In this document: one piece after another, positions 1 to 64,000 of the stretch
How the letters are laid out: each line of letters opens with the position of its first letter
Position numbering within the stretch: position 1 is the stretch's first letter
Source of the DNA: a virus
Direction: 5' to 3' (one strand)
IMG/VR virus record: IMGVR_UViG_3300000271_000010
Span: 8,958-72,957 of that record
Length of the DNA stretch: 64,000 nt
Program-made: the position numbers and the translations under genes
The notes under the pieces: generated by a model
Databases searched by the model: none
Told to the model about the DNA's origin: nothing
What the model saw: the letters and a program-made list of their open reading frames with translations, nothing else

Positions 1-2
1 AC

Positions 3-398
3 AAATGGAAAGTCGGGCTGGGTGTTGCGGCCCTGCTCATCGGTGTCCCGGTCGCCATCTCGGCGATCGGCACCGTCAACAGCGTCGCCACGGCCCCCGG
101 CCGGGTCGTCCAAAAGACGATGGAGACCAACAACATCATCGATACCTACGAAGGCTTCTTCGTTCGTAAGGGCCAGTATGATTCCCGGCTCAAGCAGATC
201 ACCGAACACAAGACCATCGTCTCTGAGAACACCGATCCGGCCGAAGCAGCCCGCCTCCGGATCGAACTGGCTGCGATGCGGCAGTCGTGCCGTGATCTGG
301 CTGTGATCTACAACGCGAATGCGTCGATGGCGAACAAGGAACTCTTCCGTTCCGACGAACTGCCGGCGGCTCTTTCAGAGGCTGATTGTGATGCGTAA
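3..398 (+). CDS. Membrane-anchored protein, 5' end outside window (partner of downstream lipoprotein)
   Basis: Frame 3 is open from the window edge: KWKVGLGVAALLIGVPVAISAIGTVNSVATAPGRVVQKTMETNN...; hydrophobic segment then predicted helical region; overlaps next gene. Confidence 0.75.
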   Translation, partial: KWKVGLGVAALLIGVPVAISAIGTVNSVATAPGRVVQKTMETNNIIDTYEGFFVRKGQYDSRLKQITEHKTIVSENTDPAEAARLRIELAAMRQSCRDLAVIYNANASMANKELFRSDELPAALSEADCDA

Positions 399-894
399 GT
401 TCGCATTCGCGGCGTTGATCGCCCTCGCTCCTATCGCCCTTGTTGGTTGTGGTGAGGATCAACCTGAAACCCCCAAGAAGGCTCAGGCTCAAAAAGCCGA
501 AGCGGCTGCGGCTTCTCTCCAGTTCACCGAGAACGCCGAGATCGACAACATCAAGCGTCGGCTCGAACTCACCAGCAAGCCGGGAGCGATCGGTTACATC
601 GTTCTCCTGAACGAAGCTGGTCAGCCGATTCTCTACACCGGTGTGAAGGGTAAGGTCACGTCTTCGGGCAAGCGCCTCACCAGTCCCCAGCAAGGTGTCA
701 GCATTCGGTGTGGTGACTTCTGCTCGGAAGCTCTGGGCGATGGTCCCTCGGATGAAGGCACCTACGGATCGTCCGATCCCTACGTCTTCTTCTGGGACAC
801 CAATGGCGTCTACCATCAGTGGTCGGGGCGTTATCTCTACAGCGACAAGCCCATCCGCCTGCGGGTCGAGCCGCTGGTCGTGAGCGCTCAGTAA
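391..894 (+). CDS. Predicted lipoprotein
   Basis: MRKFAFAALIALAPIALVGC: basic N-terminus, hydrophobic core, lipobox LVGC; C-terminal DEGTYGSS...YVFFW...YLYSDKP block. Confidence 0.8.
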   Translation: MRKFAFAALIALAPIALVGCGEDQPETPKKAQAQKAEAAAASLQFTENAEIDNIKRRLELTSKPGAIGYIVLLNEAGQPILYTGVKGKVTSSGKRLTSPQQGVSIRCGDFCSEALGDGPSDEGTYGSSDPYVFFWDTNGVYHQWSGRYLYSDKPIRLRVEPLVVSAQ

Positions 895-1094
895 TGGGTG
901 TCCCCAACGAACAAGCTACGCCGGAACTCCGTTTCCTGCGTTACTTCTTCTCAGCATCCGGCGCTGCTTTCGGGCCGGGTGACTCCGAGATTTACCGCAC
1001 GATTATCGAAGACTTCGAAGATCGCACCGGTGTCCGTGTCCCTGAGAGTTACCGCGAAGGCTTCTTTCCCGAGGAGAATAACACCAATGACTGA
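894..1094 (+). CDS. Hypothetical protein (66 aa)
   Basis: TAATG overlap with upstream stop; overlaps next start. Confidence 0.6.
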
Positions 1095-1335
1095 TGCATC
1101 TGAGCCCGCTGTTGACGACCGCCTGCGTCTCTTCTTCGAGCGTATCGAACGTCTCGAAGAAGAGAAGAAGGGCACTGCTGACGACATCAAGGATGTCTAC
1201 GCCGAAGCCAAGGCCGTCGGTTTCGATCCCAAGATCATGCGTATGATCGTGCGTCTCCGGAAGATGAAGCCGGACGACCGGAGCGAGCAGGACATGATCC
1301 TCGAAACCTACAAGAACGCGCTCGGTATGGCCTGA
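1087..1335 (+). CDS. gapR: GapR/DUF2312-family nucleoid-associated protein
   Basis: [51 protein letters not shown]...[10 protein letters not shown] matches the family signature; ATG at 1087 after GAGGAG. Confidence 0.92.
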
Positions 1336-1808
1336 TGAGTCAGGTCGTCCTTTACAGCGGCTGGTATAGCCCGGCACTCTGCCGTGCTTGCCCGGACTTG
1401 CTGTTTGTGTTCGGCGATAATATGCTTGGGTTCGGAAAGGGTGGTCAAGCGATCATCCGGTCCGAACCCAATGCATTTGGTGTCCCGACCAAGCGAAAGC
1501 CCGCTATGTCCCCCAGTTCGTTCTTCTCCGAGAAGAGCGATACCGATCTGGACCATGTTCTCGATCGCATCTCAGATATGTGGGATGACCTAGAGCGCGG
1601 GTGTGTTTTTGTTATTCCAGTAAACGAAGATGGGGATGTTAGCCTTGGCCTTGAACGCGCGAAGCTCCGGGAAAAAGCCCCAAACATCTACGCCGCGATC
1701 CAAACCCACGTCAAAGAAATGTGCAACTCCTACGGATCGTGCGAGATCGAATCCGAAGAAGCGCTCATTGCGGCCGCAAATGGTGGTGTCCTCAGACCCG
1801 CAAGTTAA
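1335..1808 (+). CDS. Conserved phage protein of FVFG(D/S)N type, possibly macro-like
   Basis: Motif LFVFGDNMLGFGKGGQAIIRSEPNAFGVPTK; TGATG overlap; fold assignment is unverified recollection. Confidence 0.55.
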   Translation: MSQVVLYSGWYSPALCRACPDLLFVFGDNMLGFGKGGQAIIRSEPNAFGVPTKRKPAMSPSSFFSEKSDTDLDHVLDRISDMWDDLERGCVFVIPVNEDGDVSLGLERAKLREKAPNIYAAIQTHVKEMCNSYGSCEIESEEALIAAANGGVLRPAS

Positions 1809-2124
1809 CAATCTACAGGCTATGCTTCGAGCCTGTTTGTATTGCGAATCCAAGGGACTTGAATGGCAACAGCTATCGATCTTACTTGGCGTCCAGCAAT
1901 TCATAAAGCTCTCTGAGGGACGCTCCTACCCGACTACCAACCAGATCGGCGCACTGATTGGAAGGTCGCCAGAGGATTTGAAGAAGGAGTTGGCCTGTCT
2001 TGTGGAGCTTAGATATCTCCACGAGATGCACCCAACCTATGGTAACTTGATCTACACATACAAGCTGGGATCGATGGGTGGAACATTATTCCGTCAGGTC
2101 TTCCCAACTGAGAAGATTAAGTAA
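1780..2124 (+). CDS. Putative winged-helix DNA-binding protein (start uncertain, 1780 or 1822)
   Basis: YPTTNQIGALIGRSPEDLKKELACLVELRYL helix-turn-helix pattern followed by YTYKL wing-like strand. Confidence 0.55.
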   Translation: MVVSSDPQVNNLQAMLRACLYCESKGLEWQQLSILLGVQQFIKLSEGRSYPTTNQIGALIGRSPEDLKKELACLVELRYLHEMHPTYGNLIYTYKLGSMGGTLFRQVFPTEKIK

Positions 2125-2163
2125 CTAAACCAGAAGCATTTAACATTTGATAATACAATCACC

Positions 2164-2199
2164 TGTCGGTGGAAGCTAGTTTGCTTCCGCCGACATTTT
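2164..2199 (+). terminator. Intrinsic terminator
   Basis: TGTCGGTGGAAGC-tagttt-GCTTCCGCCGACA stem followed by TTTT. Confidence 0.7.
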
Positions 2200-2202
2200 C
2201 GC

Positions 2203-2231
2203 TTGCCAATGGCGTGCTTTCCTGTTATCAT
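2203..2231 (+). promoter_or_regulatory. Sigma70-like promoter
   Basis: TTGCCA-17 nt-TATCAT upstream of 2286. Confidence 0.55.
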
Positions 2232-2285
2232 AAGTGCTTCATTCTAGGTGCGCAGGCACCGATCCCCACAGCAGGAAGCATCGTT

Positions 2286-2651
2286 ATGTTCCTCGTCTAT
2301 CTGGCGGTGGTATGCAGCGCTTTGTCGTTCCTCACCGGTATCATCGCAGTCGGCTCCGGTAAGGAGTTCCAATATCAACCCAAACACCTGTTACAGGGCC
2401 GCCGCGACGCGCTGCTCTATGTATGGGTGATCTTCTCATCGATCTTCGGATTGGCTCATTTTTCCTCTCTGGTGAATTATGGGATCGATGAAAATTGGCA
2501 GTATCGTTTCGTCGACACCGGCATGTGGATGGCAATCCATTCAGGTGTCGGTATGCTTTTAACCGCAGCACATCTTTTCATTCGCCACGATCTTTCGGGT
2601 GGGGCTTCTTCACATATATTCCTCTGGGGTTCGCGTCGTCATGCCGTCTAG
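2286..2651 (+). CDS. Membrane protein (about 3 TM)
   Basis: Three hydrophobic segments; overlaps next gene. Confidence 0.7.
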   Translation: MFLVYLAVVCSALSFLTGIIAVGSGKEFQYQPKHLLQGRRDALLYVWVIFSSIFGLAHFSSLVNYGIDENWQYRFVDTGMWMAIHSGVGMLLTAAHLFIRHDLSGGASSHIFLWGSRRHAV

Positions 2652-3087
2652 TTTTGCCATTTTCGCAGCAGACACCGAACTCCAGCATAGCATCTGGGTT
2701 GCGACTGGTGGTGCCATGCTTGTTCTCCTTCAATCAATCCTTTCCGGCGAGCGCCGTGTGTGGTGGAAGCTCCTAGCTTCCTGCATCATCGGTGGTAGCG
2801 CAGCGGCTCTTGTAGGGCACGCTTTCGAAGGCTCTTCGTGGGTCTATATCTATTGCGGTATCTCGGCGATCGTTGCCGAGAATATCATCTTCGGGCTCGT
2901 CAAGGCTTCTGAGCAATTCAAGCATAGCCCGATCACCGTGTTCGCCCAGTTGTGGCGCGTTGTGATGCCGAGCTTTGGTAAGGTGACCGATAAGCCGGCC
3001 GAAGCTCTGGATGTTAATCCAGACACCGGAGAAGCGGCTCCCAGAAACGACCATCATGGTCATGGCGGCGGCCCTGCCGTCGGTTAA
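2641..3087 (+). CDS. Holin-like membrane protein (about 3 TM, polar C-tail)
   Basis: IWVATGGAMLVLLQSIL / LLASCIIGGSAAALVG / VYIYCGISAIVAENIIFGL then hydrophilic tail; holin role is inference. Confidence 0.55.
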   Translation: MPSSFAIFAADTELQHSIWVATGGAMLVLLQSILSGERRVWWKLLASCIIGGSAAALVGHAFEGSSWVYIYCGISAIVAENIIFGLVKASEQFKHSPITVFAQLWRVVMPSFGKVTDKPAEALDVNPDTGEAAPRNDHHGHGGGPAVG

Positions 3088-3108
3088 ATAGACTCCACAC
3101 CCCAGCGT

Positions 3109-3142
3109 AAACGCCCTCGGAAGTGATTCCGGGGGCGTTTTT
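3109..3142 (+). terminator. Intrinsic terminator
   Basis: AAACGCCCTCGGAA-gtga-TTCCGGGGGCGTTT followed by TT. Confidence 0.85.
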
Positions 3143-3144
3143 CG

Positions 3145-3172
3145 TTGACAAATCTTCCGGTTCGCTTATTGG
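3145..3172 (+). promoter_or_regulatory. Promoter containing the repeated box in inverted orientation
   Basis: TTGACAAATCTTCCGGTTCGCTTATTGG; GACAAATCTTCCGGTTCG is identical to the copy at 30296-30313 but here transcription must run on +; SD AGGAGA before 3200. Confidence 0.65.
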
Positions 3173-3199
3173 AAAGAGGAACACCAACTAGGAGAACCC

Positions 3200-3634
3200 A
3201 TGATTCTTTCGAACCAAGTGCGTTGCCATAAGTGCGGCGACACTCCATTCAGCGCTCATCGACACGACTTTCGGTCGTGCAAATGCGGTGCGATCGCAGT
3301 GGACGGTGGCACCAGCTATCTCCGTCGGGTGGGTGATATCCACGCCTACGATGATATGAGCATCGAAATCCCTGACAACGTAGGTCAGGATGCTCTCTTC
3401 GCGATCGCCACATGCCGAGATACTAACCAGTTGGAAATGTCTCGTGAGAGCGTTACGCGCGTCCTCCAGCGCGCCGGGATCGTCCTTGAAGTATCACTCG
3501 AAGCTAAGAGAGAAGCGATGCTTCTCATCAGTTGGTGTAAGGATACTGACCGAAATGATTTCGGAGTTCTGTGTGCCATTGCTCGCGCTTATCGCGACAA
3601 CGGCGTCGAGTTCAAGCAGGTGGTAAATGGCTGA
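3200..3634 (+). CDS. Zn-binding phage protein (CxxC...H...CxC)
   Basis: VRCHKCGD...SAHRHDFRSCKCGAIAVDGG motif; SD AGGAGA. Confidence 0.75.
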   Translation: MILSNQVRCHKCGDTPFSAHRHDFRSCKCGAIAVDGGTSYLRRVGDIHAYDDMSIEIPDNVGQDALFAIATCRDTNQLEMSRESVTRVLQRAGIVLEVSLEAKREAMLLISWCKDTDRNDFGVLCAIARAYRDNGVEFKQVVNG

Positions 3635-4253
3635 GCGTTTCTCATGTGCTGACCTACACTTCGGCCACAAGGGCATGGTCATGTTCACCAGCGGCGGTAA
3701 ACCGATCCGGCCGTGGGGGACCCCTGTAGGGAAGGTGAAGTTCGACGATCTTGATCCCGAGACGCAGGCTGACATCATGCGCCGGGTCGAAGAGATGGAC
3801 GAGGCCATGGTCGAGAACTGGAACCGTGTTGTCGGTCCCAAGGACAAGGTGGAAGTGCTGGGTGATGCCGTAATCGGCCGTCAGCAGATTCATACCTTCG
3901 GCCGACTGAACGGACGCAAGCGTCTGCGGATGGGAAATCACGATGTGTTCGTGAAGAACAACAACCGTGACTACGCCCAGTATTTCGAGGAGATCACTGC
4001 CTACAAGGTCTTCGACGATCTCATCATGTCGCACATCCCGCTTCACCCGGAGTCCGTCAAGGAGCGCTGGAAGGCGAATGTGCATGGGCATCTTCACACC
4101 AAGCGCGTGATGATGACCAAGCAGACATGGTGGGGCGGAGTTCAAGAAGTGATCGATCCGCGCTACCTCTGTGTCAGTATGGAGCATATTGACTACACCC
4201 CCCTTCCTATGGATGAAGTCTATCGCCGTATCGAGGAACAACAGAATGGCTAA
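3627..4253 (+). CDS. Calcineurin-like metallophosphoesterase
   Basis: DLHFGH, LGD, GNHD, SHIP, HGHLH motifs in order. Confidence 0.92.
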   Translation: MAERFSCADLHFGHKGMVMFTSGGKPIRPWGTPVGKVKFDDLDPETQADIMRRVEEMDEAMVENWNRVVGPKDKVEVLGDAVIGRQQIHTFGRLNGRKRLRMGNHDVFVKNNNRDYAQYFEEITAYKVFDDLIMSHIPLHPESVKERWKANVHGHLHTKRVMMTKQTWWGGVQEVIDPRYLCVSMEHIDYTPLPMDEVYRRIEEQQNG

Positions 4254-4479
4254 TCCCAAGACGCCCGCAGCGGCTGTGACGGATTTTCTGCAACGTCACA
4301 GCCTCACTCAGAAGGAAGTCGATCGCTTGTTCGGCTTCTCGTCCGACGGCCGGGCTTGCCGGCGCTGGGAAGCCGAAGGGGCTCCCTACTACGTCACGAT
4401 CCTGATGGCTTACGTAGACACCTACGGGATTGCCAAGATGGAAGAATTGGCTGCGAACAATGCGCTTGCCGAGACTTGA
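4246..4479 (+). CDS. XRE-like helix-turn-helix protein (77 aa)
   Basis: FLQRHSLTQKEVDRLFGFSSDGRACRRWE pattern. Confidence 0.7.
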   Translation: MANPKTPAAAVTDFLQRHSLTQKEVDRLFGFSSDGRACRRWEAEGAPYYVTILMAYVDTYGIAKMEELAANNALAET

Positions 4480-4504
4480 CCGCGATCGCTGTTTCGCCTA
4501 CCTT
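4476..4504 (+). promoter_or_regulatory. Candidate promoter with no downstream ORF
   Basis: TTGACC-16 nt-CTACCTT, same geometry as the other promoters. Confidence 0.4.
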
Positions 4505-4507
4505 TAA

Positions 4508-4570
4508 CTCGGAGCAAGGGACCCTTGTTTCGGTGGCCCGCCCGCCCAGCGAAAGCTAGGCGGGCGGTGT
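4508..4570 (+). ncRNA. Candidate structured small RNA / convergent-gene double hairpin
   Basis: CGGAGCAAGG-gac-CCTTGTTTCG (4510-4532) and CCGCCCGCCCAGC-gaaa-GCTAGGCGGGCGG (4538-4567); second hairpin may simply be the convergent terminator. Confidence 0.3.
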
Positions 4571-4574
4571 CGTA

Positions 4575-4904
4575 TCAGGCTTCGCTATCCCCACGGACCC
4601 ACATCGAGACCGGAGGCAGGCTGTTTCCGGAAATAAGCAACCGGATGGGCTCACCCTTGTTCAGCAGATGAAGTTCTTCGGCCGTGGGCCGCCACTCAGA
4701 CATGAAAGCCGGATAGACCGCTTCCCCACTGGGTAGCTCACTGCGGACGACACGCACCGCCGGTTCGAACAAGATGTCACCGGTCGCACCGACGCGGCGG
4801 ACTGCGAGCGTCCCACAGTCAGCGTCGTCCCAGTCGGCCGGTTTGCCCATCTTGATGTAGTGATCTGGGGCGTCAGGATGTGGTCCGATGTCGGTTGCGA
4901 TCAT
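4575..4904 (-). CDS. Hypothetical phage protein (109 aa)
   Basis: ATG after AAGGAGAA; SEWRPTAEEL...LLISGNSLPPV block. Confidence 0.75.
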   Translation of the reverse strand: MIATDIGPHPDAPDHYIKMGKPADWDDADCGTLAVRRVGATGDILFEPAVRVVRSELPSGEAVYPAFMSEWRPTAEELHLLNKGEPIRLLISGNSLPPVSMWVRGDSEA

Positions 4905-4905
4905 G

Positions 4906-5586
4906 TCAGTTGTTCTCCTTGTCTTCGTCGATCGGAATTTGACCTTCGAACGGTCCAAACGATCCTTCATACTGATTACGGAACTCATTGCGGTCCATGT
5001 CTCGGAGCGAGTCGATGTATTCCTGAGGCCAGATGGACTTTGGCTTAGTGACATGATCGAAGGCTTCACGGTAGCTCTCCGGGAGGACTGCTACTGGTTT
5101 CTCGCTGACATCGTTGCAGGTGACTGTGAAGCCAGCCTTGATCAGCGCTTCGACTACCTTGACGTTGGTGTCGAAGGTCTCTCTGTGTAGGGTCTCAAGG
5201 ATTCTCTGATAGTCTTCCCAGCGGAAGGTTCGGTTGTAGGCGGGTTCGGTCGTGGTGGTCGCGCCGAGGATCGCCCGATTCTGTTCCTCGGCCATGTCGG
5301 CTGCGAGCTTCATAGCCCGCAACTCAAGGGCTATGTAGTCGCCCGCTTTGAGTTCATCGTCGCTGAGACCATCTAGCAGGCCCTTGTCGAAGCGGAAGGT
5401 GGGATAAACGCGATGGACCACCGAGTAGTCTCCACCGGGAGAGGCTTTGTCCAGTCCAAAAAACTGGTAGCTCCCTTTGTGTGGTTGTATTGCAAAGTCT
5501 GCACCGGGCGGTAGCCAGTCAACGGACTTGATCTCCATCCCATGGAAGAAGAATGAAGCGTCGGTCTTGGAATCAGGTGTGGTCAT
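4906..5586 (-). CDS. Hypothetical protein (226 aa)
   Basis: Long ORF tiling the operon; no motif recognised. Confidence 0.7.
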   Translation of the reverse strand: MTTPDSKTDASFFFHGMEIKSVDWLPPGADFAIQPHKGSYQFFGLDKASPGGDYSVVHRVYPTFRFDKGLLDGLSDDELKAGDYIALELRAMKLAADMAEEQNRAILGATTTTEPAYNRTFRWEDYQRILETLHRETFDTNVKVVEALIKAGFTVTCNDVSEKPVAVLPESYREAFDHVTKPKSIWPQEYIDSLRDMDRNEFRNQYEGSFGPFEGQIPIDEDKENN

Positions 5587-5633
5587 CCCAGTCCCTTACC
5601 AGAATGACCACCATAGTCAAGTCAGAATTGCGG

Positions 5634-6020
5634 TCACAGCAGGATGAGGCGGGCTGCCTCCCCTACTCTGATCTCACCAGCCTCGTATCCTTCCATGATC
5701 TCCCGATTGCGAAAGAATTTCTGATCGTCGAGGCCCTGATAGGCGAGCGATCCATAAGCCGGATCGATCTCATACCAGTAAGCGCCCCAGTCAGGTCCCG
5801 TGCCTGCCTTGTAGGCACGCTCGATCTGGTCGAGAAGCTTGTTCGCTCGCTCCTCACCACGCTTGTAGACACCTTCGTCGGAGAAGGTGTAGCCATGGGC
5901 GAGACGCCGGCCGTTTTCGGACTCTGCGACCACGTAGTAGATCAGCCCCTCGATCGGGTATCCGGTCTCATCCCGGCCGGTGTGAACGACATCGCTTCGA
6001 ACGAAAAACTGCATTTCCAT
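5634..6020 (-). CDS. Hypothetical protein (128 aa)
   Basis: SD AAGGAGA; first gene after palindromic promoter. Confidence 0.75.
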   Translation of the reverse strand: MEMQFFVRSDVVHTGRDETGYPIEGLIYYVVAESENGRRLAHGYTFSDEGVYKRGEERANKLLDQIERAYKAGTGPDWGAYWYEIDPAYGSLAYQGLDDQKFFRNREIMEGYEAGEIRVGEAARLILL

Positions 6021-6034
6021 TGTCTGTCTCCTTG

Positions 6035-6074
6035 TTGACGAATCAGTGGTAGATTAACTCCACCGGTTCGTCAA
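6035..6074 (-). promoter_or_regulatory. Promoter embedded in 40-bp imperfect palindrome
   Basis: TTGACGAA at 6035 on + and TTGACGAA at 6074 on -, with inner CAGTGG/CCACCG arms. Confidence 0.65.
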
Positions 6075-6086
6075 CAAGTTTTTCCA

Positions 6087-6851
6087 CTAAAGAGAAAGCC
6101 ACCCACTGTCATCCAGCACCGTCGGGTCTTCCAGTGCCATCTCCACCCGGCTCAAGGTCTCCGCCCAGTCGTGGTGCATGGTGCCGAAGCCAAGTGGGAA
6201 GGTCTCGCACTTCGGGACGACGTAATCGATCCAGTCCCGATCGCGTTCGACTTTCCCCTTGAAGCCGTGCTGCTTCTCCAGCATCTTGAGGTCCCGGCGA
6301 TAGGGGCAGACGGCCGCAGACGCCTTGGGCTTGCGCGCGTTGTTGGGGATCGTGATACGCCCGCTCGTAGTCAGTTCGAAGACATTCTCGACACGCGCCC
6401 GGCGATTTGCCCGCTTGTCTGTGATGGAGATGATCTCCTTGACGATTCCGCAACAGAAGCGTCGCCCTGTGATGATTTGCCAGTGATGGCCGGCCGACAC
6501 CAGAAACACCCGGCCGGTGGTCCGGATGCTCTGCGAGTCCTTGAGCCACTGTGTGAGGGTCGGTCGGGTCTCGGTGTATGTTCCGATCACGCGTCCGTCG
6601 AAGGGGTCGCGCTTGGTCCGGACCTTAGCCTCGGCAGGCTTGATCCAGACCGTCTTCATGGTGACTCCGCAGGATTTGAATGCCCGCGCCATCTGCCCGC
6701 TGCTGGTTCCCTTGATGGATGCCTTGCCGCTTTGGGCCCGGAGGAGGCGGGCAGCCTCCCCCGTTGTCATTCCCGTGACGATCGAGAGAGCAGCCGGACC
6801 GCAATAGCGGTTGCTATCTCCCTTGACGTTCTTAACCGGATGAATTTTCAC
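6087..6851 (-). CDS. Papain/C39-like cysteine peptidase-fold protein
   Basis: YCGPAAL (Cys) and VSAGHHWQII (His) motifs; GTG start after AGGAGA. Confidence 0.55.
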   Translation of the reverse strand: MKIHPVKNVKGDSNRYCGPAALSIVTGMTTGEAARLLRAQSGKASIKGTSSGQMARAFKSCGVTMKTVWIKPAEAKVRTKRDPFDGRVIGTYTETRPTLTQWLKDSQSIRTTGRVFLVSAGHHWQIITGRRFCCGIVKEIISITDKRANRRARVENVFELTTSGRITIPNNARKPKASAAVCPYRRDLKMLEKQHGFKGKVERDRDWIDYVVPKCETFPLGFGTMHHDWAETLSRVEMALEDPTVLDDSGWLSL

Positions 6852-6888
6852 AGACTTGTCTCCTGATTCGCTGTTGTTTACGAATCAG

Positions 6889-6917
6889 CTTATAGGACAA
6901 ATCTTCCGGTTTGTCAA
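6889..6917 (-). promoter_or_regulatory. Repeated boxed promoter cassette
   Basis: TTGACA-AACC-GGAAGATTTGTCC-TATAAG; leader hairpin CTGATTCG/CGAATCAG. Confidence 0.85.
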
Positions 6918-6924
6918 ATTGTCG

Positions 6925-7188
6925 TCAGTCGGGCTTCCGATCCCGGAACTGATAACGACCCTTCGTGCTGCGCTGTTCGGCGTCCCGGATGATCCGTGCA
7001 GCCTCGCGCTCGCGCCGGACCGACCGGTTCGAATAAGGGGTGTCACGCGTCCGATCGCGATCGGCCTTGTCGGCGCGCTCAGAGCGCTCAGAGCGACGAT
7101 CCGGGTCGTGAGCGATCGCCGGGGCCGCATAGGCGCTCAACACAACGCAGAGCATCGCAGCGGCCATCAGGGGGTGTTTCATGTTCAT
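6925..7188 (-). CDS. Small secreted protein, Arg/Asp-rich
   Basis: Signal peptide LMAAAMLCVVLSAYAAPAIA; SD GAGGAG. Confidence 0.6.
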   Translation of the reverse strand: MNMKHPLMAAAMLCVVLSAYAAPAIAHDPDRRSERSERADKADRDRTRDTPYSNRSVRREREAARIIRDAEQRSTKGRYQFRDRKPD

Positions 7189-7203
7189 GTCGTTCTCCTC
7201 TTG

Positions 7204-8163
7204 TTAATTCCAGCCGAAGTTTTCGGCACAGATGGGTCCCATCGCCCGGTCGATGGATTCGTTACGGGTCAGCTTGCGGGCACAGATCGAGCAACGCCCT
7301 GTCCGTTGTCCGTAAGCTTTTGCGGCTGCTGCCGGGTCCGTCGCAACAGCGATGATCCGCTCCTGTTCATCGGCAGTCGTATTGAACGCCCGCACGAATC
7401 GTCCTTCGACGATCTTACCGAGATACCGGCGCTCGCCGGCGGCGTCTTTCTCGATCGTCTTGACGTAGATCGCGCCGGCGTTGGCACCGCTACGGACGGC
7501 CGAGAAAATGAAGGTATCAAGACGCAGCTTGGGATATTTGATACCATAGGTGATCGCCGAGGAAAATGCTTCTTCGATCTTGGTGAGCGAGTCACCTGTA
7601 ATGTCCGGGGCTCGCTCGGCGATCTGGCGGCGTTCTTCTTCGCGGGCGGCGTCTTGCGCCATGCAGCGACGAACGGCGGCAAGCTGGCGCTCGGTGAGGA
7701 AGCCATACTTCAAGACTGTCTGGGTCATCTCGAACGCGAATCCGAAACCACGCTTGGTGGCTTCCACCATCCACTGGGTTTCCGGCGCGTGGTCATCGAA
7801 CCACATTGCAGCCTTCTCGGCTGTCTCCTTAGCCTTACGCTCAGCCGCTGTGGCGCGCTGCTCAGCGGCCTTGGCGCGCTCCTCGGGTGAGGTCTTGAAG
7901 GTGACCTTGCCGGTCCCCTTGCAGTTAAAGCAGTTGCCCAGCACCCGACCGGTGTAGCCAAGGAAGAGCCCAGAGCCCAAACACTTGGGGCAAGTCTCCT
8001 CGTAGACGAGGCCACCTACCTTGGTTTCCTGACGGGCCTGTGAAAGGTGGTTGAACACGAAATCAGCATCGACCGACGGCTTGGGTTCGAACGCGCCAAA
8101 CAGGTCGGTGAGATCGTCGTCGAGACGTTCTTCGTGGTCAGGTTTCTTACAGATGCTGCACAT
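7204..8163 (-). CDS. DnaJ-type Zn-finger plus DUF6011-like protein
   Basis: CPKCLGSG...CFNCKGTG repeats; C-terminal CSICARKLT...SIDRAMGPICA. Confidence 0.75.
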   Translation of the reverse strand: MCSICKKPDHEERLDDDLTDLFGAFEPKPSVDADFVFNHLSQARQETKVGGLVYEETCPKCLGSGLFLGYTGRVLGNCFNCKGTGKVTFKTSPEERAKAAEQRATAAERKAKETAEKAAMWFDDHAPETQWMVEATKRGFGFAFEMTQTVLKYGFLTERQLAAVRRCMAQDAAREEERRQIAERAPDITGDSLTKIEEAFSSAITYGIKYPKLRLDTFIFSAVRSGANAGAIYVKTIEKDAAGERRYLGKIVEGRFVRAFNTTADEQERIIAVATDPAAAAKAYGQRTGRCSICARKLTRNESIDRAMGPICAENFGWN

Positions 8164-8172
8164 GGTGTGTCT

Positions 8173-8224
8173 CCGATTCGTTGTCTATGCGAATCGGTTT
8201 AGACACACCAAGTGCATTGGTCAA
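8173..8224 (-). promoter_or_regulatory. Promoter lacking the box but with leader hairpin
   Basis: TTGACC-16 nt-CTAAAC; CCGATTCG/CGAATCGG inverted repeat overlapping SD GGAG. Confidence 0.65.
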
Positions 8225-8261
8225 CTACTTTTTCCATGAGTCGGCGAAGCCGACTCATTCA

Positions 8262-9125
8262 TCAGTTTTTCCACTTAGAGTTTTTGCGATCCACCGCGTA
8301 GCTGGTGTTCATGATCCCAAGCTCGGGGTTGCCCCGATAGTGTGGTGGCACCAGAACGACCGAAACATTCTTGTAGCGTGGGTGAACGAGGAAACGCATG
8401 TGCGCGCGGACGAAGTGCAAGCACCGCTCGGGGCCGTCGCCTTGGCCTTGTGTGATTTTGATGTCGTGCTTGTCGATGTTCAGACGCACTTCATGGTGTG
8501 GGTGGTAGGGATACTTCCCACGCTTGAGCCGACGGGCATTGAGCCGGCCGAGATCGACTTCGCGCGTTCGGATCAGTTTAGGGGAGTTCATAAACGCCAG
8601 AAGGGAAAGCAACAGAGGCTTAACCACATTCATGAAAGGAATCATTTGCGCTTGGTGTAATAAGGGGTCAGAAGCAACTGTAACACTTGGTTCAATCAGA
8701 TTGAACATTTCCCTCGTCACCATATCAACACCCATGCGCTCTGCTCGAATCCGGGCGACGTGGTGAAGGTCACAGAATTGCATGTGGTAGTTTTCCAGAT
8801 TCACCGATATAGGTATGTAAGCTATTTCATCGCCATTTTTCCAATCGATGATAATCAGAGCGTGTCCAGATACAACACTTCTGTTGTCCCCATGGAAATA
8901 GACGCCGAAATCTGCACCAGAGAATCCAAACTCCATCCAAGTATCAAAGTCAGGCCAGCAGGTATATTTAGATATTTCCCGCATCTTCTTTTCGCTAGCG
9001 GTTTTGAGTAGGTCCGATGCCGCTGAAACAACGTCTGTATGGATCACAACTTTGCGCGATCCTTCCATCAGTTTTATCAAAAGACCATCGTCCTTTGTCA
9101 TTTCGGTTAGGCGGTCAGCAAACAT
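8262..9125 (-). CDS. Hypothetical protein (287 aa)
   Basis: SD AGGAGA; C-terminal HFVRAHMR...PPHYRG motif; visibly more AT-rich than flanks. Confidence 0.75.
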   Translation of the reverse strand: MFADRLTEMTKDDGLLIKLMEGSRKVVIHTDVVSAASDLLKTASEKKMREISKYTCWPDFDTWMEFGFSGADFGVYFHGDNRSVVSGHALIIIDWKNGDEIAYIPISVNLENYHMQFCDLHHVARIRAERMGVDMVTREMFNLIEPSVTVASDPLLHQAQMIPFMNVVKPLLLSLLAFMNSPKLIRTREVDLGRLNARRLKRGKYPYHPHHEVRLNIDKHDIKITQGQGDGPERCLHFVRAHMRFLVHPRYKNVSVVLVPPHYRGNPELGIMNTSYAVDRKNSKWKN

Positions 9126-9160
9126 CGTCAGTCTCCTATAAAATGTGATTCCATAAGAGT

Positions 9161-9189
9161 GGTCTACAAAATCATAATTCGTTGGTCAA
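9161..9189 (-). promoter_or_regulatory. Unboxed promoter
   Basis: TTGACC-17 nt-TAGACC upstream of 9125. Confidence 0.5.
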
Positions 9190-9446
9190 CCAGTTATTCC
9201 ACTTAAAGATGACCCGGCCGTTTTGATGTTCCGAAGTATCCGTCGGAAGCGGGATCGGCCATTTTTAAGAGCGCGGCCGGCTGTCTGGCCTGAGGATGGA
9301 AAGTGGAATGTGCCCTCCGTTCCGAATGCCTCGAATGTGATCGTGCAATGAGAAGCACCGTCTCTACCTCGGCCTATAATACGACCACCCACGAGTTTTA
9401 GCTCGTGGGTGATCATCTTCTCATATTCTCGTTCGCGGTGGTTCAT
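9186..9446 (-). CDS. Small basic protein, possibly HicA-like fold
   Basis: SHCTITF...FPSSG...RALKNGRSRFRR pattern; follows nadV stop. Confidence 0.45.
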   Translation of the reverse strand: MNHREREYEKMITHELKLVGGRIIGRGRDGASHCTITFEAFGTEGTFHFPSSGQTAGRALKNGRSRFRRILRNIKTAGSSLSGITG

Positions 9447-9450
9447 TGTA

Positions 9451-10920
9451 TCAGGCTTGATACACTGAACGCCACTTGGCGGCATTCTCTCGCACGGTCG
9501 GCCATTTCTGGAAGTTGCTGAGCGCTCCGTCTTCGTAGACAGTGCTGAGGTAGTTCACCTCACCGATCGCCAGTTCCTGTTCCAGAATGGTTTGGAGTTT
9601 GCCGTCGCCACCCCGTGCAACAACCGCAAATCTCCCTGCCTTCGAGGCCTTGGTGGGGTCCGTAGCAACTTCCTTGCGAACGTCGCGCGGCATCCCATCG
9701 ATGACCACGTAAGAGGTCTTCATCGCAAATCGGTGAGTGTCCCGCTCAGCTTCGTGGACCAACAGTCCTCCTCCCGAACCGAAGACCAGATTGTCCACTG
9801 ACCACTTGTGGTAGGTCACACGCTGGAGGATGCGGCGCAAGCTGTCCTCGTTGATCCCGTCGCCCTGAATGAGGCGCACATAATCAGGCAGGACCCGATA
9901 GCCCTTCTCGTTCACCGTCCAGCCAACGAGACTGCCGATCAGGTCGAGACAGTGGAGAACGTTGATGATCGGGTCGCCCGAGTCAGGACGCTGCACCAAA
10001 CGCATGGTGGTCTGACGTAGCCGATCGAGCAAACCGCCTTCCGATTCAGGTGTCAGCCACTTCCGGATTGCTTCATCCTGATCGTAGGTGTCGATCACCA
10101 CCGACACAGGATAGCGGCTGCCATCCGGCATCGTCTTATTGCCGTGTTCTTCCAGAATGTGTTCGAAGAACGCCTTTTCGTTCTCAGGTCCCCACGACGT
10201 GGTAACGGAGTGTTCGGTTGCCGGGATCGAATAACCGGGCATACCCTTCCACATATAGGCGTGCTTGGCGAACCGGATTCCCATCAGGTTATCGGTCACC
10301 TGAAAGTTCACGAGGTGTGCCATCCCGCCGATCGCAGCCGATTCGGTAGACGAAGCGCCACGAGCGCCGAAATCGACCATCAGCCAGTCAGCCAGTTCAG
10401 GTGTTCCGCTCTCGACCAGATAACGCTCCAGCAAGTTGTGCCAGCGCATCGACCGGGTTGCAATCGTCGTCGGATACCAAACAGCCCGGAGCAGCAAGGT
10501 CTCAACGTAAGCCGCTATCCCAGCACACTTTGGATCGGTCGATTCGACAGTTACCAGAACGGTTCCCTGATCAACCACAGTTCCTTCGGGCACTGCCTTG
10601 ACCCGGACCGGCAAGTAGCCATCGTGGTTCCAGACGATCCATTCCCAGATTGCCCGATTGAAGGGAATACCGTGGGCGGTCAGTTCCTCTTCGGCCTCAT
10701 CGATCATCTCAGTCGTTACCCGCTGCGAAAGATAGTAACGAAGAGCATATTGCAGACCGAAAAATTGGACGAAAGTGAATTGACCACCCTTACGGGCTTC
10801 GATGTAGCCGTAGCCGTTCTCGAACTTCGGGTGTTCGAAAGTCCAGTGAGTCGCCTTATAGGTGTCGGCGTTGAGGATCGGCTGGTTAAGCAGTTCCCCA
10901 ATGTTATTGATGAAATCCAT
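9451..10920 (-). CDS. nadV: Nicotinamide phosphoribosyltransferase (Nampt)
   Basis: NADTYKATH, DFGARG, PATEHS, VVIDTYD, RPDSGDP, IQGDG, FGSGGGL, FAMK motifs; ATG after GGAG. Confidence 0.95.
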   Translation of the reverse strand: MDFINNIGELLNQPILNADTYKATHWTFEHPKFENGYGYIEARKGGQFTFVQFFGLQYALRYYLSQRVTTEMIDEAEEELTAHGIPFNRAIWEWIVWNHDGYLPVRVKAVPEGTVVDQGTVLVTVESTDPKCAGIAAYVETLLLRAVWYPTTIATRSMRWHNLLERYLVESGTPELADWLMVDFGARGASSTESAAIGGMAHLVNFQVTDNLMGIRFAKHAYMWKGMPGYSIPATEHSVTTSWGPENEKAFFEHILEEHGNKTMPDGSRYPVSVVIDTYDQDEAIRKWLTPESEGGLLDRLRQTTMRLVQRPDSGDPIINVLHCLDLIGSLVGWTVNEKGYRVLPDYVRLIQGDGINEDSLRRILQRVTYHKWSVDNLVFGSGGGLLVHEAERDTHRFAMKTSYVVIDGMPRDVRKEVATDPTKASKAGRFAVVARGGDGKLQTILEQELAIGEVNYLSTVYEDGALSNFQKWPTVRENAAKWRSVYQA

Positions 10921-10930
10921 GTTAATCTCC

Positions 10931-12016
10931 TCAGAGGACCGAGTTGAAACGAGTCGCGAAGTGATCGACGACATTGAAGTGATCTTCGAACATCATCTCG
11001 CGGGTGACTTCATCGATCGGCCACCAGCGAGCGACGCTGGCATCGTCCTGACCCTGCACGAAGGGCAGATTAGTGCCCAGCGAGGTGAGGTCGAAGCCAT
11101 AGGCGACCGAGATCGTCCGCTTGCGGGTCGAGCGCCACGGATTGTCCAGCAACTTCTCGCCCTTACAAGCGAGGGCGAGGATCGCAATATGCACGTCGAT
11201 GTCGGTCTCTTCGACCAGTTCCCGAATCGCTGCCTGTTCGAAGGTTTCATCGATCCCGACATGCCCGCCGGGAAGAGCCCACAGGCCCTCGCCGGGCATC
11301 TGGCCGCGCCGCACCAGCAAGACGTGCCCGCCCATGATCACACAGGCATCAGCGGCCGTGAAATAGCGCGGATAGGGCGACTGCGAAAACTGGGCGAGGT
11401 AATCTTCCATGAAGTGGTATTCCCGGCGCATCTGATTGAAGCGCTCGGTGCTGACCCATTCTCGAAGGAAGCTGAAAGTCCCGCGAGGGAAGATCGTCTC
11501 GCCGGTCTGCTGCTGGAACCGGACAAGCATTTCGACCGCGTTATCTTCTTCGGGGATGTCGTAGAGAATCTTCCGAAGCTTTGTGGCGTCCAATGTCCCG
11601 TGAAGTTCTGGGCTGACAGGCGTCACATTGATCGAGCCCCACTGAGGGAACAAGGTCAGGTAGTAGGACGACCCGTCTTTCGAATAGCCGATCAACGCGA
11701 TGTCCGGATCAGGAATCGAGATCGCTTTGGCCTGATCGGTGACGCACTTCTGGACGGCGGCCACCCAGCGGTTGTCGTTCTCCTGATCTGGGATTCCGAG
11801 GATGAACACACGATCCTGCTCGGTGGGAGTCAGGCTGGCCCGGATCATTTCACGCACCTCTTCGAAGGTGAAGGGGTTGCGAAAATTGATAGGCTCGCCG
11901 ACCGATCCGACAATGATGAACAGGTATTGAGCCTTATGGAGGGCCTGCTTTACCACAGTCATGTGGCCGGCGTGGAATGGGCGCATACGCCCGGCGAAAA
12001 CGCAGATGTCATACAT
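10931..12016 (-). CDS. nadM: Bifunctional NMN adenylyltransferase / Nudix (ADP-ribose) hydrolase
   Basis: GRMRPFHAGH (HxGH), GIPDQENDNRW, Nudix box PGGHVGIDETFEQAAIRELVEET; SD AGGAGA. Confidence 0.93.
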   Translation of the reverse strand: MYDICVFAGRMRPFHAGHMTVVKQALHKAQYLFIIVGSVGEPINFRNPFTFEEVREMIRASLTPTEQDRVFILGIPDQENDNRWVAAVQKCVTDQAKAISIPDPDIALIGYSKDGSSYYLTLFPQWGSINVTPVSPELHGTLDATKLRKILYDIPEEDNAVEMLVRFQQQTGETIFPRGTFSFLREWVSTERFNQMRREYHFMEDYLAQFSQSPYPRYFTAADACVIMGGHVLLVRRGQMPGEGLWALPGGHVGIDETFEQAAIRELVEETDIDVHIAILALACKGEKLLDNPWRSTRKRTISVAYGFDLTSLGTNLPFVQGQDDASVARWWPIDEVTREMMFEDHFNVVDHFATRFNSVL

Positions 12017-12030
12017 AGTTGTGTCTCCTG

Positions 12031-12285
12031 TTAAATGCCGTAGCCCTGAGCGAAGAGTATGGATACCTGACCCACATCCGACCACTCAACATCCGTCATG
12101 CTTTTGATGCCGCGACGCTGGTGATTCCAGAGGAACTGCGCCGTCTCCATATCAGGAGCTACGACAAATTCCTCGCGTCGGTCGCGGGTGGTGTGTGAAT
12201 ATTCACTATCCATCCCGCCGCAGGTATCGACACGATGGTGATGATCATCAACGTATGATACGCGGAAGATGTGGGGGTGTATCAT
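12031..12285 (-). CDS. Hypothetical protein
   Basis: SD GAGGAG; tiles operon. Confidence 0.65.
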   Translation of the reverse strand: MIHPHIFRVSYVDDHHHRVDTCGGMDSEYSHTTRDRREEFVVAPDMETAQFLWNHQRRGIKSMTDVEWSDVGQVSILFAQGYGI

Positions 12286-12294
12286 AACTGCTCC

Positions 12295-12696
12295 TCAATC
12301 GGTGGGCATGATGTTGATGTGGATGTCGAAGAACTCCAGCTTTGCAGCCAGTGATCGAAGGGCAGCCCGTGCCTCTTTGATCATCGCCAGTTCTTCCGGC
12401 ATGTGGATTTGGTAGTGATAGACCCACGAGGAGTTTTCCACCGACAGGCGCAGGATCATCCGCTCCAGATCGGTGAAGGGATCGCTCAGGCAGTTCGCAT
12501 AGGCATATTCGAACATACCCTCACAACAGGTGTGGATAGCCGCCGGCTGGTAACCTGCTTGAAGCAGGACGAACAGCGGGTCCGACGGATCGTCCACATC
12601 GTCCCGGAAGGCGTGGTCTCCGATCTGAGCAAAACCCCACATCAGCGCCTCGGCTTCCTTGTCTGTGATCGGGACGCGAGTGATGGTTTGGGTCAT
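12295..12696 (-). CDS. Hypothetical protein
   Basis: ATGA overlap; tiles operon. Confidence 0.7.
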   Translation of the reverse strand: MTQTITRVPITDKEAEALMWGFAQIGDHAFRDDVDDPSDPLFVLLQAGYQPAAIHTCCEGMFEYAYANCLSDPFTDLERMILRLSVENSSWVYHYQIHMPEELAMIKEARAALRSLAAKLEFFDIHINIMPTD

Positions 12697-13010
12697 GCGA
12701 TGATTTCCTGTGTGACGCTTCCCAGAAAGTCTTGCATATAAGCACAGACGTTCCAGCTTGCATGGCTGGTCTCGGAGTTGAGATAGTGGTTGGAATAGAC
12801 CTGCTCGACGGTGCCCCAGTAGCCTGTCGTAGCGATCTCTTCATCGGTCGTCGGGAGCCCGTCGATCCAGTTCTGCAAATCCCACTTGGGGTTTTCACTC
12901 AGGGTATCCGGATCGTCCATGACTTCGGCACGGAACTTTCCATCCTCGCGACGCCAGAGGCGGAATCCGCCCAGCGGGTGATCCTTGCTCGCGATGAGTT
13001 CGATGTTCAT
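12693..13010 (-). CDS. Hypothetical protein
   Basis: ATGA overlap; tiles operon. Confidence 0.7.
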   Translation of the reverse strand: MNIELIASKDHPLGGFRLWRREDGKFRAEVMDDPDTLSENPKWDLQNWIDGLPTTDEEIATTGYWGTVEQVYSNHYLNSETSHASWNVCAYMQDFLGSVTQEIIA

Positions 13011-13363
13011 GATGCTTTGCTCCGGACAAGCGGATGGACATATGCCTCTTCCGCGTGATGTTGATAAAAGAGGATTGGATGGGCGAACGTGTCGTCGCGG
13101 CGACCGACTGTCTGGCGAGCAGCTTCACCTTCTCCGATAGCATTCCAAGCCGAGACGCAGCCGTTTGCCATGACCGATAGCGCACCGGCGCAGAAAGCGG
13201 TTTCGTCGCTCTCAGGTCCGAAGTCCCGGCAGTGACAGGCAGGCACCTCGTTGTTCAGAACCGCATCGGTGTAGAACTCCGGGGTGAAACCACCGAGCCA
13301 ACCTGCGGGCGCTTCTTTCCGCCACGGACATTCGTTGCATGGTTTCGTGTGGTGCAGCTTCAT
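13007..13363 (-). CDS. Cys-rich DUF6283-like protein
   Basis: KPCNECPWRK...ACH...CAGAL motif. Confidence 0.65.
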   Translation of the reverse strand: MKLHHTKPCNECPWRKEAPAGWLGGFTPEFYTDAVLNNEVPACHCRDFGPESDETAFCAGALSVMANGCVSAWNAIGEGEAARQTVGRRDDTFAHPILFYQHHAEEAYVHPLVRSKAS

Positions 13364-13566
13364 GGAAGAAGGTCCAACGTTCGCGGCGAGTCAGCCGGGC
13401 GCGCAAACTGTCGGGTGACTTGTCCGTCTTCCACAAACTGCCCGTAGAGGACGCCGGGAGCAGCCCGGTTCATCGCATAGGCCGACAAGGCGCGAGTCCG
13501 GTCGCCGTATGTGACCGTGCTTGCCCCGACGAGGGTGACTTCGGTGACTTGATACTGGCCCATCAT
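13360..13566 (-). CDS. Hypothetical protein
   Basis: ATGA overlaps both sides. Confidence 0.6.
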   Translation of the reverse strand: MMGQYQVTEVTLVGASTVTYGDRTRALSAYAMNRAAPGVLYGQFVEDGQVTRQFARPADSPRTLDLLP

Positions 13567-13889
13567 TTGACCCCTTTAAGGCCGAGAAGATTGATCTCTT
13601 CCTCGGTGAGTTTTGCAAGAGCCGCAGTTTTCTTAGCAGCCTTCGCTCTGATCAGGTCGATACCCATGCCAACCGGATATGGCGTCGTTCGATCAAGCAG
13701 ATAGAGGTGTTCGCCGTTCACCCATATAGCCGTCCGTTCTGCGACGTTACCATCGCTTCCATAGAAGCCACGCTTTCTGGCGGCTTCTTTAGCCAGCCCC
13801 TCGGCTGGGTAGACCCCGATGAGTTCACTATCCCGACCGCGATCGTCGTCGCTTGTGTGGGCGGTCCAGACTTTGATGACATCTATCAT
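13563..13889 (-). CDS. Hypothetical protein
   Basis: ATGA overlaps both sides. Confidence 0.65.
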   Translation of the reverse strand: MIDVIKVWTAHTSDDDRGRDSELIGVYPAEGLAKEAARKRGFYGSDGNVAERTAIWVNGEHLYLLDRTTPYPVGMGIDLIRAKAAKKTAALAKLTEEEINLLGLKGVK

Positions 13890-14236
13890 GCCCGGATCAT
13901 CCCGCAAGAGCGTGCCTCATCGGCATATTCAGCGATCGTCTTCTTCGCCTTGAAGTGAGCGTCGCGCTCGACCTTGAGACCGAAGCGGCCACGGACGGTC
14001 CGGAGTTCATCGAGGCTGACGTAGCCGAGTTCCGGCGAACCGTGACCGACATCGCACAGGCCGAAGAGCGTGTCGTCATCGTCCGCGATCTCGGTGATGA
14101 GCCACGTCGCGCCACCACCCGGCATGAAGAACTTCACGACAGGTTCGAAGTCAGAGCCGTCGGCACCGGTAGCGGACTTGCTGCCATTCGCTTTGAGCTT
14201 GGTCATCTGCTCGGCGAGGATGAGTTTCTGGGCCAT
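13886..14236 (-). CDS. DUF2958-family protein
   Basis: VVKFFMPGGGATWLITE...LFGLCDVGHGSPELGYVSLDEL...VERDAHF signature. Confidence 0.88.
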   Translation of the reverse strand: MAQKLILAEQMTKLKANGSKSATGADGSDFEPVVKFFMPGGGATWLITEIADDDDTLFGLCDVGHGSPELGYVSLDELRTVRGRFGLKVERDAHFKAKKTIAEYADEARSCGMIRA

Positions 14237-14436
14237 CAGTAAATCTCCTGCATCGGGACATAGCTTGCCGGATCGGCTACTTCCTCGGCCTGAAACATAC
14301 GCCCGGCTTCGAAAGCCGTCGTCATAAGCAGTATGAGCGCGTCATTTGCCTGTGCGATCACCCCATCCATGGGTTCGATCATATCAGGGCGATTCGCATG
14401 AACCCATTTGCGGATGGCTTGGACGTTGCGTGGCAT
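14236..14436 (-). CDS. Hypothetical protein (66 aa)
   Basis: SD AGGAGA; first gene after cassette. Confidence 0.7.
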   Translation of the reverse strand: MPRNVQAIRKWVHANRPDMIEPMDGVIAQANDALILLMTTAFEAGRMFQAEEVADPASYVPMQEIY

Positions 14437-14468
14437 GTGTTTGTCTCCTGTGTTGTTGCTGTGCGAAT

Positions 14469-14497
14469 CAGTTAGGACAAATCTTCCTACTCGTCAA
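14469..14497 (-). promoter_or_regulatory. Repeated boxed promoter cassette
   Basis: TTGACG-AGTA-GGAAGATTTGTCC-TAACT; overlaps stop of upstream gene. Confidence 0.85.
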
Positions 14498-14936
14498 CCG
14501 ATTCCTTTTCGTCCGGTTTGCCCCATTTCGCCCGGTAGGTGGCTACGGCATTGCCGTAGGCTTTCTGTCCCTTTTTGTAGGGTAGAATACCTAACACAAG
14601 GAGCGTCAAACCGACGCCGGCCATCATCGCCAAACGGCGTAAAACAAACTCTTCCGGCGGGAAGGCGAACAGAAAAAAGATCGGCGCGAGGGTGAACAGA
14701 CCACCAACCATCCAGAACAATGCGGTGAGTGCTTGATAGCCGCCCCCTGCGTTGTTGAGATCGGAGACCTCATAGCGGAAGCTGTTGGAATCGCACCAAC
14801 CATTGACGTAGATCGTCCACGATTCTTTGGTGTCGGGAACGACGCCCTCACCAACTAGACGAGAAAAGCCCGCCTGCATCCCAGACAGTGTTGCTGCTAG
14901 GCGGCGCTCACGTTCTTCTTCAACCCAGTTAGCCAT
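14487..14936 (-). CDS. Membrane protein (2 TM)
   Basis: ALFWMVGGLFTLAPIFFLFAF and LAMMAGVGLTLLVLGIL. Confidence 0.7.
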   Translation of the reverse strand: MANWVEEERERRLAATLSGMQAGFSRLVGEGVVPDTKESWTIYVNGWCDSNSFRYEVSDLNNAGGGYQALTALFWMVGGLFTLAPIFFLFAFPPEEFVLRRLAMMAGVGLTLLVLGILPYKKGQKAYGNAVATYRAKWGKPDEKESVDE

Positions 14937-15347
14937 TTAGCCCTCCATCTCTTCCGGAAGATCATCCATGACAGCCGCGTGGTCCGGGTAGTCTGCTCCA
15001 TCCGGTAGTTCGATCACGATCGGTTCCAGATCACAGAGTTCGTCGAGACTTTCCTGCAAGCTGTCGATCCATGAACGCGCTGCTTGGCCGCGATCACCTT
15101 CCTGCCAACGTTCCGACTTGTCATCGAACTCGTTTTCGCGCTCGGAGATGATGTCTTCGATGAAGCCGTGAGCTTCTTGCACCATCTCATTGTAACGGGT
15201 GTGGGCTGCGTTGATGGCCTCGACCGCGTTCTCGATGGCGCGGCACTCAGCGTCCACCTCCTCTTCGAGAAGTCCCTTAGCTTCGATAAGCTGATCACGA
15301 AGATAATCGCGACGGTTCTCTTCGGCGCGTGTCAGTCTGAATGCCAT
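14937..15347 (-). CDS. Acidic helical hypothetical protein
   Basis: SD AGGAGA; first gene after cassette. Confidence 0.75.
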   Translation of the reverse strand: MAFRLTRAEENRRDYLRDQLIEAKGLLEEEVDAECRAIENAVEAINAAHTRYNEMVQEAHGFIEDIISERENEFDDKSERWQEGDRGQAARSWIDSLQESLDELCDLEPIVIELPDGADYPDHAAVMDDLPEEMEG

Positions 15348-15377
15348 GTGGTTGTCTCCTGTGTTGTTGTTGATCAG

Positions 15378-15406
15378 CGAGTAGGACGATTCTTCCTATT
15401 CGTCAA
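15378..15406 (-). promoter_or_regulatory. Repeated boxed promoter cassette
   Basis: TTGACG-AATA-GGAAGAATCGTCC-TACTC; TGA stop of upstream gene lies inside TTGACG. Confidence 0.85.
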
Positions 15407-15813
15407 GCAAAAAGATTCAGCCCTTCAAGCGCCAGCTTGCACCGGCTCTTGCGGCCAAAGACATAGGAGCATGTGTCGATCGGGAGCGTCTTGATGACAT
15501 GACCGTCACGGATCGGGTAGGTCGGATCATGGACAACCCCGGTCGTCAGGCCAAGACCGGTGGCGATCGCCGTGCGGCTCAGCATCTGCATGTGCGTGCA
15601 GCCCAGCACAATGCAGATTCCGAAACCGTATGCTTCCCCATACCACTCTGAGAAGTGCTTCCCGAAGCCGTCCGGGTCTTTATCAGCCCGGTGGACCGCG
15701 TTACCAATGAACTGGGTGCCAGCGTGGTTGGATTGCGCCATCGCCTTACCCGGCACATAATCAGGCACATCAGTTCGCATCAGAACGTAGAGGATCATCG
15801 GGTCATCGGTCAT
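15403..15813 (-). CDS. Peptidyl-tRNA hydrolase Pth2-like protein
   Basis: LYVLMRTD...PGKAMAQSNHA, GICIVL, VVHDPT..., DTC..FG pattern of the PTH2 family. Confidence 0.65.
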   Translation of the reverse strand: MTDDPMILYVLMRTDVPDYVPGKAMAQSNHAGTQFIGNAVHRADKDPDGFGKHFSEWYGEAYGFGICIVLGCTHMQMLSRTAIATGLGLTTGVVHDPTYPIRDGHVIKTLPIDTCSYVFGRKSRCKLALEGLNLFA

Positions 15814-18055
15814 TCTTGAGTTCCTTCATATAGTCATCCGGACGCCAGTTGTTGTGCCGAACCATTGACTGCCGGCTGCGGCCATTCTGGCGCGTGATGC
15901 CACAGTGATAGATATGCGACAAATCTTCCACAGCAGGACACGAGAGCGTCTTTCTGGCTTGGGCGAGGCCGCGCTTCGACAGATAGAAGCTCACGTCGAA
16001 GCTGACCTGATTCCACGGGTTGTCCAGTCGCCATTCCAGTGGGTCGATACGCTGGAGCAAATAGTTCCCAACGTAAGCATCATCGCCGGGGTTCCAGTGC
16101 TGGAGATAGACCGGCATGTCATCGACTTCCATACCAAGAAGCCAAGCCAGATCGGCCGGGCAGCCGGGCGTTATAGCAAGCTGCCATGACGATTTTGCGC
16201 CGGTCAGGTAACAGCGGTGGTAATAAGGTTGCCGGTTGTGTCCTTGATCGAACGTCACCAGTGGGTCGCCAGTGGTTCGGCTATATTGATAGCTCTCAAG
16301 CTTTCGATTGAGATCGTTGAGACACGCAAACTGATACCGCTCCAGCTTCTTCTCTTCCGGGTCAGAATCCTTGTAGTTGGCTCCAAAGATTCCGAAGCGG
16401 TTGCGGCTCTTCTCCACTTGCTCGTGATGGGCATAGGCCAGCAGCAGATCAGCGCGTTCGATGATCCGTTCTTTGAACAGCTTGAGAATACGCGGACGCT
16501 CAGCTTCGAACTCGGCATCGGCTTCTCGCTGGATTCCGCGTGCGAAGTTGTGGCGAGCGATGAACTTGCGGTCAGCGTCGATCTGTTCACGGGTCCCGAA
16601 CAAGGTGGCATCCACACGCTCCAGCCCATAGTTGCGGGTGTCACTTCCATGCTCGAAGTGTGAAAGAGGTGTCTCACCGTGGAAGAGGTGAGATGTCGTG
16701 GTAGCCTTTTTCACTTCGTCGCCGACAGGGACGATCATACTCTCACCCTTACTCCACTTAGGCTTGGGTGTGGTGTCCCCTGAGGAAATGAACAATTGTG
16801 AGCCGTCGTTCATACCGATCTGGTTGAGGACTTCGACAGGCACACGCTCGCCGTAGCGCTCTTCCATCCACCGGTTGGCTCCATAGCTGCTCTCGTGGTC
16901 CTTCCAACGCGCTCCGATTGCCTTCTCGTCGAGTGCATCGGTCATGACATCCTTGGGTGTCAGGATCGGAAGTGACAGCGGCTGGTAGCCAACCACCGGG
17001 AGGTTGCTCTGAGCAGCCCGAGCGATGAGGGTGTTCTGATCTTCCAGACGAATCATCTCGTTGGTGTATGACAGAGCGCGGGGTTCGATCGGCTTGCGCC
17101 AATAGTTCTCCACGATCAGGTCGAACATCAGCGTCGTCCAGACGATCTGCCCGAGTTCAAGGTCTTCCAGCTTCTTCAACTCGAAGTGGTGCGGCTGGTG
17201 TGGCACCAGTCCCTTTGCCTGCGACTCGCGATACTTGTCGTGATAGGGGTTACCCTTCTCGTCATACTTGATGGCGAGCAACTGATAGGGGAACCAGTTC
17301 TTCGAGATACGTTCGTCGAACTCCCGGTCCGGGCGGCGCGACATTGAACGGCCGAGCGGGTGGGCATATTCCTGCGAATCGGTCAGGAAGATCAGGTTAC
17401 CACCGTTGCGGATTGCGAAGGCAAAATAGCTGTGAAGCTCGTCCGGATCGCGGATCAGGTTCAGCGACACACCACTAGGCATCCCGCAGACATGCTCGAT
17501 CATCGAGTTGATGTTCCAGTATCCGAACACCATCTTGTTGTAGACCGGCTTGACCGTAGTGGGATCGACCTCGCCGGCAAGGAATTGATCGGCCCGCAAG
17601 CGGTTGGCTGACTTGAGCGCGTCGCGTCGGATGATTGCCAGATGCGCGCGATCCTCGAAGAACTTGTTGATCCGATCGGATTCGATCCCGTAAGCCAACA
17701 GGGCCTGTCGGGTCGCTTCGAAGAACTCGTCGGCTGGCTGCATGATTTCAGGAGCGCGGATGAGTTTCTTGAACTCACGCACCTTATCCATGTAGTCGAA
17801 AATCTTGTCCGGGTCTTCGTCGAACTCATGAACCGAGACCTTGGCTTCCTTGAAGTAGGAAGTAGAGAAGGCGTCGAGAAGCAAGTAGGTCGTGATGAAC
17901 GACTTGTCGTAGTCCATGGACTGCTCCAATTCGTCGTTCATGGTTTTGAGACCCCACGTCCGCATGTTCCACGACTTCGCGTTGGGGTCCATACCAGTTA
18001 GGTCGAGCCACAGCGCGATAGCCCGGTTGAAGTGTTCAGCCGATGTGATCATCAA
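15803..18055 (-). CDS. Large hypothetical protein (750 aa)
   Basis: Longest ORF, phage-like codon use, TGATGA overlap; no motif recognised. Confidence 0.85.
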   Translation of the reverse strand: MMITSAEHFNRAIALWLDLTGMDPNAKSWNMRTWGLKTMNDELEQSMDYDKSFITTYLLLDAFSTSYFKEAKVSVHEFDEDPDKIFDYMDKVREFKKLIRAPEIMQPADEFFEATRQALLAYGIESDRINKFFEDRAHLAIIRRDALKSANRLRADQFLAGEVDPTTVKPVYNKMVFGYWNINSMIEHVCGMPSGVSLNLIRDPDELHSYFAFAIRNGGNLIFLTDSQEYAHPLGRSMSRRPDREFDERISKNWFPYQLLAIKYDEKGNPYHDKYRESQAKGLVPHQPHHFELKKLEDLELGQIVWTTLMFDLIVENYWRKPIEPRALSYTNEMIRLEDQNTLIARAAQSNLPVVGYQPLSLPILTPKDVMTDALDEKAIGARWKDHESSYGANRWMEERYGERVPVEVLNQIGMNDGSQLFISSGDTTPKPKWSKGESMIVPVGDEVKKATTTSHLFHGETPLSHFEHGSDTRNYGLERVDATLFGTREQIDADRKFIARHNFARGIQREADAEFEAERPRILKLFKERIIERADLLLAYAHHEQVEKSRNRFGIFGANYKDSDPEEKKLERYQFACLNDLNRKLESYQYSRTTGDPLVTFDQGHNRQPYYHRCYLTGAKSSWQLAITPGCPADLAWLLGMEVDDMPVYLQHWNPGDDAYVGNYLLQRIDPLEWRLDNPWNQVSFDVSFYLSKRGLAQARKTLSCPAVEDLSHIYHCGITRQNGRSRQSMVRHNNWRPDDYMKELKNDR

Positions 18056-18288
18056 TCTTCTTCACGTCGTTCGAACGTTTCGATCACTTCATCCCATTCG
18101 CCGTCGTCGGTGACGGTGCCGATGATGCCGTAGACGTTCGTGACGGCTGCGTTGGCCTTGCTGAAATACACCTCGGCCTTCTCGCGCTTTTCGGTGATGT
18201 AAGTCATCTTACCGCCGCTGGCGGTTTGGATATCGACGCGATAGTCGATCTTGGTTTCGGCCTGCGATTCGGTCTGGGTATCGGTCAT
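18052..18288 (-). CDS. Hypothetical protein
   Basis: First gene after cassette; overlaps next gene. Confidence 0.7.
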   Translation of the reverse strand: MTDTQTESQAETKIDYRVDIQTASGGKMTYITEKREKAEVYFSKANAAVTNVYGIIGTVTDDGEWDEVIETFERREED

Positions 18289-18336
18289 AAGAGTTCCCTT
18301 GTTCTACTGAGTGGGTGGTAATCTTGGTGTGCGAAT

Positions 18337-18365
18337 CGGATAGGATAAATCTTCCTAGGAGTCAA
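18337..18365 (-). promoter_or_regulatory. Repeated boxed promoter cassette
   Basis: TTGACT-CCTA-GGAAGATTTATCC-TATCC. Confidence 0.8.
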
Positions 18366-18458
18366 CACTCATACCGTGTCAGCAACGACTCAGCGAGTAA
18401 ATGGAACAAGTTTCTCCATTAGATCGTTCTACCTGTATCCATCAGAAAGGAGAATCCA

Positions 18459-18521
18459 ATGCTCATCGAAATGGTTATCGGCGCGCTCGCGGCTCGCGGC
18501 TTTATCGCCTTCTTCCAATAA
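18459..18521 (+). CDS. 20-aa hydrophobic peptide on the opposite strand
   Basis: AAAGGAGAATCCA-ATG; MLIEMVIGALAARGFIAFFQ*; ends 2 nt before a hairpin. Confidence 0.5.
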   Translation: MLIEMVIGALAARGFIAFFQ

Positions 18522-18522
18522 C

Positions 18523-18551
18523 AAAAAGCCCGGCTGGTTAGGCCGGGCTTT
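18523..18551. terminator. Likely bidirectional intrinsic terminator
   Basis: AAAAAGCCCGGC-tggttag-GCCGGGCTTT; T5 tract on minus, TTT on plus. Confidence 0.75.
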
Positions 18552-18580
18552 CTGCTGATTCAAATTCCGCCGTGGAGTGG

Positions 18581-18835
18581 TCAGGTCTGCTTGCCGATGC
18601 TGTTCTCGACAGCCGGCCACACCTTGTCGGCGTTGGTCAGGGCGAACACAGCGTCGTCGTAGCCGATCGACTGATCCTGCTTGCCCATCCGGATTTCCTG
18701 TTCCTTGTCAGGAGTCAGGTTGCCCGACTGGCGCTGACGGCTGATCGAGCCCTCACGCAGGAGCGCCTTCGCGGTGTCGGTATCGAGGTTCTGGAACTGC
18801 TTGCTTGCCGTTGCGGCATTGCTCTGCTGATTCAT
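18581..18835 (-). CDS. Hypothetical protein (84 aa), apparently monocistronic
   Basis: SD GAGGAG; own promoter and terminator. Confidence 0.7.
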   Translation of the reverse strand: MNQQSNAATASKQFQNLDTDTAKALLREGSISRQRQSGNLTPDKEQEIRMGKQDQSIGYDDAVFALTNADKVWPAVENSIGKQT

Positions 18836-18850
18836 GAATCATCTCCTCAT

Positions 18851-18904
18851 TCGCACCATTATCAGTGCGACTCTTGGATTACTCTCACGAACCTAGGCTG
18901 TCAA
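18851..18904 (-). promoter_or_regulatory. Unboxed promoter with leader hairpin
   Basis: TTGACA-17 nt-TAATCC; TCGCAC/GTGCGA stem next to SD. Confidence 0.55.
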
Positions 18905-18907
18905 CGG

Positions 18908-19177
18908 CTAAAGGAATACGATCCCGGCATCCGGACCGGACAGGCGGGTTGTGACAGAATCCCGAAACCACTGCTTGTTACGCTCACGTCTGGTGTCGCT
19001 TTCAAAGTGTTGCATTCGTTGATACCCATCGGTTACAACGATAAGGTCAAAGCGGCCTGAGGGGTGCTGGTCAGGTGAGACTACTACCATCTTACGCTCT
19101 ACAACCTTCCGCTCAGGGAGTTGTTTCCTGAGATCGTCCGCTGCCATTGCAGTGGGTGTGACGAACATGATCTTCAT
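18908..19177 (-). CDS. Hypothetical protein
   Basis: ATGA overlap after GAGGAG. Confidence 0.65.
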   Translation of the reverse strand: MKIMFVTPTAMAADDLRKQLPERKVVERKMVVVSPDQHPSGRFDLIVVTDGYQRMQHFESDTRRERNKQWFRDSVTTRLSGPDAGIVFL

Positions 19178-19467
19178 ACTCCTCGGGCCTCCTTGAACGA
19201 CATAGCATTGTCGAGGATCATCAATACGCCCGGATCGACTGCAATCCATGCCCTAGCGCCACACGCCAGTTGGGTCCCGTCGTGGACAGCGCGACTAGCT
19301 CCATTCCATGTCACCTCTTGTGCGTAGATCGCGGTGGAGTTGGGCCCGTTTGGCTTGATCGTATAGACCGGTCGGCGTCCACCATCCTTCGCATTCATGG
19401 CAATGAATTGCCGATTGACGTGGATGATGGCTCCCTTCGGACCTGCTGTAATGTCTCTTACCGTCAT
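19174..19467 (-). CDS. Conserved phage hypothetical protein
   Basis: IHVNRQ...PVYTIK...LACGARAWI motif; ATGA overlap. Confidence 0.7.
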   Translation of the reverse strand: MTVRDITAGPKGAIIHVNRQFIAMNAKDGGRRPVYTIKPNGPNSTAIYAQEVTWNGASRAVHDGTQLACGARAWIAVDPGVLMILDNAMSFKEARGV

Positions 19468-19688
19468 GCTCCCTCCAATTCGAGAAGCCGCGCTTCCCCG
19501 GCCGGTGTTAAAAAGGCGGTGCCTAACGACCACTGGATGAGTCCTTCCCACCTCAGGAAACAATACTCACCGTAATGTCGCTTGTGGTTATGTCGCGGGC
19601 TCCGGGCCATCTGGAGCAGCCGTCGCTCCCGTAGAGGTGAGAGCCCGGTAACAGTCATTCCCCAGCGATCGTAAGTGATAGGGATCAT
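19464..19688 (-). CDS. Hypothetical protein
   Basis: ATGA overlaps; LTPAGEARL wing-like end. Confidence 0.55.
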   Translation of the reverse strand: MIPITYDRWGMTVTGLSPLRERRLLQMARSPRHNHKRHYGEYCFLRWEGLIQWSLGTAFLTPAGEARLLELEGA

Positions 19689-20941
19689 GCTGCCTCCAAG
19701 ATCATGGCGCGCATCTCGGCCCCAGACATACTGGTATCGTTGGCGACATCGAAGTCGGCCGGGTTGCGATTGAACATCTTAGCCATCCGCAAAAAGTCCT
19801 CGTATCCCAGCTTGCCCAGTTCGATGGTGTGGTCGAACCGGCCCGGCCGGATCAGCGCGGGGTCCAGTCGTTCGTGATGGTTGGTGGTAGCGATCACCAC
19901 CAGACCATCGGGACACAGGATGCCATCAAGGACGTTGAGAAGTGCTGAGAGGCTGATAGGGCTCTTCTCCTCAGGCTTACCCTTAGTCTTCTTGGTCTCG
20001 CTCTTCTCAGCGTCGCGATTAACCTTAACCCCGGCGGCGTCGATATCCTCGATCGCCAACAGGATGCGTGACCAATCGCGTGTCCCGCTCAGCAGCTTGG
20101 TCAGTTGCTTATCAGCTTCCACAGAGCCCAAGTTGAGGTAGTAGATCGAGCGTTCGGTCTCGGTAGCCACGGCGTGGATGAGACTGGACTTACCGCAGCC
20201 GGGTTCACCATGGAGCATGATGCCCATGTGATGAGGAAGACCCAAACGGTGATGTTCCTCTTTCTTGGATTCGAACTCCCGGATAGCGTCGATCACTCGC
20301 TCGCCGGCGTTGTTGGCGGTGAACACGCTGTCAATCCGACGAAGTGGGAGCTTGCCCATCTTCGACCAATAGTCGTCGGAATTGATGTGGATCGGAACGT
20401 TTTCGAACTCACCAATGTTGGTCCCAGCGGCCCGTGCGATTTCTTCGGCGAACCGATAGACAGTCTTCTTCGAACGGGTTAGGAACGTCACGACAGTGTG
20501 TTCCTTGAACTTCGTGGTGTTCGAGGATTCATCGACAAAGCGGTGAATAAGCACCGGCCGCCCCTTGTAGACACCAAAGTGCGTCCCGTAACCAGCGGTC
20601 AGTCCACGGTGCTTGGCGACCTCGCGCCACTTTTCTTCGTCGAAGCTGGTCTCGGTCTGGAACACGAAGTTGCGGCTGAAAGTGTCACGGATCACGCTGG
20701 ATGTGATGAACCGCGAGATCGCTTCGTAATCCGGGGAATCCGAATTGTAACGCATATCGATGGTCGTCAGCTTCTTGATCACATCCCAGAGCCGGCCGGG
20801 GATACTCTTGCCCCAAGTGATAATCCCCATGACAATACCAGCGACGATCGCGCCTTGGCTGAACTGGTTCGAGTTCAATTGTTCCTTGACGAAAGCCCAC
20901 AGGTTTCCGTCTTGGGTGATGGAGAAAATGTCGTAGAGCAT
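19685..20941 (-). CDS. BCS1-like AAA+ ATPase with N-terminal membrane anchor
   Basis: Walker A GEPGCGKS, Walker B LAIEDID, SLSALLNVLDG, TTNH, LDPALIRPGRFD; hydrophobic GAIVAGIVMGIITW. Confidence 0.88.
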   Translation of the reverse strand: MLYDIFSITQDGNLWAFVKEQLNSNQFSQGAIVAGIVMGIITWGKSIPGRLWDVIKKLTTIDMRYNSDSPDYEAISRFITSSVIRDTFSRNFVFQTETSFDEEKWREVAKHRGLTAGYGTHFGVYKGRPVLIHRFVDESSNTTKFKEHTVVTFLTRSKKTVYRFAEEIARAAGTNIGEFENVPIHINSDDYWSKMGKLPLRRIDSVFTANNAGERVIDAIREFESKKEEHHRLGLPHHMGIMLHGEPGCGKSSLIHAVATETERSIYYLNLGSVEADKQLTKLLSGTRDWSRILLAIEDIDAAGVKVNRDAEKSETKKTKGKPEEKSPISLSALLNVLDGILCPDGLVVIATTNHHERLDPALIRPGRFDHTIELGKLGYEDFLRMAKMFNRNPADFDVANDTSMSGAEMRAMILEAA

Positions 20942-20943
20942 TG

Positions 20944-21411
20944 TTATCCCCAGCGCTTTGCAGCGAGAAATGGATCGGTTTCGTCATCGTAAAGTGTGCG
21001 TTCGATACCCATCTTACGCGCCTTGCGGATGCAATCGGTTGTGCCGGTGCTTCCGGGAAAACCCAGAAGCAACTCGGGCTTGAAGTCTTCCAACATGACG
21101 CCGTTTCGGATCGCACCTGCTTGGATGCCAATACCGTCCCAGTCAGCTACGTAGCGACGATAGCTGATCATGTTTTCTTCGGCCCAGTCCCTTACTATGG
21201 TGTCGAGACCGGCAGCACAGCCCACACCAATCTCGCGGATACCACCCTCATACCGGTGGATGCGATTTAGCCGTTCATGTGTCAGCTTGATCTTGGTGTA
21301 GGTCCGCCCGCCAGTTACACACAGGCGCTTGCCTTGCTCTAAGAGCGAAGGTGTTTCCCATATCTCAACACGCAGAATGTCAGGCAGGATTCCATAATCC
21401 AGTTCAATCAC
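20944..21411 (-). CDS. SLOG/YspA-like (DUF2493) protein
   Basis: VTGGRTY, GCAAGLD, ADW...AGAIRNGVML, FPGSTGTTDCIRKA. Confidence 0.85.
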   Translation of the reverse strand: MIELDYGILPDILRVEIWETPSLLEQGKRLCVTGGRTYTKIKLTHERLNRIHRYEGGIREIGVGCAAGLDTIVRDWAEENMISYRRYVADWDGIGIQAGAIRNGVMLEDFKPELLLGFPGSTGTTDCIRKARKMGIERTLYDDETDPFLAAKRWG

Positions 21412-21926
21412 CAGTCATGCCCATTTGTCGGACACTTCGCGCGGATGTCCAGTTCCGGTGCCATCCGGGTGAAGCCATTGAAGCCATCCTGAGTCAGCAC
21501 GACCGGACCATAGACGCCGCGAGCGACGTAGATGCCAAGCTTGGCTATCTTGCTTGCCCGGAACGCTCCGTGACAGGTGAGTTCACCATACTGAGAAGGA
21601 GACAAGACCACCGCGACAGCCACTTCGGATCGACCGTTTTGCTTGTATTTCTCCAGTTCCTCAATCGCCAGTAAGGTGCGCTGGTAGAGGCTCTTGGCGT
21701 CTTCCTTAGCCTTCTTCTCATAAGCTTTCCGTTCCGTGTGGAACGCTCGTTCCTGCCCCGCGAGGCGCTTGTGTAGGTCGTCGCAGGTGTCAGCGAGCGC
21801 TTGAAGCCGTAGGGAAGCGGCGGCGTTAGCTGAGGCACCACGCAGCCGGGCCCACCAGTTGCTGTTGCCGAGATGGGCCGCAAGCTCGCGATCTTCCAAG
21901 CTGTAGGGACATGGCTTCTTATTCAT
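21408..21926 (-). CDS. Hypothetical protein with coiled coil
   Basis: Tiles operon; start at ATG 21926 preferred. Confidence 0.6.
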   Translation of the reverse strand: MNKKPCPYSLEDRELAAHLGNSNWWARLRGASANAAASLRLQALADTCDDLHKRLAGQERAFHTERKAYEKKAKEDAKSLYQRTLLAIEELEKYKQNGRSEVAVAVVLSPSQYGELTCHGAFRASKIAKLGIYVARGVYGPVVLTQDGFNGFTRMAPELDIRAKCPTNGHDW

Positions 21927-22182
21927 GGTCCAAAACCTCAAAGCGGTAAGTGATCGATCCTTCGTGATCGACAAGCTCCACCATTTCTGACAGCGGTCGG
22001 CCGAACTTGATCGGACCGCTTTCGAAGGTTACCCATGGGCGTCCGTCGGATTCACGGATCGAGTGATCTGTGACCACATAGAGATCGCCTTCCTTGTAGT
22101 GACGAATGACGCTACCTACAGGCAGAGCGGACCGCGCCGCACAAAGGCGCTCAAATAAGGTGGTGAGTGAGGGTCGGGTCAT
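21919..22182 (-). CDS. DUF1653-like protein
   Basis: RHYKEGDLYVV...E...V.F...FGRPLSEM...RF pattern; SD GGAGA. Confidence 0.65.
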   Translation of the reverse strand: MTRPSLTTLFERLCAARSALPVGSVIRHYKEGDLYVVTDHSIRESDGRPWVTFESGPIKFGRPLSEMVELVDHEGSITYRFEVLDHE

Positions 22183-22199
22183 GAGATTCTCCGATCGCT

Positions 22200-22227
22200 G
22201 TTCTATTCAGAATAGCGGTGATGTCAA
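22200..22227 (-). promoter_or_regulatory. Unboxed promoter
   Basis: TTGACA-16 nt-TAGAAC. Confidence 0.45.
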
Positions 22228-22255
22228 GGCAAAATGTCGGTGCTTGACAAATGAA

Positions 22256-22507
22256 TCAGTGGATCGTCACTGGGTCAATGGCTACCGGGACTACATGCTT
22301 GCTACCGTCCCCGCGTGGGATGGTCCAGAGGGTATCCCCGGTATCCACAGGCACCATGCACCCACAGATCATCTCAACAAAGCAGCCTTCTTCCTTCCAC
22401 TCCACCTTCTTGGGGCGGCAGTCGTCCGGTAGGTCTGGGAACACGTTGTCGGAGCTATGCTCTTCTACGATTTCATCAAGGCTCAGGAACTCTTCGGTAT
22501 ACGCCAA
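22256..22507 (-). CDS. Hypothetical Cys-containing acidic protein
   Basis: ATG after AAGGAAGA. Confidence 0.55.
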   Translation of the reverse strand: MAYTEEFLSLDEIVEEHSSDNVFPDLPDDCRPKKVEWKEEGCFVEMICGCMVPVDTGDTLWTIPRGDGSKHVVPVAIDPVTIH

Positions 22508-22755
22508 ACAGGTTCTTCCTTATCAGTAGCGGCCATCAAGCGGCACTTACCTTCACACCCACCGAAGTCGATCATCCGACATTCAGAAGGACAAATCGGC
22601 TCCATAGGTGCTGATACCGGCGGGACCACCTTTCGCCCAAACACAGGACGAGTAGCGGCGACGTAATGTTCGCTCGGCTCGGTCCGGACAGGCGGTGGGA
22701 GACGTTTCATCCCCTGTCGTCCGGTCGGATCGTAATCGCGCGGGTAGTCAGGCAT
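22483..22755 (-). CDS. Hypothetical Pro/Cys-rich protein
   Basis: TGATG overlap; composition atypical. Confidence 0.45.
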   Translation of the reverse strand: MPDYPRDYDPTGRQGMKRLPPPVRTEPSEHYVAATRPVFGRKVVPPVSAPMEPICPSECRMIDFGGCEGKCRLMAATDKEEPVWRIPKSS

Positions 22756-22961
22756 CAGGCCGGTTCCGGTTCCAGTGCGTCAAGCATAGCGATGGTCGCC
22801 AGAATTGCATCCACCTCGCGGTCACGCTGGAGGCATTCGGCGGTCAACGCGATCGTCAGACGATCGCCGAAATTGCGCCGGATCACCGCGTTCTTCATGG
22901 ATCGTTGGACTTCCTGCTCCCGAAGGATTCGGATCGAAATCACCCGCTGCTGCTCGTTCAC
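22755..22961 (-). CDS. Hypothetical protein
   Basis: GTG after AGGAGA. Confidence 0.65.
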   Translation of the reverse strand: MNEQQRVISIRILREQEVQRSMKNAVIRRNFGDRLTIALTAECLQRDREVDAILATIAMLDALEPEPA

Positions 22962-22997
22962 GTTATTCTCCTAGCTGATTCGTTCAGCGACATTTTC

Positions 22998-23025
22998 GCT
23001 ATACATCAGCCAGAGAGAATGTCAA
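22998..23025 (-). promoter_or_regulatory. Unboxed promoter
   Basis: TTGACA-16 nt-TATAGC. Confidence 0.55.
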
Positions 23026-23210
23026 TCGCGGAGTTGATATTCCCACTTGCCATTGACCTTTCGACGCCAAACCGGTTCAAAGAAAGTCAGCGCCGAGTAG
23101 CCGAGACTGTAAGGGACGCGGACTGGATACCACGCCCACCAAAGTTCCCAGTCAGTCCCAAGGCGGGTGTTCTGCCATGGGCTCATATCACCGTCCCACT
23201 GCCCCATCAA
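23022..23210 (-). CDS. Small Trp-rich hypothetical protein
   Basis: WWAWYPVR motif; overlaps neighbours. Confidence 0.6.
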   Translation of the reverse strand: MMGQWDGDMSPWQNTRLGTDWELWWAWYPVRVPYSLGYSALTFFEPVWRRKVNGKWEYQLRD

Positions 23211-23647
23211 TTTTCTTCACTCATCTCACGATGAATCTGGCTCTGCCGGGCGCGGTCAGAACGCGCGTATTCCATCCGGCGTCCTGCTTCCTTACGCATC
23301 CGTTCGACGCCAGCCCGCATCAGTGGGTGGGTGTCGTTGAACCAGTCGCAGCGATCCGCCTCGGGATCGCTCGGGATGCCCCGGCGACCGATCATGAAGG
23401 CATTGTAGCACAGGTCCATGACGCTGATCTCGCCGCTACGGCCGACCCCGGTTCGGGCGCTGAACACAGGCTCAACGGCCTCGTAAGTGAGCAAAGTGTC
23501 CACCCATATGTCGGACAGTTCGGTCGCGATCTGGTTGAGATCACCAGCGATAGCCTCGGAGCGATTTTGATCGCACTGATCGGCAGCAGCCTTGATCCGG
23601 TTGATCAGATCACCGAGGCGCTGGGCTGCATCGTCTTCTTTCTTCAT
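23207..23647 (-). CDS. Hypothetical protein
   Basis: ATGA overlap. Confidence 0.7.
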   Translation of the reverse strand: MKKEDDAAQRLGDLINRIKAAADQCDQNRSEAIAGDLNQIATELSDIWVDTLLTYEAVEPVFSARTGVGRSGEISVMDLCYNAFMIGRRGIPSDPEADRCDWFNDTHPLMRAGVERMRKEAGRRMEYARSDRARQSQIHREMSEEN

Positions 23648-23928
23648 GCGCCTACTCCTGATTGGATGTTGATGGCTTCCTCGTAAAGCTCGTTGTTGAG
23701 TCGATCGAGAAAGGCGAAGCGTTCATTGTGAATCGCCAAATCGCGCTCATAGGCCGCGTCGTCGCCGAGATAGTCACGGCCGTGTGGGCGCAGGTCGCTG
23801 ATGGCTACCATAGCATCGAAGAGCTTGTTACGCGCATTGATGCGAAGCTCGACGTGTTGCCCCCACGTCATGCCGTTCAGGTTGATCCGGGGCTGCATCA
23901 GCCGGTCTTCATCAATCAGGGTCATCAT
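23644..23928 (-). CDS. Hypothetical protein
   Basis: ATGA overlap. Confidence 0.7.
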   Translation of the reverse strand: MMTLIDEDRLMQPRINLNGMTWGQHVELRINARNKLFDAMVAISDLRPHGRDYLGDDAAYERDLAIHNERFAFLDRLNNELYEEAINIQSGVGA

Positions 23929-24257
23929 GCGCTATACGCCTTGATCACGGTCGCGGTGATCAGCCACCGGGTTGCGGATCGACCGTCGCGCTTGGCGTCC
24001 AGATTCTCGAAGCGGTAGTCGCTGAGCGGGTTGCCACGCAGGGCGTAGAGGACGCGCTGGTAGTCACCCTCAGACTTGATGTGCAGCGTGATGTCGAACG
24101 CCGGCTGGTCCTTGTAAAAGGCGAGCTTCATGTCGATCCCAGAGGCGTCTGGCGACGCCACCAGTAGAATCGAAGTCCGCAGATGGATGATGCGAGCCAG
24201 CGCATCTTCGAAGCTGGGGGTTTCGTTGATAAGCGAGAGTTTGGGGTTGGTAGCCAT
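23925..24257 (-). CDS. Hypothetical protein
   Basis: SD AGGAGA before ATG 24257. Confidence 0.7.
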   Translation of the reverse strand: MATNPKLSLINETPSFEDALARIIHLRTSILLVASPDASGIDMKLAFYKDQPAFDITLHIKSEGDYQRVLYALRGNPLSDYRFENLDAKRDGRSATRWLITATVIKAYSA

Positions 24258-24283
24258 GGTGTGTCTGTCTCCTGTTACTTGGC

Positions 24284-24553
24284 TCAAGTGAGCCGTTCGT
24301 GGCGGAAGCCCTTTGTGCTGTATTCACAGGGCGAGGCGGTTGTGATGTAACGATCTTCCCAAGGCTCGTCGCCATCGTAGGCAAGATCGACCGGGCCCTT
24401 GTTCTTCTTAGCAAGGCTACCGGCTCGGTTGCGGGCAGCGTTGATGTCCGGAAGGTCTGCCATCTCGGTCCGCTCGTCCGCTGTGTTCATCCCACCGAAC
24501 TCGTCGGCTGGGAAGATGCGGAACTCAAACCGATGAGTTCGAATGACGGTCAT
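24284..24553 (-). CDS. Hypothetical protein
   Basis: SD AGGAGA; first gene after cassette. Confidence 0.75.
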   Translation of the reverse strand: MTVIRTHRFEFRIFPADEFGGMNTADERTEMADLPDINAARNRAGSLAKKNKGPVDLAYDGDEPWEDRYITTASPCEYSTKGFRHERLT

Positions 24554-24585
24554 CGTTTGTCTCCTGATTCGTTGTCGATGAAAGA

Positions 24586-24614
24586 CGAATAGGACGATTC
24601 TTCCGGTTCGTCAA
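24586..24614 (-). promoter_or_regulatory. Repeated boxed promoter cassette
   Basis: TTGACG-AACC-GGAAGAATCGTCC-TATTC. Confidence 0.85.
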
Positions 24615-24929
24615 CTACAATTTTTCGAGTTTGTATTCACAAACAGACTTGTCAGGAAGTGACTGGTCCCAGCAGAAAAACATACAGCCTCGGCAGAAGG
24701 CGATCCCGGCATGGGTGGTGTTCTGATGACGCCACAAACAGCCCACACAGCCACCGTGGAAAATAGCTGGCTTACCTTCGGCCTCTGCAACAGCGATCAC
24801 CAGTGCCGACTTAGCTGGGATGGTGTGGTTGTCATCAATTCCCGGCTGATATTTGGCCTTCTTCGTGACGAGGAACATCACCACAAAGACGCCGGTCAGC
24901 GTGACGTAGGGAAGATACTCCTCGATCAT
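24615..24929 (-). CDS. Membrane-anchored Cys-rich protein
   Basis: N-terminal TM; CVGC and CRGC pairs. Confidence 0.65.
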   Translation of the reverse strand: MIEEYLPYVTLTGVFVVMFLVTKKAKYQPGIDDNHTIPAKSALVIAVAEAEGKPAIFHGGCVGCLWRHQNTTHAGIAFCRGCMFFCWDQSLPDKSVCEYKLEKL

Positions 24930-25102
24930 TCCACACCCAGAGCGAAGCCGATCGCGTTCAAGGTGAGGAAACCTCCGAGGACGGTGATCAGAAGCATACC
25001 CGCCTTGAGGACCTGATTCAGCAAACTGTTCGAGTTCCAGAGTATGGTGGTGAAGGCGAGTGCGATCGTTGAGATGATCAGGTAAATTTCGAGAAGGTTC
25101 AT
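24926..25102 (-). CDS. Small 2-TM membrane protein
   Basis: 58 aa, two hydrophobic helices; ATGA overlap. Confidence 0.6.
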   Translation of the reverse strand: MNLLEIYLIISTIALAFTTILWNSNSLLNQVLKAGMLLITVLGGFLTLNAIGFALGVE

Positions 25103-25575
25103 GCTTTCTTTCCCCATTGTGTGCGGCGGCCGGCGGCCGGAGCAGGTTGTTCCTTACGGACACCGGGGTTCAGAAGCGATTCCCGGTGATCCTTGATGAG
25201 AGCTTCGAGTGTATCGAGCCGATAGATTTCGTCCAGAGGGACAGCGAAGATGAACTCCTCGACATCAATCTGTTCGTAAGTCCGTTCGACGCGAGCTTGC
25301 ACAGCCGGTGGTCGGAGCGCCGGTGGAGGGGTGGGAGCCGGACGAGGTGAGTCGCCCGGCTCCTCTAGTTCATCTTCCTCTTCGTAGTCGATCGCTTTGA
25401 TCGGACCCCGCATGAGATGATTGAGACGATCCATGAGCGCCGGTTTGCTGGTGTCCACGAACACCGTCTGGTAATCCGGATCGATCTTCTTGGCATCAGC
25501 TTGCAGATGCACATATTGCGGACCGGCTGGGGTCTGGCACAAGTAGAACTTGAGTCCCTTCTGCTCGTCGCTCAT
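25099..25575 (-). CDS. Hypothetical protein with acidic/Pro-rich linker
   Basis: ATGA overlap. Confidence 0.7.
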   Translation of the reverse strand: MSDEQKGLKFYLCQTPAGPQYVHLQADAKKIDPDYQTVFVDTSKPALMDRLNHLMRGPIKAIDYEEEDELEEPGDSPRPAPTPPPALRPPAVQARVERTYEQIDVEEFIFAVPLDEIYRLDTLEALIKDHRESLLNPGVRKEQPAPAAGRRTQWGKKA

Positions 25576-26000
25576 TCGGGGTTCACCCGAATCCGGGTGT
25601 CCTCTTCCCCAAGGTAGCGGAAAGCATCGATAGTCAGGTCCCCTACCAGACAAACAGGCATGGTGGAGTCATCGACCAGATAGCTCAGAAGAACGTCCCG
25701 TGTCTTGTTAGCGTCCTCATAAGAAAGCCACTTGAACACGTAACCCATCTTGCGGCCCGACCGGTAGCAAGCGCCGACTGGCTCACCATCTAGATAGAGG
25801 GCTGAAAGACCCACCATCTCGTCGGTGCAAAGCCAGTTGAAAATGGGATACTCCTTGAGGCGGGCAAGAAGCTCCTCAGGGTAGTTGTGGATTTCATTGA
25901 TCGAGAGGTCGCTGCACATTTCAGGGATCGGTGCGGAGAAATCCCAAGGGGATTTTGCTTCCGGCTGCTCCACCCGGCGGATTGCGTCGCTGAGTTTCAT
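25572..26000 (-). CDS. Hypothetical protein
   Basis: TGATG overlap. Confidence 0.7.
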   Translation of the reverse strand: MKLSDAIRRVEQPEAKSPWDFSAPIPEMCSDLSINEIHNYPEELLARLKEYPIFNWLCTDEMVGLSALYLDGEPVGACYRSGRKMGYVFKWLSYEDANKTRDVLLSYLVDDSTMPVCLVGDLTIDAFRYLGEEDTRIRVNPE

Positions 26001-26383
26001 CAGACAAGCTCCTCCGGGTTCTCAGCCTCACGCTGGAGAACCTGACGAAGCTCAGCGGCGCGGCGGAGGTCTTCGATGATGCGATCCATCGTGCCACAGT
26101 CGGCATCGCGGAGCGTGGCTCCCAGACCGATGGCGGCTTCGATTTCGTCGTCCGGGTTTTCGGCTCGGAGCATATCGAACATCAGCGCCTCGATTTCGAA
26201 GGCGCGGTCGCTGTTGCTGACCTTGAGGCCGACTTCCTTGGCCGCTGCTTCCATACCGTCCATCATGTCGGACAGGGTGAGAAGGCGGTCCTTGCTCTTT
26301 TCGTAGGTGCCGAACGGGGCCATGTCGCAGGCATAGCGGAAGTCGCTGTAGGTGTTCGCGAGTTCGCGATTTCGGATAGTCAT
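26000..26383 (-). CDS. Hypothetical protein
   Basis: SD AAGGAGA; first gene after cassette. Confidence 0.75.
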   Translation of the reverse strand: MTIRNRELANTYSDFRYACDMAPFGTYEKSKDRLLTLSDMMDGMEAAAKEVGLKVSNSDRAFEIEALMFDMLRAENPDDEIEAAIGLGATLRDADCGTMDRIIEDLRRAAELRQVLQREAENPEELV

Positions 26384-26416
26384 GATCTGTCTCCTTGATT
26401 CGTTGTTGATGCGAAT

Positions 26417-26445
26417 CAGGTAGGACAAATCTTCCTACTCGTCAA
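26417..26445 (-). promoter_or_regulatory. Repeated boxed promoter cassette
   Basis: TTGACG-AGTA-GGAAGATTTGTCC-TACCT; leader hairpin TGATTCG/CGAATCA; overlaps upstream stop. Confidence 0.85.
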
Positions 26446-26818
26446 CGGAATAATTTACCGGGTAGCTGTTTCGGATTCGCCATAGCTCGGTCGCTTGACA
26501 GGCGTGGCCGGGTTGTCCGAACCGATCGCAGAGCCCGGTGGCTTCGGTTAGGACCTTGAGGAGGCTCGGGTTCTCTTGGATGTATTCATCCCACAGGCGA
26601 CCATACAGATCGCGACATTCGCGCCCGTTGATCGGCTTCTTGCCACGAGCTTCCTTGATTGAAAGCCCAGTTGCGCCGCAGGAGAAGACCTTGGCGGCTT
26701 GGTAGATTTGCTCGATCGACTGGTTGCCCCGTCCCTTGATGCGTGCATAGTAGGCCGAGAAGCGTTTGTCGCCGGCCGATGAGCATTCGAGGAACGGGGC
26801 TTTACCGTGGTAGATCAC
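26435..26818 (-). CDS. Hypothetical protein, possibly NADAR-like
   Basis: LECSSAGDKRFSAYYA...SIEQIYQAAKVF; E..YQA.K.F resembles the NADAR motif; unverified. Confidence 0.45.
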   Translation of the reverse strand: MIYHGKAPFLECSSAGDKRFSAYYARIKGRGNQSIEQIYQAAKVFSCGATGLSIKEARGKKPINGRECRDLYGRLWDEYIQENPSLLKVLTEATGLCDRFGQPGHACQATELWRIRNSYPVNYSVDE

Positions 26819-28029
26819 TGGATTTCGGTGCCATCTTCCTTGAGGAGATAGGCCGGCGAAACCGCCTTGAGGATCGGCCGCATCCGCTCGCCGCGATGTT
26901 CGATCGGAGACTGGTTACCAGCGTGCTTGATCACCACACCTTCACGGACGTGCTTGGCACCCTGCCATTCCAGCGGGGCGTCGCGAAGCTGTTCGATGAT
27001 CGCCATATCGAAGGGACCATCGTAGAGCAGCGGGACTTCCGCAATATCATACTGATCGAAGTGGAACTCGATCGCCTGAGAATCAGCATACTCCCGATCG
27101 ATCCGCAGATCGAAGGCACGGAACTCTGGCTTAGAGAGCCCGTAGTTGAACCGCTGGATACCGGGACCGAACGTCTCGCCGAAGATGTCGATCGAGTCGC
27201 AGCCGAGAGCGTCTGCCATCTGTTCAATCTTTTCGATCAGACGGTTCTCGATCGCAGCGCGAACGTAGACGTTCCCAACCCGGTTTGCTTCGGTATCGAT
27301 CATGACAATGCCCTTGGCCCCAAGCCCCTTGGATGCCACAGCGATGTTCTTGTTCGGACCGAACAGCCGGTCGTCGTTGACGTTCCGCCGGTAGCTGATC
27401 CGGGTGAACGTGCCGTGCAGCTTCTCGGTGACAACCACCGGTTCGCCCTTCTCAAAGAAGTCCGGCCAGCGCTGGATCGAATCGAAGTCGTAAGTAAGCG
27501 CGAACTCGGGGATGCCGGCCGCATCGCCGTTCATGCCCGCCGGGACGGGCGGCTCATACTTGGTGATTCCGAAGAAGTCAGCCACATCATCGCCTTCTGC
27601 GACTCCGATCATGATGATACCGCCCGGTGCAGGCTTGACCACCGTTGGTTGTCCTCCGGTGTAGATACCTGTCTCAACCACATTCGCGAGCGGCCAGACG
27701 AGGCCCTGCGAATAAACGCCCCGCAGGCGAATGATCTTAACGCGATCGCCCTGCTTACCGGCCAGCATCCCGGTGTCCTTCTCGACATTCCAGTAGCCAT
27801 AGTGCTTGAGGAGGTCGTGAGGGACGACCGCTGCCTCAGGCACGTAGATGATCAGATCACCTGCCCGATAGCGGTGAACATAGGTTGCCTCCCCTTCCTG
27901 AACGGAAGGGTCAGGAATTTTGGCGGTGATCGCGCGGTAACCGAGGATCGTGACGATCGACAGACGGTCAGCGTCGGGGTGATCTTCCACCGCATCGATG
28001 CGGCGAACTTTGACTTCGAAGTTGCTCAT
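26815..28029 (-). CDS. RNA ligase, DRB0094/Rnl2-type with N-terminal OB-like domain
   Basis: HPDADRL N-terminus; VTEKLHGT (motif I), FGETFG, FRAFDL, REGVVIK, LKAVS; SD AGGAGA. Confidence 0.9.
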   Translation of the reverse strand: MSNFEVKVRRIDAVEDHPDADRLSIVTILGYRAITAKIPDPSVQEGEATYVHRYRAGDLIIYVPEAAVVPHDLLKHYGYWNVEKDTGMLAGKQGDRVKIIRLRGVYSQGLVWPLANVVETGIYTGGQPTVVKPAPGGIIMIGVAEGDDVADFFGITKYEPPVPAGMNGDAAGIPEFALTYDFDSIQRWPDFFEKGEPVVVTEKLHGTFTRISYRRNVNDDRLFGPNKNIAVASKGLGAKGIVMIDTEANRVGNVYVRAAIENRLIEKIEQMADALGCDSIDIFGETFGPGIQRFNYGLSKPEFRAFDLRIDREYADSQAIEFHFDQYDIAEVPLLYDGPFDMAIIEQLRDAPLEWQGAKHVREGVVIKHAGNQSPIEHRGERMRPILKAVSPAYLLKEDGTEIQ

Positions 28030-28040
28030 GGTGTCTCCTG

Positions 28041-28310
28041 TTAGTTGATTCCGAAAACCTGAAAAACGGCTTGACGCTCTTCCTCGCTCATCCCGTCTAA
28101 TCGGGCTCTGATCGCGTTTGTAGCCAGAAGTCGTTTCTCTTGCTGCTGCTTTGTCCGCTCCCTCAGTCTTGGAACGTAGCACGCCCGCCAAGCCTCATTC
28201 GCTTCGATCAGGAAAGGAAGCAGGTCTCGGTGAGGTAAGCGGATAGCCCGCGCCTCACCAAACCGGCGTTCGGCAGCCTGATACCTTTCTAGGAGGATGT
28301 TGTCTTCCAT
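28041..28310 (-). CDS. Hypothetical basic protein
   Basis: ATG after GAGGA. Confidence 0.55.
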   Translation of the reverse strand: MEDNILLERYQAAERRFGEARAIRLPHRDLLPFLIEANEAWRACYVPRLRERTKQQQEKRLLATNAIRARLDGMSEEERQAVFQVFGIN

Positions 28311-28311
28311 A

Positions 28312-28527
28312 TCAGTCCTCGGCGTTGACGCGTTCAATGTAGTTGATGATCCCTGCAATCTGTGTGTCCGTCGCATCAAGTATGACGAACTGGCTATCCA
28401 GAATGCTCTTGTCTTCGATGAACCGGATGCCGGCTCGTTGAAGAGCCCGGCGAAACGGACCGCGTATCAACAAGCCGGCAGTTACCGGGAAGCGGGATGT
28501 GTCTTCCGGGAAGGTGTAGATTTTCAT
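28312..28527 (-). CDS. Hypothetical protein
   Basis: FIEDKSILDSQF motif; tiles operon. Confidence 0.65.
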   Translation of the reverse strand: MKIYTFPEDTSRFPVTAGLLIRGPFRRALQRAGIRFIEDKSILDSQFVILDATDTQIAGIINYIERVNAED

Positions 28528-28528
28528 C

Positions 28529-29506
28529 TCAGTCGGTCAACTGGTAGTGATGAAGCTGGAGAACCAGTTCATCAATCGCAGCGAGGTCCGACTTCCCCGG
28601 AAGTGGTGAAATCAACGCGGCGGCGTCCACTTCCTCCACCATTTCTTCCAGATCAGGAGCGATCACATTGTAGTCGAACGCCCCACGCTTGACCGCCAAC
28701 AGATAGTCGGCGTTCGGGCGTGGGAAAGTGATATGACCGGTCAGCAGCAATTCCTTGGCCTGACCAGCGACGCGGAGAGCATGGCTGATCGCCTTCCAGT
28801 CGATCCCTTCGTTATTCATGGCGGCGCGGGCGCGTTCACCATAGTTCTCGTAGACCTTGGAATAGATGTCGAGAGCGTTCTTGATCGAGTTGGTGAAGGG
28901 CACCTTGCGGTCCACCACGTCGAGGTGAAGCATTTCCTTACCGGCTTGGCTCGGGATGTTGACGATTTCCGAGAACTCGTGTGTCCCACAGAAGATTGCA
29001 AGCTCCTTGGAAAGCTCTCCTAGCTTGGCAGTCGTTCCGTATTCACGAACGGCATGATCGAGCATGACCACCAGATCACGGCACGCCGCCATGCGCGAGC
29101 CCTTGATGCCATACTTGGCAGCCTGCCGCTGGCAGTAGCCTACGAAGCCCTTGCACTGCTTGTTGAGCAGCAGATGCTTGTTCTGGCGGATCAGTTCCCA
29201 GTCAGGGTCCATCTCGACGATCGCCCAGTCAGGGGCGAACAGAAGCTCGGTCCCGACGGTATCACCACTGGTGACCATCTTGAGGAACTTCTGGAGCGGG
29301 AACGACTGATCGTCCACATCATCCTGTGTGTTCTTCGTGGTGTTGTCACCGGTGCCTTTATCAATGACATTGGGGACGCGCTGGAGAAGGATGTCGCGGC
29401 CGGCTGGCAAGAACACACCCTTGAAGTCCAGATCGGACGTAGGGGTGCTGGTGCCATACAGATGCGATCCATGCTGGATGCGGAGGAGTGTTTTGGCGGG
29501 TTGCAT
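28529..29506 (-). CDS. RlaP-like nucleotidyltransferase (Pol-beta superfamily)
   Basis: HGSHLYGTSTPTSDLDFKGVF; GYC..QA.KY; DWKAISHALR; L.ITFPRP...LLAVKRG. Confidence 0.88.
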   Translation of the reverse strand: MQPAKTLLRIQHGSHLYGTSTPTSDLDFKGVFLPAGRDILLQRVPNVIDKGTGDNTTKNTQDDVDDQSFPLQKFLKMVTSGDTVGTELLFAPDWAIVEMDPDWELIRQNKHLLLNKQCKGFVGYCQRQAAKYGIKGSRMAACRDLVVMLDHAVREYGTTAKLGELSKELAIFCGTHEFSEIVNIPSQAGKEMLHLDVVDRKVPFTNSIKNALDIYSKVYENYGERARAAMNNEGIDWKAISHALRVAGQAKELLLTGHITFPRPNADYLLAVKRGAFDYNVIAPDLEEMVEEVDAAALISPLPGKSDLAAIDELVLQLHHYQLTD

Positions 29507-29685
29507 CAGCGAAGGGGTTCCTTGTATTGAGCGACGGTGACCTTGAGAACGCCGCCGTCGTTGTCATAGACGAAAAAGGTCGCTGCATCGGCTTCGACCC
29601 TGACCTCACTGGTGTCAGATATCGCGGCGCGTTGTGCGGTCTTGTTGCGAAAAGCTCTGGCGAGGCTACTAGGTGTAACGCTCAT
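29506..29685 (-). CDS. Hypothetical protein (59 aa, below ORF-track cutoff)
   Basis: MSVTPSSLARAFRNK...VAQYKEPLR*; ATGA and TGATG overlaps. Confidence 0.6.
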   Translation of the reverse strand: MSVTPSSLARAFRNKTAQRAAISDTSEVRVEADAATFFVYDNDGGVLKVTVAQYKEPLR

Positions 29686-30254
29686 GCTGCCTTCTTGAGG
29701 TCAGGCACCTGCTTCAATCGGCGGGTCGGCCATTGGTTGAAGGGCTTGCCCAGCTTCGAGTGGTTGACGATCTGCTGCGTCTTCCACGCCTGCACTTCAC
29801 CATCTGGCTTGGTGACGATGAGAGTGGAGTAGTCCCAAACGTGGTTGCCGTGGAGCTTGGCCTTGGTGACTTCACCGATCTTCTTCACCAGCTTGGCGAC
29901 GAAAGCATCGTAATCGAGTGCAGCCCATTCCATACGCTGCTCGATAAAGCGAACAACCTTGTCTTCATCAATGACGACGAAGTGCGGGGCTCCCCGCTGA
30001 AACGACGAACGGTGATTCGGGTCCGGCTTCACCAGAGAATGGAATTTCTGGTAACGGAGACGGGCACCTTCGCGGGCATATCCGTGCAGTGCGTTGGGGC
30101 CAAAGTTCTCGGGATAAGGGGCGGCTTTGTTTATGTCGCCACCGGCATCCGCAAGGTCTTCCCGGACGCGTTGGATCGCAGCTTCCGCCTCTTGCTTGGC
30201 GCGCTCGATAGCGTGCTTCTTGAGCGGCTTAACGACTTTTTCGATGGGGTTCAT
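29682..30254 (-). CDS. Hypothetical protein
   Basis: SD GAGGAG; IVNHSKLGKPFNQWPTR block; first gene after cassette. Confidence 0.75.
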   Translation of the reverse strand: MNPIEKVVKPLKKHAIERAKQEAEAAIQRVREDLADAGGDINKAAPYPENFGPNALHGYAREGARLRYQKFHSLVKPDPNHRSSFQRGAPHFVVIDEDKVVRFIEQRMEWAALDYDAFVAKLVKKIGEVTKAKLHGNHVWDYSTLIVTKPDGEVQAWKTQQIVNHSKLGKPFNQWPTRRLKQVPDLKKAA

Positions 30255-30288
30255 GATGGTGTCTCCTCGATTCGTTGTTGATGTGATT

Positions 30289-30317
30289 CGATTAGGACAA
30301 ATCTTCCGGTTCGTCAA
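30289..30317 (-). promoter_or_regulatory. Repeated boxed promoter cassette
   Basis: TTGACG-AACC-GGAAGATTTGTCC-TAATC. Confidence 0.85.
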
Positions 30318-30322
30318 GCCTA

Positions 30323-30610
30323 TTAATCCGTCGCCCAGTCGTCGAACCGATCGGCGGCAGCTTGTGCCACTTCCCATATTGTCTTGTCGAGTCCATCCAA
30401 CGTCTCTTGCAAGAACGGACAGTCAGGACCACCGGGACCTGCTTCTGCCTGCATCTCTTCGAACATCGTCTGTGCGTTCTGGATTTCGCTTTCGTATCCA
30501 GTGTGCCCATTCTTCGTCATGAAACGCAGCGCTTGGGCAGTCGCCGGGCAGGTGTAGGGATCAGCCGGCTTGCGGAGGCGGTTGATGTTGCAGATCATAG
30601 CGCCTTCCAT
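30323..30610 (-). CDS. Hypothetical protein
   Basis: TGATG overlap. Confidence 0.65.
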   Translation of the reverse strand: MEGAMICNINRLRKPADPYTCPATAQALRFMTKNGHTGYESEIQNAQTMFEEMQAEAGPGGPDCPFLQETLDGLDKTIWEVAQAAADRFDDWATD

Positions 30611-30951
30611 CAGAGTATCCAGAACTTCCAGATCGCGCCGCTGATGAGCGCAAACGTGAAGTAGAGCGCGAAGAAAACAAGGTGGTTAAAGCCCTGATAA
30701 TAGGCAGGCTTGTCGTCGTTCTTCTCGGACGTGTCCATCTTCGCCCGGATCAATTGAGAGATCAGCAAGATGCCAATCGACAAGCTGACGGACAGTGGTT
30801 GATAACCTGATGGGACCACGAACCAGTCCCAGAAGGTGCGCAGCACGTAGGCAGCGTAGTAGGTGACGAGGAAGCTGAACACCATGAGGATAACCCACAT
30901 GACAATGGCGAGAACCACACTTTCGGTGGCTTGTTCTACCGGGCTCTTCAT
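30610..30951 (-). CDS. Membrane protein (about 3 TM)
   Basis: Three hydrophobic segments; ATGA overlap. Confidence 0.75.
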   Translation of the reverse strand: MKSPVEQATESVVLAIVMWVILMVFSFLVTYYAAYVLRTFWDWFVVPSGYQPLSVSLSIGILLISQLIRAKMDTSEKNDDKPAYYQGFNHLVFFALYFTFALISGAIWKFWIL

Positions 30952-31259
30952 GCTGCATCTCCATCGCGGAAGCCCATCTGACCGCGTGCGATCAAGACAT
31001 CGGCGAAATAGTCGGCCGGGCTCAGCCCTGCTTCGAACGAAGTATAAGCGTAGTCGATAGAGAAGCCGTCCTCAGCTTCACTGCCGTCGAGGCCGCGCTG
31101 GGGTGTGGTGGCTCCCACATCGATGAGGAGGTTTTCCACCTCTTCCGACCAAGCGGCCCAGCCCTTGTATTGCTGGCTGTCCACCAGTTCGGTGTCGCCC
31201 ATTTCGTATTCGTGTTCGCGCCGCATAATCTCGGCGTCGGTGTGATCATTCTCGAACAT
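30948..31259 (-). CDS. Acidic hypothetical protein
   Basis: SD AGGAGA; first gene after cassette. Confidence 0.75.
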   Translation of the reverse strand: MFENDHTDAEIMRREHEYEMGDTELVDSQQYKGWAAWSEEVENLLIDVGATTPQRGLDGSEAEDGFSIDYAYTSFEAGLSPADYFADVLIARGQMGFRDGDAA

Positions 31260-31287
31260 ATTGTCTCCTGTTGCTGTGACACGAATC

Positions 31288-31316
31288 GGAATAGGATGAT
31301 TCTTCCGGTTCGTCAA
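31288..31316 (-). promoter_or_regulatory. Repeated boxed promoter cassette
   Basis: TTGACG-AACC-GGAAGAATCATCC-TATTC; thioredoxin TGA inside TTGACG. Confidence 0.85.
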
Positions 31317-31639
31317 GCATCCTTTTTCTTGGACAAGAGATTTTCCAACCAGTCGGCTAACTGATCGTAGGTCGAAGTGCCCATCCGGGTTCCCAGCGGC
31401 TCGCCTTTGTCGAAAAGGATCATGGTGGGCGTCTGCTTGACTTGGTAGGTGCGCGTGATGACAGGGTTCTTTTCCACGTCGATGTCCACGAGGATTACTT
31501 CCTCAAAGTCATCGGACAGTTGGTCAAGAAGCGGGTCAAGCATCGCAGAGGGGCCGCAGAAGGAAGCCTTGAAGACCAGCATGACCGGCTCCTTGGTTTC
31601 CTTCAACGTCTGTTCGAACGTGTTGTCATCGAACTTCAT
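31313..31639 (-). CDS. Thioredoxin-fold protein with CGPS (CxxS) site
   Basis: VMLVFKASFCGPSAML...VDIDVEKNP...YQVKQTPTMILFDKG (cis-Pro TP). Confidence 0.85.
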   Translation of the reverse strand: MKFDDNTFEQTLKETKEPVMLVFKASFCGPSAMLDPLLDQLSDDFEEVILVDIDVEKNPVITRTYQVKQTPTMILFDKGEPLGTRMGTSTYDQLADWLENLLSKKKDA

Positions 31640-31640
31640 A

Positions 31641-32186
31641 TCAGCGCCCGTCGAAGTTGCTGGGCATCCGGCAAGGACCGCGCGACTTCTTGATCGCCTC
31701 GGTCGGCTTCGCCTTCGGCTGCCCCGGTGTGTAAGGCTTGGTGACTTCGACGAAGGCTGCATCGACGAAGTAGCCTTCCGGCATCTTCTTCTCCTTCGCA
31801 TCCCACTTGGGATCGATGTCGATCTGAATCGCGCCGTAGAGCGGGACGAGGATGATCGTGGCAACCCCGGCGATGCCGTGGATCAGCGACTTGCACTCGT
31901 CTCCCAGCTTGACGTGAAGACCTTCGGGGACTTCATCGTCCCGGTGGCGATCCGGGAAGGCTTCGACCAGTTCGAGCCGGTTTCCGTCACACGCGTAGAG
32001 TTCGCCCGGCTTCGACCCTTCGGGCGGAAGCTCAATCGTGAACCGGTCGCAGCCGGTCAGGTGATAAGCCCGCGTGGTTGCAATCCCTTCCAGTCCGTTG
32101 ATCTTATCCCGAACCTTGTCTCCGAGACGGAACGGCCACGTCAGCGATCCGGGCTGCTGGATGATTGGTTTGTCGTTCTTAGCCAT
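31641..32186 (-). CDS. Protein with two tandem SH3/KOW-like repeats
   Basis: FRLGDKVRDKINGLEGIAT and VKLGDECKSLIHGIAGVAT. Confidence 0.7.
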   Translation of the reverse strand: MAKNDKPIIQQPGSLTWPFRLGDKVRDKINGLEGIATTRAYHLTGCDRFTIELPPEGSKPGELYACDGNRLELVEAFPDRHRDDEVPEGLHVKLGDECKSLIHGIAGVATIILVPLYGAIQIDIDPKWDAKEKKMPEGYFVDAAFVEVTKPYTPGQPKAKPTEAIKKSRGPCRMPSNFDGR

Positions 32187-32197
32187 ATCGTCGCTCC

Positions 32198-32554
32198 TTA
32201 GAGGTTTTCGCTGAGTTCAATAATATCTTCCGGGACTTCATAGGCATCCCACGCCTTGTTGACATTGCCTACGCTGTCTGTTTCGTCAAGCGCAAAGGCC
32301 ATACCGGCTTGAAACCCGCTGTGGAAGGCATGTTCACCAGAAGTCACAAGCAAGTCAGTCATTCGTCCGCTGTTAGCAAACGTATCATGATCGCCGATTG
32401 GGACAATCGCTATTCCATCCAGTGGGATTGCCACAGTGTTCTTGCCCTCAAAGTGGGTGATCATGTGATCTGGATAACCAGCTTCACAGAGCGCGGCTGC
32501 TATGTATTCCCAAGCCGCAAGGGGGATAGGGAGGTAAGCTACTGTGTTCGTCAA
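32198..32554 (-). CDS. Hypothetical protein
   Basis: Overlaps upstream stop. Confidence 0.65.
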   Translation of the reverse strand: MTNTVAYLPIPLAAWEYIAAALCEAGYPDHMITHFEGKNTVAIPLDGIAIVPIGDHDTFANSGRMTDLLVTSGEHAFHSGFQAGMAFALDETDSVGNVNKAWDAYEVPEDIIELSENL

Positions 32555-32793
32555 TTTCCCCGTTCCTTTTTCCAGAGAGCAAATGCGTATGCTTCGGTAG
32601 CTTTCCGCATCTCGATCAGTCGATCGATACGGCGTTGTTGTTCCGATCGGTGAAGTGGGTGCATTCCGTCGTGAATGCCTTGTTCGATTCTGATCATCCG
32701 CTCCAGCCGCTCAGCTTGAGCTTTGACGCTGTGTGATGTTTCCTTGAACGCACCAAAGTCATCCGATGGTTCCAAGAAGGTTGGTCGCTCCAT
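32551..32793 (-). CDS. Hypothetical protein
   Basis: TGATG overlap. Confidence 0.6.
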   Translation of the reverse strand: MERPTFLEPSDDFGAFKETSHSVKAQAERLERMIRIEQGIHDGMHPLHRSEQQRRIDRLIEMRKATEAYAFALWKKERGN

Positions 32794-33740
32794 CAATAAT
32801 GTCCATTTGTGCTAGCGTTCTTCATCTTCACGGATGGGCGCTCATATTCGTAAAAATACCCATTTTCGGTAGCATTCTTAGTTTTCACGGACTCGCGCTG
32901 TTGTTCGCTTAGATTATTCGCCAGTTCCATTGTGTTGTAAAGCTCACGACGGATGTGAGATTCGCTACGACCACGTAACTCACGAGCCTTGCGTTGGGCG
33001 GCGCGAAAATCTTTCCGATCGACCTTAATAATACCGTCGTCGAGGGTGAGAAACGCAAGCGGGTGAGGGTCACCGAACTGCTGTAGCATCAAACCATCGT
33101 CGAAGCCTATGTCGTTATAAAGCAGGTATTCAACGAGCCGTTGAAAATCCGTGGTCGGTGAAACTTCCTCAGGAAGAGGGGCGGGGTCATGCATCCAGAA
33201 CGGCTGCCCCGTCTCGCGAGCTTTCTTCCAGTCTGGGTTCAACCAGAAGGCACTAGGATGTTTCTTGAAAGCTTCCAAACGCTCCCGCTCTTCATCCCAG
33301 TCCGGTGTCTGAGGACGGGGGACAGGCTTGGGCTCTGGCTTCGGCGGCGTTCGTTCGTTGTAGAACCAGATCGTGGATTCACTCACCCCTTCCGGGTTCG
33401 CCCACCGGCCGGATACCTTCTTACCTTGGAAGTTATAGCAGGCAAAGAGATAATCCACCGACCAGTGCGTATATTCACCAGTGAACTTCTTACGGATTTC
33501 ACGATCGAGTCCCGCCCGGCCGCCGGTGACGAGAGCCGAACGAATCTCATAGCGAGACATACGCGCGCTCGACTTGAGATCAAGTTCATTATTCCGCATC
33601 CGGAAGATGTCGCCAATCGTAGGTTGGCCGTTTGCCCGGCGATCTGGTGTGGTAACACGCAAGGTCCAAATGGCTTCGGCAATCACGTATGCGACCAGCA
33701 GCGCCATGCAGCCATAGATGACCATGTTCATGGTCGTCAT
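32793..33740 (-). CDS. Membrane-anchored hypothetical protein (315 aa)
   Basis: N-terminal TM; Pro-rich linker; duplicated VKxKNAxxNG at C-terminus. Confidence 0.7.
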   Translation of the reverse strand: MTTMNMVIYGCMALLVAYVIAEAIWTLRVTTPDRRANGQPTIGDIFRMRNNELDLKSSARMSRYEIRSALVTGGRAGLDREIRKKFTGEYTHWSVDYLFACYNFQGKKVSGRWANPEGVSESTIWFYNERTPPKPEPKPVPRPQTPDWDEERERLEAFKKHPSAFWLNPDWKKARETGQPFWMHDPAPLPEEVSPTTDFQRLVEYLLYNDIGFDDGLMLQQFGDPHPLAFLTLDDGIIKVDRKDFRAAQRKARELRGRSESHIRRELYNTMELANNLSEQQRESVKTKNATENGYFYEYERPSVKMKNASTNGHY

Positions 33741-34204
33741 ACGTAAAGCCGATCAAACTCGGAGTTCTTCCACCACGCCTTGGGGTCTTCGAACTCAGCG
33801 ATCTTCTCCAGAAGAATTTCTTCCGGGACCCGGTGGGCGTGCGGGCGAATGCGGTTGCATGTCAGCAGGAACTCAGCCGATCGTTCGATGATCATCAGCT
33901 TGACATCCTGACGCTGCGAGATCGCGTAGTAGATAAACGGCTGGACTGCCTCGTAGACAAGGCCCGTGTCGGTCACCGCCCACTCAGGGGTCGGCCACTT
34001 CTCCATGGCGCTGAGCATGGTGTGCGTGATGACCTGCGATCGCTGGTCACGCGGCATCGCGCTCTCGTGGTAAGCTCGCCGGCTTCCCCACAGAGCTTCC
34101 CGGAAGCGATCACGTTCCAGTCGGAGATAGTTGTCCGGTAGGTTCTTATCAGCCCAAGTGGACTTACCTGCGCCGGGGCAACCGATGGTTATGAACAAAC
34201 TCAT
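33737..34204 (-). CDS. P-loop kinase, PseT/PNK kinase-domain-like
   Basis: IGCPGAGKSTWA, ERDRFRE, VTDT, CNRIR...RVPEE. Confidence 0.82.
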   Translation of the reverse strand: MSLFITIGCPGAGKSTWADKNLPDNYLRLERDRFREALWGSRRAYHESAMPRDQRSQVITHTMLSAMEKWPTPEWAVTDTGLVYEAVQPFIYYAISQRQDVKLMIIERSAEFLLTCNRIRPHAHRVPEEILLEKIAEFEDPKAWWKNSEFDRLYV

Positions 34205-34896
34205 TCTTCGATGCCTCCTTCGATGCTCAAGGTGACCGGATCGGAAGGACCAGCGAGGGCGGCCACACCGGCGCGCTGGATAAGGTTTTGCAAGTAACCG
34301 TGGATTTCCACCTTGGCCCGTTCAGTCTGGGTCTCCATGTGTGCCCCGAACTGATCGACCACGAAGGGTGCCGATGAATTGATCTTTGCCTTGGCTTTCC
34401 GAGCCCGACCGACCAGATCATCGATCTTCTTCTTCGAGAGTCCACTGGCAAGCAATGCTGTTTCGAGATCATCGAGCGCTTCCAAGGCTTGGTCGAAGTC
34501 CTTCTGGAACTCCTTACCGAACTGATCAGCACGGCTCTCCGGGTTGGGTAGCGACGGGAGTCGTCCCTTACCAGCGATCCATTCGAGGGTGCAAGGCACG
34601 CCACTACCGTTGTTCAGGGACGACACGAAAGTCGCCCACTGTGCTTCCGAAAGCGAGAGTTGAATCAACTGCTCACGTTCGTGGTGCCAGTCGCGCGAAA
34701 GGTCGCGGTTCAACTCGCTCGTCTTGATGGTGATTGTGATGAAGCCATCGTGAGTGAAGTCCGAACCAAATAGGTTCGTCCGTCCGTTCACTCGGCTGGC
34801 ACTGATCTGACCGAACGCGGGATGTGTCGAGACAGTCCGCTCGCTTCCGCCGAAGCCTTGGGTGACAACCACAGCAGGTTCTTGAATACGGCTCAT
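34201..34896 (-). CDS. Conserved phage hypothetical protein
   Basis: HPAFGQISASRV...LFGSD...LSEAQWATFVSSLN.G.GVPCT; ATGA overlap. Confidence 0.75.
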   Translation of the reverse strand: MSRIQEPAVVVTQGFGGSERTVSTHPAFGQISASRVNGRTNLFGSDFTHDGFITITIKTSELNRDLSRDWHHEREQLIQLSLSEAQWATFVSSLNNGSGVPCTLEWIAGKGRLPSLPNPESRADQFGKEFQKDFDQALEALDDLETALLASGLSKKKIDDLVGRARKAKAKINSSAPFVVDQFGAHMETQTERAKVEIHGYLQNLIQRAGVAALAGPSDPVTLSIEGGIEE

Positions 34897-35291
34897 GCGT
34901 CTGCTTCCTCTCGGGCGATAAGGGCGAGGTCTTCGATCTGTGGGTAACGCATGTTCCCCAGTGGTCGGTCGAGACAAACCCCACCACCGGCTGCTTCGGT
35001 GAGGAAACCGATAATCACAGCCATTTCACCTTTCTTGTAGCCAGTAACGCCGGGCTTGAGGCGCACAGTCGCACCTTCTTCGATCTTGGTGCGCTTCATC
35101 TCAGCGACAAATCCCCGACGACGAACTTCGTGGATGTCTTCGGGGAGATCACACAAAACCACCGGTTGATAGTTCTTGGCTCCGCCGAAGCGTCCGGTCA
35201 CGTCATCGTAGCGCACGATCATAGCGGCCATTCCCGCGTCCTTGATGGCCTTCCGAGCAGCCCCGATGGTCTTGTATGTTTTGGGTGTCAT
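34893..35291 (-). CDS. Hypothetical protein with KOW-like C-terminus
   Basis: ATGA overlaps. Confidence 0.7.
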   Translation of the reverse strand: MTPKTYKTIGAARKAIKDAGMAAMIVRYDDVTGRFGGAKNYQPVVLCDLPEDIHEVRRRGFVAEMKRTKIEEGATVRLKPGVTGYKKGEMAVIIGFLTEAAGGGVCLDRPLGNMRYPQIEDLALIAREEADA

Positions 35292-35581
35292 ACCAGCGGC
35301 TCCGAAAGATTGAACGCATAGGCGATCAGCCAGCGACGCAGAGCGACGAACGCGCTGTCTTTGGTGCTGTGGCGGGTGCCGACGATCTCAGCCATGGTCT
35401 CGCCATCGTTTGCCGTGGCGACCACCCGCTGGCTCCACTTGTCAGTGGTGATACGGCCGATCGGTTTGCCGTTTTCGTCCTTGATGAACTGGCTGCGCTG
35501 GACGCCATCCTTGGTCTCGGTGATCTGCACCGGGACCCCGAGGATGTTCCGCTTGAAATCCATTTCCTTGTAACCCGCCAT
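35288..35581 (-). CDS. Hypothetical protein
   Basis: SD GGAGG; first gene after cassette. Confidence 0.7.
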   Translation of the reverse strand: MAGYKEMDFKRNILGVPVQITETKDGVQRSQFIKDENGKPIGRITTDKWSQRVVATANDGETMAEIVGTRHSTKDSAFVALRRWLIAYAFNLSEPLV

Positions 35582-35612
35582 GTGCTGCCTCCGATTCGTT
35601 GTTGATGACAAA

Positions 35613-35641
35613 CGAGTAGGAAGATTCATCCGGATGGTCAA
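35613..35641 (-). promoter_or_regulatory. Promoter cassette with box flipped relative to -35
   Basis: TTGACC-ATCC-GGATGAATCTTCC-TACTC. Confidence 0.75.
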
Positions 35642-35644
35642 GCG

Positions 35645-35962
35645 CTATTTTGACACATCGCTGGGATGCCAACCACGGCTTGGAAGCTTACGGTCAGGCC
35701 AGACAATTTCGGGGCCCGATTTCCAACGCCACTGGACACAACCTGTCTCTTGCACACTGCCATCAGCGAAAAGCCGATGGGATGTAAAATTATGGTAGTA
35801 GCCCCCGATAATGTAGGGCTCGCCCCATGCGTCGTAATGGACTTGAGCGTCCCAGAACTTGGCTGGAACCTGTAGGCTCCGAACATTCACGAAAGTCTTT
35901 TCGGGGACAGGCGGGCGGCGTGTTTCACCAGCGAACAACAGTCTTTGGAAGAACTTTAGCAT
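35645..35962 (-). CDS. Hypothetical protein
   Basis: ATG after GAGGA. Confidence 0.6.
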   Translation of the reverse strand: MLKFFQRLLFAGETRRPPVPEKTFVNVRSLQVPAKFWDAQVHYDAWGEPYIIGGYYHNFTSHRLFADGSVQETGCVQWRWKSGPEIVWPDRKLPSRGWHPSDVSK

Positions 35963-36207
35963 GATTCATCCTCTTCGTGGCAGCACTCTTCACATTTTCA
36001 CTCGTCGTGGTCGGCGCACATCTCGCTGATTTCGAACCACCACTCACAACCTTCGCAGCAGAAAACGAGCGAATCGATCCCATAGCAAAATGCGGTGTCG
36101 AGTTCCGCGTCTTCCATCTCGTGACGCTCTAGGACTGTCGCCAAAGACAGGCACGTCCCTTGGAGTTCGTAGGCGATGTCTTCGGCGGTCTTCGCCCACG
36201 TCGTCAC
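35956..36207 (-). pseudogene. Zn-finger protein interrupted by in-frame TGA at 35998-36000 (nonsense allele, error or readthrough)
   Basis: ...FCCEGCEWWFEISEMCADHDE*KCEECCHEEDESC*; extended frame ends overlapping next ATG. Confidence 0.5.
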
Positions 36208-36701
36208 GGCCAACCGCCTTGCATATACCAGTGACGCAGCGCCAGAGCGTCCCACGCCGCGTTGTGCTGCACAGCACCGGGCAAGGTCGTCGGATAGACA
36301 TCCAGATGACGCAGACAGACCAGATGGGTTTCGTTCCCCATCGGCACGCCGGTTCCGGGACCGGTAATAAGCAGGTTCATCAAGTCAGCGATGTCGCTCA
36401 TCCAGTCAGCATAGATCGTCGGAAGCGTGCCCTTGAAATAAATCATGCTGGCGATCGCTTCTCCCCACATGCTGGAAGGCATGTGATATTGACACGTATT
36501 GGGCGGGGTCAAGTAAAGAACTGGTAAGACGTTCTGTTCCACCCAAGGATCGAGCGTCTTGGTCATGATCAGGTCTTGGACCTTCGCGTCGTCGATGAAG
36601 TAAAGGCTCTTTCCATCTTGGCGCGTGATGGCGGCCGAGATAAGATCACCTTGATACCCATTGAACTCGGTGTCGAAGAAAAAGCGCGTGTTCATGTTCA
36701 T
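36204..36701 (-). CDS. DEDD 3'-5' exoribonuclease (Rv2179c-like)
   Basis: FFFDTEF, LISAAI, WVEQNVLP, ADW..D, HNAAWDA. Confidence 0.82.
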   Translation of the reverse strand: MNMNTRFFFDTEFNGYQGDLISAAITRQDGKSLYFIDDAKVQDLIMTKTLDPWVEQNVLPVLYLTPPNTCQYHMPSSMWGEAIASMIYFKGTLPTIYADWMSDIADLMNLLITGPGTGVPMGNETHLVCLRHLDVYPTTLPGAVQHNAAWDALALRHWYMQGGWP

Positions 36702-37192
36702 TCCTCCAAATCTATCAAGGACACCCAGATCGTAAAATCGGCTTCCTTACCGTCGAAAAATAGCCGATAGCTTGATGTAGGGCACTCGTTATCGGTGCGT
36801 TCGACACGCATGGTTGGGCCACTGAACCGGCGGGCGACGTAAGCGTGGGCCTTCTCGATGTTAAGGCACACAGCTTCTGGGTTCTCCGGGCCGACGTTCT
36901 CGCCGTCGTCGAAGATGGTCGAGACCAACACCACTTGCTTGCGTCCATCCTGCATCAGCACATGATCCGGGAAGTCCATGAACGTAAAGCCGCAGGGATC
37001 GGAGTAGAGGGTGATCGGATCGGGATCGACGGCACCACGCGCTGATGTGTAGAGACCGAGACAGGCTTGCTCGATCACCTTCACCAGACTGGCATGTTCG
37101 GTCGGTAGGATACCGCATACGCTCCCGTTCTCCCGCTCCCACTGAGCGATCGCTTCGAGGATCGGTCGGCCATGTCGTTCGATGTTGGTCAT
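36698..37192 (-). CDS. Hypothetical protein
   Basis: TGATG/ATGA overlaps. Confidence 0.65.
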   Translation of the reverse strand: MTNIERHGRPILEAIAQWERENGSVCGILPTEHASLVKVIEQACLGLYTSARGAVDPDPITLYSDPCGFTFMDFPDHVLMQDGRKQVVLVSTIFDDGENVGPENPEAVCLNIEKAHAYVARRFSGPTMRVERTDNECPTSSYRLFFDGKEADFTIWVSLIDLEE

Positions 37193-37584
37193 CAGCGCAT
37201 TCTCGCCTTCGCTATCCGAATCCAGAACTCTTCTGGTGCCATCTCCGTAACCTGCTTTCGGTCTTCCCGTGCCTTGGCAACCTGCTTCTCCATGAGGTCG
37301 GGATCACCTTCATTGAGGTCTTTGATGACTTCTTCCAGAGTTTCACCCACGACAGCGCCGGTAGTGAACTCAACCACCAAGGTGATTCCGGCCGGTCCGT
37401 GGCACAAAGCTACGGCGTGCCCGGTCGGGTGCCAGATGGGGTCGTCGCAGTCGAGCCACGCGCCGCCCGGACGCCAAACAGAGCCACCCATGGTGAACGG
37501 GAAGTAGCATGGTGTCCACGCAAGCACCCGGTTGGTTGGAATCCCGTGTGCCCGGAGCATTTCGAGAGTTGATGCCATGCTCAT
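37192..37584 (-). CDS. Hypothetical protein
   Basis: Tiles operon. Confidence 0.7.
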   Translation of the reverse strand: MSMASTLEMLRAHGIPTNRVLAWTPCYFPFTMGGSVWRPGGAWLDCDDPIWHPTGHAVALCHGPAGITLVVEFTTGAVVGETLEEVIKDLNEGDPDLMEKQVAKAREDRKQVTEMAPEEFWIRIAKARMR

Positions 37585-37585
37585 A

Positions 37586-37921
37586 TCAGGTCCCCAGCGC
37601 CCTGCCACGATTAGCCATCATGTAGGCCAATGCATCGGCGTTCTTCTCGGTTTCGCGGATGGTCTTCATCGTGTTCTGGGCGATCAGGATCAGTTCCTCC
37701 CGGATTGCGAGCAAGTCTTCGGTGCTGGGCTCACCAGCGATGAACATGAAGCGATCAACTTTCCGGAAGCGCGGCTCGCCCCAGCTACCATCCGGTTGCA
37801 GGACAGCAACTTGCAACCGATACTCGGTTGCCTTCACCACCTTCACCACGGTGTAGTGATAATTAACAGCGCTGTGGTCGATGATCCCGAGATCGCCGGT
37901 GTTTGGTTTTATGTTAGGCAT
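37586..37921 (-). CDS. Hypothetical protein
   Basis: TGATG overlap after GGAGG. Confidence 0.7.
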   Translation of the reverse strand: MPNIKPNTGDLGIIDHSAVNYHYTVVKVVKATEYRLQVAVLQPDGSWGEPRFRKVDRFMFIAGEPSTEDLLAIREELILIAQNTMKTIRETEKNADALAYMMANRGRALGT

Positions 37922-38115
37922 CAGATACCTCCTTGCGCTTGGAAGTAGGCTCGATCTTCCCGATCGATTCGCTTGCCCTTGATCGCACCTTCGTCGTGGG
38001 CGTCGAGGTATGCCTTCCGCTCCGCGCCGGTGAAGTCACGGGGATCAGCCGGGTATCCGTAATAGCCATCAGACAGGCCGGTGCGGCGAGCGCATTTGAT
38101 GAGATCGTCGTCCAT
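37921..38115 (-). CDS. Hypothetical protein (64 aa)
   Basis: TGATG overlap. Confidence 0.65.
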   Translation of the reverse strand: MDDDLIKCARRTGLSDGYYGYPADPRDFTGAERKAYLDAHDEGAIKGKRIDREDRAYFQAQGGI

Positions 38116-38258
38116 CAGCGATGTGCCTCCCAGTCAGCAGCCAGCCGGCGAAGCTCGGCGGCGATTTCCTTCGAGGATAGAACACCGGCCGCATGATCGC
38201 AGGCGGAGTCGATCTCATCTTCCAGCCGCTGGACGGCTTCGGCGTAACTGGTGTCCAT
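38115..38258 (-). CDS. Hypothetical protein (47 aa)
   Basis: MDTSYAEAVQRLEDEIDSACD...; SD GGAG; first gene after cassette. Confidence 0.6.
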   Translation of the reverse strand: MDTSYAEAVQRLEDEIDSACDHAAGVLSSKEIAAELRRLAADWEAHR

Positions 38259-38287
38259 GTCATCTCCGATTCGTTGTTGATGCGAAT

Positions 38288-38316
38288 CGGATAGGACAAA
38301 TCTTCCTAGTCGTCAA
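38288..38316 (-). promoter_or_regulatory. Repeated boxed promoter cassette
   Basis: TTGACG-ACTA-GGAAGATTTGTCC-TATCC; hairpin CCGATTCG/CGAATCGG. Confidence 0.85.
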
Positions 38317-38804
38317 ACAGTTTGTTTGAGAACGACGCCTTGCAAGGTGAGTGTGATGATCTGATCAGTGAGATCGGAAAGGTAGCCGTCTCGTCCCTGC
38401 ACCGAAACGTCTCTGACGACGTAACACTGGCCCTCAAAGGAAACAGTCTCACGGTTGTAGAACAACTCCTCCGCTTGGCTGTTCATATCCATGACATCCA
38501 GCACAGCGATCCGTTCGTGCTGCATCCGCTGTTTGCGGATTGATACATCAGAGGAGACAATACCAAGACTCTCGATCTTGAACATCCCCTCATGTGCTGC
38601 CGAAGCTCCTTCGGTCCGCCGGTCGTTAGCTGCTTCGACCTCAAGATACGCGCCGTAAAGCTCGTCTCGGGTCATGGCGAGTTTTTGACGCAACTTGCGT
38701 CGGAAAAGAATCACATCGCAGAACCGACGCCAGCGTGTGTCTCCCAAATCAGGGGGAGCCACCGGGCGAGGCGTAACGACGATTGGGTGGTGGCTCAGCA
38801 TCAT
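38313..38804 (-). CDS. Hypothetical protein
   Basis: ATGA overlap. Confidence 0.65.
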   Translation of the reverse strand: MMLSHHPIVVTPRPVAPPDLGDTRWRRFCDVILFRRKLRQKLAMTRDELYGAYLEVEAANDRRTEGASAAHEGMFKIESLGIVSSDVSIRKQRMQHERIAVLDVMDMNSQAEELFYNRETVSFEGQCYVVRDVSVQGRDGYLSDLTDQIITLTLQGVVLKQTV

Positions 38805-39259
38805 GCTCCCCATGTCCGCTTCTTGTCGTCTTCGTCCCGCTCGTCGGACCACGCCACAGCGTTGTTGATCAGAGCCTCCAGCGTCTCACCGAAGATCAGC
38901 TTGTGGTAGGTATGTCCCCACGAGAAAGAAGCAGAGTTGTCCGACGTGTAGGTCAGAACAGGGGTAGAGAACACGCCGAGATAACCGGAGATGCCTTTGC
39001 GATGGGCCTTCGATGAGACCATATCCAACGCTTCTGAGAACTCACTTCCGTCGCTACCAGAGAAGAGATAGTCCAGTTCTTCCTCGTCCCAGTCCTTGAT
39101 AAGTTCAGCCAAGGGTTCGGGAAGATCGCCGGCACTATCAGCCATCATGTCGATGGTTTCGGCCAGTTCTTCTCCACCATTCCAAGCCGGGAACAACCAC
39201 ATCTTGTCCAGACGCAAGTTGTTTTCAAAGAGGTGATCAGTCGCTTCCATCGGTGTCAT
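38801..39259 (-). CDS. Acidic hypothetical protein
   Basis: Tiles operon. Confidence 0.7.
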   Translation of the reverse strand: MTPMEATDHLFENNLRLDKMWLFPAWNGGEELAETIDMMADSAGDLPEPLAELIKDWDEEELDYLFSGSDGSEFSEALDMVSSKAHRKGISGYLGVFSTPVLTYTSDNSASFSWGHTYHKLIFGETLEALINNAVAWSDERDEDDKKRTWGA

Positions 39260-39260
39260 T

Positions 39261-39536
39261 TTATCGGTCCTCAAATCTGGCGTCAGCCGCTGCATCTTCC
39301 CAGCGATCGATCAAGTCAATCGCAAACTCCAAAGCGGCAGCTTCCTTCCGGAATAATTCCGCCCGCGTTCGATTACGTTCGATCTCTTTTCTGTGGTATA
39401 TCGCATTATAACCATCGGCCTTCGCAAGCGATATTGTTGCGAACCGCTCACCGAATCCGCAGGATCGCACTTGCTTGTTAGCGTGTTCCAGCAGATGGAT
39501 CAAACGCTCGCGGTGTGCTTGCGACTCCTCGCTCAT
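39261..39536 (-). CDS. Hypothetical protein
   Basis: ATGA overlap. Confidence 0.65.
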   Translation of the reverse strand: MSEESQAHRERLIHLLEHANKQVRSCGFGERFATISLAKADGYNAIYHRKEIERNRTRAELFRKEAAALEFAIDLIDRWEDAAADARFEDR

Positions 39537-39889
39537 GAACGACCCAGCAACCGTCCGAGGGCACTGATCTGGCGCACCCGGTCGTCATATTCCAGATAGT
39601 CGAAGCCACCGTCAGCCAAATCGTCATGGAGTGCGTTGAGGTCGGCCGCGTCTTGATAGCTCGGCCACTGTGCGATCCGCTTGAGGGTGCTGCCCATCGT
39701 AGCGGCGACCTCACAGTGTGTTGCGTCGATCCCGTAGGTCGTGATGTGTTCACCGCTCGGGAGTGGGTTTTCGCCTACGCGCCGGGCAAGGACCACGACC
39801 TGATCGTAGCCATACTTCTTGGCGATCGCTTCGGCCGCCTTAATGGGGATCGGCAGTAGGGGTCGGTTTGGATCAGTCTTCACCGGCAT
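39533..39889 (-). CDS. Hypothetical protein
   Basis: ATG after GGAG; IAKKYGYDQVVV motif. Confidence 0.65.
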   Translation of the reverse strand: MPVKTDPNRPLLPIPIKAAEAIAKKYGYDQVVVLARRVGENPLPSGEHITTYGIDATHCEVAATMGSTLKRIAQWPSYQDAADLNALHDDLADGGFDYLEYDDRVRQISALGRLLGRS

Positions 39890-40106
39890 TACGTAGCTCC
39901 CAAAGTTGTTTCTGAGGGCGCTCGCAAAGTCCCTCTCGGTGCATCGCGTCGTGCGTGGCACCATATCGGCTCACCTTGGCAAACGCCTCTGGGTGACCAC
40001 AATAGAGGTCACTGTCTGGCTCCCAACCGCAATGCTGGCACTTCGTGCAATGCTTCTTCTCGATCGCTTCGCGGTTCCAGCGCTCGGTGGGTGTCTCAGC
40101 GATCAT
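39873..40106 (-). CDS. Cys-rich hypothetical protein
   Basis: CTKCQHC...YCGHP...C. Confidence 0.55.
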   Translation of the reverse strand: MIAETPTERWNREAIEKKHCTKCQHCGWEPDSDLYCGHPEAFAKVSRYGATHDAMHREGLCERPQKQLWELRNAGED

Positions 40107-40368
40107 ACTGGCTTTCGATCGAGTTACCAAAGCGGTCTTCGCCGTGGGATCGGCGGGGTGGTGTTGACCGCTTTACTGGTGCTAATCCGTTCTTCGTCAT
40201 GTCAGTCAACCAACACACCACCTCTGGGTCGCTGATGGCGCTCTGGAGGGCGATGCGGTCGAACTCGTGACTATTCCCGCTCATCATCTCATCAGCGTGA
40301 ACAGCGATCGAGGCCAGCTTGCAGAGAAGCGCTGGAGAAGGATTCAGGAACGTGTTTGTAGCTTCCAT
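40096..40368 (-). CDS. Hypothetical protein
   Basis: LLCKLASIAVHADE motif; tiles operon. Confidence 0.6.
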   Translation of the reverse strand: MEATNTFLNPSPALLCKLASIAVHADEMMSGNSHEFDRIALQSAISDPEVVCWLTDMTKNGLAPVKRSTPPRRSHGEDRFGNSIESQYDR

Positions 40369-40385
40369 TACATTTGATCCTTCTT

Positions 40386-40709
40386 CTAGTCTGTGATCTT
40401 TTCGTTGGACCACTTCTCATATCTGAGAATCATTTCCATGGCGTTCTCGCGCCAATAGGCGAAAGTGGTTTCTGATTTCCAACCACTGGAGGTGGAATGA
40501 CTCATCTGATCAACGATCTTGTTCGTGTTAGAGAGTCCTGCATAGACCACCAAGTTCCAGAAGTAGTCCTCATAGCATTCGTATCCAGCGCTTCCGGGGA
40601 CGACCTTGAGGAGTGTGACTTCCACCAAGTAGCTTTTTTCATAAACTCCGGACCACATGACTTGTCCTTCCCGGCCGTCCACGTATGGTTGTCTTTTGCG
40701 GCCGAACAT
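40386..40709 (-). CDS. Hypothetical protein
   Basis: TGATG overlap. Confidence 0.6.
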   Translation of the reverse strand: MFGRKRQPYVDGREGQVMWSGVYEKSYLVEVTLLKVVPGSAGYECYEDYFWNLVVYAGLSNTNKIVDQMSHSTSSGWKSETTFAYWRENAMEMILRYEKWSNEKITD

Positions 40710-40948
40710 CAGGAAACCACCGTGGTCTTGTAATCGCACTTGTGACCATCGAACTCTACCGGTTCCTGTGCGATGATATACCAGTCAGGCGCTCTCGTCA
40801 TCGGCGGGTTGTGTTTGGTGTTGTAGGCTTCCCGGAACGCCTGCGCTTCCGCGAGAGTGTCGAAAGGACCGGCGTAGCCGTCGATCTTCGATCCCCAGCC
40901 GCGTTCGCTTTCATACATCGGGACGACGTAGGTGGTGTTGTTATTCAT
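40709..40948 (-). CDS. Hypothetical protein
   Basis: ESERGWGSKID motif; ATGA overlap. Confidence 0.7.
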   Translation of the reverse strand: MNNNTTYVVPMYESERGWGSKIDGYAGPFDTLAEAQAFREAYNTKHNPPMTRAPDWYIIAQEPVEFDGHKCDYKTTVVS

Positions 40949-41052
40949 CGGAATGCCTCCCAAAGCCAATTTTTATACATCCTTCGATCCAGTAGGATAG
41001 CGAAGATCGCACCGAAAAATGTGCAGAGAATAGTGGCGAGAGTCAGGTTCAT
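40945..41052 (-). CDS. 35-aa single-TM peptide
   Basis: MNLTLATILCTFFGAIFAILLDRRMYKNWLWEAFR*; ATGA overlaps both sides. Confidence 0.6.
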   Translation of the reverse strand: MNLTLATILCTFFGAIFAILLDRRMYKNWLWEAFR

Positions 41053-41258
41053 GAAATGACTTCCTTCCGCTCGTTCCACCCAAACCGGTTTGTCCCATAG
41101 TCATAGATATGCATGACTAGTCCAATCACCGGGTCTGGTCCTACAACTCCAATCATCTTACAGGAATGGCGGCCGTTCGCCTTGATCCGATCAACCTGCC
41201 AATCTCCCAGAATTTTCCGAGCGTGGTTTTCGTCTTCGTATCCGAAGAATTGACTCAT
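41049..41258 (-). CDS. Hypothetical protein
   Basis: ATGA overlap. Confidence 0.55.
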   Translation of the reverse strand: MSQFFGYEDENHARKILGDWQVDRIKANGRHSCKMIGVVGPDPVIGLVMHIYDYGTNRFGWNERKEVIS

Positions 41259-41758
41259 GAGAAGAACCCCTTGAGCCCGGAGCCCGACTTGCGCGGCTCC
41301 TTCTTGCACTTGAAGGTGTCAGCCAGTTGCCATGTGATGGTAAAGCCGCGATACGACTTGACGAACTTGAGCTTCGCCCATGTGATGTGCCAGCCTTCGG
41401 GGTCCGTAGCCTTCTTGCCGGGTTCGACGTGATGGACACAAAACAAGGCAAAGTTCCACCGGCGGTGCATTGCCCATTCTGGTGTGGGAGCCTGTCGGCC
41501 GTAGTGGTAGAATGCCCAGCCTGTGCCCGGACCCTTACTGAACAAGCGTGCGTGGCCTGCTTCTTCCTTCATGTTATCAGAGCGATAGTAGAGCCGTCCC
41601 CAGCGCGTGATCTTGAACTGAGAACCACGGCTCAAAGGATCAGGCGTCGTGCGTTGGATGCCGAAATGCTCGCGGATCATCGCGAAGCCATCGAAGCTAT
41701 CCTTGAAGTCACGCACCGGCTCTTTGAGGCCGCCGTCATCTGGATATTTGTGTCTCAT
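41255..41758 (-). CDS. Hypothetical aromatic-rich protein
   Basis: Tiles operon. Confidence 0.55.
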   Translation of the reverse strand: MRHKYPDDGGLKEPVRDFKDSFDGFAMIREHFGIQRTTPDPLSRGSQFKITRWGRLYYRSDNMKEEAGHARLFSKGPGTGWAFYHYGRQAPTPEWAMHRRWNFALFCVHHVEPGKKATDPEGWHITWAKLKFVKSYRGFTITWQLADTFKCKKEPRKSGSGLKGFFS

Positions 41759-41783
41759 AGGATGCTCCGGAATGAGGGGGTTA

Positions 41784-41810
41784 GCAGAGGCGCGATGGTC
41801 GCGCCCCTGC
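41784..41810 (-). other. GC-rich hairpin after lipoprotein stop (no U-tract)
   Basis: GCAGGGGCGCGA-cca-TCGCGCCTCTGC on minus strand. Confidence 0.5.
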
Positions 41811-41817
41811 TCGTTGG

Positions 41818-42420
41818 TTACTGGCGCTGAGGCACCACGCTGGTTTCCTTGGCGTCGGTGACCTTCGCCGGGTCCACGTCGCCGGGGCACGGGACAGAGA
41901 CCGCAGTCGCCGGGAGCTTGTTCGGGGTGGTCACCACGTCCGGCTCGATCAGCGCCGTGCGGGCCTTGCCAGTCAGAGGGTCCACGATGTTGACGATCGT
42001 CGCCGCACCACTTTCAGGCATGAAGAGGCCGTTGGGCTCCGGCTGAGCCTGCTCGAAGATGCCGACTTCATCAGCGTAGCCTTCGCTGTGCATCCGGATG
42101 CGTTGCGGGTAGGTCGGCGTTGTGAACTGCGTGCCGAGGCTGACGCCGTAACCGACAGCCTGCCCGAGGCACACAAAGCGGCCGTCGATCGCCTGAGTGT
42201 AGACGTAGACGAGTGTCGTCTGGTCCATGTCCTCATAGGCGTTCTTGAGGAGCTTGCGCTGGGCGTAGTTGGCGATGCGGGGCATCCCGATCTCGCGATC
42301 GGCCGTGTCCATGGCAGTGCGGGTTGCGTCTGCCTGCCGGGTTGCCGCCGGGTTTGTGTCGGTGCGGCCACAGGCGGCGAGCGACAGAGCGAGGGCGATG
42401 ATGCTGGTGAGCTTCTTCAT
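41818..42420 (-). CDS. Predicted lipoprotein
   Basis: MKKLTSIIALALSLAAC lipobox; QPEPNGLF motif. Confidence 0.82.
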   Translation of the reverse strand: MKKLTSIIALALSLAACGRTDTNPAATRQADATRTAMDTADREIGMPRIANYAQRKLLKNAYEDMDQTTLVYVYTQAIDGRFVCLGQAVGYGVSLGTQFTTPTYPQRIRMHSEGYADEVGIFEQAQPEPNGLFMPESGAATIVNIVDPLTGKARTALIEPDVVTTPNKLPATAVSVPCPGDVDPAKVTDAKETSVVPQRQ

Positions 42421-42424
42421 GGTA

Positions 42425-42760
42425 TCAGTTTCCGATCTGCGCGGTGCAGCGCTGGTTGGAAGGCGTGAGATCGCCTTCGTAGGTGTCGAGGGTGGTTGCG
42501 ATCAGGTCTTCCAGCGCCTTACGGGCCGGTCCTTCGGTGGTGGCGAGATCACGGCAATAGCGAGCGATGTCGCGGTTGATCCCCTGCTGGTATGCCCGGC
42601 TGTTGTCGTAGACCTGCGCCGAGGTTTCAGCGTCGAATTTCTGTGCTTCGCGGTTGACCACTTTGCTGACCGCAAAGAGCGGGAGCAAGAACACCCACGC
42701 GAGGGTGAAGCCAAGCGCCGCAAGGGCCAAAGCCGCTATCAGTTTTCCATATTCTTTCAT
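42425..42760 (-). CDS. Membrane-anchored protein (partner of lipoprotein)
   Basis: N-terminal TM then helical region; SD AGGAGA; first gene after cassette. Confidence 0.78.
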   Translation of the reverse strand: MKEYGKLIAALALAALGFTLAWVFLLPLFAVSKVVNREAQKFDAETSAQVYDNSRAYQQGINRDIARYCRDLATTEGPARKALEDLIATTLDTYEGDLTPSNQRCTAQIGN

Positions 42761-42803
42761 CTGTTATTGTCTCCTGTTGCTCTACCCTCAGTGGGTGGCG
42801 AAT

Positions 42804-42832
42804 CGATTAGGACGATTCTTCCGGCTCGTCAA
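42804..42832 (-). promoter_or_regulatory. Repeated boxed promoter cassette
   Basis: TTGACG-AGCC-GGAAGAATCGTCC-TAATC; lies inside the last codons of the upstream gene. Confidence 0.85.
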
Positions 42833-43028
42833 GTGAGAATGTCGGTAGGGCGTAGTAAGACCGCCCGTCTCTCACCTGCTTGGTGATCTCTCCTTCCTGA
42901 ACCATCTCCATGAGGGGACCAGCCAGCCCTTCTCCGCCGCGTAGTGCGATGTCAGGATAGGTAGCTTCCCCACCCATGTGTTTGAGGACGGTCCGGATCG
43001 CCCGGCGATCGCGCTGGTTCTGATTCAT
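42807..43028 (-). CDS. Small winged-helix-like protein
   Basis: ATYPDIA...LMEMVQEGEITKQVRDGRSYYAL. Confidence 0.55.
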   Translation of the reverse strand: MNQNQRDRRAIRTVLKHMGGEATYPDIALRGGEGLAGPLMEMVQEGEITKQVRDGRSYYALPTFSLDEPEESS

Positions 43029-43396
43029 TCTTCCTCCGGCAGGCCGATCATGAATCTCAGATTGCTTACGATGTGCTTACGAAGAAGCTCGACAGGGCCT
43101 TGCTGGGTCTTCGTGAGGCCCCACGTTGTCACTGACTTGATCATCTCGATCACCGCGAGGATTGTGGCTTCATCAAGCTGGGAGGTGCCGGCCAGATAGT
43201 CCTCTGCCTGCTTGTTGAGATCATCCGCACCGCAGGAGCAATAAGGGGCTGGGAGTTCTAAATTTTCGTCCTCCTCGTCTTCCTCGTCGAAGATGTGTTC
43301 CCGTTCGAGGTTGCTTTCCCCAAACTCCGGGTCGAGATAGCAGCCTTCGTCGTGGTCGATCGGATAGGCAGCAGCGATAAGGTGCCGGGCAATCAT
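43025..43396 (-). CDS. Acidic hypothetical protein
   Basis: TGATG overlap. Confidence 0.65.
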   Translation of the reverse strand: MIARHLIAAAYPIDHDEGCYLDPEFGESNLEREHIFDEEDEEDENLELPAPYCSCGADDLNKQAEDYLAGTSQLDEATILAVIEMIKSVTTWGLTKTQQGPVELLRKHIVSNLRFMIGLPEEE

Positions 43397-43707
43397 CAGA
43401 GCGCCGCGATCATCTTCTGGACGAACACTTCGTATTCGCCTCGGCCGTAATCTAGCACTTCAATGAAGTCCTCGTCGGAATCGTCCTCGTCGATCTTGCC
43501 GGAAATACAGTGGTGCTGGATCAGAACGCCGGCGAGGACGCTGAACCACCCTGAGTTTCCGAATGGGTATTTACCAGAGAAGCTTTCGTTCCGTTCCCAC
43601 AGCGTGGAAAGCTGGAGCTTGAAGTAATCCCGGATCGTCATCATCGATCCGGAATCGCCGTCGTAGAACTTGAGATCGAGTGCATCGGCGGGTTGTAGCG
43701 CCATCAT
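43396..43707 (-). CDS. Conserved phage hypothetical protein
   Basis: TIRDYFK..L.TLW...ESFSGKYPFGNSGW motif. Confidence 0.7.
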   Translation of the reverse strand: MMALQPADALDLKFYDGDSGSMMTIRDYFKLQLSTLWERNESFSGKYPFGNSGWFSVLAGVLIQHHCISGKIDEDDSDEDFIEVLDYGRGEYEVFVQKMIAAL

Positions 43708-43716
43708 GAAAATCCC

Positions 43717-43959
43717 CTAGTTGAGAAGCCAGTCGAAGGTTTGATACGACCAGAACAAAGGCCAGAACATAGCCTTGATGGTGGAAGCGATCCCGGTCAT
43801 GTCTTGTCCGTTATGGGCAAACTCCGGTTGCGCTGCACAAGTGAATCCGAAGGTCAGGATTGCGATCCAGCAATAAGCCTTCATCTTAGACTTAAACGAC
43901 AAACCCTCGTAGCTGAACTGGAGGTCGTAACGCCACCAGTTGATGATGTCACGAATCAT
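43717..43959 (-). CDS. Small membrane protein, paralog of next gene
   Basis: TFG.. and WPLFW shared with 43949-44266. Confidence 0.65.
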   Translation of the reverse strand: MIRDIINWWRYDLQFSYEGLSFKSKMKAYCWIAILTFGFTCAAQPEFAHNGQDMTGIASTIKAMFWPLFWSYQTFDWLLN

Positions 43960-44266
43960 TGTCCATAACCTCCCATGTCCAATAAAGGGGCCAAGCTACC
44001 CCAGCCATAGTTGATTTAATAGCAGTCATGCCATTGTCTTCCTGTTTCGGAATACCTTCCTTTTCCTCTTCATAGGTCTGGTATCTATAGTCAGGATAAT
44101 TAGTCGCGCTATGTCCGAAGGTGTAGAGCCCGATCGCTGGATAGAGCCACCAGAGATAGACACGCTTCTCCCAGAGATCGCGACGGCTATAGAAGCGCCG
44201 ATGCGATCGATCGTCGCCGACGGCCGGATTCCCGGCCAACCAGTTCCAGACTTCCCGGATAATCAT
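43949..44266 (-). CDS. Small membrane protein
   Basis: YTFGHSA and WPLYW; ATGA overlap. Confidence 0.65.
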   Translation of the reverse strand: MIIREVWNWLAGNPAVGDDRSHRRFYSRRDLWEKRVYLWWLYPAIGLYTFGHSATNYPDYRYQTYEEEKEGIPKQEDNGMTAIKSTMAGVAWPLYWTWEVMDNDS

Positions 44267-44550
44267 ACGTTCTCCTCAGAGACGATTCCACAGTCTTCGA
44301 CTTCGACATCGTTTCGGATGAGCTTAATTCCCATCTCGTTTGCCGGACCGTAGCCTTCGATGAACTCCTTGGGGTTGAACTCCAGATCGATCACACCGCG
44401 AGCTTGTAATTGCGCGATGTGTTCGATGTGTTCGACCAGATCGTAGAATGGGAAGAAGCTCGCACGGAACTCTTCCATAAACTGCTCATCGAACTTGGTC
44501 TCGTCCACCGAAATTCGGAGCGTCTGAACGACCTGTGCTTCATAGATCAT
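44263..44550 (-). CDS. Hypothetical protein
   Basis: TGATG overlap. Confidence 0.7.
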   Translation of the reverse strand: MIYEAQVVQTLRISVDETKFDEQFMEEFRASFFPFYDLVEHIEHIAQLQARGVIDLEFNPKEFIEGYGPANEMGIKLIRNDVEVEDCGIVSEENV

Positions 44551-44753
44551 CAGTATTCGTCCTTTTCTCGTGCGTAACCGGCGGGTTCAATGTAAGCATC
44601 ATGCTGGGCGATCACCACATCGTGGAAAGTCAGCTTGACTTCCAAGCGATTCTCTGCTGAATAATAACACCATCCGGTGAAGTCGAGGTTCAGCTTGAGA
44701 CCTTCCATAAGTTCCCGAACCGTTAGTGGTTTGTCCAGATCGATCTCAGTCAT
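44550..44753 (-). CDS. Hypothetical protein
   Basis: ATGA overlap after GGAG. Confidence 0.6.
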   Translation of the reverse strand: MTEIDLDKPLTVRELMEGLKLNLDFTGWCYYSAENRLEVKLTFHDVVIAQHDAYIEPAGYAREKDEY

Positions 44754-45163
44754 AGATAACGCTCCCCTTTCAGAAGTTCGGCGACGTGTTCGGTAAACGC
44801 CTTGGCGTGACGATACATCGAAAAGAAGATCGACGGAACCCGATCTGCATTCCCCACTGGCGGGTATCCCCAACCGGGACAGTTTTCGTCGAGCCAACCG
44901 ATCCAATAGGGGCGAAGGCGATACATCGTCTTGTGAACCGTATAGCCACCAAATGTTCCGTCTGGGACTTTGACCGAATTGAACAACAACTGCTCAGCCG
45001 TCGAGCGGATGCCAGCGTGGAGCGTCGAATGATTATCGAAGTATAGCTCGGAGATGCTGACAAGGCAGGGAAAATCCCGCATGTCCCCATCTTCGTCTCG
45101 GTAGAAGTAGTTGTTTCCCCGGCCGATCGTCATGCCGTGTGATTTCTTGATATATTGGCTCAT
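44750..45163 (-). CDS. Hypothetical protein
   Basis: ATGA overlap. Confidence 0.65.
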   Translation of the reverse strand: MSQYIKKSHGMTIGRGNNYFYRDEDGDMRDFPCLVSISELYFDNHSTLHAGIRSTAEQLLFNSVKVPDGTFGGYTVHKTMYRLRPYWIGWLDENCPGWGYPPVGNADRVPSIFFSMYRHAKAFTEHVAELLKGERYL

Positions 45164-45546
45164 AAAATCATACCTACCGTGTCCACGATCACATCCATTT
45201 GCTTGATCTCAGAAGCGTTAAACCCGCCCGCTGACTTGCTGTCAGTTGTGTCTTTCCCGTTGGTTAACCAAGCACACGTCTGATCCATGGTGTTCATTGC
45301 CATACGAAAACCATGGGGAGATTTACCACACAACGCGATGTAGAACGACTTTCGATCCAACTTCTTGAGCTTAGCGGCTCTATTTACGAGCTTCCAGACC
45401 AACCAAGCGTTGAATCCGCTCGGCTGCATCAACCCCTTGTCCATTACGAATGCCGAGAAGAATATCTTTTGACGATCCGTAAGGGATTGAATCTTCAACT
45501 TCAAAAGCTCAAGAGAAGCTAGGTCGGTATAGTCAGTATGAATCAT
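45160..45546 (-). CDS. Hypothetical protein (start uncertain)
   Basis: Open frame; AT-richer. Confidence 0.55.
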   Translation of the reverse strand: MIHTDYTDLASLELLKLKIQSLTDRQKIFFSAFVMDKGLMQPSGFNAWLVWKLVNRAAKLKKLDRKSFYIALCGKSPHGFRMAMNTMDQTCAWLTNGKDTTDSKSAGGFNASEIKQMDVIVDTVGMIL

Positions 45547-45568
45547 CCGGTTGGGATTGGTGCTGGAA

Positions 45569-45808
45569 TTAACCATCCTCATCTTCCTTGAGCCAGACAG
45601 TAACAATCATCCCCGACTTAGAGTTACCCTCATTCACCCCGAATCCCTTACGCACTTCGTAGTGAACCGAATCGACGATACCAGAGAACTCAATGTCATG
45701 CAGCCGCCCAGACCGACAAGTAACCTGCTCGCCGGCGCGGGGGACATTATCGGAATATGCCTGCCATTCGTGGTTCCCGCATGGGCTTACGATAATGACT
45801 TTGTTCAT
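45569..45808 (-). CDS. Hypothetical protein
   Basis: TAATG overlap after AGGAGG. Confidence 0.6.
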   Translation of the reverse strand: MNKVIIVSPCGNHEWQAYSDNVPRAGEQVTCRSGRLHDIEFSGIVDSVHYEVRKGFGVNEGNSKSGMIVTVWLKEDEDG

Positions 45809-46353
45809 TATTCATAAACCTCCTGCATAAGGAACTGCTTGATTCGTTCGTCGGCCGCCATCATCTTACCCATACTGTTTTTTACAATCATGGTTGATCC
45901 CGGCCAATAGCTGGTTCCCGCTCCGTGATAAGCCTGTAATGAGCCTTCATCAATGGCTTTGCTGATCAGGTCAGCCATGGTTACGGGTGGTTTCTCGTGC
46001 TGTTCGATCAATTTCGAAGCCACCAACAAAGCTCGCTTAGTGGCTGAGGTCATAGGTCCGTCGGGATCGTGGTGGGCTCGCTTGCAAGCTCGCTTCCATG
46101 CCCATGTCATGACCACTGGAAGCTCGGATGAGCTATGTTCTCCGCAGTCACAGCCCTCGTCTGCAATCTCTACGGGGGCATTGGAAGCTTCCTGCTCCAT
46201 CCAATCCAGATGTTCCGCCATTCGCAAGATTGCGACCGCGTATGAGTCAGTTACTGGTTGTTTGATGACCTGTGCCACGGTCCAGCCTGCTCCAAGAATA
46301 TTGATAACACGTTGGATCGTATCATGGTTGGGGATTTCTTTAGGCAAGTTCAT
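45808..46353 (-). CDS. Hypothetical protein
   Basis: SD GGAGA. Confidence 0.65.
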   Translation of the reverse strand: MNLPKEIPNHDTIQRVINILGAGWTVAQVIKQPVTDSYAVAILRMAEHLDWMEQEASNAPVEIADEGCDCGEHSSSELPVVMTWAWKRACKRAHHDPDGPMTSATKRALLVASKLIEQHEKPPVTMADLISKAIDEGSLQAYHGAGTSYWPGSTMIVKNSMGKMMAADERIKQFLMQEVYE

Positions 46354-46457
46354 CAGTTTCTCCGAGTTCTTCTTCCAGCCAACGTTCCAGACGAAGCTCG
46401 GCTAGGTAATCAGCGGTTTTCGCATTGAAGCGATCGAGATATTTTTCAGGTGGGAAT

Positions 46458-46886
46458 CTACTCACCGAAGAGCGCCTTGTTGATAGCTCGCCGGGCGGCT
46501 TCCCACTCGGGCGGGTCCTTCCACTCAGGCTTTCCGCCTTCGTCGTCAGCCCACATGGCTCCGCATTGATCGCAGATTTCCCAAAGAACGCCGCCACGGT
46601 GCGTGTCTTCGTGCTGGCAGGTGTTACCCTCATCGCGGCGCAGAAGGCCCTCCAGTGCGTCGAGCAGTTCACGAGACGCCGCCATGAGGCGAGCATCACC
46701 TTCCGCGTTCGGGCCGGGGATAATGCCCTCACAACCAACCACGCATTCTTTCTCGGACACAATGTCCCAGCCGGCGAGGTATTCTTCACCTTCGTCAAAG
46801 TCTACCATCCAATACCGGCGCTCTACCGGACGCATATCAGGGACAGGCCGCCACGGGCCGTCGGTGATCGGAAGACGCTCAGCCAC
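46458..46886 (-). CDS. Phage protein of TPGPW...ARLIAA type with CxH/CxxC insert
   Basis: TDGPW, DARLMAASRELLDAL, CQH...CDQCG; GTG after AAGGAG. Confidence 0.65.
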   Translation of the reverse strand: MAERLPITDGPWRPVPDMRPVERRYWMVDFDEGEEYLAGWDIVSEKECVVGCEGIIPGPNAEGDARLMAASRELLDALEGLLRRDEGNTCQHEDTHRGGVLWEICDQCGAMWADDEGGKPEWKDPPEWEAARRAINKALFGE

Positions 46887-47181
46887 CGTGGGAATCTCCT
46901 TGGTGAAGTCCGTTCTGGAACAGGAGTGTTGCAGCGGTGATTTGCTCACCATCTCGGTCCTTGACGCTGTAAGCGCCGGCGCGGGTGTCGAGAAACAAGG
47001 TGACATATTTGCACCGCGTGTTGCGGGTCCACGTCCATCTACCAGCATTCACATCCGCGATCCACGCCGCAATGATCGACATGGGAATCAGGAAGCGTTT
47101 CGGAAGCTCCGGAAGGTTATCAGCAACCGCCGGGCAGTTAATCGTCCCCGGCTGGCCGTGTGGGCACAGACCGCCGCTCAT
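46879..47181 (-). CDS. Hypothetical protein
   Basis: ATGA overlap. Confidence 0.55.
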   Translation of the reverse strand: MSGGLCPHGQPGTINCPAVADNLPELPKRFLIPMSIIAAWIADVNAGRWTWTRNTRCKYVTLFLDTRAGAYSVKDRDGEQITAATLLFQNGLHQGDSHGG

Positions 47182-47390
47182 ACCGGGTTCACAATTTGCG
47201 CAAGGATGAAGCACGACACGATGACCTGAGTGCCGAGGGCAAGGCTCAGGATGGCGCGGCGGCTCGGAGGTGTGACTTTCCACCAAGCACGCGGATCGTC
47301 AGTGAGAACCATACGCAGTGAAAGCGTGATGACGCCGATCATGCACAGCAAGACCAAAAAGCGGGCGAGCATGTCGATGGTCATTTCCAT
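47178..47390 (-). CDS. Small 2-TM membrane protein
   Basis: Two hydrophobic helices. Confidence 0.65.
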   Translation of the reverse strand: MEMTIDMLARFLVLLCMIGVITLSLRMVLTDDPRAWWKVTPPSRRAILSLALGTQVIVSCFILAQIVNPV

Positions 47391-47391
47391 C

Positions 47392-47580
47392 TCAGATGTC
47401 CCAGAGGCCGGCGATCATAGCGACCACAATAGCTGCTATCGTGACCAGCATCAGAAAGCCGCCTACCAATGGGTAATTTTCGCTCCGGTTGGTGTAGCGG
47501 TTGTCCTTGTCGGCAACCATCATGACCCAAGCAGTCACGCCGCAGAGGATGGCAACGGTGAGGGCAATCTTGATCGTCAT
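47392..47580 (-). CDS. Small 2-TM membrane protein
   Basis: SD AGGAGA; first gene after cassette. Confidence 0.7.
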   Translation of the reverse strand: MTIKIALTVAILCGVTAWVMMVADKDNRYTNRSENYPLVGGFLMLVTIAAIVVAMIAGLWDI

Positions 47581-47608
47581 GTTTAGCTGTCTCCTGTTGT
47601 GTGTGACT

Positions 47609-47637
47609 GGCGTAGGACGATTCTTCCGGGTCGTCAA
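47609..47637 (-). promoter_or_regulatory. Repeated boxed promoter cassette
   Basis: TTGACG-ACCC-GGAAGAATCGTCC-TACGC. Confidence 0.85.
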
Positions 47638-47640
47638 CTG

Positions 47641-47859
47641 CTATTCTGACAGATAGCCCATCAGCCGAGATACCGCCCCGTTCCATGTCTTGGAGGCTAC
47701 CTCAGCCTCGCCATCGATGTAGAATGCGAACGAGCCACCCGGCTGGCGAGCAGTGGTGATCGTCTTGTCCCCCACCCGCGCTTCGAGAAACAAACCTTTC
47801 CGGCCAGTGATCTCCACGCTCGCCGGTGGGTGTGGGTTAAGGTTAATGTGACGGGACAT
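47641..47859 (-). CDS. Hypothetical protein
   Basis: ATG after GAGGA. Confidence 0.65.
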   Translation of the reverse strand: MSRHINLNPHPPASVEITGRKGLFLEARVGDKTITTARQPGGSFAFYIDGEAEVASKTWNGAVSRLMGYLSE

Positions 47860-47867
47860 AAATTTCC

Positions 47868-48065
47868 TCAGTGTGGGTCTTCCAAGGCGTTCCGGATCGC
47901 CGCGATGCTACCGTAGAGCGCCTGCATCTCGTAATACGTGTCCTTGTCGTAGGTGTTTCCACAGTCACCGCAGGCCAAAAGCTGGTCGTATTCTTCGATT
48001 GCTGCGGTGATGGCTGGGAGATGTTTTTCGACGGCTTCCCGGAGGGAATCAGTTGAGGTATTCAT
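47868..48065 (-). CDS. Hypothetical protein
   Basis: ATG after GGAGA. Confidence 0.6.
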   Translation of the reverse strand: MNTSTDSLREAVEKHLPAITAAIEEYDQLLACGDCGNTYDKDTYYEMQALYGSIAAIRNALEDPH

Positions 48066-48081
48066 AGCGGTCTCCGTGGTG

Positions 48082-49347
48082 TTAGGTGGGCTTGATGATG
48101 CATGTCCCACCTATGTAAGGGACAAGAACAGGTGGGATCATGATCGAGCCATCTTCCATCTGATAGTTCTCCATGATCGCAGCAACGGTCCGGCCGACGG
48201 CCAGCCCAGACGCGTTGAGGGTGTGGACGAACTTGGCTTTGTCCTTGTGATGAGCCTTGTAGCGTGTGTGCATCCGACGGGCTTGGAAGTCACCGCAGTT
48301 CGAGCAGGATGCGACTTCAAGCCAGCGTCCCATACCCGGCATCCATACTTCCAGATCGTTGGTGATCCGGGCCCCGAAGCCGGTATCACCAGCACATAGG
48401 ATCAGCCGGCGATAGCGCAGTTCCAACAGGTCCAGAATGCTTTCCGCCGCTCCCACCAAGCGCTCCAGTTCGTAGGCGCTCTTTTCCGGTGTGGTGATGC
48501 TGACAAGTTCGCACTTCTCGAACTGGTGCTGGCGGATCAATCCTTGGCTATCTCGGCCCGCCGCTCCTGCTTCCAAGCGGAAGCAAGTAGTCAGGGCCGT
48601 CATTCGAATAGGCAAAGCTTCTTCGGAGAGTATCGTCCCCATGACACTGGCAGTCAGAGGCACCTCGCCGGTAGGGATCAGCCAGTGCCCGGTCGTCGTC
48701 CGGAAGCTATCGTTGGCGAACTTGGGGAGCTTGTCCGTGCCAAACATTGCATCTTCCTTCACCAAGACAGGAGGCACACACTCCACAAAACCATTCAGCT
48801 TGGTATGAGTGTCAAGCATGAACTGCCCTACCGCGCGATGAAGCCGCGCTATGTCGCCGCGAAGGAAGGTAAAACGCGAGCCGGACAGCATGACGCCAGT
48901 TGGCGAATCAAGGCCCAGCCTGATTCCCAGTTCGGCGTGATGCTTCGGCTTGTAGTCGAACAACCGCGTAGCCCCGGCTGTCGCCCGTAGGAAGTTGTCT
49001 TCTTCCGTAGCTCCTTCTGGGACAGCTTCATCCAGAATATTGGGAAGCTCCCACAGAATTTGGTTGAGGTCCGCGTCGTAGTCGTCGGCCAACTCCCGCT
49101 CGGCGGTTATCTTAGTGTTGAGATCGCGCACCTTTGCCTTGGCGATTTCCTCCCAGTCCGATCCGCCAGCGCCGATTTCCTTGCTGATCCGGTTGCGATC
49201 GGTGAGAATTTCTTGAGCGCGTGCCTTGTGATGGCGAACGTATTCGTCCAGCGACAGGATTTCGGACGACACAGGCGGAAGTCCGCGCCGCGCCATCTGG
49301 CGATCGAACTCAGCCGGGTCAGCCCGGATCATGCGAATGTCATGCAT
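48082..49347 (-). CDS. serS: Seryl-tRNA synthetase (full length, 421 aa)
   Basis: N-terminal coiled-coil arm (MHDIRMIR...), LIPTGEVP, CFRLEAG, RQHQFEKCE (motif 2), DLEVW, SCSNCGDFQARR, HTLNASGLAVGR (motif 3), ENYQ. Confidence 0.95.
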   Translation of the reverse strand: MHDIRMIRADPAEFDRQMARRGLPPVSSEILSLDEYVRHHKARAQEILTDRNRISKEIGAGGSDWEEIAKAKVRDLNTKITAERELADDYDADLNQILWELPNILDEAVPEGATEEDNFLRATAGATRLFDYKPKHHAELGIRLGLDSPTGVMLSGSRFTFLRGDIARLHRAVGQFMLDTHTKLNGFVECVPPVLVKEDAMFGTDKLPKFANDSFRTTTGHWLIPTGEVPLTASVMGTILSEEALPIRMTALTTCFRLEAGAAGRDSQGLIRQHQFEKCELVSITTPEKSAYELERLVGAAESILDLLELRYRRLILCAGDTGFGARITNDLEVWMPGMGRWLEVASCSNCGDFQARRMHTRYKAHHKDKAKFVHTLNASGLAVGRTVAAIMENYQMEDGSIMIPPVLVPYIGGTCIIKPT

Positions 49348-49628
49348 CAGTCGAGATTCCGTCCGAGAGGGTTATGTTCGAAGACGTGCCAGACGTAGCC
49401 ACCATCATGGATCGTGCCGTGGAAGTGGTGGGTGTTGGGAACATCTTCACCAGTGGCGAACACTTCAAAAGTCCGATCCTCCACTTCACCACCGTGTTGC
49501 GGAGTCAAGGCCCATAGCGAGTGCCGTTCGTTCGGGTCGAGACCGACATGCATGATCCGACAACCGACCGGCATCTGAATAGTGGACAGGCTGCTGATAT
49601 AGTGTTTGAGGATGCGGTGAGGAATCAT
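49347..49628 (-). CDS. Conserved phage hypothetical protein
   Basis: LWAL...RTFEVFATG...GTI...YVWHVFE motif; ATGA overlap. Confidence 0.75.
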   Translation of the reverse strand: MIPHRILKHYISSLSTIQMPVGCRIMHVGLDPNERHSLWALTPQHGGEVEDRTFEVFATGEDVPNTHHFHGTIHDGGYVWHVFEHNPLGRNLD

Positions 49629-49906
49629 TCTTCGGGCTCCCAGTCTTCGATGTTGTCGCCCGTTTCCGGGTCTTCCCACTCCAGCCACTGACCATCTTCG
49701 AAGACTTCGAGGCCGCCGGCGTTGGAGTAGTCGGGTTTGATGTTGTTCCTGTATTGAAACTGATCGTAATAGGCTAGGGTGCCTATCAGCTTTTGTGCTT
49801 CCCTAGGGGAATCCACTGGAGAGTAAAACACATCCCCTGTGGTGACTTGAGGCATCCACCAGACGCGTAGATCACCATTCTTCAAGTGCTTCATGAAGTA
49901 GGCCAT
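49625..49906 (-). CDS. P22 gp17-like protein
   Basis: LRVWWMPQV...LAYYDQFQYRNNIKPDYSNAGGLE closely matches recalled P22 gp17 motif. Confidence 0.78.
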   Translation of the reverse strand: MAYFMKHLKNGDLRVWWMPQVTTGDVFYSPVDSPREAQKLIGTLAYYDQFQYRNNIKPDYSNAGGLEVFEDGQWLEWEDPETGDNIEDWEPEE

Positions 49907-49907
49907 A

Positions 49908-50165
49908 TCAATGAAGCTCCACAAGCCAGTCGAAGACTTCATCAGTATCGTCGGCGTCTTCACAGTCGATCGTGATGGTCGTTCCGGTCCGGCCGATAAA
50001 CAGCGCTTGCTCCGTGAATTGTGCGGGGATGTCAGGAGTCCCACGCTGCTTTACACAATAGGCATTCAGGATTTGGGCGGCTTCCCACATCCCCCGGCCC
50101 CGGCAGTCCGAGTCGTCAGCGAGCGCCTTTGCGATGGCTGTGATGGCTTCGTGAGCGTCCTTCAT
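49908..50165 (-). CDS. Hypothetical protein
   Basis: SD AAGGA. Confidence 0.6.
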   Translation of the reverse strand: MKDAHEAITAIAKALADDSDCRGRGMWEAAQILNAYCVKQRGTPDIPAQFTEQALFIGRTGTTITIDCEDADDTDEVFDWLVELH

Positions 50166-50172
50166 GATTTCC

Positions 50173-50292
50173 TTACCAGATTTGATCGAGCATACAGGCG
50201 GCGATGCCGACGAACACACCAAGAACATACCAAGCGAAGATGTGGCCTCGCGTTGTGCGGACGATCTCACCGGCCCAGTCAAAAATGTTCAC
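50173..50292 (-). CDS. 39-aa single-TM peptide
   Basis: GTG after GAGGA; ...HIFAWYVLGVFVGIAACMLDQIW*. Confidence 0.5.
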   Translation of the reverse strand: MNIFDWAGEIVRTTRGHIFAWYVLGVFVGIAACMLDQIW

Positions 50293-50591
50293 AATTCCTC
50301 CATCAGCTTCTGCCGCACCCACGCGAGGCGCTTCGGGTTTTCGTGAACCAGACGGAGATCGGATTCTTCGAAATAATCCCGTTTACCGTTGAAAGGCATA
50401 TCGCAATCATGCTCGAACTCCTCCATGAAGAGTTCTTCCAGTTCGTAAGAGATAGCTGCCGAACGCTTGCGAGCATGAAAACACAGCCCAAACCGACGGC
50501 TGAAACCGCCCGCGTAGACATCCCCTTCGGGAGCCCCGCTGGTAGCCCAGTTGTGCCAGTCGGCGAGGAAGGTGCTGAGAGCGGGGCTCAT
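50289..50591 (-). CDS. Hypothetical protein
   Basis: ATGA overlap. Confidence 0.65.
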   Translation of the reverse strand: MSPALSTFLADWHNWATSGAPEGDVYAGGFSRRFGLCFHARKRSAAISYELEELFMEEFEHDCDMPFNGKRDYFEESDLRLVHENPKRLAWVRQKLMEEL

Positions 50592-50992
50592 GCGCCGACG
50601 CTCTCGGGCGGCGTGTAAATCAGGCTGAATTGTCGAGCAACCTTCATCGCACCATTTTCCACCTCAGGGAGATAACCATCAGGGTTGTTGATGTCGCACT
50701 GGATGCTGGGGAAGTCGTGTAATTCCTTCTGACAGGTCCGCAGGAATCCTACGTCCACGGAGCGGACCACACCTAGTGTCTCCGCAATCTCTTCGAAGCA
50801 GCTACCATCCTCGAATTTCGGCTGATAGATTTCGTCCGGGATGAGAATGCCGACAGCGCATTTGAGTCCGCCGGGAGTGCGATACCGGCAAGAACCAAAC
50901 TCGGTCGTCGCGGGGACTTGCTGTTCCCGGAGGTGTTTCAACATGGTGTCAAACACCTTCTGGCGGTCGAAATTAGCGAGGGGGCCGGTCAT
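50588..50992 (-). CDS. Family A paralog (A4)
   Basis: QKVFDTMLKHLREQ..P...CRYR...GLKCAVGILIPD...FL...Q..LHD. Confidence 0.8.
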   Translation of the reverse strand: MTGPLANFDRQKVFDTMLKHLREQQVPATTEFGSCRYRTPGGLKCAVGILIPDEIYQPKFEDGSCFEEIAETLGVVRSVDVGFLRTCQKELHDFPSIQCDINNPDGYLPEVENGAMKVARQFSLIYTPPESVGA

Positions 50993-51318
50993 GCTGTGAC
51001 TTCCTCAATCAGATGTTCAGTCGCATCCTTGATGCCCGGCTCTTCGGCTGGCACGCCGAACTTGCCTTCCATCTTCATGACGATGAACTTCTGGCCGGGG
51101 TTCTTGAGCGCCAGCCGCTCAGCTTCCGCCATGGCGAGTTCGCGGGCCGGGTGGTAGAACTGAGGCCGGCGGCCGAACTTGGTCCAGATACACCACGAGC
51201 CGATCTCTTCGAAGGCGGCGCGGGGAGGGCTTGCCATCTCGTCGTTCGACGTAAGCCCCTTACCCATGATGATCATGCCTGCTTCATTTTCGGTCTTGGT
51301 AGGAATGTAGTCGGTCAC
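50989..51318 (-). CDS. Hypothetical protein
   Basis: AMAEAERLA.KNPG.KF motif. Confidence 0.7.
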   Translation of the reverse strand: MTDYIPTKTENEAGMIIMGKGLTSNDEMASPPRAAFEEIGSWCIWTKFGRRPQFYHPARELAMAEAERLALKNPGQKFIVMKMEGKFGVPAEEPGIKDATEHLIEEVTA

Positions 51319-51605
51319 AGTTTCATCTCCTTTTGAGGGTTGTCGATTTCAGCGAGGAAGTCCTTGATGGCCCGTCCAATACCGCGAAGACGCGGGAGTT
51401 CCGTCAGATCACCAGCCCGCTCGGCCCGCTCGATTTCCTCTTGGAAGATTTCGAGCCCATGACGCTTGATTAGGATAAAACCAGCAGCCCGGTCAGAATC
51501 TGCAACGGCTTGTGCCAACCTGTTTTCGAAGTCGCCGCAGTTGCCTTCGACGCCATAGGAAAAAGCGATCGCGTTCGCTCGACGTTGCTTGATGCTATCT
51601 TCCAT
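51315..51605 (-). CDS. Hypothetical protein
   Basis: TGATG overlap. Confidence 0.65.
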   Translation of the reverse strand: MEDSIKQRRANAIAFSYGVEGNCGDFENRLAQAVADSDRAAGFILIKRHGLEIFQEEIERAERAGDLTELPRLRGIGRAIKDFLAEIDNPQKEMKL

Positions 51606-51892
51606 CAGAACTTCCGCTTAGCATTGATGAGAGACACCTTGGTGCCCGGTTGGAGAAGTGTGGCGGCGTGCCCTTCAACTTCGCAGACACGGATCAGGCC
51701 AGAGACTTCGACTAGGATCATGGTGCCCTTCTTCACGAAGTCAGGTCCTCGGAAGCCGGGGTAGGTTTCCGTCCATTCGGTAGCGGCTCTGATGACACCT
51801 GTTTCTTTAGGAGTCATGCATTTCGTAGGGATCGGTTCTTTGGCGCAAGCGGACAGGCCGAGGATCGCCGACAGAACGATGAGGCGATTCAT
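51605..51892 (-). CDS. Small lipoprotein
   Basis: MNRLIVLSAILGLSAC lipobox. Confidence 0.72.
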   Translation of the reverse strand: MNRLIVLSAILGLSACAKEPIPTKCMTPKETGVIRAATEWTETYPGFRGPDFVKKGTMILVEVSGLIRVCEVEGHAATLLQPGTKVSLINAKRKF

Positions 51893-51963
51893 GCGGTCTG
51901 TGCCAGCAGATACAAGACTGCTACGGTAAGAAGCGCGAAGTGAATTTTCTGAATGGTGTTCAT
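51889..51963 (-). CDS. 24-aa hydrophobic peptide
   Basis: MNTIQKIHFALLTVAVLYLLAQTA*; SD GAGGAG; first gene after cassette; ATGA overlap. Confidence 0.6.
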   Translation of the reverse strand: MNTIQKIHFALLTVAVLYLLAQTA

Positions 51964-51994
51964 TAGCGATCGTCTCCTCTGTTGCTGTGCGACT

Positions 51995-52023
51995 CGTCTA
52001 GGACAAATCTTCCGCTTCGTCAA
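51995..52023 (-). promoter_or_regulatory. Repeated boxed promoter cassette
   Basis: TTGACG-AAGC-GGAAGATTTGTCC-TAGAC. Confidence 0.85.
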
Positions 52024-52026
52024 GCA

Positions 52027-52233
52027 TCAAAGATTATCCTCATAGTCGTCGATCTGCTCCAGCAATTCAGCCCACGTCGCGGCGGTGAATTGCAGGCAGT
52101 CGAGATCGGGGCCGCCGAGACAGGCACAGTAGCCTTCGCCGGTCCAGTATTCGTGCTGCCACGAATAGACAGCTTCCCAGCCGCGATACCAGACCGCTTC
52201 CTCGCCAATCGGTTCGCGTGGGTGGTCGGTCAT
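52027..52233 (-). CDS. Hypothetical protein
   Basis: ATGA overlap. Confidence 0.65.
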   Translation of the reverse strand: MTDHPREPIGEEAVWYRGWEAVYSWQHEYWTGEGYCACLGGPDLDCLQFTAATWAELLEQIDDYEDNL

Positions 52234-52706
52234 ACCTTAGCTACCTGCCGGCAGTCCTGTTGGAGTTCCGCAAGACCAGCCATGAGATCATCAACAACGG
52301 CACCAACATCCTCTTCGTCGAAGTGAGGCAGCAGCGTCTTGGTAATCATCTGCCGTAGCGGATCGACCGTCTCCGTCTCCGTAATCATTCCGCGATCACG
52401 GAGCCACTTGATCTTGTCTTCGATCGATGTAGGGTCCAACCAGTCACGCCACATAGCCTCGCTAAGAGTCCGACCATCAGCGATGGCGTCCAACATTTGG
52501 CGTTCCTTGAAGACCGTCCAGTCGCGATATGCGACGATGCACAGATGGAGTTGATTGGGCCAATCGCGCCATACCGACGGGCTCGCTTCTTCGATGCGCC
52601 GTTCGGTTGTTCCGTCCCCCCATCTTATCTCTACGTCGTGTCCCTTAGGAACGGGACACACAGGGCTTCCGTTATGCTTGATCCATCCGGGTTCTCTAGG
52701 CGTCAT
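52230..52706 (-). CDS. Hypothetical protein
   Basis: WIKHNGSPVCPV...IVAYR N-terminal motif; ATGA overlap. Confidence 0.7.
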   Translation of the reverse strand: MTPREPGWIKHNGSPVCPVPKGHDVEIRWGDGTTERRIEEASPSVWRDWPNQLHLCIVAYRDWTVFKERQMLDAIADGRTLSEAMWRDWLDPTSIEDKIKWLRDRGMITETETVDPLRQMITKTLLPHFDEEDVGAVVDDLMAGLAELQQDCRQVAKV

Positions 52707-53344
52707 GCTGCTTCCCCTTTGTATCGTGACTGGGTTGTCTTATATTGGGCTTCCAGTTCGTTCACGGCTTCCATCATGATGCCGATCGTGACCTTACGAT
52801 AGTCTGGGAATGTTCGGGAAAAGCCAGCCCGCTCTTCGTCGGTGTCGGCCCAGCGAACACACATTCGCAAGGTAACCTCGTCGCCGTTGAACTGACAGTC
52901 CATGACGCGCATACCGGTCTTGCCGTGCTTCCCTGCTGTCTTGTGCCAGCGCTTCTGGAAAGCGAATTGGCGATCCGTCCAGTGATAGCGCTCACGGATA
53001 TCGCCTCGCGGCATGAAGGACAGGCCAACGTTCGACCACCAACAAAGTGAACCGTCGTCGAGGCTTTCGATCAGGTAGCGCCTGCTATAGCGGCTCCCTT
53101 CTTCGATCTCACGTAGCCAGCCGATGTTCCACTTCGATGGTGCAGCGGATTCGAGGATCACCAAGTCACCAACTTGGACGGGATGGTCATCATCCAAGAA
53201 GTCGCTTGGGACGAAGCCCTTGGTCGAGGGTGTGTTGCGTCCGTATTGCTTGTCGGGTTCCCAGTTGCGCGTGATGTAGAACGACAGGATGTCGCTCATG
53301 ATCAAGGTCCGGGCCCGGTTGCGGTCGAAGGGTTTGGTCTTCAT
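52703..53344 (-). CDS. Hypothetical protein
   Basis: ATGA overlap. Confidence 0.7.
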   Translation of the reverse strand: MKTKPFDRNRARTLIMSDILSFYITRNWEPDKQYGRNTPSTKGFVPSDFLDDDHPVQVGDLVILESAAPSKWNIGWLREIEEGSRYSRRYLIESLDDGSLCWWSNVGLSFMPRGDIRERYHWTDRQFAFQKRWHKTAGKHGKTGMRVMDCQFNGDEVTLRMCVRWADTDEERAGFSRTFPDYRKVTIGIMMEAVNELEAQYKTTQSRYKGEAA

Positions 53345-53748
53345 TGTGCGGGCTCCGGTGCTGTGTAGGTCAGGCTAAATTGCATCGCCAAGTTACGTGC
53401 GCTTCTCTCGACAGCGTTAAGGAACGAATCCTCACCTACCATGCGTGCAATGCCGGCCGGCTCGTCGTGAAGACGGTTTTGAGCGGCAGTCAAGAACTCC
53501 TTGAGGTCCGTGTCCCAGATCGAAAGCTGGTCAAGCACTACACTGGTGGCTTCCTTCTCGAAGCCCGGCTTGTAAAGCTCATCAGGGATGAGGGCACCAA
53601 GCGCGCATTTGAGACCATCTTCGGTTCGGTAGAGACACTTGTCGATATGATCGAGACGGGCAACCGCCGGCTTGCCTTGCTGGCGCATGTGACCGAGCAT
53701 GGCGTCGAAGAGCTTCTGCTTATCTCGCTCGTAGATTGTGATGTTCAT
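53341..53748 (-). CDS. Family A paralog (A3)
   Basis: QKLFDAMLGHMRQQGKP...CLYR..DGLKCALGALIPD...FL..AQ..LHD. Confidence 0.8.
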   Translation of the reverse strand: MNITIYERDKQKLFDAMLGHMRQQGKPAVARLDHIDKCLYRTEDGLKCALGALIPDELYKPGFEKEATSVVLDQLSIWDTDLKEFLTAAQNRLHDEPAGIARMVGEDSFLNAVERSARNLAMQFSLTYTAPEPAQ

Positions 53749-54158
53749 GCAGGCTCTCCGATCGGCGGGGTATAGATCAGGTTGTAGGTTACAGCGAGGT
53801 GCTTTGCCCCTATTTCCATACACTGTAAGAACGAGCGTTCATTCTGGAAAACAGGGGTTGCCGGGGCGTCGTGCAGGGTGTTTTGTGCGTCGCACAGAAA
53901 ATCGAGGAGTTCATCATCGACATCAAAACCGAGGTCGTCAAAGATAGAACCCAAGGAATGACATTCCAGTTGTGGATCGTATTGATCATCAGGGATCAAC
54001 GCGCCCACCGCACACGCGCATCCATCAACCCCACGATAAGCGCATACCAAGGTTCCAGACGGTAGGGTGATTTGCGAAGGCTTACCTTGCCGGCGCAGGT
54101 GGTTCACCATCGTGTCGAAGGCTTCCTGTATGGTGTAGCTGGTCATCGAGCGACTCAT
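53745..54158 (-). CDS. Family A paralog (A2)
   Basis: QEAFDTMVNHLRRQGKP...CAYR..DG..CAVGALIPD...FL..AQ..LHD. Confidence 0.8.
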   Translation of the reverse strand: MSRSMTSYTIQEAFDTMVNHLRRQGKPSQITLPSGTLVCAYRGVDGCACAVGALIPDDQYDPQLECHSLGSIFDDLGFDVDDELLDFLCDAQNTLHDAPATPVFQNERSFLQCMEIGAKHLAVTYNLIYTPPIGEPA

Positions 54159-54883
54159 TGTGTGGTCTCCGGGGTGATATAGAGGTTACCATAATTGGCA
54201 GGGCGAGGCGGAATGTCCGCAGGCGTCGCAAAGCCAAACATGGGTAAGAAGAACGGCTTTTGATCACGCTCTACCATAAGTTTGTGCCCTTGAATTTCAG
54301 ACGAAGCACCCTCCGCAGCCTCCCGTGCAGCGGGCCACAAAGCGCCTCCCGAAGCATCCCGTGCAGAACCTCCCGCAGCAGACCATGCTGCACGCGCCGA
54401 AGCTTCTCCCACAGCCTCCCGTGCGGCATTTCGTGCCGAAGATACTACACCTACAACATCCCGTGCGGCATTCCGTGCATCAATTACATTACGCCACTCA
54501 CCTGCGGTGTAGTTATCGAACAGCCACCACATATCCAGAAGCTTGTTCCACTGATTTCCCAGCACCTTACCGGGATCGGTCAGAACAATCGACGGAATGC
54601 CATCAGGTTTGTCATTAACGATGCGTAAAAGGATCGAATGGGCGCGGCTGATATTCAATTTTTTCGCCGAAAGCATGTCGAGGTGCGTCTGATACATCTT
54701 GGCGATTTCTTGTGCCGTCGCCTCTCTGGTCAGGAAGAGAACCTGAGCCTGCGCACACATACAGCCCATGTTTTTCGGGTTCGCCGCATATGCATCCAAA
54801 TCAATTTTACCTCCTTTGTAAGGCGTGCCGTCGTCTCTATCCCAACCCGAAATAATTTCTTGGATGGTCTGTGGGGCGGTCAT
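54155..54883 (-). CDS. Hypothetical protein with CMCAQ motif and Ala-rich AR(N/D/E)A repeats
   Basis: GCMCAQAQVL...LRIVND; ARNAARD..ARNAAREA..AAWSAA..ARDA..AAREA. Confidence 0.7.
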   Translation of the reverse strand: MTAPQTIQEIISGWDRDDGTPYKGGKIDLDAYAANPKNMGCMCAQAQVLFLTREATAQEIAKMYQTHLDMLSAKKLNISRAHSILLRIVNDKPDGIPSIVLTDPGKVLGNQWNKLLDMWWLFDNYTAGEWRNVIDARNAARDVVGVVSSARNAAREAVGEASARAAWSAAGGSARDASGGALWPAAREAAEGASSEIQGHKLMVERDQKPFFLPMFGFATPADIPPRPANYGNLYITPETTQ

Positions 54884-55281
54884 TAGACGTTCTCCACAGC
54901 GGCAGCCGGGGCGTAGTGAAGACAGTAGCGCCGCGCGATCTCACGAGCGCCGGTCTCGACCGATGGTAGGTAGTCCCCCAATTTTCCCTGTGCCGGCTGG
55001 TCATGCATGATCAACTGCGCATCGCGAAGGAACTCAGCGGTGGTGTCGCTACCTCCCAGTCGTTCCACCACTGCGTAAGGCCCCATCCCGCAGTCGAAGT
55101 CCGGTTCGTAGAACTCGTCCGGGATCAGAGCGCCGACAGCGCACTTGAGACCAGTGCCGGTCCGGTAGCGGCAGAAGCCGGAGTCCGCCAAGGCAGGAAA
55201 ACGCTGCTTGCGGAGGTGAGCCAGCATGGTGTCGAAGGCCGCTTGGTAGTTGAGGTTGTGGAAAGGTTTGGGGGCATTCAT
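54883..55281 (-). CDS. Family A paralog (A1)
   Basis: QAAFDTMLAHLRKQ..P...CRYR...GLKCAVGALIPD...FL..AQ..MHD; first gene after cassette. Confidence 0.8.
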   Translation of the reverse strand: MNAPKPFHNLNYQAAFDTMLAHLRKQRFPALADSGFCRYRTGTGLKCAVGALIPDEFYEPDFDCGMGPYAVVERLGGSDTTAEFLRDAQLIMHDQPAQGKLGDYLPSVETGAREIARRYCLHYAPAAAVENV

Positions 55282-55311
55282 CGGCTGGTCTCCTGTTGCT
55301 GTTGTGCGAAT

Positions 55312-55340
55312 CGGATAGGATAATTCTTCCTAGTCGTCAA
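55312..55340 (-). promoter_or_regulatory. Repeated boxed promoter cassette
   Basis: TTGACG-ACTA-GGAAGAATTATCC-TATCC; overlaps upstream stop. Confidence 0.85.
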
Positions 55341-55461
55341 CGGTCTTTTTGATGATCTCACAACCCATAGGGCGACCACAGCACATGATGGTCTTCGTCC
55401 AGCTACGGACGGTCTTCTCGCAGTTGCGGCATTGGCGTCGCGGGGCTTTAGGTTCTTTCAT
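55330..55461 (-). CDS. 43-aa Zn-ribbon-like peptide
   Basis: CRNC...CCG. Confidence 0.45.
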   Translation of the reverse strand: MKEPKAPRRQCRNCEKTVRSWTKTIMCCGRPMGCEIIKKTVDD

Positions 55462-55702
55462 GTTCACGCTCGATGACGAACACGTCGTCCTTTGGGTGTT
55501 GGGATTGGATAAAATCACGCCATCTTTCAGCAGTGTCGCGTGCATATTCGCGTGCCGTTTGGCGCGATCGTGGTAGTTCGTTCCATACCTCATCTTCGGG
55601 GATGCAGATCGGACGGCTTTCAATCATAAGACGCAGGCCGGTGCCCCGAGCAGGCATTCGGACCACGTAGAAGCCGGGCTCCATGGTGTAACGTTCGATC
55701 AT
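55448..55702 (-). CDS. Hypothetical protein
   Basis: ATGA overlap. Confidence 0.6.
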   Translation of the reverse strand: MIERYTMEPGFYVVRMPARGTGLRLMIESRPICIPEDEVWNELPRSRQTAREYARDTAERWRDFIQSQHPKDDVFVIEREHERT

Positions 55703-56292
55703 GGTAGCCCTACCGCTTCCTTCGCTATCCGTCGGCAGTCTTCCCGCGACAGTTCAAATCCGTGGCTGGCGATGGTCACCAACGCTTCCTGTAGCTTCAC
55801 GATGATGGCACTCAACGCTTGCTCTTTGTGATTTACTTCGTAAACAACACCCTCTGACAAACCAAGGGCCGCAAGTGCAATGTCCTGTGCCCATTTGAAT
55901 TGCTTGGTAAGGTAGAACTGCTCCGGCTTAGCGATACGCTCTAGGGCAATTCGGAGTTTGGTATACTCAGCTTTTGCTTCCTGTGCTTTCTCGAACCACA
56001 GGCGAGCCTCAGCGGCGTGCTTATGCTTCTCTTCCATCTGCAAGCCGACGGCTTTCACCAAGCGTGCGATCTCCGCTGCTTTGGCGGAGTTCTCGGCGAG
56101 TGCCGTCTGATACTTCGGCAAGTGTTCGGCGTCGAAATCAGCTTTGGCCCGCTCAAGGTATTCAACACGCTCTCGCCAGTAACCAACCTGTTCCCAAGCG
56201 GCTGACTCACCTGCATCAGCCAAGAAGGCAGCAGTTTCCAGTTCGGCGAGGCGGTCTACCCCCTCCGGCTCATTGGTGTCTAACTGGCTCAT
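55699..56292 (-). CDS. Coiled-coil hypothetical protein
   Basis: ATGA overlap; two AL..IA repeats. Confidence 0.7.
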   Translation of the reverse strand: MSQLDTNEPEGVDRLAELETAAFLADAGESAAWEQVGYWRERVEYLERAKADFDAEHLPKYQTALAENSAKAAEIARLVKAVGLQMEEKHKHAAEARLWFEKAQEAKAEYTKLRIALERIAKPEQFYLTKQFKWAQDIALAALGLSEGVVYEVNHKEQALSAIIVKLQEALVTIASHGFELSREDCRRIAKEAVGLP

Positions 56293-56624
56293 CGCTCGTC
56301 TTCCATAAGCACGCGCATACATTCCTTCTGGTCGAGGTGGTTAACCTTACCGTTCTCGAAGCGATAACCCCAATGCTTCCCACGCGCTTCCCCGTCGCCG
56401 GTGAAGATCACCGTTCCGTTCAGCTTGATCTCCTCGAAGAAGGCCAGAGCCCACGGCTCGGTGAGGTAGTCGGCGTGTTCCATAGCGTCACCATCGAACT
56501 CCAGCGGGCCTCCGCCTTCTTCGTAAAGATCATGGTAATTGTCACCAGCTAAATCATTGAATCGCTTGCGGTCTTCGCCATTGATTTCGGTAAAGTTGTA
56601 GACCGTCCAGATGCTCCAGCCCAT
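56289..56624 (-). CDS. Hypothetical protein
   Basis: TAATG overlap. Confidence 0.7.
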   Translation of the reverse strand: MGWSIWTVYNFTEINGEDRKRFNDLAGDNYHDLYEEGGGPLEFDGDAMEHADYLTEPWALAFFEEIKLNGTVIFTGDGEARGKHWGYRFENGKVNHLDQKECMRVLMEDER

Positions 56625-56860
56625 TAGTTTGTTCCTTCGGTTTCTTCGAATTTTGGTGACCCATCCACCCGGATGTTAGCCGGGTTGAAAGGGCAGAGTT
56701 TGCGATCGTCGATCTGCCGGTTTAATTCGTCGCGAAGCGCGATCATACCTTTGTAGGATTCAGCCCATGTGATGCCTTCGGGAATGTGCGTGTCGTCATG
56801 GACATGCCAGTCCACGCCGTCGGTCTCGACCCGTAGGTTCATGGCGATCAATGTCTTCAT
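56624..56860 (-). CDS. Hypothetical protein
   Basis: Tiles operon. Confidence 0.65.
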   Translation of the reverse strand: MKTLIAMNLRVETDGVDWHVHDDTHIPEGITWAESYKGMIALRDELNRQIDDRKLCPFNPANIRVDGSPKFEETEGTN

Positions 56861-56893
56861 GCTACGGCAATGCCGTAGAGGGCCTTAACCATA

Positions 56894-57088
56894 TCAGCGA
56901 AGTCTTTCAGCGAACGCGATGAGATCGGACGCCATGGCGTCCCATTCCTCGACCGCTATAATGAATGGTGTGATGTCATCCCGGACGGTAAGACGACGCT
57001 CCAGTTCGGCTTCTCGCTTTATGTCATGTGCTACGAGCTTGAGGCGAGATTGCCAAGCCTTGATCCAACGTTCGCGTTCAGTTTCCAT
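56894..57088 (-). CDS. Hypothetical protein
   Basis: SD AAGGA. Confidence 0.65.
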   Translation of the reverse strand: METERERWIKAWQSRLKLVAHDIKREAELERRLTVRDDITPFIIAVEEWDAMASDLIAFAERLR

Positions 57089-57115
57089 CTGTATCTGTCC
57101 TTCTATCCGAGATGC

Positions 57116-57385
57116 TCACGTAGGAAACTTCATTAAACGCTGATGGATAACCAGACCAAAAGGGGTGAGGCGCTGGTGTGAGTTGAGATAATCACGGACG
57201 ATCCCGGCCGTAGCTAGGTTGCGGAGAATGCGGCGATCAGCATCAACGTAGTAGCCAGCCGGAAGGTAGGCGTGCCGGTGCTTATAATAGCGAGCGAGCA
57301 TGATGGCTCTCCGCTGTGGCTTGGAGAGCTTCTTCATGGCTGCGAAGACGCTCACAGCCGAATTGGGGTTGGGTGTCATGTTCAT
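57116..57385 (-). CDS. Small basic protein, winged-helix-like end
   Basis: LRNLATAGIV...RLTPFG. Confidence 0.55.
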   Translation of the reverse strand: MNMTPNPNSAVSVFAAMKKLSKPQRRAIMLARYYKHRHAYLPAGYYVDADRRILRNLATAGIVRDYLNSHQRLTPFGLVIHQRLMKFPT

Positions 57386-57645
57386 TCGACGCGCTCCAAC
57401 AAGTCCGGGTTGTAGATGCAGACCTTGGCCGTGTCTCCGTGGGAATCCAACCGGGCTTCGATCGTCGTGGTGTGGGTCACCTCATACGGGTCGCCGAAGA
57501 CCGGGATGTCTTGTTGACGGATGTTCGTGATGACACCTTCTTCCCCTTCGAAGACGCCGTGCATGACCCGGAACCGGGTGCCGATGTCGAAGCCTTGGTC
57601 GAGGACTTGTTGGCGCGTGATGTGAACGACGCGAGGGATTCTCAT
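57382..57645 (-). CDS. KOW-like hypothetical protein
   Basis: GTRFRVMHGVFEGEEGVI; ATGA overlaps. Confidence 0.65.
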   Translation of the reverse strand: MRIPRVVHITRQQVLDQGFDIGTRFRVMHGVFEGEEGVITNIRQQDIPVFGDPYEVTHTTTIEARLDSHGDTAKVCIYNPDLLERVE

Positions 57646-58076
57646 GAAACCGACTCGTAGAAATCCAAGGTATTGATGAACCGGTCGCGAACCGACACGG
57701 CGATCTCGTAGGGCGTGATGTCGTTGCCCGAGTTCATCATGTTCTCGATCACCTTCTCCAATTCCGAGAGGGTCGGGAAGTTGGATTGGGCGATCTCGAC
57801 GCCGCGTTGCAGGGCAGCAAGGGCCATATCGGTTGCGCTCTCATACACATCGTCCCAGTAATCCTGACCTAATTCTTCCGCGATCTCGGTAAGAAATGCA
57901 ACCATCCGATCGGCTGGTTCAAGGAGGATCAAGCCGCGAGTGCGCCATCGCTTCAGTTCTTCTTCCACGAAGTCGGCCGGCGCGTTGACCTTTGCCAACA
58001 GAGCGCGGAAGTCGTCGGCAGTGATCTGGGTGGGAGGTGGTGTATCATCCTCAGCCAGTAGATTTGGTGTAGTCAT
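57642..58076 (-). CDS. Acidic hypothetical protein
   Basis: TAATG overlap. Confidence 0.7.
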   Translation of the reverse strand: MTTPNLLAEDDTPPPTQITADDFRALLAKVNAPADFVEEELKRWRTRGLILLEPADRMVAFLTEIAEELGQDYWDDVYESATDMALAALQRGVEIAQSNFPTLSELEKVIENMMNSGNDITPYEIAVSVRDRFINTLDFYESVS

Positions 58077-58360
58077 TAGCTTCCGCCTCCATGGTCGATA
58101 ATGTGTTGGGCTTGGCCTTCCCGGCCCGTCAGACCCTCTTGGATGACTTCGCGGTTACGCTTCACGGAAACACCAAGGTAGGTCTCGATGTGAAAGTCTT
58201 CGTCCGCAGCGGCGAGGATCGCTTCGGCTTCTTCCTTATGGCGTTCGGCCGATCGGCGGATGATAGCGATCATCTCAGCGGCTGGCACCCGTCCTAGTTC
58301 ACCTATACCAGCACCGCGCCGCAGTCCGGGGAGATGGATCGAAGTCATGCGGATGCTCAT
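58076..58360 (-). CDS. Hypothetical protein
   Basis: ATGA overlap. Confidence 0.65.
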   Translation of the reverse strand: MSIRMTSIHLPGLRRGAGIGELGRVPAAEMIAIIRRSAERHKEEAEAILAAADEDFHIETYLGVSVKRNREVIQEGLTGREGQAQHIIDHGGGS

Positions 58361-58764
58361 GATAGTTGTCCTTCCATCCGCAAGCGGCGCTTGGGATCAA
58401 GCGCGCGGCAGAACTCCACCGCTTCTTTGACATTACTATCGTTCGGGTAGCAAGTGGCGTAGAGAAGCAAGCAGTCGATATGGCCGAATGCTCGGTGCTT
58501 GATGCTCGTGATCTCCTGCCCTTGTTGCATCGCACGAGCGTTCGCGATCAAGGCATTCTTTTCCAGCAAAGCATTTTGCTCAACCAGCGCCTGATATCCA
58601 GCACCTTCGAGAACTGCTTGCGCGAGCCGGCGATAGGTGTCGGCTGCTCCCAGTTGATCGGTGTTACACTCAGGCCAAGGGAACGCGATATGCCAAACAT
58701 CGTCGGCTTCGTAGAGCGCTTTGGCGGCCATCTCGATAATCACCTTCGGAATAGGTGTCGTCAT
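58357..58764 (-). CDS. Hypothetical protein
   Basis: ATGA overlap. Confidence 0.65.
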   Translation of the reverse strand: MTTPIPKVIIEMAAKALYEADDVWHIAFPWPECNTDQLGAADTYRRLAQAVLEGAGYQALVEQNALLEKNALIANARAMQQGQEITSIKHRAFGHIDCLLLYATCYPNDSNVKEAVEFCRALDPKRRLRMEGQLS

Positions 58765-59105
58765 TCTTCTGCTCCCAAGCTGAGGATAAGATGGCGTAGC
58801 CGTGCGACCGCGTTGCACAGCGCCTCGTAGGCTTTGCCATGGTTACCGGCACGGACGTGTTCCCGCGCTTTGGCTTGCTGCTGGAGGAAGAGCATGTCCT
58901 TCTCGATCGCCAATGCCTGTTTGCGGAATTGCGTCAAAGCTTCCTCTTCACCATGTTTTCGGTGTTGAGCGAGAAGATCGATAAGAGCATCCAGCCGGTT
59001 CAGTTCGTTGTTGTCTATCGCCCAGTAGTGGGCATCTTCCATGCTGTCGAACCCTAGGAAGGAAAGAGCGGCGGCTTGATCAAGCGCGTTGACAGGGGCT
59101 TTCAT
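58761..59105 (-). CDS. Hypothetical protein
   Basis: ATGA overlap. Confidence 0.65.
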   Translation of the reverse strand: MKAPVNALDQAAALSFLGFDSMEDAHYWAIDNNELNRLDALIDLLAQHRKHGEEEALTQFRKQALAIEKDMLFLQQQAKAREHVRAGNHGKAYEALCNAVARLRHLILSLGAEE

Positions 59106-59479
59106 TCTTCCGCTCCGCTGACGTGTTCGAGCCCAAATTCCTGTGCCGTGTTTTGGGTCAAGAAGCCTTGGTCATTGATGCGCCAGACGCCGGTTTCTAT
59201 CCGGGTCTGGATGATGTCATTGATCTCTTTATCATTACACATCATATTTCTTTCAGCATCTTGGTTTGCCCGTTCGGTCAGTATTCGTTCGGCTGCGAAG
59301 TGCCATGCTTTCGCATCATCGCGAAAAGGCGCGGTCACCTCCTCTTCGAACTGTGCAAAGACTTCGCCGGTCGTCCGGAAGCCTTTGCGTTCGCGGATCG
59401 TCTTGGCCGTCCCGTGTTGTCCAAGGAACTCCCAGAACTTGGCAGCAGCTTCGATGGCGGCTGGTGAGGGGGTGATCAT
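59102..59479 (-). CDS. Hypothetical protein
   Basis: ATGA overlap. Confidence 0.65.
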   Translation of the reverse strand: MITPSPAAIEAAAKFWEFLGQHGTAKTIRERKGFRTTGEVFAQFEEEVTAPFRDDAKAWHFAAERILTERANQDAERNMMCNDKEINDIIQTRIETGVWRINDQGFLTQNTAQEFGLEHVSGAEE

Positions 59480-59745
59480 TTCTTTTCCTTCCACTTAGCC
59501 GCGCGGCGGCGATCCCGGACCAGCCCCGCGCCCACCCAAAAGAAAGCGTAGGCAACCATGCCGAGTCCATACCCGTTCTCTCCCAGCAGGTAGCCGCTAA
59601 GGAGGATAGGTGAGATTGCAGCGAAAAAAGCCCCCGCAGCAAGCAGAACGACCAGTATGATCTCAATACAGGCAATGATCGTATGAATGAAGAAAGGTAG
59701 GCGGTCACGCCATTCGGTATAGGCGTCAAAGTATTTCCGGATCAT
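59476..59745 (-). CDS. Small 2-TM membrane protein
   Basis: Two hydrophobic segments; ATGA overlap. Confidence 0.65.
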   Translation of the reverse strand: MIRKYFDAYTEWRDRLPFFIHTIIACIEIILVVLLAAGAFFAAISPILLSGYLLGENGYGLGMVAYAFFWVGAGLVRDRRRAAKWKEKK

Positions 59746-60110
59746 GCGCCCGGTGCCAGCATATACTTGGACGCGATGCAAATAACGCTTTCCCAGTCGG
59801 AGTTGTCGAAATACTCTTGGATGGCGCGAGCGTCGGCTTCCTGTTCCTTGGGGATGATGAACGTCCCATCCATCTGGAGAGCTTTGACATCATCCTCACT
59901 TACCATCGGTCGGCCATAATCATCATAGGATTCCCGTGTGCAGCGCTCGTTTTCAAGTTCGAGCCGGAGGGCCAGTTCGTGGCGTTCTGCGGGTGGGATC
60001 AGCACTCCAATGATGCAGGGTGAACCGTAGTTGCAAGACCCGACATGCGGACGTGCTTCTTCCAGAAGTTCCGGGGTGAGGTTGTGGAGATTGATGTGGA
60101 TGGGGTTCAT
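59742..60110 (-). CDS. Family C paralog (C2)
   Basis: INLHNLTPELLEEAR...CNY..PCIIGVLIP...IQEYFD.SDW..V...A.KY. Confidence 0.75.
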   Translation of the reverse strand: MNPIHINLHNLTPELLEEARPHVGSCNYGSPCIIGVLIPPAERHELALRLELENERCTRESYDDYGRPMVSEDDVKALQMDGTFIIPKEQEADARAIQEYFDNSDWESVICIASKYMLAPGA

Positions 60111-60310
60111 AAACCGATGTCCTTGCGATTGCGTGTGACGTGAAACTTGAAAGCATCCCCCACTTTCACCACCAGTTCAGCTATGCTGTTGGCATGGAAG
60201 CAGAAGTTGGGGCTCTCATTGCGCACAGCAAAATAGGTCCCGTCGTCGGCTTTCCGCACCTCAAACAGGTGGTGGGTATCGTGTTCGTAGACGATTGTGG
60301 TGTCAGCCAT
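60107..60310 (-). CDS. Small protein, possibly HicB-like N-terminal fold
   Basis: DDGTYFAV...FHANSIAELVVKVGDA; SD GAGGAG. Confidence 0.5.
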   Translation of the reverse strand: MADTTIVYEHDTHHLFEVRKADDGTYFAVRNESPNFCFHANSIAELVVKVGDAFKFHVTRNRKDIGL

Positions 60311-60446
60311 TTGACTGCTCCTCACATCCCTTGCAGCCGGGATGGCGATACGGTTCTCGCTCTTCGCCGACCGGCTGGGTGCCAGTGTGCGAGCCGACGA
60401 GGGTGAATTGGTAGTTGTCGCGTGGGCGCGTGATGATACGGCTCAT
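60303..60446 (-). CDS. 47-aa peptide
   Basis: ATGA overlap with B6 stop; ends CKGC. Confidence 0.45.
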   Translation of the reverse strand: MSRIITRPRDNYQFTLVGSHTGTQPVGEEREPYRHPGCKGCEEQSNG

Positions 60447-60850
60447 GTTGCTACCTTCGCGAACAGATAAGGAGCCTCGCCGGCTTCTTGAGCAGTGGCG
60501 TTTTCCGGTAGACCATGTGCCATCAGGTAACGAATACGCTTCGCTGCACCGTGCGGTGTGTTATCTACCTCAGACCAGTGACCAGAGAAGCACCAGCACC
60601 ACTCAAGATAAGGGAGTTGGAAGACCCGCTCCGAATATGAATCCCAGTCTTCTCCCTTGTATCCCGGTAAGCCGGCTGCTGGTCCGTGACCGACGGCGCA
60701 AGCTACCGTTCCGCAAGTAAAGTTAGTGGCTTTTTCTGGGAAATACCAATTGTCATCAATGGTGAAATACCAGTCCATCCCGAAGTGATTGTAATCTTCC
60801 GGGAGTTCTTCCAGATAGGAAGCCAGCTTCTCAAGGTTCTCGCGGTTCAT
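60443..60850 (-). CDS. Family B tandem paralog (B6)
   Basis: MNRENLEKLASYLE...HFGM...CGTVACAVGHGPAAG...WCF..HW..VDNTPHGAAKRIR. Confidence 0.9.
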   Translation of the reverse strand: MNRENLEKLASYLEELPEDYNHFGMDWYFTIDDNWYFPEKATNFTCGTVACAVGHGPAAGLPGYKGEDWDSYSERVFQLPYLEWCWCFSGHWSEVDNTPHGAAKRIRYLMAHGLPENATAQEAGEAPYLFAKVAT

Positions 60851-61260
60851 GCTGTTTCCTTCGCGAACATATAAGGCGCTTCACCCCAGCACTGCTCATA
60901 AGCATCTTCTGGCAGACCATACTTCAACATATAGCGGATGCGCTTAGCAGCCCCTTGTGGTGTGTCGTCGATCACAGCCCAAGCACCAGAGAAACACCAT
61001 CTTTCTTGGCTAGTGGATAAATCGAATGCCCGGCGCGCGTAACCTACCCAGTTCTCGTGACCTGACGGCTCAATTCCAGCAGCAGGTCCGTGGCCGACAG
61101 CACAAGCAACCGTTCCGCACTCGCCGGCGAGCGGTGATCGATCAACATAGAAAATCACCCCGTTGTTGTTTTTGAAATAAGAAGACATCCCGAAGTGTTC
61201 ATAATCTTCCGGGAGTTCTTCCAGATAGGAAGCCAGCTTCTCAAGGTTCTCGCGGTTCAT
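60847..61260 (-). CDS. Family B tandem paralog (B5)
   Basis: Same scaffold; ATGA overlap. Confidence 0.9.
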   Translation of the reverse strand: MNRENLEKLASYLEELPEDYEHFGMSSYFKNNNGVIFYVDRSPLAGECGTVACAVGHGPAAGIEPSGHENWVGYARRAFDLSTSQERWCFSGAWAVIDDTPQGAAKRIRYMLKYGLPEDAYEQCWGEAPYMFAKETA

Positions 61261-61670
61261 GCTGTTTCCTTCGCGAAGATGTAGGGAGCCTTGCCGGTCA
61301 TTTGCTTGCTGGAATCCTCCGGAAGACCGTGTTCAAGGAGATAGCGAATGCGCTTGGCCGCACCGTGTGGTGTGTTGTCCACCCTTACCCAATCACCGGC
61401 GAAACACCAATGCCATTCAGGGACGCGCAGATCGAAAGCCAGTGCCACGTAATCGGACCACCAAACCACCCCCGGAATTAGGATGCCGGCTGCTGGTCCG
61501 TGACCGGCCGCGCACGCTACCGTTCCACAAGCACCGGCGAGAGGTGCGGAAAACACCGGTTTGTGGAAGCCGTCCGCTCCTTTGAAATAATTATTCATCC
61601 CGAAGTGTTGGTAATCTTCCGGGAGTTGTTCCAGATAAGAGGCGAGCATTGTGAGATTGGCGCGGTTCAT
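61257..61670 (-). CDS. Family B tandem paralog (B4)
   Basis: Same scaffold; ATGA overlap. Confidence 0.9.
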   Translation of the reverse strand: MNRANLTMLASYLEQLPEDYQHFGMNNYFKGADGFHKPVFSAPLAGACGTVACAAGHGPAAGILIPGVVWWSDYVALAFDLRVPEWHWCFAGDWVRVDNTPHGAAKRIRYLLEHGLPEDSSKQMTGKAPYIFAKETA

Positions 61671-62086
61671 GCTGCTGTCTCCTTTGCGAACATATAAGGT
61701 GCATAGCCCGTCCGCTGTTTGTAGCCGTCCGCTGGGACACCGTGTTCGAGCATGTGGCGGATGCGCTTGGCAGCACCGTGCGGGGTGTTATCCGTCTGAG
61801 ACCAACGCGAAGAAAAGCACCACGACCATTCGGTGGTTGTCATTGGGAACACCCGATCCGAATACTCGTCCCAATTCTCGTAACCGGTCGGCGCGATTCC
61901 AGCCGCCGGTCCGTGGCCGATTGCGCACGCTACCGTGCCGCAGTTCCCAAGACCGGTGGCAGCGTAGGGCTTAGGATGATGTTCTTCTTCGTTGTTGCTG
62001 AAATAACTCGCCATTTCGAAGTGCTGATAGTCAGCCGGGAGCCCTTCCAGATAGGAAGCCAGCTTCTCAAGGTTCTCGCGGTTCAT
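61667..62086 (-). CDS. Family B tandem paralog (B3)
   Basis: Same scaffold; ATG 62086 after AGGAGA. Confidence 0.9.
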   Translation of the reverse strand: MNRENLEKLASYLEGLPADYQHFEMASYFSNNEEEHHPKPYAATGLGNCGTVACAIGHGPAAGIAPTGYENWDEYSDRVFPMTTTEWSWCFSSRWSQTDNTPHGAAKRIRHMLEHGVPADGYKQRTGYAPYMFAKETAA

Positions 62087-62502
62087 GCTACTGTCTCCTG
62101 TGCGAAGAGGTAAGGTGACATCCCCCAGCACTGCTCGATGGGGTCTTCTGGCAAGCCATGTTCGAGGAGATGTCGGATGCGCTTTGCAGCACCTTGTGAG
62201 GTATCATCCACATGCATCCAATCACCGTCGAAGCACCACAACCATTGGTCATGATTCAGATCGAAAGCGCGCTCAGCATAGGCGTTCCAACTCTCATTCC
62301 CATGCACAGCGGGGATACCGGCCGCCGGGCCGTGGCCGACCGCGCAAGCGACAGTGCCACAATCCCCAGCGATGGGGGCTGTGTCGGCATAGGAATAGAG
62401 ATGACCGTCTTGGCAAAGAAAGGATTGCATCCCGAAGTGCTGATAGTTAGTTGGGAGCCCTTCCAGATAGGAAGCCAGCTTCTCAAGGTTCTCGCGGTTC
62501 AT
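62083..62502 (-). CDS. Family B tandem paralog (B2)
   Basis: Same scaffold; ATGA overlap. Confidence 0.9.
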   Translation of the reverse strand: MNRENLEKLASYLEGLPTNYQHFGMQSFLCQDGHLYSYADTAPIAGDCGTVACAVGHGPAAGIPAVHGNESWNAYAERAFDLNHDQWLWCFDGDWMHVDDTSQGAAKRIRHLLEHGLPEDPIEQCWGMSPYLFAQETVA

Positions 62503-62918
62503 GCTGCTGTCTCCTGTGCGAACAGATAAGGGGCATCGCCCGCAAGCTGATCAACCAAATCAAAGGGGGCACCGTGTTCGAGCATATGCCGGATGCGCTT
62601 GGCAGCGCCGTGCGGGGTATTATCCACCTGCGACCAATTACCGTCGAAGCACCAGTAATGTTCACGGTGAGTCAGATCGAATACGCGTCGGGCATAATCA
62701 GACCACCATTCCAAACAGCCGAGAGGTGCGATACCCGCTGCTGGTCCGTGACCGACAGCGCAAGCGACAGTGCCGCAGGTGCCAGCCAGAGGAGCCTCGT
62801 CAGCATGATTGTGGTAAAACTCGTCATCTACCAAGTAGACATTCATATGGAAATGATTGTAGTCAACGGGCAGTGCTTCCAGATAGGACGCGAGCTTTTC
62901 GAGGTTGTCCCGGTTCAT
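62499..62918 (-). CDS. Family B tandem paralog (B1)
   Basis: Same scaffold; ATGA overlap. Confidence 0.9.
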   Translation of the reverse strand: MNRDNLEKLASYLEALPVDYNHFHMNVYLVDDEFYHNHADEAPLAGTCGTVACAVGHGPAAGIAPLGCLEWWSDYARRVFDLTHREHYWCFDGNWSQVDNTPHGAAKRIRHMLEHGAPFDLVDQLAGDAPYLFAQETAA

Positions 62919-63220
62919 GCCACTGGCTCCTTGATATACTTGTGAGCGACCTCAAGGACTCCATACCAGTCGCCGCTGTCGAAGCGATCTTGGAGTTTGG
63001 TGAGGTCATCGAATTGTTCCAGAGGATATTCCACGAACTGTTTGATCCGTTCGCCGTTGATGCCAGCACTCTGTGGGAAGTCCGGGTCTTCCCGCACTTC
63101 CTTCGGAATGAGGGTGCCGATGATGCAAGGAGCCCGGTAGGTTTGCATACCCAATTTCGCCCGCGCTTCGTCGAGGTGGGCTTGGGTCAGGTCGTTGAGA
63201 TCAATCTTGGTCTTCGGCAT
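62915..63220 (-). CDS. Family C paralog (C1)
   Basis: IDLNDLTQAHLDEAR...TYRAPCIIGTLIP...LQDRFDSGDW.GV..VAHKY; first gene after cassette. Confidence 0.78.
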   Translation of the reverse strand: MPKTKIDLNDLTQAHLDEARAKLGMQTYRAPCIIGTLIPKEVREDPDFPQSAGINGERIKQFVEYPLEQFDDLTKLQDRFDSGDWYGVLEVAHKYIKEPVA

Positions 63221-63245
63221 GTCTGTCTCCTGTTGTTGTGCGAAT

Positions 63246-63274
63246 CAGGTAGGACAATTCTTCCTACTCGTCAA
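63246..63274 (-). promoter_or_regulatory. Repeated boxed promoter cassette
   Basis: TTGACG-AGTA-GGAAGAATTGTCC-TACCT. Confidence 0.85.
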
Positions 63275-63316
63275 GCGGACTTTTTCAACTTGCGAAGGCG
63301 CTTTACCGCTGTCCGG

Positions 63317-64000
63317 TTACAGATCGACCCGCTCGCCGCGTAGCGTGCGTTCGGTAATATTGATGGCGTGATCTTCTGCGCCCCATATCGATGTGAAGGT
63401 AGCAATAGCCAAGGAGAGTTCACGGTTGTCGGAGCTATCATCCATGGCAGCCAGTTTGCGGTTGAACTCCAGCGCCGCCTTTTCCTCAGCCGTTCCGGGC
63501 ATGAACTCGCCGCCGCCCAGCAAGCGCCCAGCCTTGGCATAGTTCTTCTTGCGATACCCCGCCATGACCGGCTTGTTGTATGCGGGTAGGTAGAGATAGA
63601 AGGGGCGCTTGACCGATGTGTCCGGGTTATTCGGATCGAACATGATGTTGACGTTGAGGGTGCGGGCGACACACGGATCGTCCTCGCGCCAGAAGATGCG
63701 CTCTTCCTCGTCGGCTCCATAATAAAGGTTGAGGGCGAAATCCTCTGCTGCCTGCCATGTCGGGAATACCCGAGCGCTCCCGTCGGGCTCACGGATCGGT
63801 TCTTTCCACAGCAGGACAGCACACTCACCTTTGGTGTGATTAAAAGGTGCCTGTGTTGGTGCCTGTCCGTTGGCTTTACGCCGGCCGACGGGGGCAGACT
63901 CGCCGGGGAGGGAGACACATTGCCAGACCTGTGCGATCGGATTGGCCCGGATGCAGTCGAAATGGGTGCTGGCGAAGGTTGGGAGCGCCTTTGGTTTGGG
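63317..64000 (-). CDS. Hypothetical protein, start outside window
   Basis: Frame open from position 64000 (PKPKALPTFASTHFDCIRANP...) into the listed 63317-63643 ORF. Confidence 0.65.
   Translation of the reverse strand, partial: PKPKALPTFASTHFDCIRANPIAQVWQCVSLPGESAPVGRRKANGQAPTQAPFNHTKGECAVLLWKEPIREPDGSARVFPTWQAAEDFALNLYYGADEEERIFWREDDPCVARTLNVNIMFDPNNPDTSVKRPFYLYLPAYNKPVMAGYRKKNYAKAGRLLGGGEFMPGTAEEKAALEFNRKLAAMDDSSDNRELSLAIATFTSIWGAEDHAINITERTLRGERVDL

Follow-up and report, generated by a model that had tools for sequence, protein, structure and literature searches.

A minus-strand array of boxed promoters

The window, the 64,000-nucleotide stretch analysed here, is part of a 132-kb contig (78% complete) of a CbK-like phage related to the Erythrobacter phages XM05 and vB_EliS-L02. 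The source is a large phage of sphingomonad-type bacteria. A motif scan of the window found 15 exact matches to the 13-bp box GGAAGAWTYRTCC, and these coincide with all 15 boxes listed in a preliminary description (15/15; chance expectation 0.65). Tolerating one mismatch raised the number to 17; shuffled sequences averaged 0.65 matches and never exceeded 3. One of the added matches, at 3146, is a real conserved site within another promoter. The other, at 15917, was rejected: it lies inside an ORF, lacks TTGAC and is within chance expectation. Across the whole contig, 15 copies of the box are on the minus strand, and a single plus-strand copy lies upstream of the window.

All 15 exact boxes stand on the minus strand in the frame TTGAC-N5-GGAAGAWTYRTCC-TA (Table 1). 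Each is succeeded by (C/T)GATTCG, then by a leader of the CAACAAC type, and finally by GGAGA(C/T) ahead of a start codon. The box at 35619 had been called flipped; its internal asymmetry is indeed reversed (GGATGAATCTTCC), but the promoter itself still lies on the minus strand. Judged by their sequence, the cassettes serve as promoters of the host's housekeeping (sigma-70-type) RNA polymerase, with TTGAC at -35, a 17-bp spacer, TA at -12/-11 after a C, an A-rich stretch upstream and a leader with a Shine-Dalgarno sequence downstream. The box spans -25 to -13.

Table 1. Promoters and genes of the window
Feature	Position	Strand	Remark
Regulator-operon promoter TTGACAAATCTTCC	3145..3158	+	inverted box over -35 hexamer, 12/13 match; kept in 8 phages
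Operon gene 1, DUF7695 protein	3200..3634	+	
Operon gene 2, phosphoesterase (PHROG 547)	3627..4253	+	
P0001, 77-aa Cro/C1-type helix-turn-helix protein	4246..4479	+	candidate box-binding regulator
Box-less promoter, same frame (TTGACGAACCGGTGGAGTTAATCTA)	6050..6074	-	within class A array
Class A core TTGACAAACC-GGAAGATTTGTCC-TA	6893..6917	-	box at 6895
Class B-like promoter (TTGACCAATGCACTTGGTGTGTCTA)	8200..8224	-	within class A array
Class A core, box GGAAGATTTGTCC	14473..14497	-	box at 14475
Class A core, box GGAAGAATCGTCC	15382..15406	-	box at 15384
Class A core, box GGAAGATTTATCC	18341..18365	-	box at 18343; linker TCCTA
Class A core, box GGAAGAATCGTCC	24590..24614	-	box at 24592
Class A core, box GGAAGATTTGTCC	26421..26445	-	box at 26423
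Class A core, box GGAAGATTTGTCC	30293..30317	-	box at 30295
Class A core, box GGAAGAATCATCC	31292..31316	-	box at 31294
Class A core TTGACCATCC-GGATGAATCTTCC-TA	35617..35641	-	box at 35619; reversed asymmetry
Class A core, box GGAAGATTTGTCC	38292..38316	-	box at 38294
Class A core, box GGAAGAATCGTCC	42808..42832	-	box at 42810
Class A core, box GGAAGAATCGTCC	47613..47637	-	box at 47615
Class A core, box GGAAGATTTGTCC	51999..52023	-	box at 52001
Class A core, box GGAAGAATTATCC	55316..55340	-	box at 55318
Class A core, box GGAAGAATTGTCC	63250..63274	-	box at 63252

The boxed cassettes form one (class A) of three promoter classes in this phage clade. TTGAC at -35 and CTA at -13 to -11 are common to all three, which are told apart by the spacer alone. 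In the contig we counted 39 occurrences of the core TTGAC-N17-CTA (versus 3.5 by chance), always pointing at genes. By spacer they sort into three classes, and these classes are found again in five relatives. Thus, the class-specific spacer is a signal added to a common core. The earlier suggestion that the box switches the whole early region is not supported in that form: just beyond the window, the plus strand carries about 32 promoters of the second class, and the third class is found before tail genes. Class A has the poorest -10 hexamers of the three (weak, TAnnnG).

Class B cassettes carry GTTAACCAT and GTTAAGGTTAAC upstream, which resemble the CtrA-binding sites found as clusters in CbK-like phages (Mascolo et al. 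2022, PMC9437464). Those clusters and the array described here belong to the same phage group and share the idea of regulated promoters arranged in arrays. However, we found no TTAAC-type site in class A, which carries a spacer element rather than a host-factor motif.

Constraint and asymmetry of the box

We compared 73 class A promoters from six genomes. The box never varies at positions 1-3, 8 and 11-13 and hardly at position 6; about 9 of the 13 positions are constrained, whereas the linker is free. The placement of the box relative to -35 and -10 is constant. Across 13 syntenic promoter pairs (G000 versus G001), the 5-nt linker and the box had each changed 12 times. Every one of the box changes fell at position 4, 7, 9 or 10, with none at the other nine (∼7e-7 under a uniform model). 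The proposal that GGA-N7-TCC stays fixed while the linker varies was thus borne out, both ends being spared. The palindrome is also biased: the GGAAGA half adjoins -35 in 57/73 promoters, is distal in 5/73 and never occupies both sides in the 73, and the boxes of phage Lacusarx keep the GGAAGA half alone.

The box may need no dedicated protein: the host polymerase itself might recognise it as a spacer or extended -10 element, or it might tune promoter strength through DNA shape. In favour of this reading, its TCC end abuts the -10 TA, its offset from both hexamers never varies, CC at -14/-13 is common to classes A and B, and C at -13 to all classes. This is very improbable, however, as classes B and C combine the same core with entirely different spacers, reversed-asymmetry copies occupy the same frame, and the box also appears inverted and shifted over the -35 of one conserved promoter. 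The boxed frame is, moreover, absent from bacteria save for four single matches in 185,579 species genomes, taken as chance; it is thus phage-specific, in line with the phage-specific promoter class envisaged in the preliminary description.

Alternatively, the box could be epigenetic, its centre GAWTY (-21 to -17) being a CcrM site (GANTC) that host GcrA reads, so that phage transcription would be tied to the methylation state of the DNA. GANTC is present in 35/73 boxes at about -20, where GcrA-regulated promoters have their site (PMC4647560). TGATTCG, the best GcrA word, was counted 76 times versus 34 expected, GANTC overall being depleted (497 versus 731), and (C/T)GATTCG follows the -10 in most cassettes. 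Against this, GANTC is missing from over half of the boxes (7/7 in genome G004), as well as from those of Citromicrobium phage RXM and L02; the invariant GGA/TCC ends fall outside the GcrA word; and neither a GcrA nor an N6_N4 methyltransferase gene was found in six clade genomes. We regard this reading as highly unlikely.

Finally, the cassette might spread or recombine as a unit with the box hitch-hiking, as in the promoter-early stem-loop cassettes of T4-type phages; near-identical 70-nt cassettes do precede many small, variable genes. However, four box positions hold all the variation while the adjacent linker drifts freely, synteny breakpoints relative to G001 are no commoner at cassettes (8/17) than at other gene starts (38/109), and the box survives in phages whose regulators are 30-50% identical. 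Hitch-hiking is hardly credible.

A candidate reader encoded beside the array

The inverted box lies over the -35 of a plus-strand operon whose third gene encodes P0001, a terminator hairpin standing directly upstream. The promoter reads terminator-TTTTTCG-TTGACAA(A/T)TCTTCC in six phages and TTGACAAATCTTCT in Lacusarx. In RXM, where the P0001 homologue is the first gene behind it, the promoter is TTGACAATTTGTCC and the regulon boxes are GGACAAATTGTCC: the operon box changes together with the regulon boxes.

P0001 had no match in Pfam and PHROG searches. Its predicted fold has five helices (pLDDT 91), and the solved folds nearest to the model are HigA2, MqsA, Aca1/Aca2, RsaL and C-proteins (TM 0.58-0.66), operator-binding proteins throughout. 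The modelled fold is a confident one of the Cro/C1 type. Every boxed phage checked has a P0001 orthologue, whereas phiCbK has neither orthologue nor boxed promoter. This co-occurrence is phylogenetically confounded because the boxed phages all fall in one clade.

P0001 belongs to a previously unnamed family of 37 members, ∼20 of them tandem two-domain fusions. In three members, a sigma-70 region 4 (Sigma70_r4) is fused behind two P0001-like domains; one of these is a syntenic Lacusarx gene annotated sigA. The recognition helix co-varies with the half-site: RAC/RAT goes with GGAAGA, and RTT or KTLT with GGAnAA/GGACAA. In the tandem protein P0003, the two domains differ, one having a helix of the first kind and one of the second, and its boxes read GGAAGA-A-TTGTCC. 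About three lineages form the basis of this pattern.

The reader of the box as an operator might instead be a host factor or the replication module's 273-aa XRE/ImmR-like regulator, which our incomplete contig lacks. The 273-aa protein shares the distribution of the boxes, being present in XM05, L02, Lacusarx and RXM, all with boxed promoters. The contig is 78% complete, and in temperate-phage contigs, double GGACAAWTTGTCC operators occur together with genes for unrelated XRE/Cro pairs. However, such a reader leaves unexplained the box over the -35 of the P0001 operon in eight phages, its change in step with the regulon boxes and the helix/half-site pattern; the rarity of the frame in bacterial genomes argues against a host factor. 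We therefore consider another reader unlikely.

Proposed repression by P0001 and comparison with known systems

Taken together, these results suggest that a small helix-turn-helix protein of the phage most likely docks on the 13-base near-palindrome. On comparative grounds, the box is probably, though far from certainly, the operator of a P0001-type protein that represses the class A units and its own operon. P0001 would read the box through two DNA-reading domains that touch its GGA and TCC ends, which are separated by one helical turn. By occupying the spacer, it would bar RNA polymerase from the promoter, so that all 15 class A units of the array would be turned down together; at its own promoter, it would limit its own synthesis. 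We infer the binding, the two domains per site in this phage and repression over activation.

The preliminary description proposed an operator for a dimeric regulator. The constraint, the box in the candidate's own promoter and the tandem family members fit this proposal, but a plain homodimer does not predict a biased palindrome or half-only Lacusarx boxes. The operator reading and a phage-specific promoter class are compatible and both fit the comparative evidence, which supports them in part.

It is less likely, yet a serious possibility, that a protein of the P0001 family binds the spacer as an activator or as a partner in promoter specificity, next to sigma region 4 and on the same face of the DNA. 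It would then aid polymerase at a weak -10, define a temporal class and act as a repressor at its own promoter, where the box covers -35. GGAAGA is fixed at 10 bp from the TTGAC centre in all 73 promoters and is the sole half in Lacusarx, and the poor class A -10 hexamers could signal a need for help rather than repression. The three bona fide Sigma70_r4 fusions, including Lacusarx sigA, suit a polymerase partner, but a repressor occupying -35 equally well. Known activators between -35 and -10 (MerR type) require spacers of 19-20 bp, whereas the spacer here is 17 bp, and recruitment help seems unnecessary because the -35 hexamer is near-consensus.

The proposed repression by P0001 has a precedent. 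The N-terminal helix-turn-helix of M.SsoII/M.Ecl18kI binds its regulatory site AGGACAAATTGTCCT 2:1, sterically excluding RNA polymerase (PMC3978073, PMC2760811). This site is the closest known operator to the box and nearly matches it in sequence: RXM and some L02 boxes are GGACAAATTGTCC, and that at 63252 is AGGAAGAATTGTCCT. By analogy, the window's phage would share an XRE-type reader, two protein molecules per site and exclusion of polymerase from an overlapping promoter. In the SsoII/Ecl18kI restriction-modification systems, which serve bacterial defence, a single operon has a single site and the reader domain is fused to an enzyme, whereas here 15-16 sites hold a fixed position within a family of promoters, the phage is of the lytic type and the candidate is a free-standing protein of 77 aa. 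Aca1/Aca2, C-proteins, HigA2 and MqsA, near P0001 in modelled fold, are small XRE-fold autorepressors of phages and plasmids that bind as dimers to palindromes overlapping their own promoters. They control one or two promoters, whereas P0001 would control a regulon of at least 16, lacks a Pfam match and belongs to a family with tandem and sigma-4-fused forms.

Many-copy repressor sites occur in temperate actinophages, as the L5 gp71 stoperators and the phiC31 conserved inverted repeats: 13-17 bp, 15-30 copies across the early region, orientation-biased and read by one phage protein. The boxes are likewise short, many-copy and orientation-biased across one region, but the L5 and phiC31 proteins maintain lysogeny, and L5 sites lie mostly outside promoters and block elongation, whereas the window's boxes all hold the same promoter position. 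The middle promoters of T4 (MotA box plus AsiA, sigma appropriation) are likewise a phage-specific class that joins a host sigma-70 -10 to a phage-read upstream element, and the region 4 fusions hint at a similar interplay with region 4. The MotA box replaces the -35 hexamer, however, whereas class A keeps an invariant TTGAC and adds its element in the spacer; Pfam scans found no MotA or AsiA family. In the window's phage, one protein could thus jointly switch some 57 kb of genes, about 15 gene blocks.

Three promoter classes on one core

We searched for the 13-mer GGAAGAWTYRTCC and found exact matches at precisely the 15 positions where the preliminary description had placed boxes. With one mismatch allowed, the search returned 17 matches, versus 0.65 expected. 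At each exact match the cassette runs TTGAC-N5-box-TA on the minus strand, then (C/T)GATTCG, a CAACAAC-rich leader and GGAGA, and a start codon is reached 40–60 nt on. The copy described as flipped does have its internal asymmetry reversed, but its promoter is not flipped and remains on the minus strand. When the motif scan was extended beyond the window, an 80-nt cassette profile recovered the same 15 copies and a single plus-strand copy elsewhere on the contig. All 16 copies occupy one fixed position within their promoters; the sole other match is within chance. In mycobacteriophage L5 most stoperators are sited away from promoters, and their target is polymerase that is already elongating; the box, whose copies are all at a fixed site inside promoters, differs in this respect.

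We compared these boxed promoters (class A) across six genomes. TTGAC is present in 73 of 73 promoters, with G, A, C or T as the sixth base, and the spacer from TTGACN to TA is exactly 17 bp in every copy. Class A thus shares with sigma-70-type promoters both a -35 element near TTGACA and a spacer of 17 ± 1 bp. The -10 element is conserved only at T-12 and A-11, and -7 is mostly G; alphaproteobacterial -10 elements are relaxed. We found no terminators 5' of class A promoters. Their -35 regions adjoin the upstream gene's stop codon, which would make these promoters internal boosters within a single long array. Genes in this part of the window (~4.6–64 kb) are almost all small and on the minus strand. 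The array also contains two box-less promoters, both kept in the related genome G001. About half of the class A cassettes could form a leader hairpin, GATTCG...CGAATC; a role in RNA is doubtful, since the 5' arm is placed no further downstream than the presumed start. T4-type PeSL (promoter-early stem-loop) cassettes are mobile and mark recombination junctions between variable genes. Class A cassettes differ, as breakpoints are not enriched near them (within 100 bp of 8/17 cassettes versus 38/109 other gene starts), and we rejected the idea that they are recombination hot spots or mobile units.

An unbiased scan of the contig (an IMG/VR virus contig of 132,380 bp, estimated to be 78% complete; the window is its bases 8958–72957) for TTGAC-N17-CTA gave 39 matches versus 3.5 by chance, every one directed at genes. 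These promoters fall into three classes that have the -35 hexamer and C-T-A at -13 to -11 in common and differ in the spacer. Unlike class A, each class B cassette is preceded by a terminator; the order is terminator, GGTAAC, GTTAAGGTTAAC or its complement, GTTAACCAT, GTGGAAAAAGTGC, TTGACCGAATCA..CCTAGAAACGAATCA, leader and GGAGACA. CtrA-regulated phage promoters carry TTAA-N7-TTAAC or TTAACCAT in or upstream of the promoter. Class A differs from them: GTTAAC-type words are not near it and cluster at 78–99 kb of the contig, with the class B cassettes. There, GTTAACCAT and the TTAAC words look like CtrA half-sites, and GTTAAGGTTAAC and GTTAACCAT 5' of the promoters are reminiscent of the clustered CtrA sites that have been reported in CbK-like phages (PMC9437464). 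A repeat-filled non-coding stretch of the contig contains TATGGATCGAGGCCATTTTGC seven times, along with arrays of GTTAACCTTAAC/GTTAAGGTTAAC and recurring GGGACCC words; it could serve as an origin or packaging site, or mark the edge of a terminal repeat.

The closest named relatives of the contig are the Erythrobacter phages XM05 (~79% nucleotide identity over parts) and vB_EliS-L02 (L02), which was presented as the first Erythrobacter phage of the CbK-like type (PMC9127768). All three classes were also found in XM05 and in four IMG/VR relatives whose genomes are complete or nearly so. Class C is present in XM05, G001 and a further genome, G004, and in a related form in L02, which has 11 boxed promoters.

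Coordinates of the features (window numbering unless a contig or locus is named)
Feature	Position	Strand	Description
GapR-like gene	898-1335	+	GapR-like DNA-binding domain (Pfam PF10073, E = 7e-34), alphaproteobacterial nucleoid-associated protein type
Regulator operon promoter	3145-3158	+	terminator-TTTTTCG-TTGACAAATCTTCC; inverted box, one mismatch, over -35 hexamer
Regulator operon	3200-4479	+	P0001 is the last gene
P0001 gene	4246-4479	+	77-aa Cro/C1-type helix-turn-helix protein
Box-less promoter	6050-6074	-	GGTGGAGTTAATC instead of box
Box-less promoter	8200-8224	-	class B-like spacer (ACTTGG)
Gene missing from G001	15803-18055	-	~700-750 aa
One-mismatch box match	15917		inside the gene missing from G001
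"Flipped" box	35619	-	
Class A promoters	plus-strand copy: contig 3492 (outside window)	15 -, 1 +	spacer: the box
Repeat-filled stretch	contig 78,000-79,440 (locus L092 ~5100-6540)		non-coding
Class B promoters	contig 79.4-98.9 kb (outside window; L092, L093)	+	~32; TTGACCGAATC(A/G)...; ~one per small gene
Class C promoters	contig 124,288 and 128,329 (outside window)		TTGACAnCCACCGnCATTTT..CTA; TTGACA(A/G)nCACCGACATTTTnnCTA; before two large paralogous tail-region genes
LAV_00121 (Sphingobium phage Lacusarx)	locus L116 10001-10771		annotated "sigma factor SigA"

Constraint on the box

The preliminary description held that the GGA and TCC ends are invariant while the bases between the -35 hexamer and the box vary. 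This is borne out in the 73 promoters: positions 1–3 (GGA), 8 (T) and 11–13 (TCC) are fixed, position 6 is A in 71, and positions 4, 5, 7, 9 and 10 are restricted, with the five linker bases nearly free. Between the contig and G001, 13 syntenic promoter pairs show 12 linker changes and 12 box changes, the latter all at positions 4, 7, 9 and 10. The consensus, GGAnRA-W-TYnTCC, is palindromic, and the centres of GGA and TCC are 10 bp apart. Two-fold symmetry and ~10-bp half-site spacing are as in the operator of a dimeric XRE/Cro-C1-type regulator, and so is the overlap with the core promoter, seen in the class A box and in the box of the candidate regulator's own promoter. In the Citromicrobium phage RXM the box is a perfect palindrome, TAGGACAAATTGTCCTA. 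The two halves are nonetheless unequal: GGAAGA is the -35-proximal half in 57 of the 73 promoters, the distal half in 5, and on both sides in 0, with GGAYRA as its partner. We also searched 185,579 bacterial species for the exact boxed frame and found only 4 occurrences, each single and in one genome, with 0 in Alphaproteobacteria; thus, the frame is not a host promoter type.

A helix-turn-helix protein as candidate reader

P0001 is encoded downstream of a promoter that itself carries a copy of the box. Neither Pfam nor PHROG gave a match to it, even at E = 10. Its AlphaFold model has five helices and is confident (pLDDT 91). The closest solved folds are HigA2, MqsA, Aca1/Aca2, RsaL, HipB and restriction-modification C-proteins (TM 0.58–0.66, rmsd ~2 Å); Foldseek returned no solved structure at E ≤ 0.001, and the fold call is made on the TM-scores and the uniform family of the top matches. 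All of these are XRE-type proteins with palindromic operators over promoters, and ESM Atlas gave the same family.

Orthologues of P0001 (49–84% identity, with an invariant G-x-S-x-G-R-x-x-R-R-W core) occur in 7/7 boxed Erythrobacter-type phages. In phiCbK we found neither an orthologue nor boxed promoters. A profile search of 1.84 billion representatives recovered only 37 family members; ~20 of these are tandem two-domain proteins, which argues for two domains as the working unit. More distant family contigs were too short to show promoters, and a tblastn search of plasmids, aimed at methyltransferase fusions, gave noise only.

Several observations tie the protein to the box. The operon promoter reads TTGACAA(A/T)TCTTCC in six phages and TTGACAAATCTTCT in Lacusarx, with unalignable flanks. 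In RXM, the helix-turn-helix gene is the only gene retained with the regulator promoter: the promoter reads TTGACAATTTGTCC, the gene that comes first after it encodes the P0001 homologue (profile E = 3e-12), and the four class A boxes are all the perfect palindrome GGACAAATTGTCC. The own-promoter box has thus changed in step with the regulon boxes. The sequence of the presumed recognition helix also follows that of the half-site, RAC or RAT being paired with GGAAGA, and RTT (G004, L02) and KTLT (RXM) with GGAnAA/GGACAA. Both kinds of domain, one RTT and one RAT, are joined in the tandem relative P0003, and the boxes of its contig read GGAAGA-A-TTGTCC. Class A promoters of Lacusarx keep the -35-proximal ACCGGAAGAATCG and have lost the distal half.

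A second candidate reader is an XRE/ImmR-like protein of 273 aa that regulates the replication module. Its gene falls in the portion that the contig lacks, and in cultured phages its distribution is the same. It would leave the conservation of the operon promoter, the co-change in RXM and the tracking of helix and half-site unexplained. A Pfam scan of the 212 predicted proteins gave DNA-binding matches only to GapR_DNA-bd and DUF1153/HTH_Tnp_1. We set both aside: GapR is not sequence-specific, and the DUF1153/HTH_Tnp_1 protein is probably the small terminase.

Taken together, these comparisons and the structural model suggest that the box is an operator read by a P0001-type protein, with P0001 as the specific candidate regulator. 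The preliminary description had proposed either an operator for a dimeric regulator or a phage-specific promoter class. A phage-specific class with an embedded putative operator fits the data, but it is one of three.

Mode of action and related systems

The SsoII and Ecl18kI restriction-modification systems are controlled through the site AGGACAA(A/T)TTGTCCT. The methyltransferase binds it 2:1 with its N-terminal helix-turn-helix of XRE type, with DNA-mediated dimerisation, and represses by keeping polymerase off the promoter (PMC3978073, PMC2760811). In sequence, this operator is near-identical to the box. Bound at -25 to -13 of class A promoters, or over the -35 of its own, P0001 would be predicted to compete with polymerase as at the SsoII operator. 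In our analysis repression is the simplest reading and appears appreciably more probable than activation.

Unrelated, temperate-phage-like contigs (L019, L020, L034, L040 and L075) carry the perfect palindrome GGACAAWTTGTCC twice between divergent XRE and Cro-like genes. One copy adjoins the -35 upstream and the other lies in the spacer, a classical immunity layout with the same operator type, which is thus widespread. These XRE/Cro pairs were rejected as kin of P0001: they have no homologue in the contig or in cultured phages, and comparing profiles with profiles showed no significant similarity to the P0001 family.

We keep alive the alternative that P0001 is a polymerase partner that activates class A. 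The one-turn spacing of TTGAC and GGAAGA is fixed, GGAAGA is biased towards the -35, the -10 hexamers are weak, and the family includes fusions to sigma region 4: three members have a genuine C-terminal Sigma70_r4, one being the syntenic Lacusarx gene annotated sigA. This protein, LAV_00121, and the relatives P0028 and P0031 consist of two P0001-like domains followed by sigma-70 region 4; despite its annotation, LAV_00121 is devoid of sigma region 2. In the contig, a home-made sigma-4 profile found nothing. Two known modes of activation differ from class A. MerR-type activators untwist an over-long spacer of 19–20 bp, and the class A spacer is 17 bp in all copies; in T4 middle promoters the MotA box at about -30 replaces the -35 hexamer, and TTGAC is kept in every class A copy. 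A bolder proposal, which we consider unlikely, is a "spacer code": the TTGAC...CTA core would be split into three temporal classes purely by the spacer, with class A read by a new helix-turn-helix family acting beside sigma region 4, free-standing in Erythrobacter phages and sigma-4-fused in Lacusarx. If true, the reader would in effect be a modular, sigma-like promoter-specificity factor without region 2. If polymerase itself read the box, it would be difficult to account for a single core carrying three kinds of spacer, or for the copy in the regulator promoter, which is shifted and inverted.

Methylation-dependent reading through GcrA and CcrM may apply to the flanking GATTCG rather than to the box. 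GcrA/CcrM-dependent promoters have a GANTC of the YGAKTCK type, either near -20 or at +2 to +30. The CcrM site GANTC falls at -21 to -17 in 35/73 boxes, the region of the site in GcrA-dependent promoters (PMC4647560). The best GcrA word, TGATTCG/CGAATCA, occurs 76 times versus 34 expected, with GANTC depleted contig-wide (497 versus 731 expected). However, GANTC is absent from many boxes and from every box of some relatives, the invariant box ends lie outside the GcrA word, and the clade encodes no GcrA: searches found no GcrA, N6_N4 methyltransferase or Sigma70_r2 in the contig and no GcrA in five relatives. In class A cassettes (C/T)GATTCG occupies roughly -8 to -2, and some leaders contain CGAATC; TGATTCG/CGAATCA is concentrated beside the -10 and the start region in both promoter classes.

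Regulons with many operator copies are familiar, as are autorepressors of the XRE type; the P0001 family, its fusions and spacer-coded classes are undescribed, and we found no description of boxed promoters in the literature searched. The family adds a helix-turn-helix family without a database model but with informative natural fusions, in tandem and to sigma region 4. The near-identity of the box and the M.SsoII site poses a question of specificity, that of one operator type reused by unrelated mobile elements. The three classes provide a compact set for annotating transcription units in related genomes, and the class A promoter could become a portable repressible promoter for Alphaproteobacteria. 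If our reading holds, some 57 kb, with genes for NAD salvage, RNA repair and tRNA synthetases among them, would be under the control of a single small protein and its 13-bp site, and the transcription programme of poorly studied large phages of marine and freshwater sphingomonads would become directly accessible.

Follow-up and report, generated by a model that had tools for sequence, protein, structure and literature searches.

A full-length, bacterial-type seryl-tRNA synthetase gene maintained in a lineage of putative Erythrobacter siphoviruses

Here we analyzed a seryl-tRNA synthetase (SerRS) gene, serS, in a 64,000-nucleotide stretch of viral DNA (the window; positions 8,958 to 72,957 of IMG/VR record IMGVR_UViG_3300000271_000010). 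The gene very probably encodes a competent, canonical class IIa SerRS of bacterial type, which an ancestor of one sub-lineage of Lacusarx/Erythrobacter-type phages acquired anciently from an alphaproteobacterium close to the Sphingomonadales, with purifying selection maintaining it since. The identity and integrity of serS, its conservation and selection, its phage residence and its origin can be read directly from the data below.

The open reading frame (protein P0001) begins with ATG, ends with TAA and contains no internal stop codons; it is listed with its motifs and neighbors in Table 1. Two Pfam domains were found in the protein, Seryl_tRNA_N at residues 1-104 (64 bits) and tRNA-synt_2b at residues 222-395 (131 bits). 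The match to NCBIfam TIGR00414, the serS equivalog, covers about the whole 418-position model (1-412 or more) and exceeds the curated cut-off of 301.65 bits. With the methanogen-type, zinc-dependent SerRS models TIGR00415 (cut-off 490) and PRK00960 (cut-off 611), the protein scored only 30 and 29 bits, respectively. Among solved structures, bacterial SerRS matched best, over the full length and at 45% identity (Aquifex 2DQ3, E = 2e-111; E. coli 6R1M, E = 3e-109). An AlphaFold2 model built from a 40-sequence alignment had a pTM of 0.90 and superposed on chain A of 6R1M with an rmsd of 1.6 Å, tRNA-binding arm included. Helices 27-60 and 66-100 form the hairpin of this arm with pLDDT above 90, and the motif-2 loop at residues 262-265 is the sole low-pLDDT or disordered segment of the model. 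Like the cellular SerS of E. coli and the Erythrobacteraceae, the phage protein has the same length, the two-domain architecture and the catalytic residues. Its arm measures 104 residues, compared with a cellular median of 106-108 and with an arm longer by 2-4 residues in Sphingomonadales SerRS. The uninterrupted frame, Pfam, TIGR00414 and the model thus agree on a full-length phage SerRS with class II motifs and a tRNA-binding arm, as the sequence-only reading of this DNA had proposed.

Table 1 Features of serS and its immediate neighborhood, in window coordinates.
Feature	Position	Strand	Evidence and remarks
GP17-like gene ("superinfection exclusion gene product 17")	49625..50044	-	PF17420; first in conserved GP17-DUF7352-SerRS block
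DUF7352 gene, upstream of serS	49347..49688	-	Pfam PF24043, 3.3e-18; TGA stop overlaps serS ATG (TGATG)
serS CDS, 421 aa + TAA	48082..49347	-	TIGR00414, 428.7 bits; AlphaFold2 mean pLDDT 94; TM 0.96 to 6r1m_A
N-terminal tRNA-binding arm, helical hairpin, residues 1-104	49036..49347	-	Pfam Seryl_tRNA_N; modeled helices
T226-G227-E228 loop (E. coli T237-A238-E239)	48664..48672	-	T and E invariant; G227 clade-wide in phages
Class II motif 2, F256-R257-L258-E259...D266	48550..48582	-	R257 and E259 invariant; L258 private, variable column
N330 (E. coli Y341)	48358..48360	-	Sole private substitution at a fairly conserved aromatic position
W342-L343-E344-V345-A346-S347-C348-S349 strand (E. coli Y353-S360)	48301..48324	-	E344, S347 and S349 invariant; hydrophobic 343, V345 and A346 clade-wide
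Class II motif 3, T376-L-N378-A379-S380...R386	48190..48222	-	N378, S380 and R386 invariant; A379 (usually G) clade-wide
Small ORF downstream of serS	47868..48064	-	GGAGA ribosome-binding site 17 nt past serS stop; no family match

Several lines of evidence place the gene in phages. In a collection of 5.8 billion sequences, the five proteins closest to P0001 (72-61% identity) are all encoded on phage-type contigs, including two of 170-176 kb, and the next-closest are more than 100 SerS of Erythrobacteraceae and other Sphingomonadales at 56-59% identity. A scan of viral contigs with the single protein as the query returned no match, but the same scan with the clade alignment as the query did find members. 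IMG/VR contains further members of the clade, and orthologues with 61-72% identity occur in six or more other metagenomic phages. Independent contigs from ENA, JGI, Logan and IMG/VR, at least seven in all, have this gene with the phage gene order conserved, among them a 176.5 kb relative (G001). Among seven phage orthologues, pairwise dN/dS ranged from 0.085 to 0.38, with 0.085 in the least saturated pair, and GC3 was 0.68 for serS compared to 0.63 for the phage ORFs. A search of 185,579 species genomes with two clade-derived peptide patterns found no phage-type gene in cells, only ordinary alphaproteobacterial SerS at 52-55% identity. Together, the synteny, dN/dS, GC3 and species-genome scan exclude host contamination and recent capture. 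An origin in host DNA contamination, chimeric assembly or very recent pick-up from a host is almost certainly wrong, its one argument being the general rarity of aminoacyl-tRNA synthetase genes in phages of such size. Against it are the conserved phage synteny on these contigs, an identity of 59% or less to any cellular SerRS, a serS composition that fits the phage, and the overlap of the serS start with a phage gene. The sequence-only reading had also considered host contamination unlikely, and the gene is indeed phage-resident.

The window is part of one 132,380-bp contig with 55% GC that is rated 78% complete. Its genes include those for a large terminase, a portal, a tape measure of 1,590 aa, a pair of ~1,190-aa tail proteins and a primase-helicase, together with genes for the RtcB tRNA ligase and for nicotinamide phosphoribosyltransferase. 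Its large terminase is 93.5% identical to TerL of Erythrobacter phage XM05 (152 kb). The relative G001, from IMG/VR, is 100% complete according to CheckV and carries 27 tRNAs, clustered across the ends of its contig. Both contigs start at the same point, about 260 nt ahead of a tRNA-Ser(CGA), where the XM05 record also breaks. Based on the 78% rating, an end in tail genes and the start shared with G001, the contig represents the left three-quarters of a genome of roughly 175 kb; missing from it are some 40 kb, including the replication module and ~17 tRNAs. The genome is clearly that of a phage, a large tailed siphovirus of the Lacusarx/Erythrobacter type whose hosts are probably Erythrobacter-like marine bacteria.

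The gene order around serS is shared with the relatives, which carry a GP17-like gene (PF17420), a DUF7352 gene (PF24043), usually an ORF of 40-44 aa, SerRS, and then an ORF of 145-183 aa; all of them have DUF7352 upstream of SerRS. The overlap between the DUF7352 stop and the serS start suggests that serS is translationally coupled to DUF7352. A scan of positions 47300-52300 for sigma-70 promoters returned zero sites, and terminator-like matches there were at chance level, so we make no claim regarding the transcription unit.

To place the phage proteins among other SerRS, we used a maximum-likelihood tree of 81 sequences. The seven phage SerRS group together (SH-aLRT 100), with a long stem of 0.40 substitutions per site, inside an alphaproteobacterial group (97) to which the Acetobacteraceae and the Sphingomonadales clade (99; stem 0.13) also belong. 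This tree places the phage clade beside the Sphingomonadales but supports no one lineage as its sister. P0001 shares C279 and E277 with the Sphingomonadales, including the SerS of Erythrobacter, Qipengyuania and Altererythrobacter, to which it is 56-59% identical. Unlike these cellular enzymes, it is phage-encoded, belongs to its own clade with a long stem, and has a private set of residues (G227, a hydrophobic residue at 343, V345, A346 and A379).

Large phages are known to carry host-related synthetases (Al-Shayeb et al. 2020, PMC7162821). The Brevundimonas jumbo phages vB_BpoS-Kikimora, Bambus and Papperlapapp (Dolichocephalovirinae) resemble our phage in having a full-length, host-related SerRS, GenBank-annotated, in a tRNA-rich genome. 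These enzymes and an IMG/VR SerRS, L047, fall elsewhere in the tree, which indicates several independent captures of SerRS by phages. The Brevundimonas-phage proteins form separate clades at 42-44% identity to P0001 and were acquired independently; their neighbor is GcrA, whereas P0001 has GP17 and DUF7352. The genomes differ as well, with the Brevundimonas and huge phages at 312-357 kb or more and the P0001 lineage at about 175 kb, under the usual 200 kb jumbo threshold. Among 50,697 phage records, credible full-length SerRS were found only in the Brevundimonas jumbo phages and a few others.

Within the Lacusarx/Erythrobacter-type phages the distribution of the gene is patchy. P0001 has a homologue in G001; searches of the complete XM05, vB_EliS-L02, Lacusarx and RXM genomes gave none at E≤1. 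The gene is therefore dispensable in the group, and any benefit that it brings is conditional. A clean single-gene indel relative to XM05 was rejected, because the entire GP17-DUF7352-SerRS block, together with its neighbors, is absent from the syntenic region of XM05.

Two of the phages without serS carry genes labeled as tRNA synthetases. Citromicrobium phage RXM g121 was stated to encode SerRS (PMC8953757). This protein has 189 aa and no Pfam hit, and its gene lies beside MazG and ribonucleotide reductase genes; XM05 gp48, in the same position, is labeled histidyl-tRNA synthetase. Both are a mini-SerRS core of ~190 aa, paired with MazG, that shares with P0001 its descent from a class II SerRS-type catalytic domain and its phage group. 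The core differs in lacking a tRNA arm, in being under half as long, and in showing no similarity to P0001 at E≤1 in either XM05 or RXM, though both carry it. The G001 genome has a mini-core (69% identity to XM05 gp48) at a locus apart from its full-length SerRS, so the latter is an additional, distinct gene. We also considered P0001 itself as a mini-SerRS core of a MazG pair, and rejected this since it has 421 aa and an arm, and MazG is absent from its neighborhood in the window. The labels "seryl-" in RXM and "histidyl-tRNA synthetase" in XM05 are untrustworthy and do not denote a real synthetase, and this annotation trap is now cleared.

We next turn to the active site. Motif 2 and motif 3 were tested at R257, E259 and R386, which are invariant across the phage and cellular sequences. 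The serine- and Mg/ATP-binding residues T226, E228, E280, E344, S347 and S380 are all present in invariant columns (E. coli mapping by HMMER alignment). The corresponding ligand residues in T. thermophilus SerRS are presumably a Thr225/Glu227-type loop, Glu279, Glu345, Ser348 and Thr380. Six motif variants had been read from the sequence as departures from the usual bacterial pattern, and all six are present: T226-G227-E228, F256-R257-L258-E259, K278-C279-E280, T329-N330-D331, W342-L343-E344-V345-A346-S347 and N378-A379-S380. The invariant residues T226, E228, R257, E259, R272, K278, E280, D331, E333, E344, S347, S349, N378, S380 and R386 are all kept, in line with the retention of key Glu and Arg residues seen in the sequence-only reading.

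How unusual these variants are was assessed in an alignment of 248 full-length SerRS, comprising 6 phage proteins, 114 from Sphingomonadales and 128 representatives of 50%-identity clusters. At the 41 columns that are ≥97% conserved in the 242 cellular SerRS, all six phage proteins keep 39, including every catalytic residue; of the remaining two, one is a Gly in a surface region with gaps and the other a D/E exchange. The C279 of KCE is found in 103 of the 114 Sphingomonadales proteins and is thus their norm, making it a mark of ancestry rather than a deviation. Column 258 in FRLE is variable (S 53, A 24, R 24, K 16 and L 4 among the diverse representatives), with L258 private to this phage within the clade. 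N330 of TND is private to this phage and takes the place of an aromatic residue that about 90% of SerRS have, with Y or F in the other clade members and in 113 of the 128 diverse SerRS. The remaining states are fixed in the phage clade: G227, which occurs in 15 of the 128 diverse SerRS; a hydrophobic residue at 343, where Arg is found in 86% of cellular sequences and L or V in 26 of the 128; V345 and A346, with Ser at 346 in 95% of cellular sequences; and A379, where 96% have Gly. The combination of G227, hydrophobic 343, A346 and A379 occurs in 0/242 cellular SerRS, among which these four states are uncorrelated (Fisher p ≥ 0.19). Usable residue-level roles of the E. coli residues R354, S357 and G390 were not found in the literature.

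Relative to a balanced reference of 128 diverse and 10 Sphingomonadales SerRS, P0001 is off-consensus at few of the 81 columns that are ≥85% conserved, in the 27th percentile. The proposal that the substitutions amount to an unusual active site does not hold, given the C279 norm, the variable column 258, and 2/81 departures against a bacterial median of 4. The protein appears unusual only beside its very uniform Sphingomonadales cousins. Altered kinetics or binding are possible in view of the private combination and the long stem, and the phage enzyme may have some change of this kind.

Part of the signature set is mirrored in the independently acquired Brevundimonas-phage SerRS, with Bambus and Papperlapapp sharing G227, V343 and A346; L047 shares A346. 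Two of three rare A346 carriers examined are on phage contigs. We sampled 25 SerRS internal to large IMG/VR contigs (many 240-608 kb), using patterns that lie outside the signature columns. Most are canonical A-Y-R-S-G; two have A346, three A379 and one a hydrophobic residue at 343. As these counts are near background, the signature is lineage-specific and not a general phage adaptation, and convergent active-site evolution as a general phage rule was rejected.

The sequence-only reading had also noted that no tRNAs lie in the window and had suggested an enzyme tuned to phage tRNAs. ARAGORN likewise found none in the window, but the same contig has ten, at its left end (positions 187-2164 of the contig). 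The first, a tRNA-Ser(CGA) at contig positions 187-283, lies roughly 9 kb upstream of the window. It has 97 nt, GGAGCGG in the acceptor stem, a CCA end encoded in the gene and a bulged variable arm of 8 bp, and its shape is canonical type 2. The codon TCG accounts for 25% of the serine codons in the phage. At one position of the array, the two SerRS-positive phages have Thr(GGT) and the three SerRS-negative phages have tRNA-Ser(GCT), a swap that yields no conclusion with only two phages against three.

A dedicated partnership, in which the enzyme is tuned to a long-armed phage tRNA-Ser(CGA) that the host enzyme handles poorly, is very improbable. It would fit with the length of this tRNA, as the other phage tRNA-Ser of the group have 87-90 nt, and with a near-identical copy in the SerRS-positive G001. 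However, tRNA-Ser(CGA) is present in all five phages examined and SerRS in only two, and vB_EliS-L02, which lacks SerRS, has the same long-arm type at 98 nt. The acceptor stem (GGAG) and type-2 shape are canonical and the arm of the enzyme is of normal length. Since SerRS-less relatives carry the same tRNA, the phage tRNA-Ser(CGA) needs no phage SerRS, and the suggested tuning is not borne out; a co-occurrence of SerRS with a special tRNA-Ser was rejected on the same grounds. A neofunctionalized SerRS, with pocket changes (G227, A346, A379 and N330) that shift its specificity for amino acid or nucleotide or confer a non-translational role, is more doubtful still. In its favor are the long stem branch and a four-residue combination that all 242 cellular sequences lack; against it, the tRNA arm and every catalytic residue are kept, the changes are conservative, small for small, purifying selection acts across the full length, and domains are neither lost nor gained. 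Known non-translational relatives of SerRS (amino acid:carrier-protein ligases and the phage mini-core) have no tRNA arm, which also argues against such a role here.

A counter-defense function, the resistant back-up of the sequence-only reading, is unlikely, though less so. Here, the phage SerRS would be a back-up that replaces or bypasses a host SerRS or seryl-tRNA pool disabled by a toxin or abortive infection, with the clade-specific changes conferring insensitivity. RtcB and tRNA arrays are tools against tRNA-cleaving defenses, and this phage has RtcB and a large tRNA array. In addition, serS is located together, and seems to be translationally coupled, with a gene of the GP17-like "superinfection exclusion" family in an early accessory block, the clade-wide signature occupies four positions flanking catalytic residues, and at least three independent SerRS captures have occurred in alphaproteobacterial-type or large phage lineages. 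The toxin MenT3, moreover, targets tRNA-Ser (PMC11541572). On the other side, we know of no toxin aimed at SerRS itself, and a tRNA with a MenT3-extended 3' end could not be repaired by a new SerRS. Further against this function, the signature residues are each found, one at a time, in ordinary cellular SerRS, P0001 is no more divergent than the bacterial median, the signature is not general in phage SerRS, as the 25 IMG/VR sequences show, and close relatives without the gene still infect Erythrobacter. It is similarly unlikely, and slightly more so, that the signature set itself (G227, a hydrophobic residue for Arg at 343, V345, A346 and A379) is an adaptation that makes the enzyme distinct from that of the host, for example inhibitor-insensitive in abortive infection. 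If true, the phage gene would be a true counter-defense synthetase and not a plain extra copy.

For a competent, canonical SerRS, which we favor, we infer the enzymatic activity, cross-charging and physiological role from sequence and structure prediction. The protein would be made together with early accessory genes (GP17-like and DUF7352) and act as a homodimer that activates serine with ATP to seryl-adenylate, then transfers it to tRNA-Ser. Recognition of tRNA-Ser would occur through binding of the long variable arm by the N-terminal helical arm. Bacterial SerRS does not read the anticodon, so the phage enzyme should charge the host isoacceptors as well as the phage tRNA-Ser(CGA). Beside about 27 tRNAs and the RtcB tRNA ligase, it would form part of a translation-support kit. 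Its most likely role is to uphold the supply of seryl-tRNA during infection when synthesis of the host enzyme is shut down or limiting. Alternatively, the phage could gain from it when serine is limiting, or be protected by it from a host system that blocks serylation.

Huge phages (>200 kb) and giant viruses are well known to encode aminoacyl-tRNA synthetases, but cultured phages rarely do. A phage-encoded synthetase is thus of a known kind and would not surprise a specialist; this one is notable mainly for its sub-jumbo siphovirus lineage and for the contrast with cultured relatives. In a siphovirus lineage of marine Erythrobacteraceae with genomes of roughly 175 kb, SerRS is stably inherited under selection, and very close cultured relatives are without it. 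This provides a natural presence/absence contrast for what one extra synthetase buys a phage.

The gene annotated as a synthetase in two cultured relatives, RXM and XM05, is not a full-length SerRS. RXM g121, described as a seryl-tRNA synthetase (PMC8953757), and XM05 gp48, annotated as a histidyl tRNA synthetase, are one positional gene adjoining the MazG and RNR genes, and G001, a SerRS-positive IMG/VR relative, carries a counterpart. A Pfam search returned zero matches for g121 and gp48, neither of which shows similarity to full-length SerRS. Both correspond to the mini-SerRS core, and the published synthetase annotation is therefore misleading.

Features discussed in the text. L005 is the phage's own contig.
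Feature	Location	Strand	Match
tRNA cluster, ten tRNAs	L005:187-2164		
RtcB-type tRNA ligase	L005:7683-8924, immediately left of window	+	phrog_1075, 1.4e-144
Nicotinamide phosphoribosyltransferase	window 9451-10974	-	phrog_448, 1e-135
750-aa ORF, largest of window	window 15803-18055	-	
RXM g121, ~190 aa, 'seryl-tRNA synthetase'	L077:5541-6110		
XM05 gp48, ~190 aa, 'histidyl tRNA synthetase'	L009:29214-29807		
G001 counterpart of g121/gp48	L080, G001 145167-145772		
Contig ends compared	L005:1-283; G001 L068:1-358 and L069; XM05 record ends L026		

SerRS-bearing "phage" records in the phage record collection are mostly short and unannotated (86 Ralstonia phage YO..., plus Listeria, Enterococcus, and Staphylococcus), and many SerRS genes in IMG/VR sit precisely at provirus edges. 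These look like host serS caught by prophage boundary calls, rather than phage genes. In the Brevundimonas jumbo phages and a related metagenomic contig (L070, L071, L072, L081), a homologue of the GcrA cell-cycle regulator lies one or two genes after SerRS, a conserved pairing whose rationale is not obvious.

Three independent assemblies, those of L005, G001 from IMG/VR, and XM05 from GenBank, are all broken within the tRNA array, ~190–270 nt upstream of tRNA-Ser(CGA). Because the break point is shared, it suggests a true physical genome terminus. L005 is incomplete on its right side only (CheckV 78%); the DNA polymerase/RNR module is missing from it, along with about 17 tRNAs.

Elsewhere in the window, searches of Pfam and PHROG gave no match for the 750-aa ORF. 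The nicotinamide phosphoribosyltransferase is one member of an NAD-salvage pair and is consistent with hosts that carry NAD-depleting defences.

One slot of the tRNA array is occupied by Thr(GGT) in the two SerRS-positive phages (L005 and G001 L068) versus tRNA-Ser(GCT) in the three SerRS-negative phages (L026, L078, and L079), a comparison of too few genomes to bear interpretation. In L005, the RtcB gene is flanked by the ten-tRNA cluster and primase region on one side and by the window start on the other. Together, RtcB and the tRNA array suggest that the phage invests in the repair or replacement of cleaved tRNAs.

Follow-up and report, generated by a model that had tools for sequence, protein, structure and literature searches.

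A head-to-tail array of six diverged paralogs with a conserved core and variable loops in a Sphingomonadales phage

The DNA analysed (the window) comprises 64,000 nucleotides of the virus record IMGVR_UViG_3300000271_000010 (positions 8,958 to 72,957) and belongs to a large, Erythrobacter-type, CbK/Lacusarx-like siphovirus of Sphingomonadales that is related to Erythrobacter and Sphingobium phages. Its minus strand carries six genes of one protein family, here called family B, arranged head to tail: B1 (62499–62918), B2 (62083–62502) and B3 (61667–62086) code for 139 aa each, B4 (61257–61670) and B5 (60847–61260) for 137 aa each and B6 (60443–60850) for 135 aa. The start codon of B3 is the ATG at 62086, not a GTG further upstream. 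An initial annotation had described six head-to-tail paralogs of 135–139 aa and, indeed, six such minus-strand open reading frames were found in 60443–62918. Its second claim, ATGA overlaps with the Shine-Dalgarno sequence in the preceding tail, held at every junction: all five B–B junctions read GCATGA with a 4-bp overlap of stop and start, and GGAGA or GGAAA was found 7–9 nt upstream of each start within the tail of the preceding gene. The same ATGA coupling was seen at both ends of the array. The stop codon of C1 (62915–63220, minus strand, 101 aa), a gene of family C and the first of the transcription unit, overlaps the start of B1, and the ATG of a putative gene of 47 aa (60303–60446, minus strand) overlaps the stop of B6. 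A 72-aa reading frame without family match (60107–60325, minus strand) sits between the array and C2 (59742–60110, minus strand, 122 aa), a second family C gene, so that the array is bracketed by C1 and C2. A promoter-like cassette, TTGACG-N5-GGA-N7-TCC, is located 32 nt upstream of the C1 start codon (63252–63274, minus strand); it occurs 15 times in the window, always on the minus strand, where 1.6 copies are expected, and no shuffled sequence reached 15. Pfam and PHROG annotation of the genes adjoining the array gave no informative family.

The array belongs to a “miscellaneous” module on the reverse strand that adjoins the packaging genes and is poorly conserved; this module was reported to be the least conserved part across these phages (PMC5648845). 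The packaging module is found ~3 kb away and is transcribed divergently, an arrangement shared by relatives of the array. This position beside the terminase genes could point to a virion-associated, replication or packaging accessory role, but such a role is very unlikely, since the array, surrounded by small unannotated genes, is encoded on the opposite strand in that little conserved module, Erythrobacter phage XM05 has no copy of B although its terminase is 93.5% identical to that of the window phage, and the fold searches described below revealed no structural protein. The initial annotation had named a match to a structural protein as evidence against its own interpretation.

With regard to copies collapsed or expanded during assembly, the array was compared with a separate unitig assembly of the biofilm metagenome from which the record stems. 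Every part of the array was recovered at 100% identity and even single-copy depth. Unitigs, which are expected to break at exact repeats of 46–76 bp in a de Bruijn assembly, were interrupted only at the exact junction repeats, where the repeat core had ~4 times the depth of the flanks; the parts are thus confirmed and the copy order lies outside the reach of the unitigs. Since, in addition, 33–39% of the nucleotides differ between copies and other samples hold related arrays, the array is no assembly artefact, an explanation that we consider hardly credible and that the initial annotation had already judged improbable.

An exact 76-bp repeat across the B5/B6 junction (60792–60867) has its twin across the B4/B5 junction (61202–61277), and an exact 53-bp repeat across the B2/B3 junction (62037–62089) is found again across the B1/B2 junction (62453–62505). 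A core of 46–47 bp is common to four junctions and B5 and B6 agree at 96% of their first 75 nt; over their full length, B1–B6 share 55–63% identity at the protein and 61–67% at the nucleotide level. The exact repeats demonstrate that the junctions are homogenised, and copies are gained and lost by unequal recombination at these near-identical sites.

Each gene product has ~15 kDa, is soluble and acidic and consists mostly of helices, and the family as a whole is acidic (median pI 5.0). The proteins have a rigid conserved core, comprising an N-terminal helix, the motif C48-x4-C53-x2-G-H57, the aromatic residues W72, Y75, W89, F91 and W95, the motif D99-N-T, and G104 and R108, and loops that are hypervariable in sequence and variable in length (13 to 36 residues in different members) flank the Cys motif on both sides. 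The four variable segments proposed initially (about residues 26–47, 63–72, 81–88 and 119–130) were recovered with a mean entropy of 1.3–1.7 bits, compared to 0.49 bits in the rest of the protein, yet the positions that vary within the array are those that vary throughout the family (Spearman 0.76). Conservation was then scored on 130 diverse members. All motifs that the initial annotation had listed as invariant are invariant in the six copies, but three of their residues are not so family-wide: H57 is His in 119/130 members and Trp, Tyr, Asn or Ser in the other 11, the third cysteine C90 is present in 83/130 and otherwise replaced by Leu, Met, Ala or Ile, and H22 is not conserved. In contrast, C48, C53, G56, D99, G104 and R108 were found in 130/130. 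The postulated site of three conserved cysteines and a histidine is not supported for the family, in which C48 and C53 are the only invariant cysteines. When the residues were examined, by conservation only, for a zinc site with four Cys/His ligands, C48 and C53 (130/130) were followed by H57 (119/130) and C90 (83/130); with H57 replaced in 11 of 130 members and C90 variable, a Zn site of the classical four-ligand type is not established. D99 (130/130) could be a candidate for the fourth metal ligand. In the model, D99-N-T-P may do no more than cap the helix 102–115.

The strict invariance of C48, C53, D99 and R108 suggests a common chemistry, which would be more in keeping with an enzyme or a small-molecule binder than with a scaffold that only binds proteins. 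The copies might share one conserved activity, with Cys48 and Cys53 (and His57, Asp99 and Arg108) forming a catalytic, redox, metal- or small-molecule-binding site, and differ in dosage or modest substrate tuning rather than in partner recognition. Six residues without exception in 130 members argue for this, as does the fact that a single copy suffices in most phages, and the families A, C and DUF6197, which are neighbours of B (see below), have each retained an invariant Cys-x-x-Gly as well as an invariant Asp. However, no enzyme or ligand-binding fold was matched, H57 and C90 vary as described, D99 may have only the structural role of a helix cap, and diverged copies kept for long are an unlikely route to more dosage. 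On balance, one shared activity is a serious but rather unlikely explanation.

As stated initially, the proteins belong to no recognised family: scans with Pfam, PHROG, NCBIfam and PADLOC gave no match for the six copies and 54 relatives, and distant members, including that of OLIVR5, have no PHROG either. A search of the array DNA against GenBank phages was likewise without match. Nevertheless, family B is large; it comprises 3,213 clusters at 50% identity, nearly all of them phage-borne, and only six loci were found in bacterial genomes (in Kordiimonas, Sphingopyxis, Sphingomonas and Siphonobacter), which are presumed to be prophages. Thousands of sequence clusters that are almost exclusively phage-borne and absent from Pfam, PHROGs, NCBIfam and PADLOC make the family important. 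Among longer members, two-domain B–B self-fusions are recurrent, as are unannotated extensions; a fusion to any other known domain was sought among them and not found. The literature on paralog arrays revealed nothing relevant.

The AlphaFold model of B is confident (pLDDT 92.3). Foldseek against the PDB retrieved no chain at E ≤ 1, and a VIA wide search against 48,161 representatives none with Z > 3.2; the family profile, searched against PDB sequences, gave nothing beyond chance (E ≥ 0.13). Fold searches of BFVD (by Foldseek) and of the ESM Atlas retrieved unnamed phage clusters only, without a named or solved relative. Solved phage sponges and inhibitors of host defence, such as Tad1, Tad2, Acb2 and Ocr, were likewise not matched by the model in these searches (Foldseek E > 1, VIA Z ≤ 3.2). 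As to the hetero-oligomers that the initial annotation considered possible, the prediction of a B1+B2 complex (score 0.01, mark 0.32) speaks neither for nor against binding.

Among close relatives of the window phage, the copy number of B is 0, 1, 2, 6 (the window) or 7, whereas a fixed number had been named initially as a sign against a specificity repertoire; most B-carrying phages have a single copy. The window copies are not monophyletic, and several are nearer to proteins of other phages than to one another: the nearest relative of B1 is L002_c1 (67%), B2 groups with P0007 from another sample (76% identity, support 99/98) and B4 with P0011 (support 97/80). The window copies are old and long maintained, as is seen from their saturated synonymous sites and from the nearer relatives that individual copies have in other phages. 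A relative, L001, which has seven copies, shows a lineage-specific expansion with younger copies. Owing to the saturation, dN/dS between the window copies is uninformative for the loops; for the young clade of L001 it was 1.18 (CI 0.72–2.04) in the variable segments and 0.24 (0.13–0.42) elsewhere. For the core, values of 0.1–0.4 were obtained even with saturated synonymous sites. Loop 26–45 of the L001 copies is 95% identical between copies c2 and c7, but only 43–50% identical to the other copies. Thus, the core is under purifying selection and the loops are not, and loop cassettes are exchanged between copies. A test of dN/dS per segment, as proposed in the initial annotation, therefore bears out loops that are free of purifying selection and swapped as cassettes; positive selection on them is not supported because the confidence interval includes 1.

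A loop dN/dS near 1 fits neutral drift as well as diversification, and the array might be a largely neutral by-product of recombination-prone junctions, with harmless copies, drifting loops and no paralog-specific function. The exact repeats at the junctions favour unequal crossing-over, the variable sites match those of the whole family and the close relative XM05 does without the family. On the other hand, all six window copies and all seven L001 copies have intact frames and the full invariant core, whose dN/dS is low, the window copies were kept long, as their nearer relatives in other phages indicate, and phage genome size is limited. A neutral origin of the present set is, therefore, improbable.

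In sum, we tentatively favour, with a probability of roughly 40%, that the array is an expanded accessory family, a set of binders or inhibitors with a common core and with loops that choose variable host partners. A single promoter-proximal message with translationally coupled genes, whose expression timing is inferred from gene position only, would give rise to all six proteins, and these would act in the host cytoplasm. One biochemical core would be common to all copies and the differing loops would select the partner, for which host factors that vary, defence proteins among them, are candidates. A copy number between 0 and 7 among close relatives suggests a gene set for host interaction. 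The initial annotation had read the array as a co-translated repertoire of specificity variants; its observation is confirmed and its interpretation partly supported. The repertoire reading is plausible but unproven, and, as most phages carry a single copy, the basic function does not depend on such a repertoire. B resembles families known from virus–host conflict in three ways, the 0–7 copies, the exchange of loop cassettes and the recurring neighbourhood of multi-copy small families. The natural series of phages with 0, 1, 2, 6 and 7 copies, including the cultured, B-free XM05, offers an experimental handle.

Other small multi-copy families, namely A (phrog_17693), C and DUF6197, accompany B in roughly half of 55 loci. 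A and C, both of which occur in the window, are homologous to each other (hhalign probability 96%, E 3e-9) and, like B, are multi-copy, share an operon or neighbourhood with it and have a C-A/I-V/I-G motif; translational coupling of C to B was seen in three phages. In their AlphaFold models, A and B are built in the same sequence, an N-terminal helix being followed by an irregular hairpin region, the Cys motif and helices, and the lists of weak BFVD matches of the two models overlap. However, hhalign aligned A and B only over 8–9 columns around the Cys motif (E 0.004, probability 8–9%), which is not significant, and neither is C versus B (2.7%, with the 96% of C versus A as positive control). 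DUF6197 (PF19698, PHROG 762) is an uncharacterised family of small phage proteins, on which the literature consists of one genome announcement; like B, it has 100–140 aa and forms tandem arrays and two-domain self-fusions (PMC10586128). Its layout is that of B, with an N-terminal helix, a Cys...Cys-x-x-Gly motif and an invariant Asp before the C-terminal helix. It lies on the strand of B and ≤ 6 kb away in 10 of ~55 loci, and in L011 nine DUF6197 copies adjoin two B copies. B differs by having C-x4-C-x3-H, where DUF6197 has C-x-C, and an extra Trp-rich helical segment. The DUF6197 HMM (cut-off 24.6 bits) scored 43–79 bits with neighbouring positive controls but matched none of 54 B members at E ≤ 1, nor anything in the whole phage genome. 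In hhalign, B reached a probability of 0.2–0.3% against DUF6197, over the N-terminal helix only; the alignments are shallow (Neff 3.3–4.9) and a very distant kinship is possible. The only named AlphaFold-DB cluster matched by the B model was DUF2591 (PF10765), the family of P22 NinX, which is a small phage accessory protein like B (E 1e-3, TM 0.55, rmsd 6.2, 19% identity, both structures being predicted). No B member matched the Pfam model of DUF2591, hhalign of B against P22 NinX gave a probability of 0.2%, and NinX has neither the Cys nor the Asp motif of B.

A more far-reaching proposal, which we regard as speculative and improbable, is that B is a new class of counter-defence proteins. An invariant Cys-x4-Cys-x3-His/Asp/Arg pocket would provide one chemistry (for example the binding of a metal or of a host immune signal, or thiol adduct formation), the surrounding loop cassettes, which can be swapped, would retarget the paralogs to allelic host proteins, and B, A/C and DUF6197 would be branches of one very large, accordion-like “Cys-x-x-Gly” superfamily. 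The function of B, once found, would probably also inform the equally unstudied arrays of DUF6197 and A/C.

Two known types of gene array resemble that of B. Polyimmunity loci of polymorphic-toxin systems contain arrays of Imm/SUKH-type immunity paralogs and share with B the head-to-tail order of small, diverged, cytoplasmic proteins that are thought to bind allelic partners, but family B is phage-borne. Foldseek gave weak rows for Imm26 and Imm1 (probability 0.69 and 0.38, TM 0.40–0.44), below a useful threshold, and the neighbours of the array, annotated by Pfam and PHROG, include no toxin gene; an immunity array is not supported. The other type is that of the “genomic accordions” of eukaryotic large DNA viruses, such as the amplified K3L of poxviruses and the MGF families of ASFV. 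Their proteins are unrelated to B, their hosts belong to another domain, and their role against the host is demonstrated, whereas it would be inferred for B. In both, recombination between repeats lets tandem paralogs near a genome end grow and shrink in number, diversification follows, and the copy number varies between close relatives; accordingly, family B combines copy numbers of 0, 1, 2, 6 and 7 with repeats at the junctions and mosaic copies, as is typical of genomic accordions.

The minus strand between 60443 and 62918 carries six intact, promoter-proximal and translationally coupled genes (B1–B6) whose soluble, acidic products combine one conserved core with hypervariable, recombining loops. 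The six complete ORFs encode proteins of 139, 139, 139, 137, 137 and 135 aa, which share 55–63% identity in a nearly gap-free alignment. All junctions read ...GGAGACAGC(A/T)GCATGA... or ...GGAAACAGCATGA..., with a four-base overlap between the stop codon of the upstream gene and the ATG of the next, and the Shine-Dalgarno sequence of each gene lies within the tail of the preceding one. The ATGA-coupled head-to-tail array of the initial annotation was thus recovered in full, as were its invariant blocks, every one of which is present in all six copies of the protein alignment. The same ATGA stop/start coupling connects B1 to C1 (62915-63220), a gene of the small-protein family C, and a promoter-like cassette, TTGACG-N5-GGA-N7-TCC, is located 32 nt upstream of C1. 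From 6895 to 63274 the window has 15 copies of this cassette (TTGAC-N5-GGA-N7-TCC), none of them on the plus strand, compared to 1.6 expected by chance, which confirms a phage-wide regulon noted separately before. Since the next cassette downstream is found at 55318, the array heads a transcription unit of ~8 kb. At the other end, a 47-aa ORF without family match (60303-60446), which may be either a genuine gene or a remnant, starts with an ATGA overlap on the B6 stop as the array genes do.

Independent unitigs of the source metagenome covered the whole array with 100% identity and even depth, demonstrating that the array is real; they break within it at exact junction repeats only and do not establish the order of the B copies. 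An assembly artefact, considered unlikely from the outset, can therefore practically be discounted. In an unrelated study of 2024 (run X4), a contig of 610 bp that matches window positions 61174-61529 and 62578-62636 joins a B4-like stretch (~95% identical) to a B1-like stretch, indicating a relative with a mosaic or differently arranged array.

The source IMG/VR record comprises 132,380 bp and is estimated to be 78% complete. In its large terminase the phage shares 93.5% identity with Erythrobacter phage XM05 (152 kb) and ~69% with both Erythrobacter phage vB_EliS-L02 and Sphingobium phage Lacusarx; all three are CbK-like siphoviruses of Sphingomonadales. The terminase of 577 aa (L061:4271-6004, in a sequence of the same phage that reaches beyond the array) appears uninterrupted, unlike that of the related locus L001 (L001:1-820), for which precomputed Pfam hits show an intein with a LAGLIDADG endonuclease. 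A 350-aa gene and an intergenic region separate the array, on the reverse strand, from the divergently transcribed packaging genes, and terminase genes lie next to the terminal repeat in the phage genomes of PMC5648845. A role of the B proteins in packaging or in the virion is regarded as improbable. Among further auxiliary genes that the window has on the strand of the array are Nampt, an RNA ligase and an Nmnat-Nudix-like gene. The 350-aa gene (L061:275-1327, window 63317 onwards), for which no family match was found, lies directly upstream of the array promoter and is kept at the same place in the relatives L001, L002 and L004; XM05_140 appears to be its counterpart in XM05.

Neither the six copies nor 54 relatives matched Pfam, PHROGs, NCBIfam or PADLOC; the initial annotation had likewise recognised no family. 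Even for the copies of a cultured phage, Agrobacterium phage OLIVR5, there is no PHROG. Family B is nevertheless large, with 1,181 matches in a word-indexed search and 3,213 clusters at 50% identity (E <= 1e-3) when the family profile was used for a full HMMER scan. Matches with known source are phage contigs; only nine GenBank phages have a copy, every one annotated as hypothetical, and six bacterial loci turned up when 185,579 species of bacteria were scanned with a sequence pattern. Longer relatives consist of two fused B domains or of B with an unannotated extension, and in none of them was B found joined to a known domain. The proteins are acidic, the median pI of the family being 5.0, and lack a hydrophobic N-terminus.

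A confident AlphaFold2 model based on a 54-sequence alignment (pLDDT 92.3, pTM 0.87) comprises an N-terminal helix (residues 3–15), an irregular hairpin-like region (22–47), a short strand and helix bearing C48-G-T-V-A-C53-A-V-G-H57-G-P, and five more helices. Foldseek against the PDB gave a best E-value of 1.4 and VIA against 48,161 representatives a best Z of 3.2, far under the quoted noise level of the tool; the predicted fold resembles no solved structure. In AlphaFold-DB, BFVD and the ESM Atlas the model matched unnamed, mostly viral clusters, with DUF2591 as the one named exception (E 1e-3, TM 0.55); a link to DUF2591/NinX was not backed by sequence tests. Complex prediction for B1 and B2 scored 0.01, for which the tool gives no verdict, and the recurrent natural B–B fusions keep alive the idea that the proteins may form hetero-oligomers.

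Across B loci, the only neighbours that recur belong to other multi-copy families of small proteins, encoded on the strand of B. Family A has four copies in the window (50588-50992, 53341-53745, 53745-54158 and 54883-55281) and arrays of 4–6 in three other phage loci (L022, L025 and L038). Family C brackets the B array, and its translational coupling to B is seen in three phages (the window, L001 and L004); Pfam DUF6197 (E 1e-11 to 1e-22) is a further neighbour. The four A genes of the window (50588-55281) and its two C genes (59742-63220) belong to homologous families, with an hhalign probability of 96% (E 3e-9). Nine DUF6197, two A and two B genes lie on one strand within 6 kb of another IMG/VR phage contig (L011:1500-7400), an extreme concentration of these co-travelling families. 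The PHROG matches are phrog_17693 for A and phrog_762 for DUF6197, neither with a known function; the single paper found to mention DUF6197, PMC10586128, describes Gordonia phages with second copies and with fusions of two domains. One layout is common to all four families: an N-terminal helix comes first, then an invariant Cys with x-x-Gly after it, and later in the sequence an Asp that is likewise invariant. In the AlphaFold model of A (pLDDT 92.7) the elements follow one another as they do in that of B, and the weak BFVD match lists of both models overlap. Since profile–profile comparison of B with A, C and DUF6197 found nothing past 8–9 residues at the Cys motif, common origin is proposed as a hypothesis only.

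Among the B copies of the window, synonymous sites are saturated (dS ~1 to >3, several pairs not computable) and overall dN/dS is 0.09–0.44. The six copies do not form a single clade: B2 groups with P0007 of another sample (76% identity, support 99/98), B4 with P0011, and B1 is closest to a copy of L002, indicating old lineages that were retained or exchanged between phages. Unlike the copies, the junctions are young. Exact repeats of 76 bp (60792-60867 = 61202-61277) and 53 bp (62037-62089 = 62453-62505) were found, a 46–47-bp core recurs at four junctions, and the first 25 codons have a lower dS (0.67) with nucleotide identity up to 96%. The repeats are an obvious substrate for unequal crossing-over, and this is borne out by the copy number among related phages: none in the complete genome of XM05, one in L004, two in L002 (complete, 176.5 kb), six in the window and seven in L001. 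Copy number thus grows and shrinks among close relatives, and the closest cultured relative is devoid of B. In the 25.6-kb syntenic stretch of XM05 (PV416404.1 85967-111571) no A, C or DUF6197 was found; unrelated small genes (60–120 aa) occupy the place of the array. Most of ~50 unrelated IMG/VR loci have one B copy and about a dozen have 2–4.

The four segments named as variable in the initial annotation (residues ~26-47, 63-72, 81-88 and 119-130) do show the highest variability within the six copies, and it is in these segments, too, that sequence and length vary throughout the family (Spearman 0.76); the M25–C48 loop ranges from 13 to 36 residues. Five of the seven copies of L001 form a young clade (support 100/99) with unsaturated dS (0.13–0.5), in which the segments, with boundaries drawn on a different array, have a mean dN/dS of 1.18 (bootstrap 95% interval 0.72–2.04) and the rest of the protein 0.24 (0.13–0.42). 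Furthermore, the L001 copies are mosaics: in loop 26–45, c2 and c7 have 95% nucleotide identity to each other but 43–50% to c1, c3 and c6, and in the C-terminal tail c1 groups with c2 at 90%. These findings show that purifying selection no longer acts on the loops and that copies trade them as cassettes. The values do not demonstrate positive selection, and neutral accordion drift of the array is an unlikely, though not negligible, explanation.

We propose, with a probability of roughly 40%, that the B proteins are a set of binders or inhibitors which would act in the infected cell and whose loops would choose different, probably variable, host partners. The main rival, somewhat less probable, is that the invariant Cys, Cys, His, Asp and Arg do one chemistry (metal, redox, small-molecule binding or catalysis) which the copies only tune or boost. 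In 130 diverse members L9, L13, F23, C48, C53, G56, F91, W95, D99, G104 and R108 are invariant, and N5, M25, H57, G58, P59, G62, W72, Y75, W89, T101, A105, I109 and P118 are conserved in >=90%. The three-Cys-plus-His site suggested initially is no feature of the family, because C90, a hydrophobic core position, is Cys in 83 and Leu or Met in 41 members, H22 is not conserved and 11 members have Trp, Tyr, Asn or Ser in place of H57; a Cys2-His(-Asp) site may exist. Two of the four variable segments directly flank the invariant Cys/His motif in sequence. The set of binders and the single chemistry can be combined, which would be a novel case; nothing in the results reveals a mechanism.

In sum, family B has not been described before and no solved structure is related to its predicted fold; the array is less a demonstrated new system than a well-defined target that lends itself to experiments. 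As a phenomenon, it belongs with the tandem arrays of small phage accessory proteins and, if the proposed set of binders or inhibitors holds, it would be for phages what the accordion-like multigene families are for large eukaryotic DNA viruses.
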